Notes under the pieces: generated by a model | Databases searched by the model: none | What the model was told of the DNA's origin: nothing | What the model saw: only the letters and a program-made list of their open reading frames with translations | Assembly (NCBI GenBank): GCA_963796275.1 | Contig: CAWCKY010000003.1 | Span: 288,001 to 352,000 of the forward strand | Direction: 5' to 3' | From: an uncultured Acidobacteriota bacterium | GTDB taxonomy: Bacteria; Acidobacteriota; Blastocatellia; RBC074 | Length of the DNA: 64,000 nucleotides | In this document: positions 1 to 64,000 of the stretch, piece by piece | Layout: the number at the start of each line of letters is the position of its first letter | Position numbering within the stretch: position 1 is the first letter of the stretch | Made by a program: the position numbers and the translations under genes

Positions 1-812
1 AAATTATGGCGAGAGCGGGCTATGACCCGCGCGATCTGGCCAACATGTTCCAGACGATAGAACGCGAGAGTGGATCGAGCGGAGCGCCTGAGTGGTTGAG
101 CAGCCACCCCGATCCAGGCAATCGTTTTGAAGCCATCACGAAGGAAGCCGGGCGGTTGCGGATAAATAAAAATGCGGATGGGTCCGATGTCGCTACCTTC
201 AACCGGATCAAGTCCGAGCTGCAGCGGATGCCCAAAGCCCAAACGATGGCGGAGATCGAACAGCGGGCTGCCCGTGGCGCTCAAACGGAAAGCAAACAAT
301 ATCCCGCCGATAGCAGCATCGATAAGTACGTCGATACCCCGTCGTCGAGTTATCGCGCTTATACCGGTAGCAATATTTTTCGTTTAAATGTGCCGACCAA
401 TTGGGAGCAGTTCGAGGGCCAGGATTCCGTAACTTTCGCACCTCGCGGGGCATACGGCAACTTCCGCGGCCAACCGGTATTCACGCACGGAACCGTCGTC
501 GGCTTCGTCAATACGCGAACTAATAACCTCGAGAAGGCATCGGACATATACATCGGCTCGTTACTGCAGAATAACGGTTATCTCCAGCCGGAGGCCCGCT
601 ATGTGCGGGGAAGCATCAGTAATCGGCGGGCGCTGACCATTACGCTGACCGGCAATTCACCGGTGACCGGCCGGCCTGAGCTCGTAAACGTCTATACCTC
701 GATGCTCCGCAACGGCTGGCTATTCTATGTCATAAACGTTGTGCCGGCTCAGGACTCTGATCTATACCGGAAAGCGTTCGACGACCTGGTCCGTTCTATC
801 GAGATAAACTGA
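1..812 (+). CDS. M48-family (BepA-like) metallopeptidase, C-terminal part; gene starts before the window
   Basis: AGYDP...WLSSHP..R motifs typical of the M48 peptidase C-terminal half; frame is open from the window start. Confidence 0.75.
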   Translation, partial: IMARAGYDPRDLANMFQTIERESGSSGAPEWLSSHPDPGNRFEAITKEAGRLRINKNADGSDVATFNRIKSELQRMPKAQTMAEIEQRAARGAQTESKQYPADSSIDKYVDTPSSSYRAYTGSNIFRLNVPTNWEQFEGQDSVTFAPRGAYGNFRGQPVFTHGTVVGFVNTRTNNLEKASDIYIGSLLQNNGYLQPEARYVRGSISNRRALTITLTGNSPVTGRPELVNVYTSMLRNGWLFYVINVVPAQDSDLYRKAFDDLVRSIEIN

Positions 813-827
813 AGCAGACGAGACCAT

Positions 828-884
828 ACGCCAGGGCTTGTCAGGCGAGATAATCGACGCCGACGCCTGCCACTGCCCTGGCGT
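828..884 (+). terminator. Stem-loop after the M48 gene (terminator or REP-like)
   Basis: acgccagggc (828-837) pairs with gccctggcgt (875-884). Confidence 0.4.
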
Positions 885-1001
885 CTACCCATTTGCATCA
901 CCGTATTGGACTCATGTTATAATCCATCCTTTATTTATTTAAGAATCTGGACATAGCACTCCTGTTAACTGCCTCTACGGAGTTGGGCTCGCCCCCAAGA
1001 C

Positions 1002-2810
1002 GTGATGACAGATATTGTTCGATTACTCAAATACATCAAACCCTACCGCGTAATCTTTGCGCTCTCTGTAGTTCTGATGATCGTGACCGGGTTGCTCGAG
1101 GGGGCTACGAGTCTACTGCTGGTGCCTATATTCGATAACTTATCGGCCACGCCCAGCGTTTCATCGCGCTTCCTCAATATCACGCGCTATCTGCCCTCGG
1201 GAGATAGCTCGCAGATGATCGCAGTTTTATTGGTCGTGTTCACGCTGACAAAAGGGGTGACCGACTATTTTTCGTCTTATTCGATGAGTTACATTGGGCA
1301 GAATGTAATAGCCGATGTCCGGACCTCGCTTTACGATCACATCATTCGCCAGTCGGCATCATTTTTTACGAAGCGGCCGACCAATGAACTGACGGCTCAT
1401 CTGATGAGCGATGCGGCGATGGTCGAACGCTCCGTCTCGGAGACGCTGCGCGATCTTCTGCGGGAATCGGTCAGTTTGATCGTTTATCTTGTTATCATCT
1501 TCAGTCTCAACTGGTGGCTGGCCTCTGTGATTTTGTTGCTGGCGCCTCCGGTTGCCTATCTGACAATGACGTTTAACCGCCGGCTCCGCGGCTACCTCAA
1601 TTCGCGGCAGGAGAGCGGCGCTGAGATGCTCGATACGGCGCAGGAAGCGATCTCATCGCACCGCGTCGTGAAAGCATTCGGGATGGAGGATTACGAGAGC
1701 CAGCGCTTCGGCAGGATCGCGCGCAAGCAGATGCGCGATCAACTGAGAGCCTTCCGCATCTATTTCTTCTCGCCGATCGTGCTCGAGACCGTCGGGGTGG
1801 TAGCGTTGGCGTGTCTGTTGCTATACGCGAAGAGCAGCATCATTGCTGGCCGGATGACGCCCGGGGATTTCGTGGCGTTTCTCTTCTGCATGTTTAATAG
1901 CTACACGCCGATCCGCCGCCTGAGCCGTATGCAGTACGAGCTGCAGAACGGGCTGGCATCGGCTTCCCGCATCTTTAGCGTTTTCGATGAGCGGATGGAG
2001 ATGCCCGAAAGACCCGGAGCAGTCAGTATCGAAAGATTTGCACGTGAGATAGAATTCCGCGACGTTTCGTTCTGTTATGGCGCGGGGTTCGATCTTCCCG
2101 TTCTCGAAAATATCTCCTTCAAGGTCGCGGCGGGTGAGATGATCGCGATCGTCGGCCAGAGCGGCGCCGGAAAAAGCACACTGACAAACCTCATCCCGCG
2201 ATTTTACGATGTGAGCGGAGGCGCGGTACTGATCGACGGGCACGATGTCCGTGATTTGCAGCTCGCCTCTTTAAGAAGACAGATCGCCGTAGTCACCCAG
2301 GAAGTCCATCTCTTCAACGATACGGTGGGCGCAAATATCGCTTACGGTGCCTATGGGCGTAACGACGGCGAAGCGGTGATCAGGAAAGCGGCGCAGGCGG
2401 CTCTGGCGGACGAGTTTATCGGCAAGTTACCCGGAGGGTATGATACTGTGATAGGAGAGCGCGGCCTGATTCTTTCGGGAGGGCAGCGCCAACGCATCGC
2501 GATTGCGCGCGCGATTTTGAAAGACGCGCCGGTTTTGATTCTGGACGAAGCGACCAGCGCGCTCGATACCGAGAGCGAGATGCTGGTGCAGCAGGCCCTC
2601 AATAACCTGATGCAGGGGCGTACCACAATTGTCATCGCGCACCGGCTCTCGACAGTGCGCAGCGCGGATCGGATCATAGTCATGGACGGGGGCCGGATCG
2701 CCGAGACGGGAACGCATCAGGAATTGCTGAGCAGAGGCGGTATATACCGCCGTCTGTATGAATTGCAGTTTGAAGAAGAGGAGATTCGCATTCTGAATAG
2801 CTATGCTTAA
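1002..2810 (+). CDS. msbA: MsbA-like ABC exporter (fused TMD and NBD)
   Basis: Hydrophobic N-terminal TMD, Walker A GQSGAGKS, LSGGQRQR signature, LILDEATSALD, IAHRLST. Confidence 0.8.
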   Translation: MMTDIVRLLKYIKPYRVIFALSVVLMIVTGLLEGATSLLLVPIFDNLSATPSVSSRFLNITRYLPSGDSSQMIAVLLVVFTLTKGVTDYFSSYSMSYIGQNVIADVRTSLYDHIIRQSASFFTKRPTNELTAHLMSDAAMVERSVSETLRDLLRESVSLIVYLVIIFSLNWWLASVILLLAPPVAYLTMTFNRRLRGYLNSRQESGAEMLDTAQEAISSHRVVKAFGMEDYESQRFGRIARKQMRDQLRAFRIYFFSPIVLETVGVVALACLLLYAKSSIIAGRMTPGDFVAFLFCMFNSYTPIRRLSRMQYELQNGLASASRIFSVFDERMEMPERPGAVSIERFAREIEFRDVSFCYGAGFDLPVLENISFKVAAGEMIAIVGQSGAGKSTLTNLIPRFYDVSGGAVLIDGHDVRDLQLASLRRQIAVVTQEVHLFNDTVGANIAYGAYGRNDGEAVIRKAAQAALADEFIGKLPGGYDTVIGERGLILSGGQRQRIAIARAILKDAPVLILDEATSALDTESEMLVQQALNNLMQGRTTIVIAHRLSTVRSADRIIVMDGGRIAETGTHQELLSRGGIYRRLYELQFEEEEIRILNSYA

Positions 2811-3675
2811 AAGCATGACCGGATATGGACAGGGATCTTCGAGCGGGCCGAATTTCACGGTTACGGTGGATTTGCGCTCGGTCAACAACCGGAATCTGGA
2901 CATTCACTGGCGGGCGCCGCAGGATCTGGTATCGTTGGAAATACCCTTGAAAAAACAGATTCAAGCGGCTGTTTCGCGCGGGCGCGTAGATGTGAATGTC
3001 AATCTGGTGCAGACTGCCGACGCCGCATTCGATATCAACCGCCCGTTGATTCGCGGGTACCTCGATGCGCTGCGGACGATCCGCGATGAATTCGGACTAT
3101 CGGGCGAAGCCGATCTTGCTTCCATCATCCGGATGCCCAATATTCTTATGGCGCCGGTCGGCAATTCCCCGAGTGAGGCCATCGCCCAATCCATCGAGGC
3201 GGCGATGACGCAGGCGCTGGCGGCGCTCGTCGCGATGCGTGCGGTGGAGGGCCACCAGCTGCAGAAAGAATTGATCGCTCGCGTTAATAGCATCGAAAGA
3301 CATCTGGCTGTGATCGAGGAGCATTCCACCGGCGTAATCGAGGCATACCGGGATAAGCTGAGGAAACGGATCTCCGAATTGCTGGAGAAGCCCGTCGTCG
3401 ATGAAGCTCGGCTCGCCCAGGAGGTGGCTTATCTGGCGGAGCGCAGCGATATCACGGAGGAGATCACCCGCTTGAAGAGTCACCTCGTGCAATTGCGTGA
3501 AATACTGGGAAGCGGCGGTGAGGTCGGCAAAAAGCTGGACTTTTTACTGCAGGAGGCTAACCGCGAGGCCAATACGATCCTTTCCAAGTCCTCCGAGGTC
3601 GCCGTCTGCGATTCCGCCATCGAGATAAAAACTGAGGTAGAGAGATTACGGGAACAAGCTCAGAACGTGGAATGA
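2803..3675 (+). CDS. yicC: YicC/YloC family endoribonuclease
   Basis: MLKSMTGYG N-terminus, SVNNR, GKKLDFLLQE.NRE.NT..SK, REQ.QNVE; lies upstream of gmk. Confidence 0.92.
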   Translation: MLKSMTGYGQGSSSGPNFTVTVDLRSVNNRNLDIHWRAPQDLVSLEIPLKKQIQAAVSRGRVDVNVNLVQTADAAFDINRPLIRGYLDALRTIRDEFGLSGEADLASIIRMPNILMAPVGNSPSEAIAQSIEAAMTQALAALVAMRAVEGHQLQKELIARVNSIERHLAVIEEHSTGVIEAYRDKLRKRISELLEKPVVDEARLAQEVAYLAERSDITEEITRLKSHLVQLREILGSGGEVGKKLDFLLQEANREANTILSKSSEVAVCDSAIEIKTEVERLREQAQNVE

Positions 3676-3750
3676 AGGGTTCGGGTCTGGAATCAGCAGA
3701 GTCCTCGATTGACTAGGACTCCCGGCTTTATCAGATTTTTATCTTTTACT

Positions 3751-4389
3751 ATGAACGGAAATCTGATCATCGTTTCAGCACCATCGGGCGCCGGCAAAAC
3801 CACGCTCGTCAACGACGTGGTCAGACGCGATCCGCGTGTTAAGTCGTCGATCTCGTATACATCGCGTTCCCCGCGGGCTGGTGAAGTCGATGGCGTGGAT
3901 TATCATTTTGTCACGGTGGATATATTCGGACGGATGATCGAGCGGGGAGATTTTCTCGAGTGGGCTGAGGTCCACGGCAATCTCTACGGGTCGTCACGCC
4001 AGGCGGTCGAGGAATACCGCGCAGCGGGATTCGATGTAGTTCTCACGATCGATGTGCAGGGAGCCACGACTGCCCGCAATCTCTATCCTGAAGCCATAAA
4101 TATCTTCATTCTCGCGCCTTCTTATCAAGACCTGATTAAAAGAGTGTCGCGGCGGGGTGGAGGTTCCTCGGATGATATGAAATTGCGGATGCGGAATGCT
4201 CTGGACGAGATCAAGCAATACGATAAATTTGATTATGTCGTAATCAACGATGAGCTAAACCGCGCAACGGATGAGCTGGCGGCGATCATTCTCGCAGAGC
4301 GATGTCGTAATCAGCGTCGGAAGCAGATCGTCGAGCAAATACTACGTACTTATATCAACAAATCAGAGGCTATTGATCATGGAAAATAA
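3751..4389 (+). CDS. gmk: Guanylate kinase
   Basis: SAPSGAGKTT, TSRSPR.GEVDGVDYHF, EWAEVHGNLYG; yicC-gmk-rpoZ-coaBC synteny. Confidence 0.95.
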   Translation: MNGNLIIVSAPSGAGKTTLVNDVVRRDPRVKSSISYTSRSPRAGEVDGVDYHFVTVDIFGRMIERGDFLEWAEVHGNLYGSSRQAVEEYRAAGFDVVLTIDVQGATTARNLYPEAINIFILAPSYQDLIKRVSRRGGGSSDDMKLRMRNALDEIKQYDKFDYVVINDELNRATDELAAIILAERCRNQRRKQIVEQILRTYINKSEAIDHGK

Positions 4390-4585
4390 AGAGAGCAACG
4401 AGCTGAAAAAGCTGTCGATCGACAGCAAGTATCGGAAGATTCTGATTGCCGCGAAGCGCAGCAAACAGATTCAGAAAGGCGCGCGCCCGCGCATCAACAT
4501 AACCGCCAAACCGACGCGCATAGCCCTGGAGGAAGTCGAGCGCGGATTGGTCAATTTCGAAGTCACTCAGGCGCTTGAGAAGTAG
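4379..4585 (+). CDS. rpoZ: RNA polymerase omega subunit
   Basis: SKYR.ILIAAKRSKQ...KPTRIALEE; ATG at 4379 overlaps the end of gmk. Confidence 0.88.
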   Translation: MENKESNELKKLSIDSKYRKILIAAKRSKQIQKGARPRINITAKPTRIALEEVERGLVNFEVTQALEK

Positions 4586-4675
4586 AGCGAAATGCTGGGA
4601 GAGTGCTGAAGCGGGAGCACGGGATTCAGTAACCCCGCTCTCTCGTTGCCCCATCCCGCATTCAGAAACAGGGGA

Positions 4676-5951
4676 ATGAAGGTTTTACTCGGAGTCACAG
4701 GCTGCATTGCCGCCTACAAGGCCGCGGAAATTCTACGCGGTTTGCAAAAGGGCGGAGCGCAGGTTCGCGTTGTGATGACGAATCATGCCGACCGAGTTCA
4801 TCCGGCCTCTGACGTTCGAAGCTCTCTCGGGAGAGCCCGTGATCGTCGAGATGTTCGACCGTCCGAATTATTCGACCATCGAACACATCTCAGTCGCCCG
4901 AGAAGCGGATTTATTGCTCGTCGCTCCCGCGACTGCGAATATCATCGCAAAATTCGCGCACGGGATCTCAGACGATTTCCTTTCGACGGTCTATCTTTCC
5001 AACACCAATCCTGTCCTGATCGCGCCCGCGATGAACGTCGAGATGTGGAATCATCGAGCGACGCAGGCGAATATCGACCATTTGCGAAAGCTGGGTGTGC
5101 AGTTTGTCGACCCTGGTGAAGGGTTCCAGGCCTGCGGTGAAGTCGGCGTCGGGCGGCTGGCTGAGCCGGATGAGATCGTCCGGCGCGCTCTGGAGATCGT
5201 CCGATCGCGGATGGCCGATCGGGGATTGCGGATTGATAAAGATACTTTGGGGAAATCCGCGCTCGGTGACCCGCAACCCTCCGATTTCCTCGGAGAGCAC
5301 GTAATGATTACGGCCGGGCCGACGATAGAAGACCTCGATCCGGTGCGGTTCATCTCAAACCGCTCTTCGGGGAGGATGGGGTATGCGATGGCCGAGGCAG
5401 CGCGCGACCGCGGCGCAAGTGTGACATTGATCTCGGGTCCGGTAACAATACCGCCTCCGACGGATGTCGAAATCGTGAATGTAATGTCGGCTCGGGATAT
5501 GTATGAGGCGGTGATGAGCCGCATTTCCTGCGCTACTGTTTTCATCGGCTGCGCCGCGGTGGCGGATTTTCGCCCCGCCAGATTTTCGAAGCAAAAGATG
5601 AAGAAAGATGGGCGCGGCGCGATTTCGATCGAGCTTGAGCAGACGGAAGACATCATCGCAGCTGTCTCGGCCTATCAGAACCGCAATTTACGCATCATCG
5701 CCGGCTTTGCCGCTGAATCTCAATCGCTCCTTGAATACGCCGAAAAGAAGTTGCGAGAGAAAGATTTGGATTTGATAGTAGCGAACGATATCACGCGCGA
5801 CGACTCCGGCTTCGATGTTGAAACGAACGCTGCAACAATCATCAGACGCGACGGTTCGCGCCTGGAATTGCCCCTACAGAGCAAACGCCAGTTGGCTGGC
5901 CGCGTCCTGGATGAGGTCGCAAATTTACGGTGGGTCGTTACGAAGTCCTGA
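4676..5951 (+). CDS. coaBC: Bifunctional phosphopantothenoylcysteine decarboxylase/ligase; apparent 1-nt frameshift at ~4788-4790
   Basis: [16 protein letters not shown] in one frame; [48 protein letters not shown] in the next frame. Confidence 0.9.
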
Positions 5952-6019
5952 GATGAAGAACCTTAATCGATCGGTAACCGGTATTAGGTTTTAAGCTACA
6001 TCCGCAGCGACTCTCTTAC

Positions 6020-6790
6020 ATGAATGAAATAAATCGAGAACTGGCCGAATTGATGAGACAGGCCCGAGAGCATTTGATTTATTACAGCGAGCTCGGGATA
6101 ACAGATATAGGCGAAATCAAGAAATCCGATCCCGCTGAAATAATCATGAAAAAAGATGAGGGAAATATTGCCTCGCTCTTCGGCGAGGTCTCTGTGCCAT
6201 CGCTGGAGGTCAGACACTCCGAAGAGACGCTAGAAGATATCCGCCAGGAGATGGGCGATTGCAAACGCTGCAAGCTATGGTCGACGCGTACCAAGCTAGT
6301 TTTCGGTGAAGGTAATGCGCAGGCGGAGCTGATGTTCATCGGTGAGGGGCCGGGAGCGGATGAAGATGCGTCCGGGCGGCCATTTGTAGGGCGCGCGGGC
6401 CAATTATTGACGAAGATGATCGAGGCGATCGGGATGCAACGTGAAGAAGTCTATATCGCCAATGTGGTCAAATCGCGCCCGCCCGGCAATCGCGCGCCGG
6501 AAAAAGATGAGGTTGAGGCCTGCATCCCTTACCTCTTCCGGCAGATCGCCGCAATCCGCCCTAAGATCATTGTCGCGCTGGGTAATCCGGCCACGCAGGC
6601 GCTCTTGCAGACGAAGATCGGAATCACACAGCTTCGCGGAAAGTTTCAGGAATATCCTCGTATTCGCCAGATAAAAGTGCTGCCGACATTCCACCCGGCT
6701 TACCTGCTGCGCTCGCCCGATAAAAAACGCGAGGCCTGGGATGATTTGAAAAAGGTGAGAGATTTTCTTCGCGGCGAGATTTCTTCATGA
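6020..6790 (+). CDS. Uracil-DNA glycosylase, family 4 (Fe-S)
   Basis: [30 protein letters not shown]. Confidence 0.92.
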
Positions 6791-7839
6791 TCAGGGAAAA
6801 TATCCCGCTTGCTCCTTTCACGACGCTCCGGATCGGCGGGCCGGCGCGCTACTTAGCCGGCGCGCGGAATGAAGATGAACTATTCGAAACCCTCGCATTC
6901 GCCGCAAATCTCGGACTGCCGGTCTTCATACTCGGCGGAGGAAGCAATTTGCTGGTCGCCGATGAAGGTTATCCGGGATTGGTCTTGCATATCGTAATCA
7001 AAGGTATCAACTGGTCGACCGATGGTATGGTGACAGCGACCGCCGGCGAGGATTGGGATGAGTTTGTAGCGCAATGCGTTGAGCGTGATCTGGCCGGAAT
7101 TGAATGTTTGAGCGGTATCCCGGGGCTGGTTGGCGGGACGCCCGTGCAGAATGTGGGGGCGTATGGCCAGGAGGTTAGCGAGACAATCACCTCCGTCCGA
7201 GTCTACGACCGTTTGGCGAAACAGATCGTTGATTTGAGCAATGCCGGCTGCCGCTTCGGGTATCGCGCGAGTATATTTAACACCAGCGAGCGCGACCGTT
7301 ATATAGTCCTCGCTGCTACTTTCGCTTTGAAGGCGTATGGCGAGCCAGCTATCCGCTATCCCGACCTCGATAAGATATTTGCAGGTTCTTCGGCGAAACC
7401 GGGGTTGAAGGACGTCCGCGAGGCAGTTAGATCGATCCGCTCGCGCAAGGCGATGCTGCTCGTGCCGGGCGAGCCGGATGCCTGCAGCGCCGGGTCTTTT
7501 TTCAAGAATCCGGTCGTCACGGCCGCATTTTTCGCGCGGATGACGGAAGATGCCAGGTCGCATAATGCAATTGCGAGCGATCAGGAGGTTCCGCATTACT
7601 CGGTTGCCGCTGGCAAAGTGAAAGTGCCCGCGGGCTGGTTGATCGAGCATGCGGGAATTCCAAGAGGATATACGAGGGGGCGGGCCGGGATATCTTCCAA
7701 ACATTCACTGGCGATCATCAATCGCGGTGGGGCGACGGCGAGGGAAATCCTGGGATTGGCAACAGAGATACAGGAGCGCGTGCAGGCGAAATTCGGAGTT
7801 TTTCTGCAGCCTGAGCCCGTTTTCGTGGGGTTTGAATAG
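6787..7839 (+). CDS. murB: UDP-N-acetylenolpyruvoylglucosamine reductase
   Basis: TTLRIGGPA, LGGGSNLL, GIPG.VGG.PVQNVGAYG, SAGSFFKNP. Confidence 0.95.
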   Translation: MIRENIPLAPFTTLRIGGPARYLAGARNEDELFETLAFAANLGLPVFILGGGSNLLVADEGYPGLVLHIVIKGINWSTDGMVTATAGEDWDEFVAQCVERDLAGIECLSGIPGLVGGTPVQNVGAYGQEVSETITSVRVYDRLAKQIVDLSNAGCRFGYRASIFNTSERDRYIVLAATFALKAYGEPAIRYPDLDKIFAGSSAKPGLKDVREAVRSIRSRKAMLLVPGEPDACSAGSFFKNPVVTAAFFARMTEDARSHNAIASDQEVPHYSVAAGKVKVPAGWLIEHAGIPRGYTRGRAGISSKHSLAIINRGGATAREILGLATEIQERVQAKFGVFLQPEPVFVGFE

Positions 7840-7854
7840 GTTGGTAACCCAAAT

Positions 7855-10110
7855 TTATACCTTGGAAGGTCCTTTCCCGCTTACCGGCTCGATATCGACC
7901 ATAGTGTTGTAATCAGGTACGCCGCTTTCTGGATCGCATACGCCGCGTTTAATCAGCACATTGCCTTCCGGCCAGTGTGCCTGGACATTGCCGGGCGCGA
8001 TCGGCGCTATTCGACAGGATCCTTGCAATTGGCCTGATTCGCTTCGGACTACAACTGCGTCGCCGTCTTTCAATCCCAGCCTCTGAGCATCGGCCAGACT
8101 CATCAGGATATCGTCGCGCATAAAACTATTCAGCGGGTCGCGCTCATGATGAACGATGCTGTTGAATTGTTTGCCACGCCTCGTGGATAGCCGCAGCTTG
8201 CCCTCCTTCGCCGTGGCTTCGACCTCAATCGCCGAAAATTTCGCGCATCCATCTCCGGTTGGAAAATCAGGCGTTATCTCTCCCTGATCGTTACGGAGTT
8301 CGCAGAGTCGTTCACCGCCCCATTGAACCTGGTCGCCCGCCTGCTTCAGGTGTTGAATGCCGTCATATAAGGGGACGACACGCGCAATCTCGTTGCGTAT
8401 CGCTTGTGCGTTTTCGAAGTGGATCAGCCTGGCCGATTCGGGCTTTGCGCGTTCGGCGATCAACATAGGTATTTCCCATTCGGGTTTCGACTCGCCGATT
8501 CGGCGGCCCGGGATCTCGGGGCTGAAGAGAATTCTGCGTTCGGTAGATGTCTCTGTCCCTCCGCCGCGTTGTTCGTAGCGAGTCTGCGCCGGGAGCAGCA
8601 GCACCACTTCGCGCGGGGCGACCAGCATCTGCGGGCTGAGCACGATGTCCTGATGGACTCGCGCGGGCAGGCGCTCGATGCTCTCGCGCACATAGCCGGG
8701 ATCGGGAAGAGTTTCGAGGAAATTCCCGCCGCTGATGTAGAACCAATCGATCTCGCCCTCATGCGCGGCGTCGATCATCTCGACGGCATTCAAACCGCGT
8801 TGTGGAGATAGAGCAAACCCCCATAATTCGCTGAGCCGCGCGGCGCTTTCTCGGTCGATCGCAATGCCGCCCGGGAACAGATTGGGAGCCGAGCCCACTT
8901 CAGCACCGCCCTGCACTCCGGAATGTCCTCTAATCGCCATCAAACCGCTTTTAGGTTTACCGATGTAGCCGCGGACGAGCGCGAGGTCGACGATCGCGCG
9001 CACGTTCGCCACTCCATCGCTGTGCTGTGTGATTCCCATCGACCAGATGAATACCGCGCTGCGCGCTCGCGCGAGCATCCGGGCAAACCGCAGCATCTCA
9101 TCGCGGCTGGCGCCCGATTCGGCCTCGAGCAACTCCCATGTTTGGCCAGCCAGTCTCGCCTTCAGTTCATGGAAGCCGGTAGTGTGGCGCTCGATGAAAG
9201 CATCGTCCGCCCATCCGTTCTCGACCAGGTGTTTGATTACGCCGGCGATGAATGGTTTATCGCCACCTGTGTGAACCTGAAATATCTCGTCGGCAATCTT
9301 CGTTCCGAAGAGCGCGCTCTCGGCGACCGAAGGAATCCAGTAGCGCTCGAGCCCCGGTTCCCGGTAGGGATTTATCACGGCAACGCGCGCGCCCTGTTGT
9401 TTGGCGTAGTAGATGTATTTTGTCGTCACCGGTTGATTGTTCGGCGTATTGCTGCCGAAAAAAACGAGCAGATCGGATCCGATCCAGTCCCTGTATGAGC
9501 AGGTCGACGCCGGGACGCCGAGCGATTGTTTCAATGCCACCGTGGAAGGCGCGTGGCAGATGCGCGATGAATTATCGATGTTGTTCGTGCCGAGGAAGCG
9601 GGCGGCTTTTTGTGCAACGTAATACGACTCGTTAGTCAATCCGCGTGATGTGAGGTAAAAAGCCATGCGATCGGGCGTCGTTGCCACAGCGCGTGAAGCT
9701 GCGATATCCAAGGCTGCATCCCAGGCGATGCGCCTGAAACCTCGCTCGCCTCGGTGCCGAACGAGCGGATAAGGCAATCGTCCCAGCTGCCGCAGCTCTG
9801 CGGCTGACATAGATGCGAGCTCTGTAGCATCTTCGAGGCGTTTGATATCGAGCGCGGGCATCGTATTGAGCCGCATGAGATCGAGCCGGACCATGCACAG
9901 GTGCACGCCTTCCATCGTGAAATCGCGGATGCCGGTCGTACCGAGCGCGCATCCATCGCACACACCCCGGGTAAGTATGCGCCATGCATACGGCAACTGA
10001 TCGCGGTTGCGCCAAACTACTTTCGCCATTTCGAGGTAATGGTTCGGTTTGACCTGCCCGATCCCGTTAGGCATAAGGCTTACCCAGTTATTTTTGTTCC
10101 ATCTTCCCAT
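7855..10110 (-). CDS. FdhF/YdeP family molybdopterin oxidoreductase
   Basis: [32 protein letters not shown]-terminal [10 protein letters not shown] molydopterin-binding domain. Confidence 0.88.
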
Positions 10111-10323
10111 GTCCGATATCTGAAGTCAGAGCGATGCTATCTGTCAACTTTATGATAAACTAATTAAAGTCTAATTGAGACTTAGACAAGCAGACTGTGG
10201 ATTGGCACTGTGGATTGGCACTGATGAAAGGATTTTTTCAGATTGATTCCGTGCTCATCCCTTGCGTCAGTTTCGATACGTTGGTTGGTATCGCCGGTCT
10301 TAAAGTTTATCAGGCGCATTATT

Positions 10324-11658
10324 ATGAACGCGCTGGGACACAAGTTAATCGCCGCGGCCACGCTTTTTTTCTTGATGTTTACCGCTCAGCTCGCGGCAAC
10401 CGGAGAGGTGCTCCGCCTCAAGATCGATGATCAAATAACTCCAGCGAGCGCCCAGGTGATCATTTCCGCTATCGACCGCGCCGAACGAGAAAGAGCCGTC
10501 GCACTGGTCATCGCTCTCAATACTCCTGGTGGGCTGGAGACCTCGATGCGCGAGATCGTTTCACGAATTATCACTTCGCGCGTACCGGTCATCGTATACG
10601 TCGCACCGAGCGGTTCGCGCGCCGCCTCAGCCGGATTCGTCATCCTACTCGCTGCCGATATCGCGGCAATGGCCCCGGGTACTGCCACAGGCGCAGCGCA
10701 TCCGGTGCTCTCTGGAGGCGGCGAGATGACCAAAACCCTGACGGAAAAAATCCTCAGCGATGCGTCAGCATTGGTGCGCAATCTGGCCGAGAAACGCAAC
10801 CGCGACTCCCGGGCCGCGGAATCTGCGGTCCGCCAGAGCGTCTCCTTCACTGATAGCGAAGCCCTGGAGAAACAGCTTATTGAAATCATCGCGCGCGATG
10901 AAACCGATCTGCTCGCGCAAGTTAATGGGCGCACCATTACGCGTTTCGATGGCGGCAAGCTCGTTTTACAGACCGCCGGTGAGAATCAGGTAGACATCAC
11001 TCCGACCTTCAGGCAGCGGTTTTTGATGTGGCTGGTCGATCCGCGCGTCGCCTTCGTACTTTTCGCACTGGGGATGCTCTGCATCTACTTCGAGTTTCAG
11101 CATCCGGGCATCATCGCGCCCGGCGTAGTCGGCGCGGTTTCGATCGTGCTCGCTCTCTACGGTTTTCATATGCTGCCGATCAATCTGACCGGAGTGCTGC
11201 TCATAGTTGTAGCGCTTGGGCTCTTCGTGCTGGAAGCGAAAGTGCAAAGCTTCGGCGTATTGGGCCTCGGGGGAACCCTGGCGGCGGTGATCGGATCGCT
11301 CATTCTGATCGATCTACCCAATCCCGAATTGAGGCTGCCGCTCGGGCTGGTGCTTGCAGTAGTGTTCCCGTTCGCGCTGATTTTGATAGTTATGATCAGA
11401 CTGGCTCTGCGGGCGCGCAGCACCAGGATCTCTACCGGCGTGGACGGAATGATCGGCCTGCGAGGTTATGCCGAGACTCCGATCGAGCCCGAAGGACGGG
11501 TCTTTGTGCGCGGAGAGCTATGGCGCGCGCGGTCAAAAGTCAAAATTGCGCCGGGGGAAGGCGTGCGTATTACCCGAGTTGATGGACTTACCCTTGAAGT
11601 TGACCTCGCAGAGAAAGAGGTTGCACCCAAAAGAGTATCTGCGGTTGATGGTGAGTAA
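10324..11658 (+). CDS. nfeD: NfeD membrane-bound serine protease (long form)
   Basis: LNTPGG, AASAG, GAAHPV, TM region, C-terminal OB fold G.V.V.GELW.A; paired with a slipin gene. Confidence 0.9.
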   Translation: MNALGHKLIAAATLFFLMFTAQLAATGEVLRLKIDDQITPASAQVIISAIDRAERERAVALVIALNTPGGLETSMREIVSRIITSRVPVIVYVAPSGSRAASAGFVILLAADIAAMAPGTATGAAHPVLSGGGEMTKTLTEKILSDASALVRNLAEKRNRDSRAAESAVRQSVSFTDSEALEKQLIEIIARDETDLLAQVNGRTITRFDGGKLVLQTAGENQVDITPTFRQRFLMWLVDPRVAFVLFALGMLCIYFEFQHPGIIAPGVVGAVSIVLALYGFHMLPINLTGVLLIVVALGLFVLEAKVQSFGVLGLGGTLAAVIGSLILIDLPNPELRLPLGLVLAVVFPFALILIVMIRLALRARSTRISTGVDGMIGLRGYAETPIEPEGRVFVRGELWRARSKVKIAPGEGVRITRVDGLTLEVDLAEKEVAPKRVSAVDGE

Positions 11659-11745
11659 GATTCAGTTTTAGTTTTCGGCAGGAGCTCACAACAACTGAAA
11701 ACTTGGTAAATTGAAACTGAAAACTTTAATCCGGAGGAGGTCGAT

Positions 11746-12555
11746 ATGTTATCAGAATTTCTGACATTCCCGATCATTGGGTTCCTGATACTATTTATCT
11801 ATCTGTTGAGCGTCATCAATATCATTCCGGAGTATGAACGTGGGGTCGTTTTTCGATTAGGCCGTTTGCTGCCTCAGGCGAAAGGGCCGGGTATCGTTCT
11901 TGTCTTTCGGCCGATCGACCGTCTGGTGCGCGTCAGCCTGAGGACGGTCGCCATGGATGTCCCGCCGCAGGATGTGATCACGCGGGATAATGTCACCGTT
12001 TCGGTCAACGCGGTGGTCTATTTCCGCGTTCTCGAACCGCGCCTGGCTATCGTCGAGGTCGAAAATTACCTCTATGCTACATCGCAGCTCGCGCAGACGA
12101 CGCTGAGATCCGTGCTGGGTGAGGCGGAGCTGGATGAATTGTTGTCCGCGCGCGAGAAGCTGAATGCGCGGCTTCAGGACATACTCGACCGTCACACCGA
12201 TCAATGGGGGATCAAGGTATCGCTGGTTGAGATCAAGGCGGTCGATCTGCCGCAGGAGATGCGGCGCGCTATGTCGCGGCAGGCGGAGGCTGAACGCGAA
12301 AAGCGCGCGAAGATTATCCACGCCGAAGGCGAATTCCAGGCTGCCGAGAAACTTGTAAGAGCGGCTAACGCGATCGCCGCCGAGCCTGTCGCCTTGCAGT
12401 TACGTTATTTGCAGACATTGACCGAAATCGGCGTCGAAAGAAATACTACCGTAGTCTTCCCAGTCCCGATTAATCTGGTAGAGGCGTTATTGGACCGTAG
12501 AGAGAAGGTGGGAGAATTGAAAATGGATCGTCGTGAAGCGGCTGGAATTTCGTAA
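11746..12555 (+). CDS. Slipin / stomatin-like SPFH protein
   Basis: [49 protein letters not shown]. Confidence 0.92.
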
Positions 12556-12679
12556 TCGATAGTCATAAAGAAGATAGTCATAAGAAAACTATGCTCACCA
12601 GCGTTCTTCAGCCAGCTTTAGATAGTTTAGAGGTTAACGGCAAATGCCGGCAACAATACATAGTGTAGCGCCGTAAGAT

Positions 12680-13921
12680 TCAGTGTTTAGTCGCAAAAAT
12701 GGGAAAGATTTTCTCGAACAGATAGTCTTTGATCTCCCGATCCAATCTCCTCGTATCTTTGCTCGTATCTTTCTCGGTCGGTATGGCGTGCGTGTTGAAA
12801 GCGACGATGTAGGCTGTTCGGGTATCCGGGCGAATGTAGAAGTGCGAGATGAAGCCATTCTGAGTGCCGCTGTGGCCTATGAAACGCTGGTCGAAATTCT
12901 CCTCAATAAAAAAGGTCAGCCCGATGGCGTCTTTCCGGTTATGTCCCTCGGGTTCTACGAGCGCACCGGGATCGAGAGCGATCTGCGGCTGGAACATCTC
13001 TTCCATCGACGATCGTTTCAACACCAGATCGTAAGTAGCACTTTTCTTCTTGTCCCCTGTAAGAAAATTTATGTATTTGACCATGTCGGGCAGCGGCGCA
13101 TTGAGGCCGCCGTTCGAGACGGTAACGCCGGTGTCGGCGTCAAATCTGCCCGGCGTCAGTTTGCCTTCCTTTAAATAGTAACTGTGTGAGCGGTGCCTTA
13201 GCAGATGCTGTGGGGTCGTATCGAAATAAGCGCGATACATTTCGAGCGGCTTGAAGATGTTTTTGTCGATGTAAATTTCATAATCGTCTTTGGTGATCAG
13301 CTCGATGATGCGCCCAAGGAAGATGATGCCGGGGTTGGAATAGCTGAATTTCGATCCGGGCTCAAACAAAATTTCCGTATAAGGCATCATCGCCACGAGC
13401 TGCGACCAATGTTGCGGCTCGTGCGGATGCCAGTCTTTGTCGCCGCCCCAGGGCCAGGTCGGCGCGCGAAAACCGGCCGTATGCGACAGCAGATGCTTGA
13501 TCGTGATGCGGCTCATGTCGCCGAATGGATTGTGAACGGCTTTGAGTTCCGGCAGATATTTGATTATCGGATCGTCCAGTTTCAACAGGCCGCGATCGCG
13601 CAGCTGCATGATCGCGATGCCGGTAAAGGTCTTCGTAATCGATGCCCAATGATAAATCGTGTTCTCGTCCACCGGTTGCCTTTTTTCCTGATTGGCTAGG
13701 CCGAAGAATTCCTGCGCAACCACCCGGCCATCGTGTACCAGCATAAAACTGCTGCCCGCAATTCCATGTTTGCGCATTGACTGCTCATAAAAGGTTTTGA
13801 ATTCGACTTGTACCTGGGCGAAGTTTTTAATTGATTGGCTAAGAAACATATTTGATGACGTAATCAGAATGGCGGTTAGAAACAAGGTTACTGGTGCAAT
13901 TGAGCTCAATCTGTTTTTCAT
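12680..13921 (-). CDS. Serine hydrolase, beta-lactamase/class C-like, with signal peptide
   Basis: SITK (SxxK), LLSHTAG, YSN, HSG motifs. Confidence 0.85.
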   Translation of the reverse strand: MKNRLSSIAPVTLFLTAILITSSNMFLSQSIKNFAQVQVEFKTFYEQSMRKHGIAGSSFMLVHDGRVVAQEFFGLANQEKRQPVDENTIYHWASITKTFTGIAIMQLRDRGLLKLDDPIIKYLPELKAVHNPFGDMSRITIKHLLSHTAGFRAPTWPWGGDKDWHPHEPQHWSQLVAMMPYTEILFEPGSKFSYSNPGIIFLGRIIELITKDDYEIYIDKNIFKPLEMYRAYFDTTPQHLLRHRSHSYYLKEGKLTPGRFDADTGVTVSNGGLNAPLPDMVKYINFLTGDKKKSATYDLVLKRSSMEEMFQPQIALDPGALVEPEGHNRKDAIGLTFFIEENFDQRFIGHSGTQNGFISHFYIRPDTRTAYIVAFNTHAIPTEKDTSKDTRRLDREIKDYLFEKIFPIFATKH

Positions 13922-14094
13922 CGGCGTACCTGTCTGAATGAACTTTGGTTTTTGGCGCTTTCCCAATGGATTTTCCCATCCGCAGGTCGTTATGACAATT
14001 GCAACGGCGATTGACGTCACGCCGTAATTGGGTTATGAAGTTGCTCGTTGTCACGCAATAACCAATTCAAATCCGATCATCAGGACAAAAAACG

Positions 14095-14994
14095 ATGCGC
14101 GAAAAATCACGACGCGATTTTTTACGGGCGAGCCTGGCTGCCGCTGGTTCAGTGGCAATTGCCGATGCGGGAGACATCGTCTCCGCTTCGGCCGAGGAGA
14201 TAGATAATCCTGCATTGGGGGGCGGCGGATTCAAACTCGGGCTTGTGACCTACAATCTGGCCAAAGACTGGGACATTCCGGCGATCATCAAGAATTGTGA
14301 GGAGACCGGATTCGAAGCCGTCGAACTGCGCACAACTCACAAACACGGCGTCGAGCCGTCCTTGAGCAAAGAGCAGCGGACCGAAGTCAAAAACCGTTTT
14401 GCCGAGACCAGGGTTCGACTGCTCAGCCTCGGCTCTACTTGCGAATTCCATTCACCCGATCAATCAACCGTGCGCAAAAACGTCGACGAATGCAAACGCT
14501 TCATCGAACTCGCTCACGATATCGGCGCGATCGGGGTGAAAGTTCGTCCCAACGGGATTCCGAAAGAGGTTCCCGAAGAAAAGACGATCGCGCAAATCGG
14601 CGCGGCTCTGCGACAGTGCGGCGATTTCGCAAAAGGTACAGGCGTCGAAGTCTGGGTCGAAGTTCACGGTCGCGATTCGAGCCAGCCGTCGCGGATGGCG
14701 AAAATGATGAAGGCAGCCGATCATCCGCAGGTCGCCGTCTGCTGGAACTCGAATCAGGAAGACGTGACGAACGGATCGGTCAATCAGAGCTTCGCGCTCC
14801 TGAAACCGTGGCTGCGCAGCGCGCACATCAATGAATTGTGGAAACCGGAATACCCATGGCGTGAATTGTTCGGGTTGATGAAAGAGGCCGGATACAATCG
14901 TTACTGCCTGGCCGAAATCCCGGAGACATCGGATCCGGTCAGGTTGATGCGATATTACCGGGCGTTATGGCTGGAATTTAGCCGTTCCAAATAA
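14095..14994 (+). CDS. Tat-exported sugar phosphate isomerase/epimerase (TIM barrel)
   Basis: SRRDFL Tat motif; GFEAVELR, EVHG. Confidence 0.75.
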   Translation: MREKSRRDFLRASLAAAGSVAIADAGDIVSASAEEIDNPALGGGGFKLGLVTYNLAKDWDIPAIIKNCEETGFEAVELRTTHKHGVEPSLSKEQRTEVKNRFAETRVRLLSLGSTCEFHSPDQSTVRKNVDECKRFIELAHDIGAIGVKVRPNGIPKEVPEEKTIAQIGAALRQCGDFAKGTGVEVWVEVHGRDSSQPSRMAKMMKAADHPQVAVCWNSNQEDVTNGSVNQSFALLKPWLRSAHINELWKPEYPWRELFGLMKEAGYNRYCLAEIPETSDPVRLMRYYRALWLEFSRSK

Positions 14995-15008
14995 CGACGG
15001 GATTTCTG

Positions 15009-15587
15009 TTAGAAATCGAAAGCCTCTTTCAGCTTATCAACTCGCTTTCCCAGCTCAAGCCGAATCTCCGCCTTGATCGCTCCCCACGTCGTCGGATGGT
15101 CTGGCTCGCCTTCGAAATAGAAAGGGCAGGGAGCTGGGGCGACCTCGCGCTGCACTTCGGCCAGATCTGTCGGGTCGATAGGAAAGACAGTACATGGCGG
15201 TGGCGCGTGCTTCTTTGATGTATAGATCATGCAGGCCGTCGTCTGTTCATTCTCGTAGAAGAAGGGACAGCGGAAAACTATTTTGCAGCAAAGGCCGCAG
15301 CGGTTGCAGCCGCCGCGTTGATATGGCTTCCAGCGATAGAGGATCTTATCGGGCAGTATCTGTGCCAGCACCCACCGCCGCGTCGCGCCATAGGAGTGCT
15401 TTGTATATAAAAATCCGGTGAGTTTGCGAAATCCGATGTAGGCTTTCTTCTGGTAAATCTGTTTATCAGTGAGCACAGGAAGCCCGATTACCGAACTATC
15501 AGTTTCTTCAGCGGCAGTCGATGAGGATTTTTTCAATGGTTCGATCTGTACGAGTCGAGTGGGAGGAGGATTCGTATTATGCTCCAT
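15009..15587 (-). CDS. CxxCxxCC (YkgJ-like) cysteine-cluster protein
   Basis: CNRCGLCC...CPF...C.IY...P..C..FP. Confidence 0.6.
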   Translation of the reverse strand: MEHNTNPPPTRLVQIEPLKKSSSTAAEETDSSVIGLPVLTDKQIYQKKAYIGFRKLTGFLYTKHSYGATRRWVLAQILPDKILYRWKPYQRGGCNRCGLCCKIVFRCPFFYENEQTTACMIYTSKKHAPPPCTVFPIDPTDLAEVQREVAPAPCPFYFEGEPDHPTTWGAIKAEIRLELGKRVDKLKEAFDF

Positions 15588-15919
15588 TCAATTACCTCTA
15601 AAATTTATCATTATAAGAATGCTAGTGATGAATTATTGCTGAACACACATAGCCGTCTTTATCTTAATCTTGAGAATCGAGACTAATCCGAATTGGGTGA
15701 AGATTGCAAATGCAGTCAACAGTCGTGTGCGATCTTAGCACTTATCGTTTGTGGTAGACAAACCGTCATATATTGGTATTGCGGCTACAATGAAAGCCAG
15801 AAGATTAACCCGCATTTGACTTGAATCAGATTGGCTAAGGAAGTAGTATGCCTTCATCTAATGTAAAACTTGTTTGCGGTCCTGGGAAACATTTGATCTT
15901 CACTAGAAGAGAGGTATTT

Positions 15920-16228
15920 ATGAGACACCCCAACGCTGTTTCTCTGGCTAGACGTTTGTTGGATTCACGCCTCAGACGTCAGGCGATTACTGGATTCGAA
16001 ACGGACATTCTGCATCAAATCACCGATGAGGAGATCGAATGGGCGCTGGACATCCTTGCTACCCATCTAGATGCCTGTATGCGACACGGGGTTCATCCCG
16101 ATCTCAGCGAGGCCGTTGAAGATGCGCTCGATTTCGCCCAGCGCCGTGAGAAAGCTTACGAGCCGATTCCGCAGGGACTGCGGTGGCAGGGCGCTTTGGT
16201 CGTTTTGGAGGAGCGTGACGCCGACTAG
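15920..16228 (+). CDS. Hypothetical protein
   Basis: ORF with GAGGT RBS before ATG 15920; no recognised motif. Confidence 0.5.
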   Translation: MRHPNAVSLARRLLDSRLRRQAITGFETDILHQITDEEIEWALDILATHLDACMRHGVHPDLSEAVEDALDFAQRREKAYEPIPQGLRWQGALVVLEERDAD

Positions 16229-16338
16229 AACGTTTATCAACAAAGGACATTGACCACGAATAATAGGAAGAACGAGTAGTCCAAATGCCTTGGGGGACAA
16301 CAATCTGTCTGTCCCCCTTTTTGCATAACGGCGACCTT

Positions 16339-18489
16339 CTATCCGACTCGCGCCAACCCGAACCGCGGCTGGCTTCGCACGTGCTGAATGAGCCGATCGG
16401 TCTCGCGCGTACGACCCTTTTCATTGAGCAGATAATCGGCCTCACGCCGCGCCATTTCCAGAATTTTCTGATCCCGAACTATATTGGCGATGCGGAATGC
16501 CGGTATGCCTGATTGCCGCGTCCCCATTACCTCACCTGGCCCACGGATCTCCAGATCCTTCTCTGCGATTTTGAATCCATCCGTCGTCTCCTCCATTATC
16601 TTCAATCGCTCGCGCGCTTCTTTCGTCTTGTTGAATTGCGTAAGCAATATGCAGAAGCTCTCTGCGGCGCCCCGCCCCACGCGTCCGCGCAATTGATGGA
16701 GTTGAGAGAGGCCGAATCTCTCGGCGTGTTCGATTAGCATGACCGAGGCGTTGGGCACATCCACGCCGACCTCGATCACCGTCGTCGCGACCAGTATCTG
16801 GATTTTGTTCCCGCTGAACGCCTGCATCACTTCTTCTTTCTCCGCAGGTTTCATCTTGCCGTGCAGCAGGCCCACGTTAAATTCAGGGAATATTTCAGTC
16901 TTCAAATTCTGGTACATCTCGGTCGCGTTTCGCAGATCGAGTTTCTCGGATTCCTCGATGATCGGATAGACGACATAAGCCTGGCGGCCTTTTTTGACCT
17001 CTTCCCGGATGAAGTCATAAATCTTCGCGCGCCGATCATCGCCGCGCACGTGCGTTGAAATGGGAGTGCGCCCGGGCGGCATTTCGTCGATCACCGATAC
17101 CTCCAGATCGCCATATACCGTCATCGCCAGACTCCGCGGGATCGGCGTAGCAGTCATCACCAGGACATCCGGATTCATCCCGCGGCGTCGTATCTCCGCG
17201 CGCTGCATAACTCCGAATCGGTGTTGTTCGTCGATTACTATCAGCCCGAGCTTTTTGAACTGCACCGCCTCCTGTATCAGAGCGTGTGTACCGGCTACGA
17301 GATCGACATCGCCCGCAACAATGGCATCCTGGATCGCACGCTTCTCTTTGGCTCTCAGACTGCCTGTCAGCAATTCAACCCGGTATGTCGTCTGTGCCAG
17401 CCAGCGCCTGATGTTGCGGGCGTGCTGTTCGGCCAGGATTTCAGTCGGAGCCATGAGCGCAGTCTGGTATCCGTTCTCGATCGCTATGACCATCGCCTGC
17501 ACGGCAACAATGGTTTTACCGCTGCCGACATCGCCCTGCAGCAGGCGATTCATGGGCATATCACTGGTCATATCGTCGACGATCTCTTTGAGCGTGCGTT
17601 TCTGCGCATCGGTTGGGCTGAAAGGTAAGATGGAGCGTACTGCTTCGCGCACCCGGTCGGTGATCTCGATGGCAGCGCCTTTCGGCTCGCTTATCCGCTC
17701 GCCGCGCCTGACTCCCAGGGCGATGGCCAACCAGAAGAACTCCTCGAATATCAAGCGCCGGTGCGCGGGAGAGCGCGCCAGATTGTAGTCGTCGATCGCC
17801 ATGTCCTCGGCCGGGAAGTGTGCGTTCTGAAGCGCCTCGACGCGCGGAATGAGATGACTGCGTGAGATCGTTTCAGCCGGCAGAGATTCCGGGATCTCCT
17901 TTTCCAGGTTGTTGAGGACGTGGTGGAAGATCGAGCGCAATTGGCGAGTGCGAAAATCGCCGAGTTTGCGGTAGATAGGCACTCGGCGCGCCGTGTGGAT
18001 CGCCGCGGTATCCTTGTCGTCATCATCGTAGGTCAATATTTCGTATTCGGGATTTTCGACCTCAAAGTAGCCCTTGTACCGGTTCAGTTTCCAATTGCCG
18101 TAGATGATCACCCGTGTGCCGCGTGAGAAGATTTTGTTCAGATATATCTGATTCCACCAATAGGCGCGAATCTGCCCCTCGCCATCGGTGGCTATGAACT
18201 CATACATCTTGAGACGGCCGCCTTTGAGCGGGATGATCCCGCCGACGCGCACCATAACTTCCACCGAAGCAGGCTGGCCATCTTGCAATTGGGAGATACG
18301 CGCGAGGTTGGATCTGTCCTCATATCGCATTGGAAGGTAATGGAGCAGGTCTTCGACGGTGGCATCGCGCGGGTCAGGTCTGGCGGAGATGGTCGATATT
18401 TCGACGGCCAACCCGTGCGCAGTCTTCTGGCCGATGCGCGGCAGGCTGTGGTGGTGAAGTTCGACGAGCGGTGTTTCGAGTTTCAGCAA
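16339..18489 (-). CDS. recG: ATP-dependent DNA helicase RecG
   Basis: RLLQGDVGSGKT, DEQHRFG, MTATPIPR, QLHQLRGRVGRG, DLEIRGPG. Confidence 0.97.
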   Translation of the reverse strand: MLKLETPLVELHHHSLPRIGQKTAHGLAVEISTISARPDPRDATVEDLLHYLPMRYEDRSNLARISQLQDGQPASVEVMVRVGGIIPLKGGRLKMYEFIATDGEGQIRAYWWNQIYLNKIFSRGTRVIIYGNWKLNRYKGYFEVENPEYEILTYDDDDKDTAAIHTARRVPIYRKLGDFRTRQLRSIFHHVLNNLEKEIPESLPAETISRSHLIPRVEALQNAHFPAEDMAIDDYNLARSPAHRRLIFEEFFWLAIALGVRRGERISEPKGAAIEITDRVREAVRSILPFSPTDAQKRTLKEIVDDMTSDMPMNRLLQGDVGSGKTIVAVQAMVIAIENGYQTALMAPTEILAEQHARNIRRWLAQTTYRVELLTGSLRAKEKRAIQDAIVAGDVDLVAGTHALIQEAVQFKKLGLIVIDEQHRFGVMQRAEIRRRGMNPDVLVMTATPIPRSLAMTVYGDLEVSVIDEMPPGRTPISTHVRGDDRRAKIYDFIREEVKKGRQAYVVYPIIEESEKLDLRNATEMYQNLKTEIFPEFNVGLLHGKMKPAEKEEVMQAFSGNKIQILVATTVIEVGVDVPNASVMLIEHAERFGLSQLHQLRGRVGRGAAESFCILLTQFNKTKEARERLKIMEETTDGFKIAEKDLEIRGPGEVMGTRQSGIPAFRIANIVRDQKILEMARREADYLLNEKGRTRETDRLIQHVRSQPRFGLARVG

Positions 18490-18519
18490 GATAATCCTTG
18501 ATCGGATGAATAAGGGAGA

Positions 18520-18767
18520 GTACGAAAGAGACGAAAAATTCCAGAATGGATCTGGCTTCTGATATCAGGGACACGGAAAATTTCGCAGGGGGGAAAATGA
18601 CCAAAATGGTGAAGTAAGCCAATATGATACTTTGCAGCTTCTGAATGGTTCATAACCGTTAAATTCCATTGCGAGCGCTATTGATAACATAACTCTCACC
18701 AGCAAGCATGATCGCATTTCATTCATCGGTCAGCTTTTTATTTCGTTTATTTCGTTTTTTTCGTTTG
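18520..18767 (-). pseudogene. Internally deleted GxxExxY-family gene remnant between 9-nt inverted repeat arms
   Basis: Minus strand reads ESYVINSA/AMEF (family N-terminus) then NHSEAAKYHIGLLHHFGHFPPCEIFRV (family C-terminus); arms acgaaaga/gacgaaaaa and (tttcgtttN)x3. Confidence 0.55.
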
Positions 18768-18793
18768 CTCCATTGTCGCTCATTAATCTATTC

Positions 18794-19234
18794 TTAATTC
18801 AAGGATATGGAAAGAACTCGCGTTTCCATTCCAGGCTCTCCGATATTTACGAGATAAGCGCCTGGGATCGCAAATGCGCCCAATCTTTCGGGCCACTCGA
18901 TCACTATTACACCTTTCGGATCCTCCAGCATCTCTTCCAAACCGAGAGCGCGGACTTCGTTCGCAGCGCCCTCGATCCGATATAAGTCGAGATGATACAT
19001 CCGCATCCGCCCATCGTGCTGGTTGATTATCGTGAATGTCGGGCTGTTGACTTCGGCAGGATCGATTTCGAGGCCTGCGCCGATGCCCTTGGCGAAGACA
19101 GTTTTACCCGCCCCTAAATCGCCCTGTAATAGGAAGACGGCTGCTTCATCGAGCAATTCGCCGATGTTGTATGCCAGCGCGAATGTTTCTTCGGCTGACC
19201 GCGTGATGAATTCTCCGGTCGGAATTAATGCCAT
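18794..19234 (-). CDS. tsaE: tRNA threonylcarbamoyladenosine biosynthesis ATPase TsaE
   Basis: GDLGAGKT, SPTF, HLDLYR, IEWPE. Confidence 0.96.
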   Translation of the reverse strand: MALIPTGEFITRSAEETFALAYNIGELLDEAAVFLLQGDLGAGKTVFAKGIGAGLEIDPAEVNSPTFTIINQHDGRMRMYHLDLYRIEGAANEVRALGLEEMLEDPKGVIVIEWPERLGAFAIPGAYLVNIGEPGMETRVLSISLN

Positions 19235-20872
19235 TCAGATAGTAGTGATTCCAAAGCTTCGCCCTTTTTCGGCATCGCCGCCAACTCTGATGATCGCCTC
19301 ACTCAGGTTATCAACGATGTCCGATGCGATGAGCGAGCGTTGGCCGAGCTTATTTGCCGCTATATCGCCTGATAATCCGTGTAAATAGACCGCAGCTATC
19401 GTTGCCTGCAGCGGTTCGTCCGGCCGTTGCGCCAGTAATCCGGCGGCCAATCCGGTCAGTACATCGCCCGACCCTGCTGTAGCCATCCCCGCGTTTCCGC
19501 TCGGGTTGACATAAATTACTCCGTCGGGCGCAGCAATTATTGTGCGGCTTCCCTTGATTACCGTAATAATCCGGTTCTTCTCGGCAAACTCGCGCGCGAT
19601 TGCGGCGCGGTCTGCCACGATTTCGGAATTCGTTTTACCGGTCAGCCGCGCCATTTCGCCGGGGTGGGGAGTGATGATAATCGGCAACCGGTCGGATCCT
19701 CTCAGATCTTCCGGCCAGGGAGCGAGTGCGTTTAAACCATCGGCGTCGATGACGATGGGCGCAGTTCGTCTTTCGACAAATACGCGCACGAACCGGCGCG
19801 TCCCCTCGTCGGCTGATGAAAGGCCGGGGCCGATGGCGATGACCGTACGGTTACATGCCAACTGTAATGCGCGGTCGATCGCCCGCTCGGAAACAGCGCC
19901 GCTATCGATCTCATCGAGGGCCTCGGTCATCACTTCGGTCCTGGCCTGAGTGATGAGCAAACCTTGCGCCGATTTGGCGGTCGCGATGGTAACGAGTCCA
20001 GCGCCCGCGCGCAGTACCGCTTCGGAAGCCAGTGCCGCCGCCCCCGTTTTACCGCGCGAGCCTGCAACTAATAGGACATCGCCGGCCGACCCTTTGTGCG
20101 CGTCGGGAGAGCGAAGAGACTCATTCAGCCATACGCCTATCTTTGAATCCTGGATAAGATGCAGGTGAGACCCCGACTCTTCATCGATCAACCATTGAGG
20201 TGTGCCGATCGAAGCGATGACCAGTTGACCGTTGGCATAGCATGCGGGCGGCAGGACGTTCCCGGTTTTCGGAGCTGTAAACGATATGGTTAAATCGGCC
20301 TGAACGTGCGGGCCGATCGGATAGCTGGTGTCAGAACTTAAACCTGATGGAATGTCCACCGAAACTACGCGGGCGGCCTCATGCGCCTTGATGATGTTGA
20401 TCTCCTGGATCGCCCTTTCGTATATGCCTTCCAGCGGGCGTTTTAGCCCCGTGCCGAACAGTGCATCGATCACGATATCGCAACCGCAGCCAATCCCATC
20501 CAGCTCCGAATCGATTTCTGTGAAGACCAGCCTCGATGCGCGACGTTTGCCAGCCTGTTCCGATAATCGTCTGATAATTTCAAAGTTTGTCCGGGCCTCG
20601 CCTTTCGTATCATCGATCTGCCCGAACAAAAAAGCCTCTACCCAGGCTCCCTTTATCCATAACAGCCGCGCGATCACCGCACCATCGCCGCCGTTATTTC
20701 CTTTGCCACAGAAGACCGCGAATCGCTTGTCGTCGACGGGACCATATTGCTCGATGATCGTTTCAACAACGCGGCCCCCGGCGTTCTCCATCAGCGTCGA
20801 AAAGCTGATTCCACTATGCTCGACCGTCAGCCGGTCGATCTCCCGCATCTGTTGCGCAGTGAGAATTCGCAT
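19235..20872 (-). CDS. nnr: Bifunctional NAD(P)H-hydrate epimerase/dehydratase (NnrE-NnrD, YjeF)
   Basis: LMENAG, GKGNNGGDG, DALFGTG, DIPSG, HKG, DADGLN, TPHPGE, GSGDVL. Confidence 0.94.
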   Translation of the reverse strand: MRILTAQQMREIDRLTVEHSGISFSTLMENAGGRVVETIIEQYGPVDDKRFAVFCGKGNNGGDGAVIARLLWIKGAWVEAFLFGQIDDTKGEARTNFEIIRRLSEQAGKRRASRLVFTEIDSELDGIGCGCDIVIDALFGTGLKRPLEGIYERAIQEINIIKAHEAARVVSVDIPSGLSSDTSYPIGPHVQADLTISFTAPKTGNVLPPACYANGQLVIASIGTPQWLIDEESGSHLHLIQDSKIGVWLNESLRSPDAHKGSAGDVLLVAGSRGKTGAAALASEAVLRAGAGLVTIATAKSAQGLLITQARTEVMTEALDEIDSGAVSERAIDRALQLACNRTVIAIGPGLSSADEGTRRFVRVFVERRTAPIVIDADGLNALAPWPEDLRGSDRLPIIITPHPGEMARLTGKTNSEIVADRAAIAREFAEKNRIITVIKGSRTIIAAPDGVIYVNPSGNAGMATAGSGDVLTGLAAGLLAQRPDEPLQATIAAVYLHGLSGDIAANKLGQRSLIASDIVDNLSEAIIRVGGDAEKGRSFGITTI

Positions 20873-21002
20873 GGATCTTATTCTATCGCAAAAAGAGCGC
20901 AAAGAAGCGATGCTCCTTGCGCTCTTAAGAAAACGAATTTTCCAATGATAGTTGGCTCGAACTATGAAATGTCACGAGCTTTTCTGCAGCTCGCTCTGCT
21001 TT

Positions 21003-22295
21003 CTAATCGCCCTTAAATGTCAGACGTTTATTCGAGTTCCACAAATCGTCCCAACCAATGCACTCGCGGCGATAGGCGGCCTCGCGCCCGAGAATGGACA
21101 TAAATGTGCTCTCCACGCCGTACTTGGTGTCATTGCGATATTTGTCCTGCCCCTCGCCTTTTCCCAGAACGCTGTTGACGAAATATTCGGCTTCCTGATC
21201 ATAATGCTTGTCATCAGTGCCCTCATACTGATAGATCATAGTACTCTCGCTGCCTCTTCTGCCTCCGCTGCTTTCGATTCTCGCACCGCCCGTGCCGCCT
21301 TTGCCCGCCGTTGTCGTGAATGTGGCCTTGGTGCCTCGGATGGTCTCAGAGATATCGGAGCGCACCCCGTTGATCTGCACGCACGAGTGGTTGAGCAGGA
21401 CCTGGTTGGGGTATTCATAAATGAGGTTGAAGTGATCGTAAATCTCCCCGATATCTGTGCGAACGAGCCGGCCGCCCGAACCATATGCCTTGATCGGTAA
21501 AGTTCCCAGCATCCAGCTGATGACATCCATATTATGGATACTCTGCTCGACGATGTGATCGCCGGAGAGCCACTTGTAGAAATACCAATGTTCGACTTCG
21601 TAATCCATCTGCGTCTTCCAATCCGCGCGCTTGCCGCGGCGATCCTGCCACAGATCTCCCTGATCCCATGCCGAATGCGCCATTGCGATTGTGCCTAGAG
21701 CGCCCTCATCGATCAGTCGCTTACACTCACGATAGGCTTTGCTGTAGTGGCGCTGCAAACCGACGACGACCGACAGGTTATTTGCTTTTGCTTTCTCGCC
21801 CGCCTCCATAACAGTGTGGCAGCCGGGTACATCTACGGCCAGTGGTTTCTCAGCGAAGATGTGTTTCTTGGCGGCCACCGCGGCTTTGAAATGCTCGGGG
21901 CGGAAGCCCGGAGGTGTAACCATCAATACGGCGTCGACCTTCGATTCCATGATGCCCTTATAGCCATCGATACCGAGAAATACTTTCTTGGAATCGATGT
22001 TGGCGAGATTTGGCCTTCCCTGGTTGCCTTCGACCGGTTTGAGTGCCTTGTCGATGCGGTGCTGGAAATAGTCGGCGATTGCGACGATCTTAGCTTTACC
22101 CGTCTTTTCCAACAGATAGGCATCGCGTGTGCCCTGGCCGCCGAGGCCGATCCAACCGATCTCAACCATCGAGTTGGCCTGGGTGCCGCGGACCGATTCC
22201 GCTTTGACAATGGTGAATGCCGAAGCGGCGGTGGCCGCAGCCGTGCCTTTTACGAAAGTTCTGCGCGAAAGGTGCTCTTTCTTCTTCATGGTCAT
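21003..22295 (-). CDS. Tat-exported Gfo/Idh/MocA family oxidoreductase
   Basis: SRRTFVK Tat motif, GLGGQG, EKP, GDHIVEQSIHNMD. Confidence 0.88.
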   Translation of the reverse strand: MTMKKKEHLSRRTFVKGTAAATAASAFTIVKAESVRGTQANSMVEIGWIGLGGQGTRDAYLLEKTGKAKIVAIADYFQHRIDKALKPVEGNQGRPNLANIDSKKVFLGIDGYKGIMESKVDAVLMVTPPGFRPEHFKAAVAAKKHIFAEKPLAVDVPGCHTVMEAGEKAKANNLSVVVGLQRHYSKAYRECKRLIDEGALGTIAMAHSAWDQGDLWQDRRGKRADWKTQMDYEVEHWYFYKWLSGDHIVEQSIHNMDVISWMLGTLPIKAYGSGGRLVRTDIGEIYDHFNLIYEYPNQVLLNHSCVQINGVRSDISETIRGTKATFTTTAGKGGTGGARIESSGGRRGSESTMIYQYEGTDDKHYDQEAEYFVNSVLGKGEGQDKYRNDTKYGVESTFMSILGREAAYRRECIGWDDLWNSNKRLTFKGD

Positions 22296-22857
22296 CTCCT
22301 TTTAGACTAACCCACTGGTCTTGCCATTAATTTGATTGTTTTCGAATTAGTAACGGAGTGCGAAATCATTGCCGCTAAGACAACAGGCGCATTGTAGTCA
22401 ATCGTGGCCGATTTGGCAAAATTGATTAGGTTCTGTCTCAGAATTGCAATATCTTCTGATTCTGCTTTTCTTTTTCCCTTTGGCCCTTTGCGTGAGATTT
22501 CACCGCTCGCGCCAGACATCCGAAATTGACAAGAACTCCTATAGTTTAGATAATTGCCCCTGCCTTTATAAGTAAATGAGCGTAAGGTCGCTGGAGTCGA
22601 TAGAAAGACCTGCTCCCCCTCGATAAGTTGATCGTCAGTCAATAATCGGTTACGGATGTTCGACCGGTGGCCGTTTATTTACTTGGGATTCTTATGATGG
22701 GAGTCAGTGGCCGTCATCATCCGCACGCGCTTGATCTCAGACAGACCCGGGAGCATTCAATGTTCAATCTCTACCCAGCCTTTTCAGAAGGGTTGGAGAA
22801 AAAATTTCATAGCATCGAGCGAATTCGGATATCTGCTTTTCCAATGGGAGGGATACT

Positions 22858-24990
22858 GTGTCCGACAAATATAATTTGAACCTGGACGACCCACTTGAAA
22901 CGGAACGACAGGATGCTTCGTTTTCGGAGAACCCCGAAAGTTGGGAGTATCAGTTACAGATCCGCGCAAACCAGCTGATAATCCAACGCACCACTCAGCT
23001 CCGGTCTGATCTAGAGCGGCTTCAATCAACCATCGACGAAATTACGCAACGAATGATCGAGGGGACACGCTCCGTGCCCACTGTGCAGGAGACAAGAGGA
23101 CTGCTCGATTTCGTTACGCAGTGCTTCGAAGCCGCCGCCTCGAGCGCCGAAGATGAGTTCAAGACGAGACTCGAGCAAACTCGTAATGAGGCTTCGGCAG
23201 AAGCGCGAGAAGCGGCCGAGACTGAATTCCAGGATATGCTCAAAAAGGCCGCCCAGGATTGGGAAACTGCGCAAAAGCGTGCCAATGAACTCGAGGTGCA
23301 GAAACAAGTCGAAAAGGCGCGTGAGGCAGCTGTTTCCGAAATCCGCCTCGAGATGGAGAAAGAGTATGAGCAGCGTCTCAACCAGGCTGTCATCAGCCGG
23401 AGCGACGGGGAGCTGCTGGCTGATGATGCCGAGTTCCAACAACGACTCGTCCAGGCGTGTGCCGATGCCGCGGCAGTTGCGCGGCGAGAATCCGAGGCGC
23501 AACTCGATGAGCTGCGCGAACAGCTCGAAGCGAGCCGCAAAGCACTTACTCTCGCAGTCTCATCATCGAATTCTTCTTCCGGAGATTCAGCCGGCATCGA
23601 TTTGATAAAGACGGCAGTCGATGATATCGATCGGCAACGATCACAGTCGGAGACTCTCGCTACCTTGGTCCAGCGGGCCTCGGATTTCGCGCCTCGTATC
23701 GCTTTCTTCGTCATCAGAGGCGGAGATGCGATCGGCTGGAAAGCTAAGGGCTTCGAGAATGGTCTCGATGATGACACCGTCCGGAAGTTGACTGTTCCCA
23801 CCCAAAGCCCAGGCCTGCTGCACGATGCGCTCGCGCAATTCACCAAGGCGGTGTTTAGGTCTTCATCGCCCGGCGATGAATCTTCCGTCCTCGGGAGTTA
23901 TGGCAGTCCCGCGCCGCAGTTCGCAATAGCCGTCCCGCTGGTTGTGCGGGGCAAGGCGGCAGCTGTCATCTATGCGGATTCGGGAACAAATGAGGAAAAT
24001 TCGGTAAACGATCTCGCCATCGAAACGTTGATGCGAGTCGCCGGGATGGCTGTCGAACTATTACCTGCGAGACGCGGAACGGCGGAGCCGGCGGCACGTC
24101 CAGCAGCGGCGGCGACGCAATCATTTACAGCGTCTACACCTACACCGGCAAAATCTGCGCAAACTTCGCCGATCGGAACTCCTGCTCCCGCCGCGGCTGT
24201 CCAGACGCCACCTGCCACAATCGCTCCGGCGGCATCGTCCACCGGATCGGCAACCGCTACTGTCACCCCGCAGGAGAGCAGCGCACGGAAACCCGCACCA
24301 ACTATTGAACCGGCAAAGCCACTCGAGAAAGAGAACGAGCCGGCGAAACGCGCCGGGCAGACGGCAGAGACGCAGCATTTCGTCAAACCCGACTGGGCTG
24401 CCAGAGTGAGAACAACCGAAGAACTAATCAAACCCCGACAGATACCGGAGAGTTGGTCCGAACCCGATGACCAGGTAAGAATGGGAGCGGTTTCAGAAGC
24501 GCCGCCTTTCATCAATACCTCAAATCGGGCGGAATCAAACCTCATTCGTACAAGTGTGTCACCCAAAACGGAGGATCCTAAGACTAAAACCACCGAGGAT
24601 ACGGTGGGGTCGTCGGCCTTCGCTCAGACATCGGTCCAGGAATCGTCTCAGCGTACACCGCAACCTCCGGTCTTCTCCTCCGTCCCGACTCCCGCAAGCG
24701 AAACCGAGCAGCGTGCGCATAACGATGCGCGGCGGTTCGCCAGATTGCTGGTCTCTGAGATCAAGCTTTACAACGCCGCGAAGGTGAACGAGGGCCGCCG
24801 GAACTTCGATCTTTACGACCGGTTAAGAGAAGAGATCGACCGTAGCCGCAAAGTATACGACAAACGCGTCATGCCTTCGGTTGCATCACGGTTCGATTAC
24901 TTTTACGATGAACTTGTTCAAACGCTGGCTGAAGGCGATCCGGCGAAACTGGGGCCAAATTGTCCCGGCCCGGTCGTCTTGACAACTTAA
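22858..24990 (+). CDS. Coiled-coil / GAF-like / Pro-Ala-Thr linker protein with a RomX-like C-terminal domain
   Basis: E/A/Q-rich coiled coil, GAF-like AVPLVVRGKAAAVIYAD, C-terminal ARRFARLLVSEIKLYN...YDKRV. Confidence 0.6.
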   Translation: MSDKYNLNLDDPLETERQDASFSENPESWEYQLQIRANQLIIQRTTQLRSDLERLQSTIDEITQRMIEGTRSVPTVQETRGLLDFVTQCFEAAASSAEDEFKTRLEQTRNEASAEAREAAETEFQDMLKKAAQDWETAQKRANELEVQKQVEKAREAAVSEIRLEMEKEYEQRLNQAVISRSDGELLADDAEFQQRLVQACADAAAVARRESEAQLDELREQLEASRKALTLAVSSSNSSSGDSAGIDLIKTAVDDIDRQRSQSETLATLVQRASDFAPRIAFFVIRGGDAIGWKAKGFENGLDDDTVRKLTVPTQSPGLLHDALAQFTKAVFRSSSPGDESSVLGSYGSPAPQFAIAVPLVVRGKAAAVIYADSGTNEENSVNDLAIETLMRVAGMAVELLPARRGTAEPAARPAAAATQSFTASTPTPAKSAQTSPIGTPAPAAAVQTPPATIAPAASSTGSATATVTPQESSARKPAPTIEPAKPLEKENEPAKRAGQTAETQHFVKPDWAARVRTTEELIKPRQIPESWSEPDDQVRMGAVSEAPPFINTSNRAESNLIRTSVSPKTEDPKTKTTEDTVGSSAFAQTSVQESSQRTPQPPVFSSVPTPASETEQRAHNDARRFARLLVSEIKLYNAAKVNEGRRNFDLYDRLREEIDRSRKVYDKRVMPSVASRFDYFYDELVQTLAEGDPAKLGPNCPGPVVLTT

Positions 24991-25129
24991 AAACTCGGCC
25001 TTCCCCCTTTGGCTGAAAACAAGGAAATTTTAGCTAGGCTTTACAGGATTTTTCGGGACTCACTCCTATTTACCTGATTAATCCCGTTTATCCTCTCTTC
25101 TGAATATTGATGGGAGCCAAAATAAAGTA

Positions 25130-27373
25130 ATGAAGTACTTTACAAATCGCCTTTCACTGCCTTTTCGTAAAACTAATTTCATTCTTTATCTTGTCCTGAT
25201 AACAATTTTTATTTGCCAGACCGTTTATCAGCCGTCTGCTTCGAAAGCGAGCGCGCAGGTAAGAGCGGGCGCGCAATTGCGGGCGGCGGTCGCATCGAAT
25301 TCAGAGGGCGATCTGCAGCGATTAGAGAATTCGCACCCGGGAACCGAAGAGGCGGGATTGGCTCGGCTCCTGCGCGGCTATCTGCGCTATAAGGCCAAGG
25401 ATTATCAGGCGGCTTCGAGTATTCTGAGCAGCGCAAGCATCTCAACCACAACCAAACTAGGCGATTACGCGCTTTTCTATCGCGGTCAGGCGCTTTCGGA
25501 AGCTGGCCGGAAAGATGAAGCCGAGCGTGAGTTTCGTAAGCTCGCCAATACTTATCCATCATCACTCCTCGCGCGTACTGCCGCGCTGCAGGCTGCCGGA
25601 TCCGCGATGATGGGCGGGAATTATCAGGCAGCCATCGATGACCTCGGTTCGCTGGTAATGAAAAACGACGGCACAGCGCTCAAGCTCCGCGCTGACGCAT
25701 TGGAAAAACTCGGGCGTCCGAATGAGGCGGTCATCACGCTGCGCAAACTCTATTTCGATGCCCCGCAGTCCGCGGAAGCGGAGAAGGCGGGCGAGCGGTT
25801 GGCTGCGCTCGGCAGTTCTACTGCAGCGGCAGATGCTGCGCAACTGAGAAGACGCGCGGACAAGCTCAATCAGGCGGGACTCTATGCCATTGCGGGACAG
25901 GCCTATGACCAGATCGGACGCCAATTTCCCGGCTCCGCCAGCAGTGAACTCTCGCTACTCGCCGGGACCTGTTTCTATAAAGCGAATTCTTTCCGGCAGG
26001 CCGCCGATGCTTTAGGGCTGGCGCGTTCAAGTGCGTCGACGCGGGCCGATGCGCATTACTATTTCGCGATGGCGAACCTTTCAATGGATGGCGAGCCGGC
26101 GGTCTTACAAGCTCTTGCCGATCTTCGGCGAGTCGCTCCCACCAATCCTCGCTTGTCCGATTTGATCTATGGTATCGGGCGTTATCACGAAAAACGCGGT
26201 CGCGAGAGCGAGGCCGTGAACTACTATACCCAGGTCGTACGGCAGTTTCCGAAATCCGAAAACGCCGACGAGGCTCATTATTTTCTGGCCTGGCGGGCTC
26301 ATGGAGCCAAGGATTACAAAACGGCGGCGAAGTTGCTAACCGAGCACGTGGCAGATTACGGAGACGTGACCGATAACCGAGGTAAGGCGGGTTTCTGGGC
26401 CGCGTTGGATTCCGAACGCTCCGGCGATAAGGCTCAGGCGTTAGCGCTCTACCGGGCAATGCTGAGGCGTTATGGCGCCGGATGGTATGGCTTGAACGCC
26501 GAGCGAAGGATCAATAAACTTTCGAGTGAGGGCGTTCAGATGAAATCCACGCAGAGCGATCCTTTGCTGCGGCGTGCGATCGCCGGACTGCAGACGGTCA
26601 AGCTCCCACAGGAGACTCTGGTGGAGGCGGAGATCGAACGCGTCACCAAAGCGGAGCAATTGATGCGGATAGCATTACACCAATCGGCGATGAATGAACT
26701 CGAGGCGGCACGCGATAAAGCGCCCGATTCGCCGCGCGTAAATCTTCGTATCGCGCAGATATATCGCGCCAACGGCGAGAATGTTGCGGCAATCAATACG
26801 CTTCGGCGCGCCTACCCGGACTATGGTCAGACGTTGCCGGAAGAGATGTCGCGTGAGGCCTGGGACATCTTCTACCCGCTCAAGTATTGGTCGAACATCA
26901 AGGAAGAGTCCCGGCGGCACGGACTCGATCCCTATCTCATTGCAGGCCTGATTCGCCAGGAGACGGTATTTGAGCCGCAGGCCCGCAGCCGCTCCAACGC
27001 GTACGGGTTGATGCAACTCCTGCCCTCGACGGGTCGGGCGGTTGCGCGCAAGAACAGTATCGGCGGCGGCCGCATCACTACGAGCGATCTATACAATCCG
27101 TCCCTCAACATTAAACTCGGATGTGCTTATGTGAAGGAGCAGATAGATCGGTTCGGCCGCTTCGAGTATGTCGCCGCTGCATACAACGGCGGCCCGACGC
27201 GGGTAAGCCGCTGGTTGAAACAATTACCGGCGGATGAAATCGAGGATTGGGTTGAAAGCATCCCGATCAGCGAGACGCGTTTATACGTTCAGGGCGTTTA
27301 TCGCAATGCCCGCCAGTATAAGCGTTTGTATGACGACCAGGGGAACTTCAAGAGCGATATTCCAGAAAGATAA
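25130..27373 (+). CDS. TPR-containing soluble lytic transglycosylase (Slt70-like)
   Basis: IRQET, A.GLMQL.PST, AAYNGGP, ETR.YV SLT motifs after TPR repeats. Confidence 0.9.
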   Translation: MKYFTNRLSLPFRKTNFILYLVLITIFICQTVYQPSASKASAQVRAGAQLRAAVASNSEGDLQRLENSHPGTEEAGLARLLRGYLRYKAKDYQAASSILSSASISTTTKLGDYALFYRGQALSEAGRKDEAEREFRKLANTYPSSLLARTAALQAAGSAMMGGNYQAAIDDLGSLVMKNDGTALKLRADALEKLGRPNEAVITLRKLYFDAPQSAEAEKAGERLAALGSSTAAADAAQLRRRADKLNQAGLYAIAGQAYDQIGRQFPGSASSELSLLAGTCFYKANSFRQAADALGLARSSASTRADAHYYFAMANLSMDGEPAVLQALADLRRVAPTNPRLSDLIYGIGRYHEKRGRESEAVNYYTQVVRQFPKSENADEAHYFLAWRAHGAKDYKTAAKLLTEHVADYGDVTDNRGKAGFWAALDSERSGDKAQALALYRAMLRRYGAGWYGLNAERRINKLSSEGVQMKSTQSDPLLRRAIAGLQTVKLPQETLVEAEIERVTKAEQLMRIALHQSAMNELEAARDKAPDSPRVNLRIAQIYRANGENVAAINTLRRAYPDYGQTLPEEMSREAWDIFYPLKYWSNIKEESRRHGLDPYLIAGLIRQETVFEPQARSRSNAYGLMQLLPSTGRAVARKNSIGGGRITTSDLYNPSLNIKLGCAYVKEQIDRFGRFEYVAAAYNGGPTRVSRWLKQLPADEIEDWVESIPISETRLYVQGVYRNARQYKRLYDDQGNFKSDIPER

Positions 27374-27384
27374 GTGATCTGCCG

Positions 27385-28290
27385 ATGAAATTCCGACCCC
27401 TAGAAATCCGATCACTTCCCCGTCTGCTCGGAGCACTGGTTCTAGGTCTGTCACTTTGTATCAATCCTGCCGCGCAGGAAGATGCGCCTTCATCACTCAC
27501 CATAACGGCCAAACCCGGGACAATTATCTGGGTCGGTTCTCTTGGCTATGGCCCGGTTCCCGACAGTGGGGAATTGACGGTCAATAATCTGCGAGCAGGA
27601 TCATATACCGTGCGCGCCCGTTTGAAGGGGATGCGCGAACAAGCTCAGGTGATCAAGATCGCGGGAGGGGCTCAGCAATCGATAGAATTGACATTTACAG
27701 TTCCCGCCGATCAGGCTGAATTGGCTTTTCAAACGGCGGAAGAACTACGCGAGCTCGGCGATCACGCGGAAGCGAAAAAAGAGTACGGAAAGGCTATCAA
27801 GCTTCGCCGGGGTTATGCGGCAGCCCGTCTCGGTCTGGCGCGCAGCCTGATGGCTATGGGGGAATACAACAAAGCACTATCCGAAGCGCGCATAGCGCGG
27901 AGGGAGAAGCCAGGGACATATCCGGAAGCTTTCATCGTGATGGCAGATATCAACCGCAACGCCGGGTATTCCGAAGATGCTCTGGATGATTATCGCACCG
28001 CGTTGTCGCAAGCTCGCGGCATTTCGCCGGAAGCACATACCGGGATTGCGATCATCTATCACGATCGGCAACGCATTGACGAGGCAATCGAACAGTTCCG
28101 AACTGCCATCTCCCAGGCGAACGATACACAGCCAATCATCTATTTTATGCTTGGCACAGCGCTCGAACGCGAATACCGCAATAAGGAAGCGGTCGAGGCT
28201 TACGAGAAATATATGGACCTCGCCCCACACAGCAGCCAGGCGATTTCCCTTAGGTCGGTGGTGAGACAGCTGAAGCGAGAGATACGGTAG
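27385..28290 (+). CDS. Exported TPR protein with an N-terminal PEGA-like domain
   Basis: Signal peptide, beta-rich segment, several TPR motifs. Confidence 0.7.
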   Translation: MKFRPLEIRSLPRLLGALVLGLSLCINPAAQEDAPSSLTITAKPGTIIWVGSLGYGPVPDSGELTVNNLRAGSYTVRARLKGMREQAQVIKIAGGAQQSIELTFTVPADQAELAFQTAEELRELGDHAEAKKEYGKAIKLRRGYAAARLGLARSLMAMGEYNKALSEARIARREKPGTYPEAFIVMADINRNAGYSEDALDDYRTALSQARGISPEAHTGIAIIYHDRQRIDEAIEQFRTAISQANDTQPIIYFMLGTALEREYRNKEAVEAYEKYMDLAPHSSQAISLRSVVRQLKREIR

Positions 28291-28420
28291 AAATAGACTC
28301 TGAAGCCTCAGAATATAGGGTTCATGTATCTTGATAAACTATCGACTATGCCGCTTTCGTAATTCAATTCATCTAAATAACATTAAATTCAGCTTTCTCT
28401 GTGGTTGATCACGGGATGAC

Positions 28421-28585
28421 CGGAAGCCAATTCCCCATTTATCGGGAAGTCAAGCTAGGGAATGGATTCCCTAGCCGTCACTCTTCGCCGAGCCTCAGGC
28501 AGCAAAGTCGTTGTAAACACAGCATCAAATAGAACCAGCGGCAACAGTGCGTTGTGGTACGGATACTGCTTTACCGAAGTCCGGT
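28421..28585 (+). promoter_or_regulatory. Sigma-54 promoter (28555-28570) with upstream palindromic enhancer (28454-28475)
   Basis: TGGTACGGATACTGCT fits the -24/-12 GG-N10-GC pattern; perfect palindrome GCTAGGGAAT-gg-ATTCCCTAGC about 100 bp upstream; homologous copy at 45569-45735. Confidence 0.75.
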
Positions 28586-28634
28586 CGGTTTATTGGACCG
28601 GGTCCCCCTGCCCGGCGTGCTGATCGTATTTTTG

Positions 28635-28670
28635 TCAGGCTTTAGCCGGATGATCCCGACTGAAGCCTGA
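28635..28670. repeat. REP-like hairpin
   Basis: tcaggctttagccgg...ccgactgaagcctga imperfect inverted repeat. Confidence 0.45.
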
Positions 28671-28703
28671 GGAACCTCAAACTGAGAACGCGAGATTGAT
28701 CAC

Positions 28704-31199
28704 ATGAAGAAACGAATATTGAAGGTCGCGCTCATCCTGATTGCCGTGGTTACAGTCATGATCATTATCGCCGGACGCGACAAGCCGATGCAGCAGGTGC
28801 AGGATGAAGCGATGCGAGCGGGCCGTGATCTGGCATCATTTACCATAGCGGATGAAGATTATTTCCATGAGATGGATGGCGGGGTCGCGTTGACACCGGA
28901 TGAGGTGAAGGGTCGAAACACTTGGATTGTCTGGACTGGAGGCAACGATCGTTTCTGGGACGAGATCGCGAGGAGAAGCGTCGGAGGACTGGATCTGCTC
29001 AAGACGCTGTCGTCTTACGATCCGGAGAAGGATCTCCGCCACTCGGCCGAAGAACGTGAGCGGCTGAAGGGCATCTACAAGGCGAGCCGCGACAACCGCT
29101 GGCGCTATCTGGGTCTCGTTAATGAGCCGTGCTTTGAGAAAGCTATCGGACCGAACGAAAAGCGCTTCGGTCTCTGGTTGGATCGACGGCGGCCGGATTG
29201 CTCTTCAGATCCTTTCGAGAACGAGGAGAAATATCCGGGAGTAGCGATCGGAGCGCGCGGCAGCAACCTGACGGCCGGATCCTTCTATGGCTACGCCAGC
29301 GGCATCGTGGGTCTGCGTCTATTCCCGAACCCGGACTTCGACGAGCCCGCGGCAAAAAAATGGGATCCGGTCAGATACTATACTGATCCTTCATATTATG
29401 ATTCGAAAGATCTGATCAAGCCTTACCGGGTGGGTATGTCATGCGCGTTTTGTCATGTTGGCCCCAATCCGGTTAAACCGCCGGCGGATGCGGAGAATCC
29501 GGGATGGGAGAACCTCAGTTCAAACGTAGGCGCCCAGTACTTCTGGGTCGACCGCATCTTATCCTGGCAGGCGGACGAGACCAATTTCCTCTTTCAGCTA
29601 TTGCATACAGCGCGGCCCGGCGCGCTCGATACTTCGCTGGTTTCGACCGATTACATCAATAACCCGCGAACCATGAACGCCGTCTACCACCTCGGTCCGC
29701 GCCTCGGCGCAGCGAAGCAGTGGGGCAGGGAGAAGCTCTCCGGCGGCGGTCTCGACAACAAGCAGTTGAACGATTACGTGTCGAGCGGCCGGCTCACCGA
29801 ATTCTTCCAGCAGCCGGACATCGTATGGACGCCTAGCGTGTTAAAAGATGGCGCCGATTCAGCGGGCGCTCTGGGCTCCCTCAATCGCGTCTACCTCAAC
29901 ATCGGCCTCTTCGGCGAGGAGTGGCTATTGCATTTCAATCCGCTGGTCGGCGGCAAGCGGATCACGCCGATCGAGGTCAAGGTCGCCCGTAAGAATTCAG
30001 TCTATTGGCAGGCGACGGAGGCGCAGACGTTCAACATGTTGCTCTTCTTTCTCAAGGGCGCAACTCCGCATCGCCTGAGAGAAGCCCCCGGCGGACCGGC
30101 CTATCTGACCGAGAGCCGAGCTACGATCGATCGCGGCAAGGCAGTCTTCGCCGATAACTGCGCCCGCTGCCATTCGAGCAAATTGCCGTCACTCCCGAGA
30201 GGTTCCGATCTCGGCAACTGCGCCGGTCCGAACTATCTCGAATGCTGGAACCGGTACTGGAGCTGGACGAAGACGAAAGAGTTCAAAGCGAAGATGCGGG
30301 AGATCGTCATGGCCGATGATTTTCTGAAGGACAATTTCCTCTCGACCGATCTGCGCGTCCCGGTCACGCTTTTGCAGACCAATGCTTGCAGTCCGCTCGC
30401 CACGAACGCTATCGCCGGAAATATCTGGGACAACTTCTCATCGCAAAGCTATAAAGCGCTGCCGTCCGTCGGAACGATCACGGTTCATCATCCGATCACC
30501 GGCGAAGAGCGTCAATATCAGATGCCCGCAGGCGGCCGTGGCTATACGCGCCCGGCATCGCTGGTGAGCCTCTGGTCGACGGCGCCGTTTCTGTTGAACA
30601 ACTCCGTCGGTAAGTTCGAACCGAACCCCTCTGTCGAAGGCCGTATGCGATCATTTCAAGACTCGATCGAACAGATGCTCTGGCCGGAGAGGCGAAAGAG
30701 GGATGCCGTTCTGGGCGACGTGGTGCCCGGTGTTATCGACCGTACGACCACGACCAGCTACCTGCGGGTGCCTGCCGGCTATCTGCCCGATTTTCTGCAG
30801 GAGTTGCTGGATCCTGCGGCCCGCTATTTTCCCTGGTTGTTTTCCACCGAAGGGATCGAGATCGGGCCGATCCCTGCCGGCGTACCCATCAACCTGCTGG
30901 CCAACCTGGAACTGGTCCCGGAAAGCGACGATCCGGACGCGCAACTCGCACACGGGAAGCGGCTGCTGGCATTGCTGCTCAAGGCCAAGCGCGACCTGAA
31001 AGCCATACCGAAGGGCGCCACAGACGAAGACGTCCGCAAGGTCTTCGCGAACCTGGTCGAACCTCTCCTGGAGTTGAACAAATGTCCCGATTTCGTCGTC
31101 AACCGCGGCCACTACTTCGGGACCAGCTACTTCTCGGAAGAGCCGGGCCTGAGCGACGCCGATAAGAGGGCGCTCATCGCGTTCTTGAAGACCTTCTGA
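28704..31199 (+). CDS. Large exported di-heme c-type cytochrome (distantly RoxA/MauG-like), function unknown
   Basis: N-terminal signal/anchor; CAFCH and CARCH heme motifs; LWSTAPFLLNNSV and LIAFLKTF C-terminal motifs. Confidence 0.7.
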   Translation: MKKRILKVALILIAVVTVMIIIAGRDKPMQQVQDEAMRAGRDLASFTIADEDYFHEMDGGVALTPDEVKGRNTWIVWTGGNDRFWDEIARRSVGGLDLLKTLSSYDPEKDLRHSAEERERLKGIYKASRDNRWRYLGLVNEPCFEKAIGPNEKRFGLWLDRRRPDCSSDPFENEEKYPGVAIGARGSNLTAGSFYGYASGIVGLRLFPNPDFDEPAAKKWDPVRYYTDPSYYDSKDLIKPYRVGMSCAFCHVGPNPVKPPADAENPGWENLSSNVGAQYFWVDRILSWQADETNFLFQLLHTARPGALDTSLVSTDYINNPRTMNAVYHLGPRLGAAKQWGREKLSGGGLDNKQLNDYVSSGRLTEFFQQPDIVWTPSVLKDGADSAGALGSLNRVYLNIGLFGEEWLLHFNPLVGGKRITPIEVKVARKNSVYWQATEAQTFNMLLFFLKGATPHRLREAPGGPAYLTESRATIDRGKAVFADNCARCHSSKLPSLPRGSDLGNCAGPNYLECWNRYWSWTKTKEFKAKMREIVMADDFLKDNFLSTDLRVPVTLLQTNACSPLATNAIAGNIWDNFSSQSYKALPSVGTITVHHPITGEERQYQMPAGGRGYTRPASLVSLWSTAPFLLNNSVGKFEPNPSVEGRMRSFQDSIEQMLWPERRKRDAVLGDVVPGVIDRTTTTSYLRVPAGYLPDFLQELLDPAARYFPWLFSTEGIEIGPIPAGVPINLLANLELVPESDDPDAQLAHGKRLLALLLKAKRDLKAIPKGATDEDVRKVFANLVEPLLELNKCPDFVVNRGHYFGTSYFSEEPGLSDADKRALIAFLKTF

Positions 31200-31657
31200 T
31201 TAGTTTTTAGTTTTCAGGCTTTTATTAAGGCATAAAGCATCTTTTGTAGTTCTGTTATTCGATAATCGAGGTCGGAGCTTTTACCACGAGCAATAAAACA
31301 CAGCTGTTCAGCGATGATGCGCTGTGTATCGAGTTCAGCTAATGATCCAGTACGATTGATAAGAAATGGAGGAACTCTTTTGACCTTTGTCGCGCCTGTC
31401 CTTCGGCAATGTTTGATGGGATTGAAACAGACGCTCGTTTAATTTGATCCGTAATTCTATACAATTCGCTCTTGGGAAATTGGCGCACACTTCGTAGACA
31501 TAAACACACAACTCAATGCTCTTTTTCCATACCATCAAATCACGGGACGACTGGGATTTCATATAAATACCTTTCCAGGGTGGCCGAAGGTAGAAGTTAA
31601 CATAGCAACGAAAATCTAAACTGAAACTCGAAAACTAAAACTAAAAACTAAAAACTA
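31200..31657. mobile_element. Heptamer-repeat-armed cassette carrying a four-helix-bundle gene
   Basis: Left arm tagtttttagttttcag, right arm ctgaaactcgaaaactaaaactaaaaactaaaaacta; AT-rich; fills the whole cytochrome-GMC intergenic gap. Confidence 0.55.
31214..31562 (-). pseudogene. Four-helix-bundle protein (S23/IVS-like, Avd-related), frameshifted
   Basis: RDLMVWKKSIEL...FP; then KEFLHFLSI; then GSLAELDTQ..IA...ITELQKMLYALIK, spread over shifted frames. Confidence 0.75.
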
Positions 31658-31659
31658 TC

Positions 31660-33600
31660 ATGGCAGATTTCGACTATATCATCGTTGGGTCCGGTGCGGG
31701 CGGCGGGCCGCTGGCAGCCAACTTGGCAAGCGCAGGATTCAGAGTGATGCTGCTGGAGGCCGGCGGCGATCCCTGTGCGAACAGCGAGCTCGGACGTTTG
31801 ATGTATGAGGTGCCGATCTTTCACGGCCTCTCGACCGAGTTCGACGAGTGCCGGTGGGACTACTTCGTCCGTCATTACGCCGACGATGCGAGGCAGAATC
31901 AGGACAGTAAGATAGTTAAGGAAGACCCGGTCAGTAACATCGAAGTGAATGGCATCTGGTACCCGCGCGCCGGCGCACTGGGTGGCTGTACGACTCACAA
32001 CGCTATGATCACCGTCACGCCACAGAGCTGCGACTGGGACGAGATCGCCCGGATCACGGGTGACTCGACGTGGCGCGCCGACTATATGAACCGGTACTTC
32101 GCCCGGCTCGAAGACTGCGGCTATCGGCCGAGGCCGGGCAGCGCGAAATATATCGTTCGCGGCCTGCTCTGGTCGGCCATCGCCCTTCTGCGGGGGCGCA
32201 AGGATTGGCGTGACTGGGCGCACGGCCACGGGTTCAACGGTTGGCTACCGACGAGCGAAGCGGACCCGCGTCTCATCCTCAAGGATGGAGCGCTCCTGGG
32301 TCTGCTGCTCAATGCGATCAAGTTCGCGTTCAAGACCGGGATCGAGAATCCGATCGCCAGCCTGCTCACCCGGCTCGACCCTAACGATCTGCGTAACGGC
32401 ATAGACATGCGGGAAGGTCTGGCTTTCACGCCGCTTGCCGTGGGGCAGGGAAAACGGAAGGGGCCGCGGGAGCTGCTGCTCGCCACCCGCCAGACGCACC
32501 CGAACAATCTCACTATTCAACTTCATTCGCTCGCAACCAGGATACTGTTCGAGAAGAATCGCGCGGTTGGCGTGGAGTTCTACGAGGGCGAGCACCTTTA
32601 CGAAGCCGATTCCCATGCGAGGAAGCGGCGCAGAGATGTGGCGTTGGGGCGGCAGGGCGATGGAGAATTCCCGCCTTTCATCGTCCGCCAGGTCTTCGCC
32701 GCACGCGAGGTCATCGTCGCCGCCGGCGCATTCAACAGCCCGCAGCTACTGAAGCTTTCGGGAATAGGGCCGAAACAGGAGTTGGCGCAGTTCGGAATCG
32801 ACCTGGTGGCCGATCTGCCGGGTGTGGGAGAGAACCTGCAGGACCGTTATGAGGTCGGCGTGGTCTCGGAGTTTCCCCAACCATTCGGACTCCTGGAGGG
32901 CGCCACTTTTGCGCCGCCCAAAGCGGGAGGACCGAAAGATCGATTCTTCCTTATGTGGGAGAAGGGTGAGGGCATATATGCATCGAACGGAGTCCTGCTC
33001 GGAATACTTAAACGTTCGGACAGGAAGAGAGCAGAACCGGATCTCTACATCTTCGGCTTGCCGGGATACTTCGCCGGGTATGAGCCCGGATACTCGGAAT
33101 TGTTCGAGCGCCAGCGCAACCGCTTCACCTGGGCGATCCTGAAAGCATATACACATAACACAGCCGGACGTGTGACGCTTCAATCAAAAGACCCCAGAAA
33201 GTGGCCGCGCATTGACTTTCATTACTTCACCGAGGGCAGCGACCAGCAGGGCGATGACCTGGATTCCATTGTTCACGGCGTGCAATTCGTACGCGAGATG
33301 AATCAGAACCTGGGCGCCGTCCAGGAGATATGTCCCGGTCCGGCATACGATACGCCGCAGCGGCTGCGCGAATTCATTCAGAACGAGGCCTGGGGCCATC
33401 ATGCTTCATGCACCAATAAGATCGGAAGCGACCACGACGAGTACGCGGTGCTGGACAGCCGTTTCCGCGTGCGAGGCACGCAGGGGCTGCGCGTCGTGGA
33501 TGCTTCGATCTTTCCCAAAATACCCGGCTATTTCATCGTCTCCGCCATCTACATGATTAGCGAAAAGGCATCCGATGTGATTATCGAAGACGCGGATTAG
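31660..33600 (+). CDS. GMC family FAD oxidoreductase
   Basis: DYIIVGSGAGG, YPRAGALGGC..HN, GVGENLQD, WGHHASCT, LRVVDASIFP. Confidence 0.9.
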   Translation: MADFDYIIVGSGAGGGPLAANLASAGFRVMLLEAGGDPCANSELGRLMYEVPIFHGLSTEFDECRWDYFVRHYADDARQNQDSKIVKEDPVSNIEVNGIWYPRAGALGGCTTHNAMITVTPQSCDWDEIARITGDSTWRADYMNRYFARLEDCGYRPRPGSAKYIVRGLLWSAIALLRGRKDWRDWAHGHGFNGWLPTSEADPRLILKDGALLGLLLNAIKFAFKTGIENPIASLLTRLDPNDLRNGIDMREGLAFTPLAVGQGKRKGPRELLLATRQTHPNNLTIQLHSLATRILFEKNRAVGVEFYEGEHLYEADSHARKRRRDVALGRQGDGEFPPFIVRQVFAAREVIVAAGAFNSPQLLKLSGIGPKQELAQFGIDLVADLPGVGENLQDRYEVGVVSEFPQPFGLLEGATFAPPKAGGPKDRFFLMWEKGEGIYASNGVLLGILKRSDRKRAEPDLYIFGLPGYFAGYEPGYSELFERQRNRFTWAILKAYTHNTAGRVTLQSKDPRKWPRIDFHYFTEGSDQQGDDLDSIVHGVQFVREMNQNLGAVQEICPGPAYDTPQRLREFIQNEAWGHHASCTNKIGSDHDEYAVLDSRFRVRGTQGLRVVDASIFPKIPGYFIVSAIYMISEKASDVIIEDAD

Positions 33601-33703
33601 TTTTCAGTTTTTAGTTTTCAGTATTCAGTATTTTCGAATAACTGAAGTGCGCGAGATGCTCGATGCCTTGATGAGAGCTCTGAAAACTAAAAACTAAAAA
33701 CTA
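33598..33703. mobile_element. Short deletion derivative of the heptamer/four-helix-bundle cassette
   Basis: Same arms (ttttcag/tttttag ... ctgaaaactaaaaacta); interior 33635-33697 on + encodes RITEVREMLDALMRALKTKN*, matching the four-helix-bundle C-terminus. Confidence 0.6.
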
Positions 33704-34492
33704 TTCGATGAGCGGAGGAGTAAAGTTATAAGGCGGCCACGGGCCGGTGATCTCAAAGGTCAGCCCTTGTTCAGCCAGTTCGGCAGAGGCCCACTCGACG
33801 CGCCCGCGGAGATCGGCCCGGACGATTTTCGGAGTCAGGAAGGCCCAGTTCAAAACGATCTCCGCGGCGCCTTCTGAGTTTGCGGTTGCTATCACTTTGC
33901 GAGCACGGAGATCGGTGGCAAACCCGCGCAAATCATCTGCTACTCGGGCACAGGTCTTCTGCAGCCATTGATGCAGTTCCTTCTCAGCCGACACTCGCGC
34001 CCGCTGCTCCAGCAAATAACGCATCCCTGGAGGCAGGGAGGCGGGGTCCATTCCGGCCTGTTGACTTGACTGAAGCCCCTGCAGTGCTCTCTCCCGGTTC
34101 AGCATACCCTTGATGCCCCACTCCTCGTGATCTGTCATCCGATCAAGGAACTGAGATATGGTGCTCCCGTGTTTTCGCTGCAGCCCTTCCAAATTCTCCA
34201 GCGATGAGAAGATGGTGCCGAACCGGGCTGGAAACACAGGGGAATGAGCCATCGCCTGTTCGATAACTGCTTCGTGGCGCCAGGCTCGGATCCCCAGCCA
34301 GGAGATATCCTCCATTTTGGCCTCGGCTGCCGGCCCGGAAAAATCCGCCACCATAACGGTGCTCAGAACTGCCGCGAGACCGGCAAACCTCCGCACTTGA
34401 AGCGGCTGCTCGCCATCCACACCGGTTCCGCTGAGCTCCGGCAGCAGGCCGGACCGGGCGAAACAGAAGAGATAATAGGCAGTATTTGACAT
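33701..34492 (-). CDS. gvpL: Gas vesicle protein, GvpL/GvpF family
   Basis: YLFCF, HEAVIE, P.RFGTIF, EWGIK, LN.AFL, TGPWPPYNF. Confidence 0.85.
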   Translation of the reverse strand: MSNTAYYLFCFARSGLLPELSGTGVDGEQPLQVRRFAGLAAVLSTVMVADFSGPAAEAKMEDISWLGIRAWRHEAVIEQAMAHSPVFPARFGTIFSSLENLEGLQRKHGSTISQFLDRMTDHEEWGIKGMLNRERALQGLQSSQQAGMDPASLPPGMRYLLEQRARVSAEKELHQWLQKTCARVADDLRGFATDLRARKVIATANSEGAAEIVLNWAFLTPKIVRADLRGRVEWASAELAEQGLTFEITGPWPPYNFTPPLIE

Positions 34493-34494
34493 AT

Positions 34495-35976
34495 TTATTT
34501 CGCGCTCTCAGCCGCCGTTTCGCCATCGCTCCACGAAGCCGCGTCCCCACGTCGCCGCGTCGCTTCTCCAGACTTCTCCAGACTTTCTTTGATGGCAATA
34601 CCATATTCTTTGAGCTTCGACTGGATCGTCTTATAGTCGATTTGAAGCAGGCGGGATGCCTTTGCTTTATTGCCCCTGGTGAGGGACAGCACCTGGATCA
34701 AGACCTCGCGCTCGACCGCGATAGTACTGCGGCGCACTATCTCTTTCAGGGGAAGCTGGCGCCAGGGTAGCACAGGCGGCGGGGAATGGCGCGCCTGGCA
34801 GGGCTGCTGCACTAGGTTGAGATGCTTATCGGTGATGATGTCATCGGCCAGGAGCGTTGCCCGGCGAATTGTGGAGCGAAGCTGTCTCACGTTTCCCGGC
34901 CAGTTGTAAGCCAGTAGTGCCTCGGTTGCAGCTCTCGAAAAACCGCCGACGGATTTTTTTAATTCCGCATTGGTCAGTTCCAGAAACCGGTTGGCCAAGT
35001 AGAGAATGTCTTCACTCCGGTCCCGCAGTGGTGGGATAACGATGGTAAATTCGTTCAATCGGAAGAAGAGATCCTCCCGAAACGAGCCCAACGCCGCCAG
35101 GGTCTGGAGGTCCTGGTTGCTGGCAGCCAGGACGCGCACATCGACCGCCATCGGCTTGGAACCTCCGACGCGATTGATCACTTTCTCCTGCAGCACCCGG
35201 AGCAATTTAGCCTGCGCTGCCAGGGAGAGATTGGGGATCTCATCGAGTAACAACGTCCCCTGCTGGGCCTGTTCAAAGCGCCCGACCTTTCGGGCGTGAG
35301 CGCCGGTGAAGGCTCCTCGCTCGTGCCCGAATAGTTCACTCTCGAGCAGCGTCTCCGGGATGGCCCCACAATCGATCGGGATGAAAGGCGCCCGCGCTCT
35401 CAGACTCGCCTGATGAATAGCGCGGGCGACCAGCTCCTTGCCGGAACCGGTCTCGCCGATGATGAGCACGCTGAAGTTCGATCTTGCCACCCGATCGACA
35501 TCGGCGATGAGACGGCTGATGACATTGCTGGTTCCCATCATCTCCCGGAGTGAACTTTGATCACTCGTTTGGTAGCGGGGCTTGAGTTGGCGAGGGCGAT
35601 TCCGCTCCTTCAACGCCTTAGAGACCAACTGAATGACTTCATCGAGATCGAAAGGTTTGGCCAGATAGCTGTATGCTCCAGCTTTCATAGCTTCGACCGC
35701 GTTCCGCACTGCCGCATAGCCGTTGAGTAAGATGACCGGCAGCCCCTCATCCATATCCCTAACGTGCCGCAGCACTTCCAATCCGGTCAGGCCCGGCATC
35801 CTGTGGACGACAAGCAGGAGATATGGAGTCTCGCTGCGTATCATCTTCAATGCCGTCTCCCCATTAGACGCCACCAACGGGGTCAGGCCCTCCATCTCGA
35901 TGAGGTGAGCCAGCAATTCACGCGTGCTCTCCTCATTGTCCACGATCAGGATCTTGCAATTGACTGTAGTCATCAC
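34495..35976 (-). CDS. Sigma-54-dependent enhancer-binding protein (NtrC-like) with an atypical receiver domain
   Basis: GETGSGKE, ESELFGHERGAFTGA, LLLDEI, WPGNVRQL, Fis-type HTH; receiver has LLVVHRMPG where LLxD.xMPG is expected. Confidence 0.92.
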   Translation of the reverse strand: MMTTVNCKILIVDNEESTRELLAHLIEMEGLTPLVASNGETALKMIRSETPYLLLVVHRMPGLTGLEVLRHVRDMDEGLPVILLNGYAAVRNAVEAMKAGAYSYLAKPFDLDEVIQLVSKALKERNRPRQLKPRYQTSDQSSLREMMGTSNVISRLIADVDRVARSNFSVLIIGETGSGKELVARAIHQASLRARAPFIPIDCGAIPETLLESELFGHERGAFTGAHARKVGRFEQAQQGTLLLDEIPNLSLAAQAKLLRVLQEKVINRVGGSKPMAVDVRVLAASNQDLQTLAALGSFREDLFFRLNEFTIVIPPLRDRSEDILYLANRFLELTNAELKKSVGGFSRAATEALLAYNWPGNVRQLRSTIRRATLLADDIITDKHLNLVQQPCQARHSPPPVLPWRQLPLKEIVRRSTIAVEREVLIQVLSLTRGNKAKASRLLQIDYKTIQSKLKEYGIAIKESLEKSGEATRRRGDAASWSDGETAAESAK

Positions 35977-36367
35977 TTCCTCCTTACAGACAGATCGATT
36001 TGCACATTCATATTTGGTGATTGTCGGCTCAGATCGGCCAAGAATGAGCTTATGCTGAGAAGTCTTGGCAGGCTCAACGGTGGTTCTTGAATCTGAAACA
36101 CCAATCGAGCGCTCGGGTGATTGCCGCGCGGCCTGAGGTTGCAGGACAAGAGCCTGCTCTTATCGTGATTGTCTCCTCAAGGATGGTTTTGCCATCTAGG
36201 TGGTGGGCCCGGTAGAACGATTCATATATCGATGATTAGCCCGCACCGGCATATCGTTCTCCTAACCTGGGCCGTCGAGCGAAGCACCAATGCCCGACGA
36301 TGGCGGCTGAGGATACTTTTAATTCTACGGCCACTGAAATCGGTTATCGTTAGTTCAGCAATATATT

Positions 36368-36598
36368 CTCAACTCCGCGATACCAACTCTATTGAAGAAT
36401 GTTATTGTTATGCTCTCCCTTCAAATTCTATGTTGTAACTACTTGTATTACGTCAAACCACATAGCATCAGATTCGAGTTCAAATGTAACCACCATCCAA
36501 CAGCACAAATCATAAATCAATAGAGCTTTGATAAGCTTAAAAGCTCTGGAATAAAGTGAACAAAGGCCGATAAAAATTTCATAAAAACGGCGAGAATT
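36368..36598. repeat. Diverged duplicate of the 40568-40791 regulatory region
   Basis: Collinear shared blocks accaact, gttattgt, ttcgagttcaaa, atcataaa, gccgataaaaat, cggc.agaa. Confidence 0.7.
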
Positions 36599-36792
36599 TA
36601 AATCAAAGCAATAAAGGTTGATACAAACTACGAGGAAATAAAGAGTAAGAGAAGGAAGAAAAGGAGAAGATCAAATGGGTTGCCCACTTTTCTTGGTTCT
36701 CTTCATTTCTTCGTAGTTTTAATTATCTGCCCCAATGTCGTCTACCCGGTATATTGAAAACCATCACCTGTGAAGTATGATAATCTTCCTTA

Positions 36793-39223
36793 CTAATGCC
36801 GCAATGCCACTAGCGGATCAAGCTTCATTGCTCTGCGCGCGGGCAAATAACAAGCGAGCAACGCAACACTCATCAACAATAGCGCAACGCCCCCGAACGT
36901 CAGCGGGTCAGTTGCACTCACCTCGAAGAGCAACGTCTTCATCAACCGAGTCAATGCCAATGCGCCGCCCAGACCAATTAGTATACCGATGAGCGTCAGT
37001 CTCATTCCCTGTCCGATAACAAGTTTCATTACGTCGCCCCTGTGCGCGCCGAGCGCCACCGAATCCCGATCTCGTGCCTGCGCTGCGTGACTGTATAACT
37101 CAGCAAGCCATATAGCCCCACGCTGGCGAGCGTCAGTCCCAACAGCGCGAACGCGCCGAGCAACACCAGATTGAACCGGCGTGACGAAGCAGAGTTGGCC
37201 ATCAGTTGTTCGATAGTCTGAATGTTGGAGATAGATTGATCTTTGTCTACGGCCCAAACCCGATCGCGCACTGAGGCAATCATCTGAAGCGGGTTGCCGC
37301 CGGTGCGCACTACCAGGGTCATATAGTTGTTATTCTGGATTTGCGCCAGCGGGAAATAAACTTGGGGATTGGCTTCCTCGTCCAATGCGGAGTGTTTGAT
37401 ATCTTTTAAGACGCCCACGATCTCGCGAGAGACGCTTCGAAAGCCGATGCGCTTGCCGAGCGAGTCTTCTCCGGGCCAGAAGTATTGCGCCGCCGCTTCA
37501 TTGATAACAACCACTGGCGGCGCATTGACGCCGTCGCTTTCAGCGAGCAGTCGGCCTCTTTGCAGCGGGATGCGCAGCGTCTTGAAAAAGTCCGAACTGA
37601 CTTGACAGATTCCGGCGTTGAAGCTTTCACCGGGCGGCAGCGGCCTGCCTTCGATAGCAAAGTCTGCGCTCCACAATGCGCCACTGAGCGGCAGTGGATA
37701 GGCCGCTGCTGTGGCTTCCACACCTGGTAATGAGCGCACGGGTTCCAGTGTCTGTTGAAAAAAGTTTGCCCTCTGGGCGCCCGCGTATTTTCCGCGAGGC
37801 AGTTGGATATCCATCGTCAAAACGCGCTGTGGATCGAGTCCCGGATCAACCCTGATCATCCGCTCAAAACTCCTGAGCAGCAATCCCGCTCCGATCAGCA
37901 ACACAAAAGCCAGGGCCACCTCGCTAACAATCAGCATGCTTCGTAAACGATGGTGCGGCGCTCCGGTAGCACTGCGCCCCCCCTCTTTGAGTGTCTCGTT
38001 GAGGTATGGTCGCGAAGCCCGAATGCCAGCAGCAGGCCGAAAACAATCCCGGCTAGCAGCGAGATGAGGAAGGTGAAACACGCTACACTGGTATCCAGTC
38101 GGATATCGTCCGTGCGCGGCAGATTAGCGGGGCTGAGCACCGGCAGCAGCTCAATACCCCACCAGGCCAGACACAGACCAAGCGTGCCCCCGCTGACAGC
38201 CAGCAGCAGGCTTTCCGTTAGCAACTGCCGCACGACACGCCAGCGGCCGGCGCCGATAGCTGCGCGAATCGCCAACTCCTTTTGCCGCGCGGCGGCGCGC
38301 GCCAGCAAGAGATTAGCGACATTCGTGCACGCAATCAACAAGACGAACCCTACAGCTCCCAGCAACACCAGTAAAGCCGTCTGAACCCTGCCGACGATCT
38401 GTCGTTGCAGGGCTACTACCCGCACATTTCCGCCGTTATTGGTCTGCGGATATTGCTCAGCCAGACGGCGAGCGATATCCTCCATCTCAGCTTGCGCACC
38501 TGCGATGCTGACGCCCGCTTTGAGCCGCGCCAGCACGGTCAGATAGCCTCCCTGGCGGCTGCTCAATTGCCCAGGCGTGAAAGCGGTAGGCAGATAAATA
38601 TCAACTTGATCGGCGAACTGGAAAGCTGCTGGAAGATAGGCTTTGCGCGGGAAATGGAAATCGGGCGGCAGCACGCCAATAACAGTGTGGACTTCATTGT
38701 TTAGCGTGATCGTCTGCCCAACGAGTTTTGGGTCTAAGCCGAAGCGCCGCTGCCACAACCCGTGACTGATGAGCGCGACGCGAGGCGCACCTGGCTGCTC
38801 TTCTTCAGGCAGAAACGTGCGCCCAAGCATAGCGCTGATGCCCACCAACGAGAAGAGACTGGCCGAAGCGCGCACGCCGCCCACGAACTCCGGCTCGCCA
38901 CTGCCTGTCAGGTTGATGTTATGCGAGTGCAGGGCCGCCATTCGCTCAAAGACATGATTTTGATTGCTCCAATCTACGAAATCCGCTACGCCCACTGGAA
39001 ATACGGGCAAGCCATACCTTGCCTCATGAATCGGATAATGTATCCAGACCATCACCAACGCTGCAGGATCGCGGTACGGCAGCGTGCGCAGTAATACACC
39101 GTTGACGACGCTGAAGATGGCCGTGTTTGCGCCAATGCCCAGCGCCAGCGTGAGGACAGTAATCACCGTGAATCCGGAATTTTTCAGCAACATTCGTATG
39201 CCATAACGCAGGTCTTGAAACAT
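36793..39223 (-). pseudogene. ADOP / MacB-like duplicated ABC permease, split by two apparent frameshifts (~38020 and ~37060)
   Basis: QDLRYG.R.L.K..GFT...[13 protein letters not shown]; [12 protein letters not shown]; EIGIR; ARRAMK.DP.VALRH across three overlapping ORFs. Confidence 0.85.
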
Positions 39224-39334
39224 ATCGTCCTCAGTACATCAAGAAAAAGGAAGGGCGGCCACCGCCACCCTTTCGAGACCTATTTCTTGCTCTGCTTGGG
39301 TGAGTAAGCAGAGCAGGATAATTTTTGCTAAAGG

Positions 39335-39840
39335 CTACGCCTCAATTCCTTTGCCCTCTGATGACATTGTCATTTGGTCAACATGGTTCTTCAGCCAACT
39401 ATCGAATAGAGCGGGGTCGGTTGATGAAACAGGATTATCAGTTAAGAAAGAAAGTTCGCTTTCTTTGGCAGATTCTTCAGAAATGCTAAGGTCGGGACGT
39501 GACCTCATAATGAAAAACTGACTGGATTCGACAAGCTCCTTAAGTTGTGGCTGCCAGTGCTCGGGACCTGACATTCGACCACTGGCAATAATCTCATTGA
39601 CGATGGACTGATTGGGAAGTGGAATGAGAATCATTACTTGATAGTCTTCTCCGCTCTCCATCGACCAGACTTTCATCTGTCGAAAGCCATATCCAAGTAG
39701 TTTGGGAATGATCTTGTTTTTAAGTGGTCAACAAAAGCCTCCCAATTATATGACTTGACGCTATAGTGTTTAGAATAACACCACTGTTGATTGGCTGGTT
39801 GCGTAATTTGATCGGTTATTGACTCTGGTGATTGGCTCAT
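39335..39840 (-). CDS. Hypothetical small alpha/beta protein (possibly NIPSNAP/ABM-like); frameshift in an A-run near 39720
   Basis: AAGGAG RBS and ATG 39840; one added base joins MSQSP...YSVKSYNWEAFVDHL to the 39335-39676 ORF. Confidence 0.45.
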
Positions 39841-40096
39841 ATTTCGTAACTCCTTGATGGATGATAAGCGTAATATGAGCTTGTAAGCATTGAAATTCCT
39901 GAGCTAGCAAGCTCGCGGGTAAGCAAAGACGGCTGTGATTTTACCATACCTCTGTTTAAAGCCAATTGAAACCCTATACGCGGCAAGCGCCATACTAATC
40001 AGAGAATATGCCTACTCCTCAACTACCCTAATAGCTGAGGACGTAATGGCTGAGGACGCTGCTAAATGGCTGGTCGGTATATCGAGAGAGCTCAAA

Positions 40097-40448
40097 CTAT
40101 GTCGATGGAACTAATTCCGACTCTTCTTCAAGAAAAATGTGGAGCTCTTTAGTCGTTATCAAGGCCGGTTCCCAAACCCTACTCAATGCCCTGCTCACGC
40201 GTTCTTGGTCTACGAAAGGAATAAGCACGATGATATTGTAGATGCCTTTTTGGTCGGTTCGGTTTGCAGAAAAAACTTTGACCTGCCTTTTCTCTTGATC
40301 AGTCAACCTTGAATTTGCATTTGTATTTGGATTCGTTGGATTAAAAATCAATTCCAGGGTATCTTCGTGTGTTTTCCCTGAGAGCTTCTTCCCGGCCTTC
40401 CCCTACCACCACCTCATAGCTCACCATTACATATTTAGTGAATCCCAT
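40097..40448 (-). CDS. Hypothetical small protein; frameshift near 40378
   Basis: GAGGTG RBS and ATG 40448 (MGFTKYVMVSYEV...) joins the 40097-40351 ORF if one base is removed. Confidence 0.45.
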
Positions 40449-40567
40449 TTTTCACCTCAATCGAAGGGGTTAGTAATCAGATGCGATTCAATCTGTTTCG
40501 CATCGCTATGTTGCAGTCTTCCGAATGTCGGTTGGGTTCCGGGGTACGGGTTGAGGGCAATCTAAGC

Positions 40568-40791
40568 CTCAACCCGCGTCACCAACTTTTTTGAAAAAGT
40601 TATTGTCACGCTATCTCTTCTGTTTTATGATGCGATTACTGTCATCTCAAACAGCTCAGCATCGAGTTCGAGTTCAAACGTGACCATCACTTAAGTACGC
40701 GGATCATAAAACAAGAGGGTTTTGATTAGCATAAAAACTCGGAAAAAGTTCAATAAAAGCCGATAAAAATCCAATAAAGTCGGCAAGAACT
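40568..40791. promoter_or_regulatory. Divergent regulatory region with ~11-bp phased A-tract (ATAAAA-like) repeats
   Basis: Lies directly before the wHTH-AAA start; homologous to 36368-36598. Confidence 0.55.
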
Positions 40792-40793
40792 CG

Positions 40794-42172
40794 GTGAAAA
40801 CTATGACTTATGAATTTGGCCTGTATCGCTTCGATCCAAGTACCGGTAAGTTATTTAGTTCCGGCAATCCGATAGATATTGGACCACGGCTGGCCGAACT
40901 GCTAACGATCTTTATGCAGCACCACGGACAGGCGCTGGGAGACGAAGAGTTACTGGAGATGCTCTGGCCTGGCGACCAGAACAAGGGTGGAGAGAATCTA
41001 GCTGCTAACATCTTTAATCTGCGGAAGAAGCTCGGCGCAGGGCAATATATTGAAAGGATTGCCGGACGCGGATATCGTTTTGTCGGCGCCGTGAAAATGA
41101 TCGATCCAGATGCTTCGCCGCAGAGCTATCCGCTGCCGCCGGGCGGTGCCGTACCGCTCGATTCACCGTTCTACATTGCGCGGAGAACGGATGATGAGTT
41201 TTATAAGGCGATTGCGCGCCGCGACAGCATCGTCCTGGTCAAAGGTGGGCGGCAGGTAGGCAAAACCTCTTTGCTCGCCCGCGGGCTGCAAATCGCTCGC
41301 GAATCCGGAGCCACCGTCATCCTGACGGATTTGCAGCATCCGTCAGGCGAAGCTTTCTCAAGCGTGGAAAAGCTGCTGCTCGAGCTGGGAGAACGAATCG
41401 CTGGCCAGATGAATTTGAAGACCAGACCTCACGATGTGTGGAGCAGTCTGCTCAGCGCCAGCGCCAATTTTCACAATTATCTGCAACGCGAAGTGTTAGG
41501 CAAGATATCCTCTCCACTGGTTTGGGGGCTTGACGAAATAGACCGGCTGTTCGGATTTGATTACGCAAGCGAAGTGTTCGGACTGTTCCGGTCCTGGCAT
41601 AACTTGCGCGCACTGGAACCCTCAGGACCGTGGCGGCGGATGACGCTGGCCATGGCCTATGCAACGGAAGCCCACCTGTTCATCACTGATTTGAATCAAT
41701 CGCCATTTAACGTCGGCACCAAGCTTGTACTCGAAGACTTGACCTACGATCAAGTCGCCGAACTCAACCGGCAATATGGCGCACCACTCAAAGACGAGTC
41801 GGAGATCGCGCGATACATCGCTATGGTTGGCGGGCACCCTTACCTGGTGCAGCGGGGCCTTTACGAAATGACCGAGCACGGTTTAGACCTCGCTTCAATC
41901 GAAGGGAATGCCGATTACGATGAGGGAATATTCGGCGAACATCTGCGACGGATGTGGGTTTCACTGACCCGCGACGCTGATTTGTGTAATGCCGTGCGCG
42001 ATCTGTTGCAGGCCAAGCGGGGATTGGCGATCACCAACTTCTACCGACTGCGCAGCGCAGGGGTGCTGGTCGGTGATTCAGCACACATGCGCAGTTACGG
42101 TGCCAACTTTACGCCAAGTTTTTGAAGAAGCATCTTTTCTCCCCCGACAGCCCGGAGGTTTTTGATGATTGA
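40794..42172 (+). CDS. OmpR/ToxR-type winged-HTH fused to an AAA-like (AAA_35-type) NTPase; frameshift near 42085
   Basis: YEFG.YRFD...LRKKL...GRGYRF; [34 protein letters not shown]; conserved RCQLY tail lies in a shifted frame. Confidence 0.8.
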
Positions 42173-45100
42173 GTCTCCTCGCTTTTTTCGTGATTTGAGC
42201 TTGACCGATCGCGTTGAGTTCTTCGTCACTGGCGGGACAATGATGCCTGACGCGCCATCTTATGTTGAGCGGCAGGCCGATTGTGATCTGTATGACAGTC
42301 TCCTCGAGGGAAAATATTGTTATGTGTTGACCGCCCGCCAGATGGGGAAATCGTCGCTCACTGCGCGCACGGCGGCGAAATTGCGCCAGGTTGGCATCGG
42401 TGCTGTCGTGGTCGATCTGGCGGCGATCGGGCGCAACCTGACTGTCGAGCAATGGTATGGGAGCGTCTTGAGCTGGATTGGGAGAGGCATTGAGTTATCG
42501 GAAGGCGAGCTGGAAGAATTCTGGCAGTCGAGGCCGCTGCTCGGCCCGGTGCAAAGATGGATGTGCGCATTGCGCGAAATCATTCTTCCTCGCTATCAAG
42601 CTCAACTAGTCGTTTTCGTGGATGAAGTCGATTACCTGCTGGATTTGCCGTTCCCGATGGACGAGTTTTTCGCAGCGGTCCGCGAATGTTACAACATGCG
42701 CGCGGAAGACGCCGTGATGCATCGATTGACGTTTTGTCTGGTAGGTGTGGCGACGCCATCGGACCTCATCCGAAACAAGCGCACTACGCCATTCAACATC
42801 GGCCGGCGAATTGAATTGCACGATTTTACGGTGGCGGAGGCCGCACCGCTCGCGCGCGGGCTGAGACGCGACGATAAATTGAATGACTCCCTGCTCAAAC
42901 GCGTGTTGTATTGGACAAACGGTCATCCTTTTCTTACCCAACGTCTGTGTCGAGCTATAGCTGATGATGCTGGCGTCGAAGGTAAAGGTGACGTTGATCG
43001 TTTATGTAATGACTTATTTCTCACGCGCCGCGCACAGGAGTTAGATGATAACCTGCTTTTTGTGCGAGACAGTATACTTCGCAGCGAAGAGGACAAGGCT
43101 GCTCTGCTCGACTTGTACGGGAAAGTGAGAAGGGGCAAACGTGTGGAAGATGATAACACCAACACGCTTGTCATTATTTTACGTTTGTCGGGGGTCACGC
43201 GAACAGCAGACAATTACATTAAAGTTCGCAACCGCATCTACAAACGCGTTTTCGATCATGAATGGGTTGAGAGAAACATGCCTGATGCGGAATTGCGGCG
43301 GCAGCGCACGGCATACCGCCGAGGTCTATGGCGAGCCGGATTATTTGGTGGCGTCATCCTCTCTCTCATCGTGGCACTTGCAATCAATGATGTCAGAAGA
43401 CAGAAGGCCGCGCGAGACGTTGCCCAGAGCCTGCTATTGGCAGCGCAACCGCAGATATTACCGGATGAGATCGAAAAAGCTTATGCGTCCAGGGCTAAAG
43501 CGGAGAATCTGATTCGGATGGTTGCTTACAAAAATCATATCAAACAAGCGCAGGAGGCGTGGGAAGAATCCAATGTTGCTCGGGTCGAAGAGCTGTTGAA
43601 CTTCTGTCGACCGAAGGGTGGAGAGCAAGATCTCCGCGGGTTTGAGTGGCACTACCTTTGGCAAGCGAGCCATCAGGAAAGCCGATCTCTGAAACGTGAG
43701 AATCCGGTTGTAGCGTTACAATTCGCGCCGGACGGCAAGCGAATTGCTATTGGTGAATCTTTACAACCGGTAGATAGTGAAAAGTCAAAATACAGGATTG
43801 AATTCCTAGATTTGGATCGGGCAGTAACAATTGATTCGTTTGAGACGCAGTCAAGAGGTGATTTCAACAGAATGATCTTCACTCACGATTCGCGCAAAGT
43901 TCTGGTCGATGACGACCAGAATAGGGCCAGCTTATTGGATATGAAATCCGGCAAGAGCCTGGCTATCTTCAAAGGTCATGATCAGTCGTTGTCAGCGATT
44001 AATATATCAAGTGATGGACAAAGGATTGTGACGGGGGATACGCGAGGAAGGCTGCAATTTTGGGAAGTAGCAAAAGAGCCAAAGAGCAGAAGGCAGGAGA
44101 AACAGCAGCAGAACGTTACCTGGGTCGACCTCTCGCGGAATGGGAACCGGGTTGCGAGCGCAACAGGATCTAACGCGGTGAAAATATGGGATTTCTCTAC
44201 CGGGCGTGAACTGATGTCGCTGGAAACCAAAGAAGGAGTCTTCACGGTTGCTGCCTTCTTTCCGGATGGTCGCCATCTTCTGACCGCGACAAAAGACGGA
44301 GCTATGCAGGTCTGGGATCTTCGTGCAAGGGCAATCACGGCCAAATTAACGGGACATTTTGGTTCGCTTGTAGCGCTTGCATTCTCTCCTGACGGAGCGA
44401 AACTGGCAACAGCCAGCGACGACAGAACCGCCAGACTTTGGGATCTCGCAGCCCGGCGCGAACTCATCTCAATCAAAGGACACGGCTAATGGGTTTCTGC
44501 TATTTCCTGGTCACCTGATGGCAAACTACTCGCCACGGGCAGCGCAGACAGGTACGTCAAGATTTGGGATGTCGAAACGATGCTCAAAGAGGGCGTCGCA
44601 GTTGAGGGATCACGCGTAGAATCTTATTGGGCATCAGCGTTTTCTGAAGACGGCTTCCCCCTGGCGGTCGCCAAGACCAGCGATGGGAAAGTGAAGATAT
44701 TGCGCGTGCCATCTGGCCAAGAGGTGTCAACATTGTATGAATCGTACAACGACCTCCAGTTCGCGGTCTTCTCTCCTGATGCCGAAAGGGTAGCAACCTC
44801 TGGGATAGGGCCTTCGATAAGTATCTGGGATGTCCGGAGCGGAAAGAAAATAGTGTCATTGGCCGCGAAGACCGAGAATGTTTTTACGGTGGCCTTCTCA
44901 CCCGATGGGAAAAAGCTAGCTTCCGTTTACGATAACGATCGTACGTTGAAATCATGGGATACGACGACAGGGCAGGAATTATCTTCGCTCAAAGCCGACA
45001 ACAAGCTCTCATATCGGATAGCATTCTCGCCCGACGGGACGACCCTGGCTGCCGCTTGCGACAATGGCAATGTTATCCTCTGGAATATCGATACTGGTCA

Positions 45101-45474
45101 GTCAGTGCCTATCAAAGCACACAATGGCGTTGTCAGCACCATTGCCTTCTCATCAGACGGATTGAAACTTGCGACCGGGGGAAAAGACAACGCCGTCAAA
45201 TTGTGGGATGTGAAAACGGGGCGGAAATTGCTTGATATGGGACAGGCGGAATCTATTATATCGCGCAACCTTTTCACCCGACGGCAAAAATCTGATCACC
45301 GGCAATACTGAAGGTACAGTGATTATATGGAATGTCCTAACAGGACAGGAACTGATGATCCTGCATAAGCACGCAAGTTATGTGACTTCGATAAATTTCT
45401 CCAACGACGGAAGAGGTTTGGTTACTAGTGGCGAAGATGGGTCGGTAAAAGTCTGGCGGTTAACCGAACAATAG
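42162..45474 (+). pseudogene. AAA-like (AAA_35-type) NTPase, TM segment and WD40 repeats; in-frame TAA at 44487-44489 and frameshift near 45245-45260
   Basis: SYVERQAD, RQMGKSS, FVDEVD, TPFNIG, WTNGHPFLTQ; many FSPDG...WD repeats continue past both breaks. Confidence 0.8.
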
Positions 45475-45488
45475 TAGTAACCCGTGAG

Positions 45489-45564
45489 TAGTTGATAGGT
45501 TGATAGTTGATAGTTCGTATACACTGTGGTAACAACATATACAAACTATCGACTATCGACTATC
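45489..45564. repeat. MITE-like heptamer-armed element (tagttga / tc(a/g)acta family)
   Basis: Arms and ~30-bp core are homologous to 60464-60545. Confidence 0.65.
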
Positions 45565-45568
45565 TTAT

Positions 45569-45735
45569 CGGAAGCCATTCCTCATCGATCGGGAAGTCAC
45601 GCTAGGGAATTGAATCCCTAGCTATCACCCTTCACCGAATCTCACACAGCAAAATCATTGCAAACACAGGATCGACTGGCAGGCCGCGGCGGCGGCGTGT
45701 TGTGGTCCAGGCCTTGCCTTACTGAAGACCGGTTA
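45569..45735 (+). promoter_or_regulatory. Sigma-54 promoter (45703-45718) with palindromic enhancer (45601-45622) for the gvp operon
   Basis: TGGTCCAGGCCTTGCC fits GG-N10-GC; GCTAGGGAAT-tg-AATCCCTAGC; collinear with 28421-28585. Confidence 0.75.
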
Positions 45736-45786
45736 GCCAGGACACTCCCTGCCTGGCCGCGATATTTTATTTTGAAAGGAGAGGTA

Positions 45787-46060
45787 ATGATGGCGAATGT
45801 AGCCAGAATCTTCTATTGAATCTCCCAACCTGGCGGAGATGCTCGAACGCATCCTGGACAAGGGTATAGTGATTGATGCCTGGGTCAGGGTGACGTTGAT
45901 CGGGATCGAACTGCTCGCGGTGGAAGCGCGAGTGGTGATCACTTCGATCGACAGATATTTGCAATATGCTGAAGCTATCGGCCTCATAGTACCAGTGGCG
46001 CGGCCTCCGGTAATTGACACACCGGAACCGGCAGCGACACCGACACCAGCACCGGCATAA
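45787..46060 (+). CDS. gvpA: Major gas vesicle shell protein GvpA; apparent +1 frameshift at ~45808 (ORF intact from 45839)
   Basis: [36 protein letters not shown]...YL.YAEAIGL; strong RBS aaaggagagg before ATG 45787/45790. Confidence 0.92.
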
Positions 46061-46163
46061 ACCAGGCCATTAGCCATTGGTCATTGGCGGTAATGATGTT
46101 GAGACGCAATGACCAATGGCAGATGGAAAATGACAGATGACAAATGAAAAATGGAGGAGCCAT

Positions 46164-46922
46164 ATGCAGAGTGAAGCCGCTTTTCAGAACGGACAATATC
46201 TCTATGCCATTATTGGTAACAGACAAAAGCAGGAGTGGAACATCTGCGGCATCGATGGCAATGCCGTCCACAACATCACCGAAGGGGGGGTATCTGCTGT
46301 CGTCAGCGACATCTCCTACCAGCGGATACGCCAGGAACGCCGCCATCTAGCAGGCCATCGGCAGGTCCTCAAGCTCTTGATGGAAAAGACCACACTGCTC
46401 CCACTGCGCTTCGGAACGATCGCCGAGAACGCGGATGATGTGCGCCGCATCCTCTCTCTCAACGGGGAGCGATTCCTAGCCCAGTTGAACCGTGTGTCTG
46501 GTAAGGTGGAGATGGGGCTGCGCGTGAGATGGGATGTACCGAACGTCTTCGGATATTTCGTCACCCGGGAGCCGGAACTTCGCCACATGCGCGATCGATG
46601 TTTCGACGCAAAGGACCAACCCACAGAAAAAGATAAGATCGAGATCGGGCAGTACTTTGATCGTCTTCTCAACGGCGAGCGTGAGGTCTGCATGCGGCGA
46701 GTCGAGGAGATCATCGCCTGCTGCTGCGCGGAAATCAAATCGAATCCCTGCCGCAATGAGCGAGAGGTGATGAACCTCGCTTGCCTGGTAGAGCACGGCG
46801 CTAGCGCGGAGTTCGAGGCTGCCGTCATGGAGGCAGCTCGGCTCTTCAACGACGATTTTGCGTTCGACTATAACGGACCCTGGGCCCCACACAACTTCGT
46901 CGAACTCAACCTGGAACTTTGA
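46164..46922 (+). CDS. gvpF: Gas vesicle protein, GvpF/GvpL family
   Basis: YLYAII, H.QVL, LP.RFGTIA, GKVEMGL, GPWAPHNFV; GGAGG RBS. Confidence 0.88.
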   Translation: MQSEAAFQNGQYLYAIIGNRQKQEWNICGIDGNAVHNITEGGVSAVVSDISYQRIRQERRHLAGHRQVLKLLMEKTTLLPLRFGTIAENADDVRRILSLNGERFLAQLNRVSGKVEMGLRVRWDVPNVFGYFVTREPELRHMRDRCFDAKDQPTEKDKIEIGQYFDRLLNGEREVCMRRVEEIIACCCAEIKSNPCRNEREVMNLACLVEHGASAEFEAAVMEAARLFNDDFAFDYNGPWAPHNFVELNLEL

Positions 46923-46946
46923 AACAGGGGGGACCTCAGAAAGCTG

Positions 46947-47204
46947 ATGCTGCTCGTTGATGACATCCTGCTATCTCCTATCACCAGTTTCTTCTGGATA
47001 CTGCGGGAGATTGGAAAGGCCGCGCAACAAGAACTGGCCAGTGAGAGAGAGGCGGTCACTGCTGAATTGGGGTATCTGTATATGATGCTGGAGACCGGAA
47101 TGATAACCGATGCGGAGTTCGATGCGCGGGAGCATGAGTTGCTCGATCGACTCGATCAATTGCAGGGGCAGCCTGCTGAGGATGATTCAGAGGAAACGAG
47201 TTGA
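46947..47204 (+). CDS. gvpG: Gas vesicle protein GvpG
   Basis: MLLVDDILLSP...WI...LE.G.ITDAEFD.RE.ELLDRL. Confidence 0.88.
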   Translation: MLLVDDILLSPITSFFWILREIGKAAQQELASEREAVTAELGYLYMMLETGMITDAEFDAREHELLDRLDQLQGQPAEDDSEETS

Positions 47205-47206
47205 GA

Positions 47207-49168
47207 ATGACCAATCGAACCACACCATTTTTTCTAACCAGTTGCGGGGCGCAGCTACTGTTCTTTGGAGGCAAAGGCGGTGTGGGCAAGACAACCTGTG
47301 CAAGCGCCACTGCGCTCCATTTTGCGAAAGCGGCCCCTGAAAGCTCTTTTATGCTGGTCTCGACCGACCCTGCGCACTCGCTCGCTGACAGCCTGGCGAA
47401 CACCGCCGTCCCCCCCAACCTGACTGTTCTCGAACTCGATCCGCAGCGGGCTCTGGCCGATTTCAAGGCCGAAAATGGTTGGAAACTGGAGGAGATCGCA
47501 CGACACGGCACCTTTCTCGATGATGACGACATACGGAAATTTCTCGATCTCTCGTTGCCCGGATTGGATGAGCTCATGGCTTTTCTGGAGATCACCCGGC
47601 ACGTCGAAGAGAAGGCCGGCCAGTATATCGTCATCGATACGGCTCCCACCGGGCATACTCTGCGACTGCTGGCGATCCCGGCTCTCATCCGTAAATGGCT
47701 GGCAGCGCTCGATACATTGTTGGCCAAGCACCGCTATATGAAAAAGATATTCAGCGGGACCTATCGGCGCGACGAGGTGGATCTTTTTTTGGCGTCGATG
47801 ATGGCCTCGCTCGAGCACATGAAGAATTTGCTGAGCGATCCGGATCGCTGCCGCTTTGTGCCTGTCATGCTTGCGGAAGCGCTGAGCGTCAGCGAAACGG
47901 TGGCGATGGTTCGTGAGCTGGAGAGTTTGAAAGTGCCGGTCGTCGAGATCGTCGTCAACAAGCTCTATCCCTCAAACCCATGCCCGGTCTGTACTGAAGG
48001 GCGAAGGCGACAGATGCGGGAACTGGAGAAGCTTCAAGCCCAGGATCTCTTGTCGGGGTATACATTCTGGGGCATGCCGCTCCACCCACGCGAAGTGCGG
48101 GGCGAGGAATCGCTCGGCACGTTCTGGGGAGACCTCACCGCCCTGACCGAGCCTGATCCCACCCCGTTCCGCCCGTCCGCGCCGGCCTCGCAACAGGTGG
48201 AAGTGGTCGATCAGGCTCCTTCGCCCATGGCTTCATTCTTGATCTTTGCCGGTAAGGGAGGTGTGGGCAAGACCTCGCTGGCCTGCGCGACGGCGCTCCA
48301 GCTGGCGAGCGGGCCTCAGGAGCGGAATATCCTGCTGGTCTCGACTGACCCAGCCCACTCCCTGGCTACCTGCCTGGCGGTTCCGATAGGACCCAGCTTG
48401 ACACGCCTGACCCCCGGGCTGGCGGCAATCGAGACAGATGCCGTGGCCGAGTTCCAGGCGCTGAAGACGGAGTATGCCGAAGAGGTTGAGCAATTTCTGG
48501 GCGCCTTGATGAATATGGATCGAATTGATCTGGTCTTCGATCGCCAGGTGATCGAACGCCTCTTGGACCTCTCACCGCCTGGCCTGGACGAAGTGATGGC
48601 CCTGACCCGGGTAATGGAGTTGATGGCGGAGGAGCGCTTCGATCTCCTGATCCTGGACTCGGCGCCGACCGGGCATCTGCTCCGTCTTCTGGAACTGCCG
48701 GAGGTGATCGATAAGTGGCTGAAAGTGATTTTCGAGTTGTTGCTCAAGTACAAACATCTCTTCCGTATGCCGAAACTTTCACGGCGATTGATCGAGATAT
48801 CTCGAAACCTCAAACGACTGCGCATCATGCTGCGCGATCCGGCCGGCGCAGCCCTCTATGCGGTCAGCATCCCAACCGAGATGGCATTCGAGGAGACCAG
48901 GGACCTGATCGCCGCCTGCAAGCGAATGGGCATAAGTGTCCCCGTGCTCTTCCTCAATCAGGCGACTCCTCCAAGCCAGTGCTCGCTCTGCTCGGCACTG
49001 TATGAGGAAGAGTCGACCGTCAGAGAGAAGTACCGGCAGGTTTTTACCAGCCGGCACCAGACCCTGGTCTATCGCTGCGGCGAGTTGTCCGGCATAGAAC
49101 AGCTGGGAGAGTTGGGAGCGGCGCTCTACCAACCTGAACTTAAGGATCGGAGGGCCGATGTTCTCTGA
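47207..49168 (+). CDS. Tandem-duplicated ArsA/GET3-family ATPase within the gvp operon
   Basis: Two copies each of GKGGVGK(T), STDPAHS, D(T/S)APTGH and a CxxC motif (CPVC, CSLC). Confidence 0.9.
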   Translation: MTNRTTPFFLTSCGAQLLFFGGKGGVGKTTCASATALHFAKAAPESSFMLVSTDPAHSLADSLANTAVPPNLTVLELDPQRALADFKAENGWKLEEIARHGTFLDDDDIRKFLDLSLPGLDELMAFLEITRHVEEKAGQYIVIDTAPTGHTLRLLAIPALIRKWLAALDTLLAKHRYMKKIFSGTYRRDEVDLFLASMMASLEHMKNLLSDPDRCRFVPVMLAEALSVSETVAMVRELESLKVPVVEIVVNKLYPSNPCPVCTEGRRRQMRELEKLQAQDLLSGYTFWGMPLHPREVRGEESLGTFWGDLTALTEPDPTPFRPSAPASQQVEVVDQAPSPMASFLIFAGKGGVGKTSLACATALQLASGPQERNILLVSTDPAHSLATCLAVPIGPSLTRLTPGLAAIETDAVAEFQALKTEYAEEVEQFLGALMNMDRIDLVFDRQVIERLLDLSPPGLDEVMALTRVMELMAEERFDLLILDSAPTGHLLRLLELPEVIDKWLKVIFELLLKYKHLFRMPKLSRRLIEISRNLKRLRIMLRDPAGAALYAVSIPTEMAFEETRDLIAACKRMGISVPVLFLNQATPPSQCSLCSALYEEESTVREKYRQVFTSRHQTLVYRCGELSGIEQLGELGAALYQPELKDRRADVL

Positions 49169-49430
49169 GGAATCTCTTCTGGAGAACCAGAAAAAAGAGG
49201 CGGAGCGGGACGCGCCAACCGCGCTGGTCTGTTCCGACACCGAGCGTGTCTCGCTCTGCGAACTCCTCGACCGAATCCTTAACAAGGGGGTGGTGATGGC
49301 GGGAGCAGTGACGATCTCAGTGGCGGACGTAGACCTGCTCTCCCTCGATCTGCGCATGGTTCTGACATCCGCCGCGATACTTAGCAAGAAGTGGCAGCCG
49401 GAGTCCGTAACAGTATCAGGTGATAAATGA
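49158..49430 (+). CDS. Gas vesicle protein, GvpA/J/S family
   Basis: SLCELLDRILNKGVV.AG.V.ISVADVDL..LDLR. Confidence 0.85.
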   Translation: MFSEESLLENQKKEAERDAPTALVCSDTERVSLCELLDRILNKGVVMAGAVTISVADVDLLSLDLRMVLTSAAILSKKWQPESVTVSGDK

Positions 49431-49792
49431 AACCGATCGAAGAACTCAGAGTCGAGTTTGAAACTGTCAGTGATTTTGCCCGCGTCATGCAGGCCGGAGC
49501 ACCGGCGGTGGCGACTACCTCACAGGCCGGTCCCCGGATCAACCTTGATCCCGATCAAGTCAAGAACGGGTTAGGCCAGTTGGTACTTACGCTGGTCAAA
49601 TTGCTGCATGAACTCTTGGAGCGCCAGGCCTTGCGGCGCATCGAAGCCGGTACTCTGACTCCGGACGAGATTGAGCGGATCGGGATGACTCTCATGAGAC
49701 AGACGGAGGAGATTAAACGTCTTCAGCGAGAGTTCGGCTTGAACGACGAAGACCTCAACCTCGACCTGGGGCCGCTTGGTACTCTGTTTTGA
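49427..49792 (+). CDS. gvpK: Gas vesicle protein GvpK
   Basis: GLGQLVLTLV.LLHELLERQA.RR...DLNLDLGPLG. Confidence 0.93.
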   Translation: MKPIEELRVEFETVSDFARVMQAGAPAVATTSQAGPRINLDPDQVKNGLGQLVLTLVKLLHELLERQALRRIEAGTLTPDEIERIGMTLMRQTEEIKRLQREFGLNDEDLNLDLGPLGTLF

Positions 49793-49922
49793 GGCAGGTT
49801 TCAGTTTTCAATCAAGTGATCTCGAGCGAAAACTGAGGAGTTACAACCTAAAACCTGAAACTGATAATTTGAAAAGACTTGAAACTGAAAACTGAAAACT
49901 GAAAACTGATAACTTATACAAG

Positions 49923-50249
49923 ATGCAAAATAAAGGCATATCACATTTTGGCCCGCCTTCCACCATGCAAATGTTTGATGTCCTGGAGCGCGTGCTGGAC
50001 AAAGGAGTCATCATTGCGGGTGATATCAGGATCAAGCTGATAGACGTCGAGCTACTCACTATTCAAATCCGGCTTGTGATCTGCTCCATCGATAAAGCCC
50101 GAGAGATAGGGATGGATTGGTGGGCTGACCACCCGCTCTTCAGCAACCGCCGAGAGGCGGAGTTGCAGGCAGCTACACTTGGCCGGATTGAAGAGAGATT
50201 AACGAAGCTGGAAGCCTCCCTGAAACACGCGCCTCACCGCGAGGAATGA
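49923..50249 (+). CDS. gvpJ: Gas vesicle protein GvpJ
   Basis: DVLERVLDKGVIIAGDI.I.L.DVELLTI.IRL...S.DKA.E.G.DWW. Confidence 0.88.
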   Translation: MQNKGISHFGPPSTMQMFDVLERVLDKGVIIAGDIRIKLIDVELLTIQIRLVICSIDKAREIGMDWWADHPLFSNRREAELQAATLGRIEERLTKLEASLKHAPHREE

Positions 50250-50296
50250 GCTTTCCTCTGTGTCTTTGTATTTTTTCGGATTCTCGTGGTTATTTG

Positions 50297-51604
50297 TTAT
50301 TTCTTCTTCGTCTCTTCTATCTTTTCAGTCAGCATCGCAACGAAATCTTCGCGCGGATTATAGCCGGCCTGGCGGAATGACACCTGCCCCTTACGATCGA
50401 GGATGATCGTTGTCGGAATCGAGGTTATGGCAAAAAAGTCATCGAGATATTCTGCATGTGAGACCGGAATATTGAATTTATATTGTTTCAGATACGGTGC
50501 GACGAGTTCTCTATCTTCGTCCGTCGTTAAAGCCAGAAAGACGACGTCTTTATCATCTTTAAATTTGGTGATGGTCTTCTCAAACAAAGGCAGCTCTGTC
50601 AAACACGGTCCGCACCATGTCGCCCAGAAATTTATGACTATAACCTTTCCGCGGTGATCGCTCATCTCCATGGTCGAGCCGTCGACCTTCGTCAGTTTGA
50701 ACAGGAGCGCATCTTTTACCCCTTCGTTCAGATTGGGCCGCTCGAGCATGGCCAGCCTCTCACTGCGGTCTTTGATAAAGGCATCATATGCATTTAGCAC
50801 CCGGTCGCCCAGCCCGGTTTCGGAGCCGTGCTTTGCGGTGTAGATCTCTGTCAGTTTTCTTCTAATCGCCTTCACATCGAGCTCTTCACCGGTAGCGAGC
50901 ACGATGGCAAACGCCTGCAGGTAATAATCAATCGCGCCGTCGGGGTTCTTACGCTTTTCGGCGATCTCGGCCAGCGTGATGGCCGCTCCCGCGAGCCGTG
51001 CCGTCCCGTAACTCTTGAGCAGATCAGCCTCCGCTTTTTCATAATTGTTCAGGTCGGAATGAACTTTGCCGCGCACCAGATAAACGGATGCGATGCCGCG
51101 CTCCTTGCGATCCTGCCATTGTGCCTGACTGATACGTTTAGGCTTGTTGTTTCCCGAGAGGATCGTTTCCACCTGCTTGACCAGCAGGTCTGCGTAGCCC
51201 AGAGCTTTGTTCAGATCGCCCTCCGCTTTTCGCTCCCGCAGCATTGTGACGAGGTTCGTCAGCACCTCAACGCTATCATCGTCGCCGGCGGAAAGTTTCT
51301 CGCCATACATAATTGCGCGATTGCGGTCGCGCACTTTTATGCTCAGCCGGTAAATCTGCCGTTCGATCTCGAAGCGGTGCGCGCTCTTGGGATATTTTTT
51401 CAGATATAGTTCGAGATTATCGATGATCCCGGTCTCGCTGCCACCCGAACTCTCGATTGCGCGCCGCAATTCGTCATCGGAATCTTCGGCATTCGCGCCG
51501 GGTTTGTCCGGACCCGCCTGCTGGGCATTTGCCGGAAGGTTAAATATCGCCGCGCCGAATAAACAGAGGATGAGTATATAAGTTTTCACGATCTTACACT
51601 CCAA
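50297..51604 (-). CDS. TPR plus TlpA-like thiol-disulfide oxidoreductase
   Basis: Signal peptide, helical repeats, NFWATWCGPC, IPTT. Confidence 0.85.
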   Translation of the reverse strand: MECKIVKTYILILCLFGAAIFNLPANAQQAGPDKPGANAEDSDDELRRAIESSGGSETGIIDNLELYLKKYPKSAHRFEIERQIYRLSIKVRDRNRAIMYGEKLSAGDDDSVEVLTNLVTMLRERKAEGDLNKALGYADLLVKQVETILSGNNKPKRISQAQWQDRKERGIASVYLVRGKVHSDLNNYEKAEADLLKSYGTARLAGAAITLAEIAEKRKNPDGAIDYYLQAFAIVLATGEELDVKAIRRKLTEIYTAKHGSETGLGDRVLNAYDAFIKDRSERLAMLERPNLNEGVKDALLFKLTKVDGSTMEMSDHRGKVIVINFWATWCGPCLTELPLFEKTITKFKDDKDVVFLALTTDEDRELVAPYLKQYKFNIPVSHAEYLDDFFAITSIPTTIILDRKGQVSFRQAGYNPREDFVAMLTEKIEETKKK

Positions 51605-51704
51605 TCGGATGCCTTACATTAAATTTTATCTACCATGCTGAAACATCAAGTGAGACTATGAAACAATCGAGATGGCGAAACAAACGAAATATGCCGGCCT
51701 TTCG

Positions 51705-52538
51705 TTAGTTTAGGCTTTTCTCATCCTTCCCGATCACACACATCAATCTTCCGACGGGTTTTCCCGCGCCATTTTCCTTGCGATAACTGAAGAACAGGTC
51801 ATTGCGGCACACTGTACACATGCCGCAATCGTAAATCCTATCAACCTGTACCCCGCAATCGATCAGTTGTCGTCTGTTCGCATATCTTATATCCAGATGA
51901 ACTTTGCCGTTCTCCTGGTGCTTCGAGATCAATTCATCGGCATATAGATATTTCTCGCGAAATTGAGCCATAACCTCGGGACCGACTTCAAAACAACATG
52001 ATGCGATAGCCGGTCCGAGAGCCGCGCGCAGGTCTTCGGCGCGCGTATCATAACTCATTTGCATCTGCTCTACGGTTCGTGCGAGGATGCCTGCGAGAGT
52101 GCCGCGCCAACCGGCATGGACGGCCGCAAATGCGCCGGTGCGCTCATCAGCGATAAGGATAGGGAGGCAATCGGCTGTTTGGGCTGCCAGCAACACGCGT
52201 TCAATGTCGCTCGTAAATGCGTCGCAGACCGGATGTTCGTGCCGGGCGTTTTCGGCGTCTCGAGCGTCGATGACGCGGCGAACGTTCGCGGAATGGATCT
52301 GCATTGCGGTAATGATAGGCCACCCTTCAGTCCCAAGCGCATCGAGGAACCTGCGGCGGTTTTCAATGACATATTCGCGCTCGTCCTTCCTGAAATTTCC
52401 CAGGTCGAGTGCGTCCGCGGGAAGAGGGCTGACGCCTCCTGATCGCGTGCTGAAGCCATTTATAAAACCGGCTTCCTTGATCGGGTCGCATACGAGCACT
52501 TGTAATTCCCCGTGTTTACGTAAAGTGAAATGATCCAT
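51705..52538 (-). CDS. pgeF: Peptidoglycan editing factor PgeF (YfiH family)
   Basis: FSTR.GGVS, QIHS, TADCLP, HAGWRG, GP.I..CCFEVG, FFSYR. Confidence 0.92.
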   Translation of the reverse strand: MDHFTLRKHGELQVLVCDPIKEAGFINGFSTRSGGVSPLPADALDLGNFRKDEREYVIENRRRFLDALGTEGWPIITAMQIHSANVRRVIDARDAENARHEHPVCDAFTSDIERVLLAAQTADCLPILIADERTGAFAAVHAGWRGTLAGILARTVEQMQMSYDTRAEDLRAALGPAIASCCFEVGPEVMAQFREKYLYADELISKHQENGKVHLDIRYANRRQLIDCGVQVDRIYDCGMCTVCRNDLFFSYRKENGAGKPVGRLMCVIGKDEKSLN

Positions 52539-52573
52539 CTCAGGTCTCGAACTACGAATCTAGAATCTTATTT

Positions 52574-52957
52574 ATGATCGTCGGTATTGGCGTGGACATC
52601 GTGGAAATCTCGCGCCTGGAGCGCGCGCTTGCTCAGCATGGTGAGCGATTTCGCGATCGCGTCTTCACGCCTCGTGAGATCGCCTATTGCGAGATCGTGG
52701 CGCACAGTGCCGAGCGTTATGCCACCCGTTTTGCCGCAAAGGAGGCCGCGCGGAAGGCAATCGGCGCCGCCACGCCCGTCGCCGCGCTCGCATGGCACGA
52801 CGTGGAGATAATAACATCAACTGAGGGCGCGCCGAAGCTGGAATTTCATGGGCGCGCCGCCGAACTTCTGGTACAGCTCAGGGTCACTCGCACGCACGTC
52901 ACACTTTCGCACGAGCGGCAACATGCAGTGGCGTTTGTAGTTTTAGCGAGCGAGTAG
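52574..52957 (+). CDS. acpS: Holo-ACP synthase
   Basis: GIGVDIVEI.R, RFAAKEA..KA, G.P, LSH. Confidence 0.95.
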   Translation: MIVGIGVDIVEISRLERALAQHGERFRDRVFTPREIAYCEIVAHSAERYATRFAAKEAARKAIGAATPVAALAWHDVEIITSTEGAPKLEFHGRAAELLVQLRVTRTHVTLSHERQHAVAFVVLASE

Positions 52958-52967
52958 GGGGAAGAAT

Positions 52968-53912
52968 ATGGCCGATTCCTTGATCGAAAAACGCAAGCTG
53001 AACTGGAAGCGTCTGGAAGAGCTGATCGGAGAGGCGCGAAGCGTTCGCGATCTGCGTAAATTGAGCCGTTACGAGGTGCGCGAGCTGGGGCGCAGCTATC
53101 GCCGCGCGGCTTCCGACCTGGCGATCGTCCGCGTCGAATCGCGCGACCAACGATTGATCAGCTACCTGAATAATCTGGTCATCCGCGCGCACGGCAAGAT
53201 CTATCGAACCGAATCGAAAGGGTTCCGCCATATCCGTGATTTCTATTGGCACGATTTCCCCGCGATTTTCCGGAGGACTTATCTTTATACGCTTGCCACA
53301 TTCGCAATTTTTCTGGCGATCGCCCTCTGTTCTTTCGTTGCAACCTGGCGCAACAACGATTTCGCCGATCATGCCTATGTGCCGCAGCACTTAGTCCAGA
53401 AGATCAAAAACAACCAGAGCTGGTGGGATGTTCTCAATAATCAGGCTCCGGTCGGAGCGGCTGAGATTATGGCCCGTAACATCGGAGTCAGTTTTATAGT
53501 ATTTGCGCTCAGCATCATCCCGGTGATAGGGACGGTCCATACTCTGATGCCGTCGGCCCTGCAATTCGGGGCGATAAATGCATTGATCGTCAAACATCGA
53601 ATGACCCTCAAGCTCTGGGGCTTTGTCAGCGGCCACGCCGTGCTGGAACTGATGGCGATCTTCATTGCCGGCGGCGCGGGACTCATGATCGGTCTGGCGT
53701 TGCTTGTGCCGGGCGAGAGGACGCGCCGTGAGTCGCTGGTTGAGCGCGGAACCGTGGCTATTAGGCTGATGGCCGGCTGCATTCCATTGCTCGTGATCGC
53801 CGGCTGCATCGAAGCCTTTATTTCTCCTCTGCCTATACATTATGGGTATAGATTTGCCGTATCGGCCGCGACAGCTATCGGGCTGATAGCGTATTTATTC
53901 AAAAAGAAATAG
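52968..53912 (+). CDS. SpoIIM (DUF95) family membrane protein
   Basis: W.RLE.L, YR..ASDLA, YLN.LV.RAH, H..LEL.AI, AG.IEAFISP. Confidence 0.85.
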   Translation: MADSLIEKRKLNWKRLEELIGEARSVRDLRKLSRYEVRELGRSYRRAASDLAIVRVESRDQRLISYLNNLVIRAHGKIYRTESKGFRHIRDFYWHDFPAIFRRTYLYTLATFAIFLAIALCSFVATWRNNDFADHAYVPQHLVQKIKNNQSWWDVLNNQAPVGAAEIMARNIGVSFIVFALSIIPVIGTVHTLMPSALQFGAINALIVKHRMTLKLWGFVSGHAVLELMAIFIAGGAGLMIGLALLVPGERTRRESLVERGTVAIRLMAGCIPLLVIAGCIEAFISPLPIHYGYRFAVSAATAIGLIAYLFKKK

Positions 53913-54083
53913 GCAAAAAGAAATAGGATTGAAGTCAGCTTCAGGATGAGCGGATTAAGTCAAGCAGGAACGCCGTGAGTATGAGGGTCCGATCCACGGT
54001 AAGCGACGCCCCTGGATGGTGGTAGGCGGTTAGCCAAGCCCTTAAATTCCAGATATGCGGACCGGATTGCAATTTACAATTTC

Positions 54084-54698
54084 TTAGTCGGTAACGGGGA
54101 TTCGATGATCCAATGCATTGCTGACGATGCGGGCTGCGGTCTCGCTGATGTGCGAGCGCCAGACTTTGCGGTCTTCCTCCTGGGCCCCGCTCAGCAGCAA
54201 CAACCGCTTAAGGATTTCGGTCGTGACGGCAACGAGGAATGCCCCCTGGGTGCCTTGCTGGCGTAATTGTTCGTTATCGCGGAGTGCGCGATCGCGCTCT
54301 CCTTCCTGCTCAAACCGCGGAATTTCACGATCGAGTATCTCGAAGGCGACGACTGCGGGTTTCTGTTTTCTGGCCGCGGCGAAGTCGGAAAGCCGAGAAC
54401 GTAATTCTGCGGTTAATGGAAGTTCGATAAGAGGAGACGCCATGCTCAGCGCATGAATGGCCTTTCTGTGGCGTAAAACGCGCGTCGCGATCACAAATAT
54501 GATCATCCAGTATAGGGTGAAGATGAGCCCTACGATGACCAGGTCCTTGAAGACCAGGCTATCTTTTCCGCTCAAGAAAAAGTAGATAACCGGAATCAGC
54601 GCCGGAATGATTATCAATAGTATCCGGTACCAGTTCCAGGGCGGTCCGCTCCTTCGGCCCTTATCTGCCTTTTTGTCGACGGCGTTGTTTTGTTCCAT
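54084..54698 (-). CDS. Hypothetical membrane protein
   Basis: 204-aa ORF with two N-terminal TM segments and an RBS-like AAGGA. Confidence 0.55.
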   Translation of the reverse strand: MEQNNAVDKKADKGRRSGPPWNWYRILLIIIPALIPVIYFFLSGKDSLVFKDLVIVGLIFTLYWMIIFVIATRVLRHRKAIHALSMASPLIELPLTAELRSRLSDFAAARKQKPAVVAFEILDREIPRFEQEGERDRALRDNEQLRQQGTQGAFLVAVTTEILKRLLLLSGAQEEDRKVWRSHISETAARIVSNALDHRIPVTD

Positions 54699-54948
54699 TT
54701 CGATTCCTTAGTGCCTCAGTCAAGTTCGGATATTATAACTCAATCCCCGAACTAGGCCAGTAGATGATTCATTTATCTCTACCGTGAGGCTTTTCGGAAA
54801 CGTGTCCCTGACAAATCGCGTCTCTGCTAGCGTCAGCAGCGATCGAAGAATCTTCAGACAGGGTTTATAGGATTTTTAGAATTTTTCCCAATCCTTTAAA
54901 TCCTGGAAAATCCTGTAAATCCTATCTAAATCTCTGAGGAGATAAACG

Positions 54949-57900
54949 ATGAGTAAAAAAATACTTCTCCATTCACCCTCCTACCGCATTCGCACATCGA
55001 GAGTGGTTCTGATCATCTGCGCGCTCTACCTGGCCTACCCAAATTTTATTACCAGCCAGGCTCAACAAACCGCACCCAAGCGGGCGTTAACGCATCAGGA
55101 TTACGACGACTGGCGTGCGATCCAGGGAGAACAGATTTCGCGGAATGGCAAATTCATAGCTTATTCTCTCACCCCGCAAGATGGGGATGGAGAACTCGTC
55201 GTACGGAACCTGGCGACAGGAACGGAGTATAGGCACGGTCGCGGTTGGCGTCCGCCCGCGCCGAGGCCCGATTTCGATGATCCGGCGGCGGCGCAGGCAT
55301 TCATCGGCAGGATGAATCGACTTACCAGACCAACCTTCACGGCCGACAGCCGCTTCGTCGTCTTCTCGATTGAGCCGAACAAGACAGATATTCTCAAAGC
55401 CCGGAGAGAGAAGAAGAAGCCGGAGGAGATGCCTAAGATCGCACTGGGCATTATGGATTTATCGAGCGGTCAGGTAACGCGCGTCGAAAAAGTCAAAAAT
55501 TTCCAGGTCCCCGAAGATGGAACGGGATTTATCGTTTATCTGTTAGAACCACTGCCGGAAGGGACGGCTGACCAGAAGAGAACAGATGGGGCAGGAGCGA
55601 AGGCCGGGCCAAGGGCAGGGGTAAGGGCAACGGGGACGGCGACGGCAACGGCACCGGCAGGTGCTCGGGCCGCTTCTGAGAGACCAGCCGGTGTGGGGGC
55701 GAAAAGGTCGGGCGAGCGGAAAAAAGAGTATGGCTCGGACCTGGTGGTGCTTAATCTTTCCAATAACAGCGAACGAACGATCGCAGACGTCCTCGAATAC
55801 AGTTTCAGCAAAGATGCGAAGAATGTGGTTTACACAGTGTCGGCCAAAAAAGAAGAGGGCAATGGCATCTACACCGTCACACCGGAGAGCGATGCCGCGC
55901 CGGTTGAGCTACTGGCGGGGAGGGGCAAGTACGATAGGATAACGTGGGATGAAGACCAGACGCAGTTGGCTTTCATCAGCGACCGCGACGATGCTTCTGC
56001 CGATCAACCGAAGTTCAAGCTCTATCATTGGGATCGCCGATCGCCGAAAGCTGCGGAGATCGTTTCTGCCGCGAGTCCCAATTTTCGTTCGGGCATGGTC
56101 ATCAGCGATAAGGCCTCGCTCAGCTTCTCGCTAGATGGCAGCCATTTGTTCTTCGGGGTTGCGCCTCTGCCGGAAAGCGAAAAAGAGCGGGATGCGGAGG
56201 AATCGTCCGACGAAAAAGTCATCGTCGATCTCTGGCATTGGAAAGACGATTACATCCAACCGATGCAGAAGGTGCGTGCTGAACGGGATCGCAATCGCTC
56301 GTATCGCGCCGTCTATCACTTAATAGAGAATAAATTTATTCAGCTTGCGGATGAAACTTTGCAGGACGTCAATACATCGGCTAACGGGTTGTGGGCGATC
56401 GGACTCGATGATCGCGACTACCGCACAACCATCGGATGGGAGTCGTTCGGCGGAATTGCTGATATCTATCTTGTAAATACGCGCGACGGATCGCGCAAGG
56501 AAGTGCTGAAGAAGAACAGGTCCAACGTGGCGCTATCGCCGAACGGCAAGTACGGGCTTTTCTTCGACGGCAAGGACTGGAATACATTCTCCACAGCAAA
56601 CGGCAAAATTACCAACATAACAAAGAATTTGACGGTTGGGTTTTGGCGCGAAGATAACGATGTTCCAAATACGCCGCCGCCATACGGAAATGCCGGATGG
56701 GCCAAGGACGATAAATATGTGCTCCTGTACGATCGGTACGACATCTGGCAGGTTGCACCCGACGGCTCATCGGCGAAAAATCTGACTGACGGTGTGGGGC
56801 GCAAGGAGAGCATAGAATTCCGTTATGTTCGCCTCGACCCTGATGAGAGGTGGATCGATCCGTTCAATCCGATTTTGCTCCGCGCCGAAAACCAGTCGAC
56901 ATTCGACTCCGGTTTTTATCGCGACCGCATCGACGGCGGAATGCCGGAGAGACTTTTCATGGCGGCGAAGAGCTTCGCGCAGCCTACCAAAGCGAAAGAC
57001 GTCGACACGCTCATGCTCACCGCCACGCGTTTCGATGAATTCCCCGATATTTACATCACCGATTCGAATTTCAAGGAGTTGAAGAAGTCCAGCAACGCGG
57101 GCGCGCAGAGGGAGAAATTCCTGTGGGGCAAAGCGGAGTTGATTCGATATAAGAACACTGACGGAGTTTTATTGAGCGGGATACTGATCAAGCCCGAGAA
57201 TTTCGACCCGACGGAGAAGTATCCGATGATGGTCTACATCTATGAGAAGCTTTCGGACAGCCTGCATCGCTTCGTCAATCCTTCTCCCGGTACGTCGATC
57301 AATGCCTCGTTCTATGCAAGCAACGGTTACCTGGTTCTGATGCCCGACATCGTCTACACGATCGGCTATCCGGGGCAAAGCGCGCTCAAATGCGTGCTGC
57401 CCGCGATCCAGTCGATCATCGATAAAGGCTATGTCAAGGAAGACGCCATCGGCATTCAGGGTCACAGTTGGGGCGGTTATCAGATAGCGTATATGGTGAC
57501 ACAGACGAACCGCTTTCGCGCTGCCGCGCCCGGCGCGTTGGTTGGAAATATGACGAGCGCCTACAGCGGCATTCGATGGGGCACCGGGTTGCCGCGCCAA
57601 TTCCAGTACGAACATACGCAGAGCCGCATCGGCGGAAATCTCTGGGAATTCCCCATCCGTTTTATCGAGAACTCCCCGGTCTTCCACGCACAACGGGTAC
57701 AGACGCCGATCCTCTCGCTGCACAATGACAACGATGACGCGGTGCCTTGGTATCAGGGCATTGAGTACTACCTCGCGCTGCGCCGGCTCGGCAAAGAGGT
57801 CTATCTGTTCAATTACAACGGCGAGTATCACGGTCTGCGCAAGAGGCATAACCAGAAGGATTACACTAGGCGACTGCAGGAATTCTTCGACCATTACCTG

Positions 57901-58017
57901 AAGGGCGCGCCCAAGCCCGAATGGATGGAGAAGGGCATCCCATATCTAGAACGGGAGAAAGAGAAGGATAAATATAAGACCGCTTCGGATAATAAGGAAA
58001 AAGCGCAGAATAATTGA
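54949..58017 (+). CDS. S9 family (prolyl oligopeptidase-like) peptidase
   Basis: Signal peptide, beta-propeller, GHSWGGY, DDAVPW, HGL catalytic triad motifs. Confidence 0.92.
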   Translation: MSKKILLHSPSYRIRTSRVVLIICALYLAYPNFITSQAQQTAPKRALTHQDYDDWRAIQGEQISRNGKFIAYSLTPQDGDGELVVRNLATGTEYRHGRGWRPPAPRPDFDDPAAAQAFIGRMNRLTRPTFTADSRFVVFSIEPNKTDILKARREKKKPEEMPKIALGIMDLSSGQVTRVEKVKNFQVPEDGTGFIVYLLEPLPEGTADQKRTDGAGAKAGPRAGVRATGTATATAPAGARAASERPAGVGAKRSGERKKEYGSDLVVLNLSNNSERTIADVLEYSFSKDAKNVVYTVSAKKEEGNGIYTVTPESDAAPVELLAGRGKYDRITWDEDQTQLAFISDRDDASADQPKFKLYHWDRRSPKAAEIVSAASPNFRSGMVISDKASLSFSLDGSHLFFGVAPLPESEKERDAEESSDEKVIVDLWHWKDDYIQPMQKVRAERDRNRSYRAVYHLIENKFIQLADETLQDVNTSANGLWAIGLDDRDYRTTIGWESFGGIADIYLVNTRDGSRKEVLKKNRSNVALSPNGKYGLFFDGKDWNTFSTANGKITNITKNLTVGFWREDNDVPNTPPPYGNAGWAKDDKYVLLYDRYDIWQVAPDGSSAKNLTDGVGRKESIEFRYVRLDPDERWIDPFNPILLRAENQSTFDSGFYRDRIDGGMPERLFMAAKSFAQPTKAKDVDTLMLTATRFDEFPDIYITDSNFKELKKSSNAGAQREKFLWGKAELIRYKNTDGVLLSGILIKPENFDPTEKYPMMVYIYEKLSDSLHRFVNPSPGTSINASFYASNGYLVLMPDIVYTIGYPGQSALKCVLPAIQSIIDKGYVKEDAIGIQGHSWGGYQIAYMVTQTNRFRAAAPGALVGNMTSAYSGIRWGTGLPRQFQYEHTQSRIGGNLWEFPIRFIENSPVFHAQRVQTPILSLHNDNDDAVPWYQGIEYYLALRRLGKEVYLFNYNGEYHGLRKRHNQKDYTRRLQEFFDHYLKGAPKPEWMEKGIPYLEREKEKDKYKTASDNKEKAQNN

Positions 58018-58029
58018 TAGTTGATAGTT

Positions 58030-58370
58030 TTTAAGGTTGGCGAATTCATTCGCCGAACGGCCATCACGTCGATGGCGAAATGGATTCGCGCTTGCGTCCG
58101 CGGCATTTGCTTCAGACATAGCTCCCGCAGCTCTTTAACATCAATCGACCCGTCGGCGAGCGCGCTATAAAGGCTAGGCCACTTCCTGGTGAAGGCAGGA
58201 GCTAGCGAGAGTTCAGCATAGGAGCGCGCGGCCGGTGTCTGGATTACTGCATCCATGATTTCAAACAACGCATCGTGCTGATTTTCAAAGAGCGCGTAAA
58301 CTTGCTGACGAAAGTCCGTCAGTGAATTAATATGTTCTTGGGTTGGTTTGTTGATGGTCACGCATAACAA
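58030..58370 (-). mobile_element. Truncated N-terminal fragment of a DDE transposase (IS4/IS701-like), enclosed by heptamer arms 58011-58450
   Basis: FRQQVY..F....DALFEIMDAV...SYAELSL.P.F.R.W.SLY.AL.DG...FAID; truncated at the repeat arm. Confidence 0.65.
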
Positions 58371-58443
58371 CTAACCCTGGCGCGGCTGTGGTGGAAGCCC
58401 CAGCCGCGTTTATCTAAAGTCGAGAACTATCAACTATCAATTA

Positions 58444-59058
58444 TCAATTACTAAGGTATGGTCTTTGAGCCCTGGCCTCTCGCAGCGCGTATCCCCACCA
58501 CGCGAGCTGGTCGAGCATAGATTTTGCCATTCTTTCATAGCCGTCAGGAGTCTTCGGCTGACCTTCGGCGTCGAATTGCGCCCATGCACTGTGAAAGCTA
58601 ACCGTATTGCGGACGGTGACTGCATGCAGCTCCGCGTATATCTGGCGAAGCTGTTCCACCGCTCGCAAACCTCCGCTAATACCGCCGTATGAGACGAATC
58701 CGATCGGCTTGGCTAGCCAAACTCGGGAGTGCCAATCGATGGCGGTTTTGAGTGGTGCGGGAAAGCTGTGGTTGTATTCCGGGGTCACGACGACGAACGC
58801 ATCGGCGTGCGTAAGCCGAGGCGTGATGGCCGCCACCTCGGGGGCTGGTTGCTCAGATAGAATGTCGGGCAATCGGGCCTCTGCCAGATCGATGACGTCT
58901 ACGGTCATATCGTCCCGCTTTCCAGCCTGGCCGGCGAACCAATTGGCCACGGTCGGCGCGAAACGGCCCTGCCTGGTGCTGCCAATAATGATCGCCAGAT
59001 GAAGGATGTTATCGTCGCCTGTGGTCGCTATTGGTGAATGCTGTTCCGTCATCTCCAT
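58444..59058 (-). CDS. NADPH-dependent FMN reductase
   Basis: GSTR.GR, TPEYNHS.PA.LK.AIDW, SYGG.SGG.RA. Confidence 0.92.
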   Translation of the reverse strand: MEMTEQHSPIATTGDDNILHLAIIIGSTRQGRFAPTVANWFAGQAGKRDDMTVDVIDLAEARLPDILSEQPAPEVAAITPRLTHADAFVVVTPEYNHSFPAPLKTAIDWHSRVWLAKPIGFVSYGGISGGLRAVEQLRQIYAELHAVTVRNTVSFHSAWAQFDAEGQPKTPDGYERMAKSMLDQLAWWGYALREARAQRPYLSN

Positions 59059-59090
59059 TATCGTGTCTCCTTTCTCTTTTATGCGTCTCG

Positions 59091-59792
59091 TTAGTTTGCT
59101 GGTTGGCTCGCCAGACTGCGCGCGAGGCGGTATCGCTTATATCCGCTCGATTTGATTCCGGAGAAGTTGCGCACATCGCGCCACTTGGAACCCGATCCGA
59201 TGCTGTCTTGACCTGACCGGTCAATAGCATCGCGGTGAGACCCTTCATCGGTCCACTCCGCATAATTGAGTACGCGCGCGCCGTCGATGCTGATGTGGAA
59301 GTGTCCGGAGATTCCGCCGGGATGCAACTCGGTCTCGGACTCCAGCGCTTCGAAGACAGCATCGACCCATCGCTTCTGCCGCCGCTCGTCGGGTCCATCG
59401 AACTCTACCGAGACCATAACGACGCACCCGGGAACTGGCGCATCGAGCCTGACGCCGCTTCGGTACAGCCGGTAGTTGGCCGGTCCGCTGCGCTCGATCC
59501 CCGTAACGGCGCGGTCGATCTGCTCGACCCGTAAACGGGAGTTGGTCTTCTCAAAGATGTGGTAGGCATCGTCCCCGGTCCACTGGGCGTAGTTCAGGAC
59601 TGTTTCGCCATCGGTGCTCAGGAAGAGGTTTACCGACAGCAGGCCCTGTGGCCACGGCGCATCTTCCCATGCGGTGACGAAAGCTTCGACAAGAGCCTGC
59701 TGCCGCTCAGGCGTATCAACCTTCCATTCGCTGACCAAAATAGTGCGAGCGTCGGGCCGGGCGATGTCGGGCAATTTTGCGCTGACGATCAT
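59091..59792 (-). CDS. Two-domain antibiotic biosynthesis monooxygenase (ABM)-like protein
   Basis: Duplicated S.DG..VLNYA.WT motif. Confidence 0.75.
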   Translation of the reverse strand: MIVSAKLPDIARPDARTILVSEWKVDTPERQQALVEAFVTAWEDAPWPQGLLSVNLFLSTDGETVLNYAQWTGDDAYHIFEKTNSRLRVEQIDRAVTGIERSGPANYRLYRSGVRLDAPVPGCVVMVSVEFDGPDERRQKRWVDAVFEALESETELHPGGISGHFHISIDGARVLNYAEWTDEGSHRDAIDRSGQDSIGSGSKWRDVRNFSGIKSSGYKRYRLARSLASQPAN

Positions 59793-59914
59793 TGCGATCT
59801 CCTTCGGGTCAGAGCACGCACTCGCGCGGCGGTGGCCAGTAGTTGATAAACGACATTTCGACCGATTTTGCCGGTCGCCCCCGCGACCAGGGTCGTCTTT
59901 ATCTCATTGCTCAT
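59789..59914 (-). pseudogene. 41-aa N-terminal stub of an NmrA/SDR-type NAD(P)-binding protein
   Basis: MSNEIKTTLVAGATGKIGRNVV..L......VRALTR; stop overlaps the ABM ATG; GGAGG RBS. Confidence 0.6.
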
Positions 59915-59960
59915 ATTTTCCTCCCTCCATTTTTCACTGCTCGATTTTGAAGACAATTGC

Positions 59961-59991
59961 ATCCTACAAGTTCAAGTGAACTTGAAGTCAA
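59961..59991 (-). promoter_or_regulatory. SoxR-activated promoter with SoxR box
   Basis: Minus strand TTGACT-19 nt-TAGGAT; dyad TTCAAGT-ga-ACTTGAA (59971-59986) resembles the SoxR consensus CCTCAAGTTAACTTGAGG. Confidence 0.88.
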
Positions 59992-60017
59992 TAGGGGTAA
60001 TGTAATATTTTTTTGCT

Positions 60018-60467
60018 ATGTCATTACTTCTCACAATCAGCGAGGTTTCGCGTCGCAGCGGCGTCGCGGCATCGGCTCTGCGTTACTACGAAGAGAAGGG
60101 GCTAATCAAGTCTGAACGGATAGGATCGGCTGGCCATCGCCGTTATCCGCGGGCGGTTCTGAGAGTAGTTGCGTTCATAGTTTTCGCGCAGCGGATTGGG
60201 CTAAGTCTTGAAGAGATAGGAGCTGAGCTGGCCAAGCTGCCGGACGATCGAGTGCCAGAGGGCTCGGATTGGGCCAAGCTCTCAAGTGGCTGGACCGGCC
60301 GCATCGACGAGCGAATAGCCGAGCTAGAGCGGCTGCGGGCGGGCCTCACACAATGCATCGGCTGTGGCTGCCTGTCGCTGGAAAAGTGCAAACTTGTGAA
60401 CTCCGGCGACCGTGCGGCGCGCGGCGGCCCTGGCCCGCGCTATTGGCTTGGCGACCAACGAAAATAA
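60018..60467 (+). CDS. soxR: Redox-sensitive transcriptional activator SoxR
   Basis: MerR HTH (RSGVA.SALR.YE); 2Fe-2S motif CIGCGCLSL..C. Confidence 0.95.
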   Translation: MSLLLTISEVSRRSGVAASALRYYEEKGLIKSERIGSAGHRRYPRAVLRVVAFIVFAQRIGLSLEEIGAELAKLPDDRVPEGSDWAKLSSGWTGRIDERIAELERLRAGLTQCIGCGCLSLEKCKLVNSGDRAARGGPGPRYWLGDQRK

Positions 60468-60545
60468 TTGATAATTGATAGTTGGTAAACACTGTGTCAA
60501 CAATCTATACGAACTATCAACTATCAACTATTAATTATCAAATTA
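60464..60545. repeat. MITE-like heptamer-armed element
   Basis: taattga/tagttg ... aactatc arms; core homologous to 45489-45564. Confidence 0.65.
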
Positions 60546-61252
60546 TGATGAAATCTACAGTTGAGCAAATCCGGGAGCGCTTCGATCGCGACGTCGAACG
60601 CTTCTCGAACCTGGAGACCGGGCAATCTGCCACGGTGGACGCACCGATCACCTTGGATCTGATCGCTAGCGTGGCGGCGGTGAGCACACCATCCGCAACT
60701 CATCTACTAGACATCGGATGCGGCGCCGGCAACTACGCGCTGAAGATTCTGCAGAACCTGCCGAACCTCAACATCACTCTCGTTGACCTGAGCAGGCCAA
60801 TGCTCGACCGCGCTGTCGAGCGAGTGCGCCCGGTGACAGAGGGCGAGATCAAGACGGCGCAGGGTGACATACGTGAACTCGACCTCGGCGAATCGCAGTT
60901 CGACATCATCGTTGCAGCGGCCGTGTTTCACCACTTGCGAGAAGATAGCGAGTGGTCGAGCGTCTTTCGCAAATGCCATCGCGCACTGAAGCCGGGAGGG
61001 GCGATTTGGATATCCGATCTCGTGGCGCATCCGAACCCGGATGTGCAAGCCGTGATGTGGGCGCGATACGGAGCATATCTGGAGCATTTGCGCGGGCCTG
61101 AGTATAGAGAGCACGTGTTCGACTACATCGAGCAGGAGGACACGCCGCGATCGGTGACTTATCAAGTCGACCTGCTGCGCGCGGTCGGCTTCCGGGAAGT
61201 GGAGATTTTGCACAAGAACGGTTGCTTCGCCGCCTTTGGCGCCATCAAGTGA
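60545..61252 (+). CDS. Class I SAM-dependent methyltransferase
   Basis: LLDIGCGAG, VDLS..ML, FDII, LKPGG. Confidence 0.88.
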   Translation: MMKSTVEQIRERFDRDVERFSNLETGQSATVDAPITLDLIASVAAVSTPSATHLLDIGCGAGNYALKILQNLPNLNITLVDLSRPMLDRAVERVRPVTEGEIKTAQGDIRELDLGESQFDIIVAAAVFHHLREDSEWSSVFRKCHRALKPGGAIWISDLVAHPNPDVQAVMWARYGAYLEHLRGPEYREHVFDYIEQEDTPRSVTYQVDLLRAVGFREVEILHKNGCFAAFGAIK

Positions 61253-61262
61253 CGGAGCCAAT

Positions 61263-62285
61263 ATGCGCATTCTCGTGATCGGCGGGACGGGGTTCATCGG
61301 TGCTCGTGTGCTGCGCCATCTGCATGTCGAAGGACATGAGGTGATGGTCTTCCATCGCGGGCAGACGGAGACTTGATTGCTGCCGACAGTCCAAAACATC
61401 TCGGGTAACCGGCAAGCATTGCCATCGTTCGCCGCGGAGTTCCGGCGATTCTCGCCACAGGTGGCGCTCGATGTCATTCCCTATTCGGAACAGGACGCGC
61501 TGACGCTGATGCAGACCATGCGTGGGATTACCGACCGCGTGGTGGCGCTCAGCAGTCAGGATGTCTACCGCGCTTATGGCATCTTCACACGGCTCGAGGA
61601 GGGATTACTCGAACCTACGCCATACGATGAGAACGCGCCGCTGCGATCGCGCCTCTATCCATATCGCGCACTCGCCCTGGGGCCCGATGAATTGAGCTAT
61701 CACTACGAGAAGATTCTGGTCGAACGGGCAGTGATGAATGAGCCGGATTTGCCCGGGACGATCTTGCGCCTGCCACAAGTATATGGCCCTGGTGACTCGC
61801 ATCATCGTCTGTTCGACTATTTGAAACGGATGGATGATGGCCGGCAATGGATTCTGTTAGGCGATACGCAGTGCGAGTGGCGCTGGACGCGCGGTTATGT
61901 CGAGAACGTCGCGGCGGCGATTGCGCTGGCTGTGACGGATGAGCGGGCGGCCGGGGGAATTTACAATGTGGGCGAACCAAAAGCGTTGAGCGAAGCGGAA
62001 TGGGTGCGAGTTGTAGGTGATACCGCCGGATGGAATGGCGCGATCGTTGCAATGCCAGAAGAGATACTGCCGGCGCATCTGGCCTCACCATATAATTGGC
62101 GGCAATCGCTGGCGGCGGAGACGAGCCGAATCAGAACAGAGCTGGGTTATCAAGAGAAGATTCCACCCGAGGAGGCACAACAGAAGGCTGTGGAATGGGA
62201 GCGGGCCAATCCGCCGGTGGAGATTGATGCAAAGCGTTTCGACTATGCTGCCGAGGATTTGGCGCTATCGAGGTTAATCGACTGA
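61263..62285 (+). CDS. NAD-dependent epimerase/dehydratase; in-frame TGA at 61374-61376
   Basis: MRILVIGGTGFIG at 61263 is in the same frame as ORF 61377-62285 (SS.DVY, YEK, LRLP.VYGPGD). Confidence 0.8.
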
Positions 62286-62778
62286 AGAGTACGTGAATAA
62301 TCCAGGGTCCCGCCTGGTTGTGATTAGTCGGCGCCAGAGATCAGGATGAAACTTTTTTGCAGATTCAGCGTTCTATGTCCACAATGGCTGGCGATCTGAT
62401 CTATGAAGTGCACAGTATCCGCCTGCGACCGGAATGAGTCCATCATAAAATAGGTAAGTAATCGGTAGAGGTTGAATCTCAAATAGCTTAACTTGATGCC
62501 GTTAAATGCATAAATCAAAAGTTTCTCACTTACCCTGACATTATTTTTGTCATGTTTCGCCAAATTCTTTCACTTCTCAGTGAAAGAAGATACCGGTCGA
62601 TATTATAAACTTCCGGTCCTGTCTCTAGCGCTACACAGCCGAGTTATGAATCGTTAAAACACTCGCCACCCCTCAGCGCAGAGCCTTATATCAAATAAAA
62701 GCGAATGTCTTCGCTGGAATACCTTTCAAGGAAGCGAGCGCGAAGTTTGCGCTGGCGTAAGGAAGGAGTGCGCGGAGG

Positions 62779-64000
62779 GTGCAAGCGGCAGCACGATTAA
62801 ATGATCCGATAGCTCATACCAGCGCGATGGAGGGATTGATCGGGGGAGCGATAGCCGGCGCCGTAATAGGCGCAGGACTGATGGTTGGTGCTGCGCTCAT
62901 TATCGGGACAGGCGGATTGGCAGCACCGGCCTTGATCGGCGCAGCGCTCGCCGGTGCAGCAATGGGCGCGTGGGTCGGCGAGTTCGCAGGATCGCTTTCA
63001 TTCTTCAACAACGAAACTGGGAATATCGCCACTGGATCGCCCGACATCTTCGTCAATTTCAAGCCGCTGGCGCGGGCGATAGCAGACACGGGGAAATGCA
63101 ATAAAGACGGACCAGAGCCGACACAGATCGCGACAGGCTCGAGTAACGTATTCATCAACGGATTCCCGGCGGCCCGAGTCGATGACAAGCTGATTTGCGG
63201 AAGCTTTATCGTCGAAGGCAGTCCCAATGTCTTCATTGGCGGGGGACAGGTAACGTTCAAGACTGTTGAGGAAGAAGTGCCGTGGTGGCTTCACGGCATA
63301 GTGATGGGTGGCGGAATAGCGGGGGCTTTGTTACTGGGCGGGTGGGCGGTGATTCCGGGCATGGTGGGCGGGTTTGCCGCAGGCTATGTGGGTGGCGGAG
63401 TGATGGGATGGGTGGGACGACAAGCAGGGGATTGGTTGAGTGAAAAGGTTGGCGGGACGCCATCGGATTGGGAGAAGGCGGGTGCGTTCGTGGGGCAGGC
63501 GGTAGGCGGGTGGCTTGGAGCGAAGGGTGGGCCGAAGGCATCGGAATTAGCCAGGCGGATCGAGGTCGAGCCGAACACGCTGGGGATGAATGGTGGTAAC
63601 ATTCGTATCCCACCTCGGCAGAGGCCGTTGAAAACTAAAGAGATGCAACGTGCTTACAAAGGTGAGGAAATACCGGATAATCCGAACAACTGGCTTGGGG
63701 GAAGTAGCACGGTCGAATACCTTAACGAGGCTGGGAGGGCAGAGAAACTTTTGACCGTCAAGGATGGAAAGCTCTACGGCGCCGATGGAAAATTATTTGA
63801 CACATCAGAGGCCTCGGCTATTTTCAGTGATAGGGCAATATACGTTATGGACGAGAATGGAAACTTTTATGCATCTCTTAGACAAGAGCGTGGTGTATTT
63901 CATCATTCCAGCATTCTTGCAGGGAAGCCGGTCGCCGGGGCAGGCGAGATTGAAGTCGCCAGAGGAGAAATTCAATATATCAATCGCAGCAGTGGACACT
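62779..64000 (+). CDS. prePAAR-TMD-PAAR-TMD effector with a C-terminal putative toxin domain; runs off the window end
   Basis: Open frame from GTG 62779: AARLNDPIAH, Gly/Ala TM segments, TGS..VF.NG.PAARVDD...CG..I.EGS.NVFIGG, then HHSSILAG.PVAGAGE...SSGH; absent from the ORF track because there is no stop in the window. Confidence 0.85.
   Translation, partial: MQAAARLNDPIAHTSAMEGLIGGAIAGAVIGAGLMVGAALIIGTGGLAAPALIGAALAGAAMGAWVGEFAGSLSFFNNETGNIATGSPDIFVNFKPLARAIADTGKCNKDGPEPTQIATGSSNVFINGFPAARVDDKLICGSFIVEGSPNVFIGGGQVTFKTVEEEVPWWLHGIVMGGGIAGALLLGGWAVIPGMVGGFAAGYVGGGVMGWVGRQAGDWLSEKVGGTPSDWEKAGAFVGQAVGGWLGAKGGPKASELARRIEVEPNTLGMNGGNIRIPPRQRPLKTKEMQRAYKGEEIPDNPNNWLGGSSTVEYLNEAGRAEKLLTVKDGKLYGADGKLFDTSEASAIFSDRAIYVMDENGNFYASLRQERGVFHHSSILAGKPVAGAGEIEVARGEIQYINRSSGH

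Follow-up and report, generated by a model that had tools for sequence, protein, structure and literature searches.

A reduced sigma-54-type gas-vesicle gene cluster and a copy of its promoter block before a cytochrome c gene in a probably mosaic island of an acidobacterial genome

Results

The island and its insertion site

We analysed a window of 64,000 nt from the genome of an uncultured Acidobacteriota bacterium (GCA_963796275.1, CAWCKY010000003.1:288001-352000). The source genome comprises 9.46 Mb, is 94.7% complete and has a contamination estimate of 5.2%. Within the window, an island of about 22 kb is inserted between genes that adjoin in relatives (Table 1). That the island interrupts housekeeping genes, as stated by the original prediction, was confirmed in 9 of 12 genomes of the same family, where the flanking SLT and TPR-thioredoxin genes lie at most 2.6 kb apart. 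The same-genus genome G402 has a spacer of 244 nt at the empty site (order GAF-SLT-TPR-(244 nt)-TPR_Trx-YfiH). We found no tRNA in the 64-kb window, no integrase or transposase Pfam domain among the island ORFs scanned (small ORFs were covered only in part), and no flanking direct repeat common to both island edges in comparison with the empty site.

Table 1. Features of the island, with positions counted from the first nucleotide of the window.
Feature	Position	Strand	Remarks
Island, probably mosaic	28291-50296		From stop of TPR gene (27385-28290) to stop of TPR-thioredoxin gene (50297-51604, -)
Block A1	28421-28632	+	Copy of putative gvpA enhancer-promoter-leader, about 215 nt, before cytochrome gene
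Block A1, dyad	28454-28475	+	GCTAGGGAAT-GG-ATTCCCTAGC
Block A1, -24/-12 element	28555-28569	+	TGGTACGGATACTGC
Two-haem c-type cytochrome	28704-31199	+	831 aa, membrane-anchored; CAFCH at 247, CARCH at 486; uncharacterised family
23S_rRNA_IVP-family gene	31214-31562	-	Three reading frames (two frame breaks); heptamer arrays alongside; between cytochrome and GMC genes
GMC flavoprotein oxidoreductase	31660-33600	+	646 aa; starts directly with FAD-binding glycine motif
GvpL-type gene (GvpL2)	33701-34492	-	Pfam GvpL/F; 2 nt downstream of activator gene
NtrC-type sigma-54 activator	34495-35976	-	REC, AAA+ with GAFTGA, HTH_8
Block B1	36384-36600	+	Orphan copy of wHTH-AAA upstream region; phased A-tracts; towards 3' end of ADOP gene
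ADOP-family duplicated permease	36793-39223	-	Three frames; breaks in HSP overlap 37976-38024 (holds C7 run) and at ~37059
Two small ORFs	39335-40402	-	Paralogues by eye; 113 aa (39335-39676) and 84-101 aa (40097-40402); no family match
Block B2	40579-40793	+	215 nt directly before wHTH-AAA_35 gene; phased A-tracts
wHTH (Trans_reg_C) + AAA_35 STAND-type regulator	40794-42125	+	Pfam
AAA_35 - hydrophobic segment - WD40 gene	42162-45474	+	Pfam AAA_35+WD40 ORF 42162-44489 and onward; in-frame TAA 44487-44489; frameshift ~45260-45284
Block A2	45569-45778	+	Putative gvpA enhancer-promoter-leader
Block A2, dyad	45601-45622	+
Block A2, -24/-12 element	45703-45717	+	TGGTCCAGGCCTTGC
gvpA	45788-46060	+	Start ATGATG opens 14 residues; GvpA frame continues in another frame from ~45821
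gvpF1	46137-46922	+	Pfam
gvpG	46947-47204	+	Pfam
arsA, two-domain ArsA/Get3-type ATPase	47201-49168	+	655 aa; both P-loops and DTAPTGH motifs visible
gvpJ	49158-49430	+	Pfam
gvpK	49427-49792	+	Pfam
gvpS/M-like	49923-50249	+	Pfam

A reduced gvp cluster

The gvp cluster was compared with a family of 40 loci (L034-L073) with a GvpL alignment, plus G239 and G147. The 40 loci span several phyla and belong to Terriglobia, Desulfobaccales, Desulfatiglandales and one member of the Verrucomicrobiae. Their gene order is activator, Hsp20/gvpH, Cdc48-like double AAA ATPase, gvpL, gvpF, gvpA, gvpN, gvpF, gvpG, arsA, gvpJ, gvpK, gvpS. Ahead of gvpA stands a -24/-12 promoter, and roughly 100 nt upstream of that promoter a GGAAT-N-ATTCC dyad. 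GvpN occurred in all 33 assessable loci, Cdc48-like matches in 38/40 and Hsp20 matches in 37/40. Among the 36 loci with gvpA, the promoter pattern TGG-N9-TGC was found at a fixed distance upstream of gvpA in 17, and near-variants occupied the same position in several further loci and in G239 and G147. In 17 of the 36, the dyad preceded the reference codon by 226-292 nt, against 43 matches in the remaining 686 kb. The strict promoter and strict dyad patterns were each absent in 19 of these 36 loci.

The window cluster is a reduced member of this family. It shares the activator, GvpL, gvpA, F, G, arsA, J, K and S, the order of the last seven genes, and, as sequence motifs, the -24/-12 promoter and GGAAT-N-ATTCC dyad before gvpA. 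In particular, gvpF/L, G, J, K and the M/S-like gene are all present as open frames according to Pfam, and the order gvpF-G-arsA-J-K-S matches that in relatives. In contrast to the family, 9.6 kb separate gvpA from the activator-gvpL unit, which has an inverted orientation. Hsp20/gvpH, the Cdc48-like ATPase, the second gvpF, gvpN and a 264-aa gene are missing; tblastn with the G239 proteins found no orthologue of these five anywhere in the genome. No GvpN match in the genome exceeded the cut-off (best score 40.9 bits versus 266.8). GvpO (PF05800) also gave no match in the genome, but this is a weak result as the control genomes were equally silent. The window proteins are only 34-64% identical to relatives (34-53% for GvpL2 across the 40 loci) and sit on long branches. 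The cytochrome, GMC, STAND and ADOP genes occur in none of the 40 loci.

The gvpA reading frame is broken at about codon 7; the GvpA frame reaches 101.4 bits (cut-off 100), but the start codon is out of frame with it. The 49-aa GvpA core is 65-77% identical to relatives, compared with 88-100% among the relatives themselves. Given this frame break and the absence of gvpN, Hsp20/gvpH, the Cdc48-like ATPase and the second gvpF, it is doubtful that gas-vesicle-like structures are built. In view of the frame break and all five absent family genes, the gvp part of this regulon could be defunct. Frame breaks are, however, common throughout the assembly (e.g., in 3 of 46 sigma-54 AAA+ cores and at 10 single-gene-sized ADOP loci), so the breaks seen in gvpA and the WD40 gene could have arisen during assembly.

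The activator

The activator had Pfam matches to Sigma54_activat (1.4e-66) and HTH_8 (5.2e-10). Two earlier claims about it hold: its receiver lacks the phospho-Asp, with V57 at the corresponding position of NtrC1 and of two paralogues from the same genome, and Pfam detected no histidine-kinase domain in 51 window ORFs (22 plus 29 of 30 flank ORFs of at least 110 aa, the thirtieth being one of the 22). Because the phospho-acceptor is missing, kinase control of the activator is unlikely. The 32 gvp-linked activator orthologues have Asp (28) or Ala (4) at this position. Branch lengths were 0.46 for the activator (median 0.057) and 0.65 for ArsA (median 0.11), and the DNA specificity of the activator could therefore have drifted.

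Two copies of the gvpA promoter block

Blastn of the whole 9.46-Mb genome found exactly two copies of Block A, in agreement with the duplication claimed originally; they are 81% identical over 97 nt and 76% over 166 nt. Likewise, the 22-bp palindrome was found only in these two copies when up to 4 mismatches were allowed. Dyad and promoter are 112 nt apart in one copy and 113 nt in the other, compared with 106-126 nt in relatives. All six TGG and TGC positions and 20 of the 22 dyad positions are kept between the copies, a retention that, in a copy of such an age with 76% overall identity, is not significantly above chance (estimates of ~0.19 and ~0.07). The genome also contains rpoN (C3:1419712). 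Since an activator orthologue precedes the gvp cluster in 32 of 34 assessable family loci, and both copies have the same dyad and -24/-12 geometry, there is good reason to infer from the sequence that, as proposed, one activator serves two sigma-54 promoters.

Orthologues of the cytochrome (78% identical) and GMC protein (81%) are encoded 48 nt apart in the same-genus genome G401, where no Block A-like DNA precedes the cytochrome gene. GvpL/F had no match in five same-family genomes, including G401. With the activator linked to gvp across the family and the family's dyad and promoter carried by Block A, the second copy before the window pair, absent from the G401 pair, makes it likely that gvpA and the cytochrome gene are controlled together. 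In the window, 460 nt of inserted DNA carrying the remnant of an antisense gene now separate the cytochrome and GMC genes, and the GMC gene may therefore not be co-transcribed with the cytochrome gene.

The STAND pair and Block B

The adjacent wHTH-AAA_35 and WD40 genes are kept as a pair elsewhere: an intact paralogous pair occurs in the same genome (wHTH-AAA paralogue 51% identical, C3:1158791-1160083), and orthologous pairs are present in G016 and G251, two gvp-less genomes of the same family. Among 400 genomes from the phylum, 11 contain wHTH-AAA homologues, and only one of these 11 is GvpK-positive. Of 20 GvpK-positive genomes, one contains a distant homologue (29% identical), located 394 kb away. 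The pair is a self-contained two-gene module at the level of this bacterial family and looks unrelated to gvp.

Block B is, as the original prediction had it, duplicated and made of phased repeats. Blastn found only two copies in the whole genome (70% identity over 196 nt). Their A-tracts are phased at 10-11 bp; when the last 110 nt of each copy was compared with 2000 shuffles, the periodicity power was reached by fractions of 0.0005 and 0 of the shuffles, respectively. Upon alignment, B1 and B2 share ~75-81% identity in non-coding DNA, and this conservation could reflect a function of B1.

Discussion

We consider it fairly probable that, taken as a whole, these roughly 22 kb represent a mosaic insertion rather than a single designed cascade, and that they combine a reduced sigma-54 gvp cluster, a copied promoter block on a cytochrome gene, and a STAND pair unrelated to either. 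The dyad of Block A2 is most likely a binding site of the activator, which would thereby drive gvpA-F-G-arsA-J-K-S. Block A would have been copied to a site before the genus-native cytochrome c gene, with the GMC gene downstream, a direction suggested by the comparison with G401. Through Block A1 the cytochrome gene would thus probably have been pulled into the activator's regulon, and both sigma-54 promoters are predicted to fire together. The STAND pair and the ADOP permease would be family-native genes that arrived at the same spot, with Block B2 as the pair's own promoter region and B1 as an orphan copy without a role.

Alternatively, the gvp cluster could be the decaying remains of a transfer that took place long ago, and Block A1 a rearrangement leftover with no control over the cytochrome gene; we regard this as possible but rather unlikely. 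The failure to find the five family genes in a 94.7%-complete genome would fit such decay, as would the frame breaks in the gvpA, WD40, ADOP and IVP genes, the divergence of the GvpA core and the long branches. However, the activator, GvpL2, GvpF1, G, ArsA, J, K and S frames are open and of full length despite these long branches, which speaks for selection during most of the period concerned. The assembly-wide frequency of frame breaks weakens their weight as signs of decay, and the dyad of Block A1 is still perfectly palindromic, with the -24/-12 spacing retained. A metagenome chimera, in which the island or its joins would be assembly artefacts, is highly improbable. The contamination estimate leaves some room for it, and one public run with part of the stretch yielded fragmentary contigs and no cover over 43680-46335. 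Yet the island sits within a contig of 1.68 Mb and is flanked by syntenic DNA at either end, heptamer arrays found genome-wide recur within it, and relatives from the same genus or family were found for its cytochrome/GMC, ADOP and STAND genes.

The full cascade envisaged originally, in which the STAND pair, a transmembrane AAA_35-WD40 sensor with a wHTH-AAA_35 partner, binds Block B and sets the level of the activator, which then fires both sigma-54 promoters, now appears improbable. It would account for the restriction of Block B to two genomic copies and would supply the other input needed by an activator that has neither a phospho-Asp nor a kinase in the window. OmpR/PhoB-type wHTH domains bind direct repeats, which suits the A-tract phasing. 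Placement of the phased-repeat block at both genes held in part: one copy directly precedes the wHTH-AAA gene, and the activator start is 408-624 nt distant from the other, which is however oriented away from the activator. The expected synteny of the modules extends to the activator and gvp, whereas the STAND pair was near gvp in 0 of the 40 loci and 0 of 10 in a second set. The family-native character of the pair, which has a paralogue in this genome and orthologues in genomes that lack gvp, further argues against the STAND pair as the sensor driving the activator, as do the upstream region of the paralogous pair, which has nothing in common with Block B, and the stop and frameshift that the WD40 gene carries in this assembly. 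Hence, this part of the original prediction was not borne out. There is a very slight chance that B1 is a working operator through which the STAND pair tunes the amount of a kinase-independent activator, which in turn co-induces a stripped-down, gvpN-less gvp set and a periplasmic two-haem cytochrome. If so, the island would encode a STAND-triggered programme coupling a gas-vesicle-derived structure to a redox enzyme.

Returning to the reduced gvp cluster with its copied promoter block, several known systems resemble parts of it. FleQ shares with the activator the REC-AAA+-HTH architecture and a receiver that lacks the Asp and is not phosphorylatable, and FleQ chains were among the structure matches to the activator; unlike the activator, FleQ governs flagellar and biofilm genes. 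The soil actinomycete Streptomyces coelicolor has a gvp gene order different from that of the window. As described in the passages of PMC4982088 on this species, its cluster lacks gvpN, as in the window, and the function of such clusters is doubted; these passages report no ArsA and no sigma-54 activator for it, in contrast to the window. Two-domain ArsA/Get3-type ATPases of ~640 aa, such as the one within the window cluster, are described in gvp clusters, often with Hsp20, and the acidobacterial phylum is named among the cases (Castillo and Saier 2010, PMC2963123). The activator, promoter and dyad of the window do not feature in the passages of that paper describing these clusters. In Serratia sp. 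ATCC 39006, according to the sections of PMC4982088 devoted to it, GvrB and GvrC are also required, control involves quorum sensing, and the cluster has gvpN and gvpV but no ArsA, all unlike the window. The Serratia system nevertheless resembles the window in its cluster-encoded NtrC-family activator and its sigma-54 promoter before the gvpA operon, the NtrC-like GvrA controlling the sigma-54 gvpA1 promoter (PMC4982088).

Gene content and insertion site of the island

The gene map of the approximately 22 kb island (positions 28291-50296), which lies between a TPR gene and a TPR-thioredoxin gene, was compiled from Pfam and NCBIfam scans. The genome contains three genes of the Gas_vesicle family, all of them inside the island.

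Features of the island assigned from Pfam and NCBIfam scans
Feature	Position	Strand
831-aa protein with two CXXCH motifs and N-terminal hydrophobic anchor (cytochrome c)	28704-31199	+
23S_rRNA_IVP-family (four-helix-bundle) gene in three frames, between cytochrome and GMC genes	31214-31562	-
GMC oxidoreductase	31660-33600	+
GvpL/F	33701-34492	-
Activator, REC-sigma54 AAA+-HTH_8	34495-35976	-
ADOP-family permease in three reading frames	36793-39223	-
Two small ORFs without family	39335-40402	-
Trans_reg_C+AAA_35 (wHTH-AAA)	40794-42125	+
AAA_35, hydrophobic segment, WD40	42162-45474	+
gvpA	45788-46060	+
gvpF, gvpG, two-domain ArsA/Get3-type ATPase, gvpJ, gvpK, S/M-like gene	46137-50249	+

The island was described as interrupting housekeeping genes, and comparison with relatives showed that it is indeed an insertion. 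In 9 of 12 same-family genomes, the orthologues of the two flanking genes (SLT and TPR-thioredoxin) share a contig and are separated by 27 to 2567 nt; in one further genome the gap is 7.7 kb, and in another they sit on separate contigs. The SLT orthologue was not found in the twelfth (G404), which was counted as a miss only. The same-genus genome G402 has the order GAF-SLT-TPR-(244 nt)-TPR_Trx-YfiH, and its empty site consists of short tandem and palindromic repeats. No tRNA was found in the window, no integrase domain among the island ORFs scanned, and no att-like repeat at the island edges when compared with the empty site. The island is a mosaic, and the finding is real.

Arrays of the heptamer (G/T)AAAACT flank the GMC gene (31198-31266, 31610-31658 and 33595-33706) and lie between gvpK and gvpS (49845-49915). 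Across the genome they number at least 132, counting those with three or more units, and hence they are a dispersed repeat family of the genome rather than a feature of the island. Two apparent joints in public reads (33621/33622 to 49879/49883) were treated as repeat artefacts, as their sides span only 23-26 nt within heptamer arrays. By eye, the two small ORFs (39335-39676 and 40097-40402, both on the minus strand) have a motif in common (YQVMILIPLPNQ in one, YNIIVLIPFVDQ in the other). They had no match in Pfam, NCBIfam or PADLOC and may represent an unnamed small-protein family. PADLOC, run on 8 island proteins, returned weak repeat or P-loop matches only, with no assignment to a defence system.

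The activator and the gvp cluster family

Of 400 other genomes from the phylum in a first sample, 20 had GvpK; the two same-family genomes in the sample did not. Among ten loci of this sample, a full-length activator orthologue near GvpK occurred only in the two closest, G239 and G147. A scan with a GvpL alignment yielded 40 loci, recorded as Terriglobia, other Acidobacteriota, Desulfobaccales, Desulfatiglandales, other 'delta proteobacteria' and one Verrucomicrobiae. Their common order is activator, Hsp20/GvpH, Cdc48-like double AAA, GvpL, GvpF, GvpA (sometimes in two copies), a 264-aa gene, GvpN, GvpF, G, ArsA, J, K and S. In some relatives (L040, L055, L064, L066 and L068), a single-domain receiver gene is located between gvpF and gvpA.

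The activator was present in 32 of the 34 loci with sufficient upstream DNA, the exceptions being in pieces (L065) or rearranged (L071), and GvpN in all 33 loci with sufficient downstream DNA. The cytochrome, GMC, wHTH-AAA and AAA-WD40 proteins had no match in the 40 loci or in the ten earlier ones, one of which (G384) gave weak permease matches (23-25% identical). Hence, co-location of the modules in relatives held for the activator and gvp genes, and failed for the cytochrome, GMC and STAND genes. Judged by synteny, the activator belongs to the gvp cluster.

The activator was described as having a receiver without phospho-Asp and no kinase in the window. Both statements agree with the analysis: V57 aligns with the phospho-Asp of NtrC1 and of two paralogues from the same genome, and none of the 51 ORFs scanned in the window has a kinase domain. 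The Asp is retained in 28 of 32 gvp-linked orthologues and replaced by Ala in four (L052, L061, L063 and L072); the activators of G239 and G147 also have Ala at this position. Loss of the Asp is therefore derived, in more than one branch, and not a trait of the family.

Block A as a predicted enhancer and promoter

Both duplicated non-coding blocks of the original prediction were confirmed, each occurring only twice in 9.46 Mb. Block A, located before the cytochrome gene (A1; 28421-28632) and before gvpA (A2; 45569-45778), was found in exactly two copies by a repeat search and by whole-genome blastn. Each copy has a -24/-12 element (TGGTACGGATACTGC at 28555 and TGGTCCAGGCCTTGC at 45703), missed by the sigma-54 pattern TGGC-N8-TGC since both read TGGT. 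Both also contain the 22-bp palindrome GCTAGGGAAT-GG-ATTCCCTAGC, with two changes in the gvpA copy; at up to 4 mismatches it occurs nowhere else in the genome. The genome has rpoN. Overall, the copies are 76% identical, and retention of the critical bases alone is not statistically striking.

Related loci share this architecture. TGG-N9-TGC occurs at a fixed distance upstream of gvpA in 17 of 36 related loci, against an expectation of about 5 in 400-nt windows calculated from the window's own frequency, and in several further loci a CGG or GGC variant occupies that position. The Desulfobaccales loci have two gvpA copies, neither preceded by a strict TGG-N9-TGC. A dyad of the type GGAAT-N2-4-ATTCC is located 226-292 nt upstream of the reference codon in 17 of 36 loci; the remainder of the 686 kb contains 43 matches. 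Dyad and promoter are 106-126 nt apart in relatives; for the two window copies the spacing is 112 and 113 nt. By these motifs, Block A is the predicted enhancer-promoter of the 40-locus gvp family.

The same-genus genome G401 has cytochrome and GMC genes that are 78% and 81% identical to those of the island and only 48 nt apart. It lacks DNA similarity to the window upstream of cytochrome codon 31, and GvpL/F had no match in any of five same-family genomes, G401 included. Because of this, A1 is judged to be the derived copy. The family motifs in Block A, combined with the derived position of A1, lead us to infer that A1 is a captured enhancer-promoter-leader that would have placed the cytochrome gene under the gvp activator. 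The claim that one activator serves both predicted sigma-54 promoters thus gains support from synteny and from conservation of dyad and promoter, and by comparison this link is well founded. We claim no third member of the regulon; when dyad plus promoter was searched loosely across the genome, the 22 matches were mostly chance.

Other features of these regions were also recorded. Short repeats of the CTATCGA/GATAGTT type (45490-45566) form a large imperfect palindrome just 5' of A2, and one such unit (28338-28352) lies about 70 nt 5' of A1. The cytochrome-GMC gap is now a 460-nt insert with the broken antisense 23S_rRNA_IVP gene, and an inverted copy of the tail of this gene follows the GMC gene (33630-33678). 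Mapping back the G401 neighbours to find the former location of the cytochrome/GMC pair gave only a TPR match of 44% identity. Neither block belongs to a known RNA family by Rfam, which gave no match over 28000-50500 at E up to 1. A sigma-70 and terminator scan of 28200-37000 performed no better than shuffles.

The STAND pair and Block B

The original prediction placed the STAND pair, i.e. the wHTH-AAA and AAA-WD40 genes, as a sensor upstream of the activator. The distribution of the pair argues against this tier. Besides its absence from all gvp loci compared, orthologous pairs occur in the gvp-less same-family genomes G016 and G251, and an intact paralogous pair (51% and 44% identical) lies 830 kb away on the same contig. 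Of 400 genomes from the phylum, 11 have a wHTH-AAA homologue. A single one of these genomes (G365; homologue 29% identical) is GvpK-positive, with the two genes 394 kb apart. From this pattern, the STAND pair is considered a separate module. The WD40 region of the intact paralogue (G000:C3:1158767-1163866) comprises about 1185 aa of very regular, near-identical 42-aa repeats.

Block B, the second duplicated block, likewise has exactly two copies in 9.46 Mb (B1, 36384-36600; B2, 40579-40793). A-tracts recur every 10-11 bp in its 3' half, a periodicity reached by a fraction of 0.0005 and by 0 of 2000 shuffles for the two copies. It had been placed before both the STAND pair and the activator unit. 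The copies are real and B2 is the 215 nt immediately 5' of the wHTH gene, but B1 has the same orientation as B2 and consequently faces away from the activator, into the 3' end of the permease gene. The region upstream of the STAND paralogue has no likeness to Block B, only chance matches of 8-12 nt. An operator role for B1 is improbable, as only its position speaks for one. A new sensor-to-organelle cascade is not supported.

Just 3' of B1 there is a hairpin (36625-36719) whose 21-nt arms are 90% complementary; within it lies a 13-codon ORF (MGCPLFLVLFISS) preceded by an AAGGAG site. The hairpin may be the terminator of the permease gene, or the end point of a short transcript that B1 could drive.

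Gene loss, frame breaks and branch lengths

The gvp cluster of the island is reduced. Orthologues of GvpN, Hsp20/GvpH, the Cdc48-like ATPase, the second GvpF and the 264-aa gene are lacking in the genome (94.7% complete). GvpO had no match in the genome either, in a search whose control was also silent.

Several genes have frame breaks. The gvpA gene starts in one frame and continues in another, where relatives read MAKVQKSTDSSSLAEVVDRILDKG in a single frame; a programmed +1 frameshift or re-initiation was considered and set aside as unsupported. In the WD40 gene, a TAA interrupts one repeat (GHG*WVSAI) and the frame shifts near 45270. The permease gene has two frameshifts, one in a stretch with a C7 run. 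Across the assembly, more than one frame is required for 3 of 46 sigma-54 AAA+ cores and for 24 of 78 ADOP loci, of which ten are single-gene-sized and the others tandem arrays. With breaks this frequent, those in the window could be real pseudogenes or assembly errors. One public DNA run contained 13% of the sequence words, but its contigs were short and gave no cover over 43680-46335, the stretch with the gvpA and WD40 breaks; no RNA run was listed. One public-read contig lacks the base at 38948, at a depth of 2.7 that is too low to interpret.

The 49-aa core of GvpA is 65-77% identical to the copies of 45 relatives, which are 88-100% identical to each other, and the activator and ArsA form long branches outside the Terriglobia clade. 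Apart from gvpA, the gvp genes and the activator nevertheless all have open frames of full length, which speaks for selection during most of the long branch. Between gvpA and gvpF, a 14-bp perfect hairpin (46063-46125; GCCATTGGTCATTG ... CAATGACCAATGGC) may act as an attenuator or stabiliser setting the gvpA:gvpF ratio.

Discussion

If the gvp activator indeed drives both the gvpA and cytochrome promoters through Block A, then the cis-regulatory code of this gvp family would be a GGAAT-N-ATTCC dyad about 100 nt before a -24/-12 promoter. The family is widespread among Terriglobia of soil and peat and among Desulfobaccales genomes, and regulation of gvp clusters from uncultured organisms would become testable in a heterologous host. 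The island would also offer a clean natural case of regulon growth, in which a whole enhancer-promoter-leader was copied onto a resident operon, with the same-genus genome displaying the state prior to the copy. Similarly, a cluster on a long branch without gvpN, Hsp20 and Cdc48 would be a natural experiment on dispensable accessory ATPases.

A full-text search for gas vesicles with Acidobacteria or Acidobacteriota returned no paper on acidobacterial gas vesicles, as judged by titles and abstract openings; the gvp clusters in one match were those of Desulfosporosinus. Two-domain ArsA homologues in gvp clusters, one of them acidobacterial, were noted in 2010 (PMC2963123). In Serratia ATCC 39006, gvpN mutants form only small bicones, and it is established that the NtrC-like GvrA drives the sigma-54 gvpA1 promoter (PMC4982088). 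The predicted arrangement of the island resembles this gvrA/gvpA1 system, in that it combines an NtrC-type activator with a sigma-54 gvpA promoter.

Follow-up and report, generated by a model that had tools for sequence, protein, structure and literature searches.

A putative sigma-54 promoter cassette of a gas-vesicle operon has a second, diverged copy before cytochrome c and GMC oxidoreductase genes in an uncultured Acidobacteriota bacterium

Introduction

NtrC-type enhancers of enteric bacteria, such as that of glnAp2, consist of dyad-symmetric sites ~100-150 bp upstream of a GG-N10-GC promoter and are served by an AAA+ activator with a GAFTGA motif. In the LuxO/Qrr system, several copies of a sigma-54 promoter answer to one NtrC-type activator. 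Among accessory gas-vesicle genes, gvpH encodes an Hsp20-like protein and gvpZ an AAA protein. Flavoproteins and hemes are likewise found together, in flavoprotein-cytochrome c dehydrogenase complexes and in pairs of a GMC oxidase with a heme peroxidase. For gas vesicles themselves, GvrA and a sigma-54 gvpA1 promoter have been described in Serratia sp. ATCC 39006 (Tashiro et al. 2016, PMC4982088). In that paper, gvp clusters of Proteobacteria comprise the gvpA1 operon and another, in which gvrA comes first almost without exception; the words palindrome, inverted repeat or upstream activator are not used there.

We analysed a 64,000-nt window of contig CAWCKY010000003.1, from an uncultured Acidobacteriota bacterium. 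Its gas-vesicle cluster appears to resemble that of Serratia in having an NtrC-family activator within the cluster and a -24/-12 promoter before the first gvpA. Control of gvpA by sigma-54 and an NtrC-type protein had already been described there (PMC4982088). Unlike in Serratia, no GvrB/GvrC-type partners adjoin the activator here, 9.6 kb of unrelated genes separate the activator/gvpL unit from gvpA, and a second promoter cassette lies before a non-gvp gene, which it would serve. The locus shares with glnAp2 the dyad sites upstream of a GG-N10-GC promoter and the GAFTGA activator, but the site (GGAAT-N2-ATTCC) and the physiological target differ. In contrast to both GvrA and NtrC, the receiver domain here lacks the phospho-acceptor Asp and is not phosphorylatable; activator activity is, therefore, probably not set by phosphorylation.

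Results

Direct reading and alignment confirmed that two collinear, diverged copies of a non-coding block lie ~17 kb apart (Table 1), and the similarity ran further than first stated, ~55 nt past the -12 element, ending in TATTTT at ~28636 and ~45773. The copies are 76-81% identical: MAFFT alignment of both blocks (344 columns including flanks) gave 76% mean column identity, and the ungapped core (28430-28526 versus 45577-45673) 81%. The dyad originally noted in each copy lies at 28431-28448 (TTCCC..GGGAA, within the distal site region) and at 45578-45595 (TTCC..GGGAA). The GG-N10-GC elements begin 101 nt (copy 1) and 102 nt (copy 2) after the palindrome start, exactly as had been claimed, and the distal site of copy 1 has one base more than that of the gvpA copy.

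Table 1. Positions in the window of the two block copies and of the genes discussed
Feature	Positions	Strand	Remarks
Cassette copy 1: putative activator sites, -24/-12 element, ~55 nt of shared leader	28421..28636	+	Collinear with 45569-45774
Copy 1 distal site region, GGAAGCCAATTCC (GGAA-N5-TTCC) plus GGGAAG half-site	28422..28448	+	Direct reading
Copy 1 proximal 22-bp perfect palindrome, GCTAGGGAATGGATTCCCTAGC	28454..28475	+	Candidate activator-binding site (UAS)
Copy 1 -24/-12 element, TGGTACGGATACTGCT	28555..28570	+	GG at 28556-57, GC at 28568-69
cyt831, 831-aa membrane-anchored protein with two c-type heme motifs	28704..31199	+	CxxCH at residues 247-251 and 486-490
Remnant (75 aa) of 23S-rRNA-IVP/four-helix-bundle gene, antisense	31335..31562	-	In the 460-bp cyt831-GMC spacer
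GMC-family FAD oxidoreductase, 646 aa	31660..33600	+	Without N-terminal signal peptide
gvpL/gvpF-family gene	33701..34492	-	PF06386, E 2e-46; directly after activator gene
GvrA-like NtrC-family activator	34495..35976	-	REC, sigma-54 AAA+ domain with GAFTGA, then HTH_8
Cassette copy 2, native gvpA promoter region	45569..45774	+	Orthologous clusters have collinear regions before gvpA
Copy 2 distal site, GGAAGCCATTCC (GGAA-N4-TTCC)	45570..45581	+	1 mismatch to GGAATNNATTCC
Copy 2 proximal palindrome, GCTAGGGAATTGAATCCCTAGC	45601..45622	+	20/22 positions as in copy 1
Copy 2 -24/-12 element, TGGTCCAGGCCTTGCC	45703..45718	+	84 nt before ATG at 45787
gvpA	45787..46060	+	Read through 1-nt frame break at ~45808
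gvpF, gvpG, tandem ArsA/Get3-like ATPase, gvpJ, gvpK, gvpA-family gene	46137..50249	+	Remaining gvp operon

We looked for signs that the block is a generic repeat and found only these two copies in the 9.46-Mb genome. A scan of all 9,456,497 bases for the palindrome pattern, two mismatches being allowed, matched the two sites only, and the reversed control pattern gave zero matches; blastn with the block recovered only the other copy (E 2.4e-25), the runner-up having an E of 0.6. The two-copy match exceeds chance; with two copies, the block is no generic repeat. A search of 60 relatives yielded no copy. The palindrome core GGGAATNNATTCCC occurs twice in the genome, with a sigma-54 element nearby only at the 28454-28475 site. 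Since spacers are nearly as conserved between the copies as the elements (block overall ~79%), conservation between copies fails to single out the sites.

Activator orthologues occur within gas-vesicle clusters of Desulfobacterota and other MAGs: species genomes yielded seven full-length ones (53-59% identity), four of them in gvp clusters and three on contigs too short to tell, and in a separate Desulfobacterota sample orthologues were present in 18 of 400 other genomes. Together, 14 orthologue clusters, including 10 of the 19 Desulfobacterota loci fetched, had gvpA in view; all 14, among which related clusters are not independent samples, carry a sigma-54 element (score at least 0.84) ~86-108 nt before gvpA. 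In such clusters of other phyla, gvpA is preceded by a -24/-12 element with GGAA(T)-N-(A)TTCC palindromes upstream of it, and the palindrome of copy 1 aligns with GGGAATCAATTCCC upstream of gvpA in one of them (L134). With at most 1 mismatch, GGAATNNATTCC was found 110-400 nt before gvpA in 8/14 clusters, against 3.8% of random windows from the same loci. The motif is not shared by the whole family, a close match being absent from 6/10 Desulfobacterota clusters. Of 10 exact palindrome occurrences in 80 activator loci (1.42 Mb), 9 fell in 5 orthologue loci. Two whole genomes (4.2 and 6.0 Mb) each contain exactly two copies of TGGAATNNATTCCA, both inside the gvp cluster. A same-family genome (G016) has the gene order of 46137-50249 and a sigma-54 element before gvpA; it lacks the palindrome, and its best match to the activator (44%) is not an orthologue. 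In another orthologous cluster (L135) the order is activator, Hsp20, CDC48-like AAA, Hsp20, REC, gvpL, gvpF, PAS kinase, REC, gvpA, which we count as a likeness to the Serratia system (PMC4982088). On this comparative evidence, the gvpA copy is the native GvrA-type promoter; the cluster is probably of GvrA type and was probably acquired horizontally by the lineage.

Taken alone, the -24/-12 element of the gvpA copy is weak evidence for a promoter. It scores 0.78 (weighted consensus), a value that this genome reaches on each strand about every 1.8 kb, elements of at least 0.85 occurring about once per 12.8 kb per strand. A metagenome relative reads TGGCCCG at this element; a soil-metagenome contig, ~89% identical, spans 45583-46272. 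No sigma-70-like promoter was detected in the gvpA copy region by simple scan. With the ribosome-binding site before it, the ATG at 45787/45790 starts a frame of 10 codons, and the GvpA frame is open from 45803. With a degenerate activator receiver and a gvpA that is frame-broken in the assembly, the gas-vesicle system may be decaying.

Between the two copies lies the activator gene (Sigma54_activat, E 1.4e-66), whose GAFTGA motif and coupling to gvpL had been pointed out before; its stop codon (34495-34497) directly adjoins the gvpL start codon (34490-34492). The genome has a single rpoN, which, with the same arrangement before gvpA in other phyla, supports the proposed layout of sigma-54 promoters with upstream activator sites. 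It also encodes ~51 sigma-54 AAA+ domains, and another of these proteins might bind the palindrome at both promoters, the more so as the receiver of the neighbouring activator is degenerate, and the activator gene has neither a kinase gene next to it nor a palindrome upstream. This we consider very improbable: across phyla, the palindrome accompanies orthologues of this very activator and stays within their gvp clusters, and the HTH stretch NKAKA-RLLQIDYKTIQSK is conserved in the orthologues and unique among the ~51 genes (closest paralogue, 49% identity over 41 residues).

The cytochrome/GMC pair is, judging from its occurrence, a widespread conserved module. GMC genes were present in 52/80 metagenome loci (37 directly downstream of the cytochrome), in 10/11 genome loci and in a genome of the same genus (G001); DyP-like neighbours were seen at 14 loci of the relatives and a RoxA-like cytochrome at 10. 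A GMC flavoenzyme gene beside a multi-heme c-type cytochrome gene recalls the flavoprotein-cytochrome c dehydrogenases. Unlike those and the GMC-peroxidase pairs, cyt831 has no significant PDB relative by sequence, and no small Tat-signal subunit was seen with the pair; its score for the di-heme peroxidase family was 34.6 bits, far under the cut-off of 150. The pair had been called exported; export of both is not clearly supported, as the GMC protein begins directly with its FAD-binding GxGxxG motif. A single operon is uncertain, given that the 460-bp spacer (14-240 bp in relatives) contains the antisense remnant. The latter matches only positions 1-30 of 106 of Pfam PF05635 (E 5.7e-4), matches NCBIfam NF008911 (E 3e-5), and is flanked by AAAACTA-type repeats.

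The proposed link of gas vesicles with this redox pair is not a general one. Neither gvp genes nor the activator nor the palindrome turned up near any of 92 further cytochrome loci, a same-genus locus among them. A sigma-54 element (score at least 0.85) was upstream of the cytochrome in 0/66 metagenome and 0/11 genome loci (77 scored), and the palindrome was absent from 1.05 Mb of 91 metagenome and genome cytochrome loci. In G001, where the cytochrome is 78% and GMC 81% identical, the 190-nt upstream region lacks the block. As the pair is conserved elsewhere without any of these features, the cassette before the cytochrome gene is, by comparison, a derived, lineage-specific addition.

Such a copy could be an inert or decaying by-product of local duplication or recombination, with the cytochrome gene using another promoter and only the gvpA copy working, so that there would be no common regulon. 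The divergence of the copies, the inserted nucleotide in the distal site and the ability of orthologous cytochrome genes to manage without sigma-54 fit this explanation, as do rearrangement scars nearby (the IVP-gene remnant, WD40 genes in fragments and, at 36453-36596, a second duplicated block, an orphan). However, the palindrome is perfect in the cytochrome copy, whose -24/-12 element also matches better (0.89, equalled or exceeded at 320 genome sites on both strands). The GG/GC dinucleotides, the TGG/TGC triplets and both site regions have been kept, although the -24/-12 spacer has diverged, and a simple scan of 28200-28800 revealed no sigma-70-like promoter. A soil-metagenome contig joins 28284 to 28423, the junction coinciding with the left edge of the copy; in this variant, too, the block precedes the cytochrome gene, with a different upstream junction. 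We therefore regard an inert copy as unlikely.

The shared tail of the block corresponds to a predicted transcribed leader, which almost reaches the gvpA ribosome-binding site. Its length (~55 nt beyond the -12 element) raises the question of whether a small RNA gene under sigma-54 control, or a regulatory leader, was duplicated: an sRNA or attenuator with a 45-60 nt hairpin RNA in a Qrr-like layout. Both leaders can form a hairpin with a U-rich stretch after it (CCGGG/CCCGG versus CCAGG/CCUGG, one compensatory change), and the fold of the gvpA copy has a z of -2.84. That of the cytochrome copy, however, has a z of only -0.61, the U-run is 6-13 nt away from the stem, Rfam gave no match and scans no terminator-like site, and the leaders of orthologous clusters differ in sequence. 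Moreover, the ribosome-binding site follows at once in the gvpA copy, so transcripts must read through. We give this explanation the slightest of chances.

Discussion

We consider it fairly probable that the block is a sigma-54 cassette, native before gvpA and present as a diverged duplicate before the cytochrome gene, with one activator proposed for both. The cassette would comprise upstream activator sites (GGAA-N4-TTCC palindromes) and the -24/-12 element and would take in the initial ~55 nt of leader, and its duplicate would have come to lie before widespread, otherwise sigma-54-independent di-heme cytochrome c/GMC oxidoreductase genes. The neighbouring activator would bind the palindromes via its C-terminal HTH, oligomerise, contact sigma-54 RNA polymerase at the -24/-12 element ~90 bp downstream and open the promoter using ATP, with predicted transcription starts near 28580 and 45728. 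We infer from this arrangement that the cytochrome gene is expressed together with the gas-vesicle genes, and the GMC gene possibly by read-through. Of the initial interpretation, the sigma-54/UAS layout thus stands, while a general redox link, an exported pair and a certain operon do not.

The proposed arrangement is reminiscent of LuxO/Qrr, in that one activator would govern a regulon set by repeated promoter-plus-UAS units; here, in contrast, the downstream products are protein-coding genes, and the case for a small RNA from the cassette is weak. The gas-vesicle genes and the heme/flavin pair are probably under one regulator. If so, a second copy of the gas-vesicle (buoyancy) switch would govern an unrelated heme/flavin enzyme pair in a soil bacterium.

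Results

We noted that two non-coding blocks of the locus, one before the gene of an 831-residue protein with two heme motifs (cyt831; copy 1, 28421-28636) and one before gvpA (copy 2, 45569-45774), are built alike. The initial annotation had described a dyad, a palindrome and a GG-N10-GC element in each of them, and our reading of the sequence confirmed all three, as well as the offset from palindrome start to -24/-12 element, which is 101 nt in copy 1 and 102 nt in copy 2. The proposed collinearity also held: MAFFT aligned the copies with an ungapped core of 97 nt that is 81% identical. Similarity persists for ~55 nt beyond the -12 element, up to a TATTTT run (~28636 and ~45773), and the duplicated unit thus takes in the start of the transcribed leader, the gvpA copy ending at the ribosome-binding site. 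We scored -24/-12 elements against a weighted sigma-54 consensus, TGGCAC-N5-TTGCW. In both copies GG and GC stand 10 nt apart in such an element at aligned positions, and the dyad-symmetric palindromes, centred 91.5 (copy 1) and 92.5 nt (copy 2) upstream of GG, fall within the ~80-150 bp expected of activator sites; their core also precedes gvpA in clusters with orthologues of the activator. Taken alone, the putative element of copy 2 is weak; two soil DNA runs contained small shares of the stretch, and one contig, ~89% identical, spans this copy and has a -24 that reads TGGCCCG, nearer the consensus.

Features of the locus, in order of position
Feature	Position	Strand	Remarks
Copy 1 dyad, TTCCC-N8-GGGAA	28431-28448		read from sequence
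Copy 1 perfect palindrome, GCTAGGGAATGGATTCCCTAGC	28454-28475		read from sequence
Copy 1 -24/-12 element, TGGTACGGATACTGCT	28555-28570		score 0.89
cyt831	28704-31199	+	N-terminal hydrophobic helix, two CxxCH motifs
23S-rRNA-IVP/four-helix-bundle remnant, 75 aa	31335-31562	-	inside the 460-bp spacer
GMC oxidoreductase	31660-33600	+	opens straight at the FAD motif, without signal peptide
gvpL	33701-34492	-	activator gene directly upstream
NtrC-type activator	34495-35976	-	REC, sigma-54 AAA+ with GAFTGA, HTH_8
MacB/FtsX genes	37029-39223	-	
AAA_35/WD40 genes	40794-45474	+	
Copy 2 dyad, TTCC..GGGAA	45578-45595		read from sequence
Copy 2 palindrome, GCTAGGGAATTGAATCCCTAGC	45601-45622		read from sequence
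Copy 2 -24/-12 element, TGGTCCAGGCCTTGCC	45703-45718		score 0.78
gvpA, gvpF, gvpG, tandem ArsA/Get3-like ATPase, gvpJ, gvpK, gvpA-family gene	45787-50249	+	

The block is specific to these two places. A scan for the palindrome (up to 2 mismatches) returned only copies 1 and 2 in the 9,456,497 bases of the genome, and the reversed control returned 0 sites. The sole blastn match of the block in its own genome was the other copy (E 2.4e-25; runner-up E 0.6), and BLAST found no copy in 60 related genomes. With 2 copies in the genome and 0 in the 60 relatives, the block is no generic repeat and lacks the high copy number of a dispersed repeat or mobile element. In another soil-metagenome contig, 28284 and 28423 are linked through six other letters, which puts the left edge of copy 1 at a recombination junction. 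ACTATCR heptamers form tandem runs of at least two units, which number 75 in the genome (~0.3 expected by chance) and often form inverted pairs. In the window they lie at 45490-45565, 58015, 58426 and 60513; one pair forms a hairpin immediately before the gvpA cassette, whereas upstream of the cytochrome cassette there is a single copy (28339-28355).

Since the duplicated unit includes the leader start, the shared leader might encode a sigma-54-dependent small RNA or an attenuator. The copies do share a hairpin with one compensatory pair, and z is -2.84 for the gvpA copy; it is, however, -0.61 for the cytochrome copy, a 3-kb locus around each block gave no Rfam covariance-model match at E up to 1, and simple scans saw no terminator in either block or in the spacer between the cytochrome and GMC genes. 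We consider this reading very improbable. Sigma-70 promoters, scanned for in the same stretches, were not seen either.

The genome encodes one sigma-54 factor (rpoN; a single PF04552 match, 198 bits), and the product of 34495-35976 qualifies as its enhancer-binding protein (PF00158, E 1.4e-66, with GAFTGA). As in GvrA-type regulators, REC, sigma-54 AAA+ and HTH_8 domains are combined in a protein encoded inside the gvp cluster, its gene adjoining gvpL; a phosphorylatable receiver and cluster partners of the GvrB/GvrC type are missing. Within the receiver (residues ~10-110) the phospho-acceptor Asp is replaced by Val (LLVVHRMPG vs LFTDFKMPG in orthologues), the conserved Thr by Asn and the acidic pair DD by DN, whereas 7/7 orthologues retain the Asp, the Thr and DD. 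Among 25 ORFs scanned in 22858-52538, none is a HisKA/HATPase kinase gene. In contrast, orthologous clusters encode three kinases; L135, where two REC proteins accompany them, has the order two kinases, 217-aa gene, activator, Hsp20, CDC48-like AAA, Hsp20, REC, gvpL, gvpF, PAS kinase, REC, gvpA and gvpN. The genome encodes ~51 sigma-54 AAA+ domains in all, and another of these activators might act at the blocks, a reading to which we give little credence; the helix-turn-helix of the cluster's own activator, NKAKA-RLLQIDYKTIQSK, is near-identical across orthologues and is without a close paralogue in the genome.

The gvpA gene is frame-broken in the assembly at ~45808. The ribosome-binding site and ATG (45787/45790) lead into a frame of 10 codons with its stop at 45817; the GvpA frame itself does not open until 45803. 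In one contig from a soil metagenome a base is missing at 45808, which restores a GvpA N-terminus like that of relatives; this deletion was not seen in the contigs of a second metagenome run, and the break may be either an assembly error or a true mutation. No gvpN was seen among the ORFs of the gvp cluster. The gas-vesicle system of this genome thus shows wear: a degenerate receiver, no nearby kinase, no gvpN and a broken gvpA frame.

Several other features of the locus deserve mention. A tandem ArsA/Get3-like ATPase of two domains (47201-49168) lies between gvpG and gvpJ in the gvp operon and is kept (L052, 7693-9636; 51% identity) in the sole related genome with a gvp cluster. GC content does not set the gvp genes apart and so gave no sign of foreign origin. 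The AAA_35/WD40 coding sequence is broken up among three ORFs that overlap or adjoin one another (42162-44489, 44580-45311 and 45232-45474), which suggests frameshifts, either real or due to assembly indels. We also saw a second diverged non-coding pair, 36453-36596 and 40647-40789 (~144 nt, 72-76% identical); the latter copy adjoins the Trans_reg_C and AAA_35 gene start at 40794, and the former, adjoining the upstream region of the activator, is an orphan without a following gene.

To place the cassette in a wider context, we turned to loci of activator homologues, taking one genome per species (80 loci, 1.42 Mb). Seven full-length orthologues (53-59% identity) were found in Desulfobacterales, Desulfatiglandales, "Pseudomonadota" and Verrucomicrobia MAGs; the remaining 73 loci hold paralogues of 36-44% identity. 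Four of the orthologues are part of gvp clusters with the order activator, gvpL, gvpF, gvpA, the contigs of the other three being too short to tell. All four clusters have a strong -24/-12 element before gvpA (for example, TGGCACAGTTATTGCT), and orthologous clusters carry the palindrome TATGGAATGGATTCCAT centred 149.5-150.5 nt upstream of GG, with an additional GGGAATCAATTCCC at 85.5 nt in one of them (L134). The orthologous gvpA upstream regions aligned collinearly with both window copies, palindromes and -24/-12 elements superimposing. Exact GGAATNNATTCC sites were strongly concentrated, 9 of the 10 in the 80 loci falling in five orthologue loci. The whole genomes of L135 and L137 (4.2 and 6.0 Mb) each contain TGGAATNNATTCCA exactly twice, once before the activator operon and once before gvpA, so that in both genomes it is confined to the gvp cluster.

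In a second sample, 400 genomes from the same phylum as L135, orthologues were present in 18. Of 19 loci taken, 11 are gvp clusters; ten show gvpA, and one (L245), on a contig that stops short of gvpA, has gvpL/gvpF matches only. A sigma-54 element with a score of 0.84 or more lies 86-108 nt upstream of gvpA in 10/10 (the window element is 84 nt upstream of ATG 45787), and GGAATNNATTCC, with up to 1 mismatch, lies 110-400 nt upstream in 4/10, compared with 3.8% of random windows in the same loci. Because six of the ten clusters are without a close match and related clusters are non-independent, the palindrome is a feature of a subfamily and not universal. In Desulfobacterota clusters (L135, 9128-9351; L137, ~9159-9330; L138, ~9300) another sigma-54 element is followed after ~180 nt by a second palindrome, TATGGAATAWATTCCATA; this palindrome stands 40 nt ahead of the gene that opens the activator operon, which suggests autoregulation. 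Taken together, the comparison across genomes lends good support to the predicted sigma-54/enhancer architecture and to the assignment of the activator.

The module behind copy 1 is a widespread one. The cyt831 family has at least 6919 proteins (E up to 1e-10) in several phyla, every one named hypothetical or cytochrome c, the closest named homologue being a Blastocatellia MAG protein (78% identity), from which the organism is probably an acidobacterium of that class. Assignment as a di-heme cytochrome c peroxidase was rejected, since NF040606 reached 34.6 bits, far short of its cut-off of 150, and covered residues 472-636 only, although two CxxCH are present. PDB sequence and profile searches with cyt831 returned the heme motif only and no relative by sequence, and its AlphaFold model is poor (mean pLDDT 45.9, from a 23-sequence alignment). 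The GMC protein exceeds the Pfam cut-offs for both its domains (GMC_oxred_N, 68.3 bits; GMC_oxred_C, 91.5 bits). It starts MADFDYIIVGSGAGGG and has no signal peptide, so that the earlier view of an exported redox pair is not clearly borne out for its GMC half. The pairing recurs in 10 of 11 loci of the phylum sample and in 52 of 80 metagenome loci (37 on the same strand, directly downstream); the GMC start is within 1.5 kb in 34 of the 52 metagenome loci whose sequence extends 2.2 kb or more downstream. The best locus of this metagenome scan with the cytochrome was 74% identical, the relatives of 81-91% from the protein search not being among its loci. DyP-like neighbours of the pair were seen at 14 loci and RoxA-like cytochrome neighbours at 10, a hint, to be taken as a lead only, of peroxide- or oxygen-dependent extracytoplasmic chemistry.

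Within the window the two genes are 460 bp apart, versus 14-240 bp in relatives. An insertion (31200-31660) holds a truncated antisense IVP gene, bordered by inverted AAAACTA-type repeats; in L135 an intact IVP gene lies between gvpL and gvpF. The length of this spacer and its antisense remnant make co-transcription of the GMC gene uncertain.

Outside the window the module appears free of sigma-54 control. Elements of at least 0.85 upstream of the cytochrome were found in 0/66 metagenome and 0/11 genome loci (at a threshold of 0.78, 10/66 metagenome loci, about chance level), and no palindrome was found in 1.05 Mb of cytochrome loci. Nor did the anticipated co-occurrence with gas vesicles materialize: 0/92 other loci had a gvp gene or the activator in the flanks examined. 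The same-genus genome G001 encodes the pair at 78% (cytochrome) and 81% (GMC) protein identity with an intergenic gap of 45 nt; the block was not found in the 190 nt upstream of its cytochrome gene, and in this genome (87% complete) the gvp query returned nothing and the best activator match, at 41%, was not an orthologue. G001 is thus the putative pre-insertion, or "before", state. Downstream of the inserted block, the window shares with G001 the words GGCTTTAGCC and GATGATCC in the same order; as MAFFT does not convincingly align them, they give only a hint that the native cytochrome leader may persist behind the block. The sole gvp cluster among the 60 relatives, in the same-family genome G016, has a sigma-54 element before its gvpA, and neither the palindrome nor an orthologous activator was found there. 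This suggests that the GvrA-type system was not vertically inherited in the family, and that the cassette before cyt831 was derived from the gvpA promoter region.

Discussion

Most likely, ordinary sigma-54 enhancer activation would operate at both promoters through the single activator encoded in the cluster, and cyt831, possibly with the GMC gene too, would thereby have been added to the gas-vesicle regulon. That copy 1 works is favoured by its perfect palindrome, its better -24/-12 match (0.89 vs 0.78), the retention of the TGG and TGC triplets around a diverged intervening spacer and the lack of a sigma-70-like promoter in the simple scan. However, the spacers are nearly as conserved as the sites, and its distal site has one extra base. 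That it is an inert duplicate we regard as unlikely, though less so than the other alternatives. A common regulon, limited to this lineage, could reasonably be inferred from the sequences. The fuller proposal is that duplication of a ~215-bp cassette put the cytochrome c/GMC module under a phosphorylation-independent GvrA-like activator, that buoyancy and oxygen- or peroxide-linked extracytoplasmic redox chemistry would be co-induced, and that GGAAT-N2-ATTCC would serve the GvrA family in different phyla as a hitherto undescribed operator; for all of this jointly we see the chances as evenly balanced.

In Serratia, according to published work, GvrA is a sigma-54, NtrC-like regulator controlling gvpA1, and a sigma-54 consensus precedes the mapped gvpA1 start site (PMC4982088); the gvpA copy would therefore belong to a known kind of promoter. 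The operon order in that article, set beside L135, likewise suggests by analogy that the window activator is of the GvrA type. The article does not use the words palindrome, inverted repeat or upstream activator (PMC4982088). Genomes with a GvrA-type cluster that it names include Serratia 39006, Psychromonas ingrahamii, Desulfomonile tiedjei and Burkholderia thailandensis. Our search of papers outside subscription found only the Serratia work on sigma-54/NtrC-type control of gas vesicles, and among the matches listed it found no paper on GvrA with EMSA, motif or footprint, and none on gas vesicles together with a GMC oxidoreductase. What is known, then, is GvrA-type sigma-54 control of gas vesicles; what is new is the candidate operator and the proposed extension of the regulon by cassette duplication. 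With a single uncultured soil genome and inference as its basis, the whole case is a lead and not a result.

The comparison supplies a concrete candidate binding motif and promoter architecture for the GvrA family in distant phyla, and these could aid the transfer of gas-vesicle clusters to other hosts for use as acoustic reporters. It also offers a view of regulon growth, apparently by the copying of a whole promoter/enhancer cassette, in which one can see the two copies, the context of the donor and the state "before". For a large uncharacterised cytochrome family it gives a first functional hint: in this organism, a member is apparently expressed with the flotation genes.
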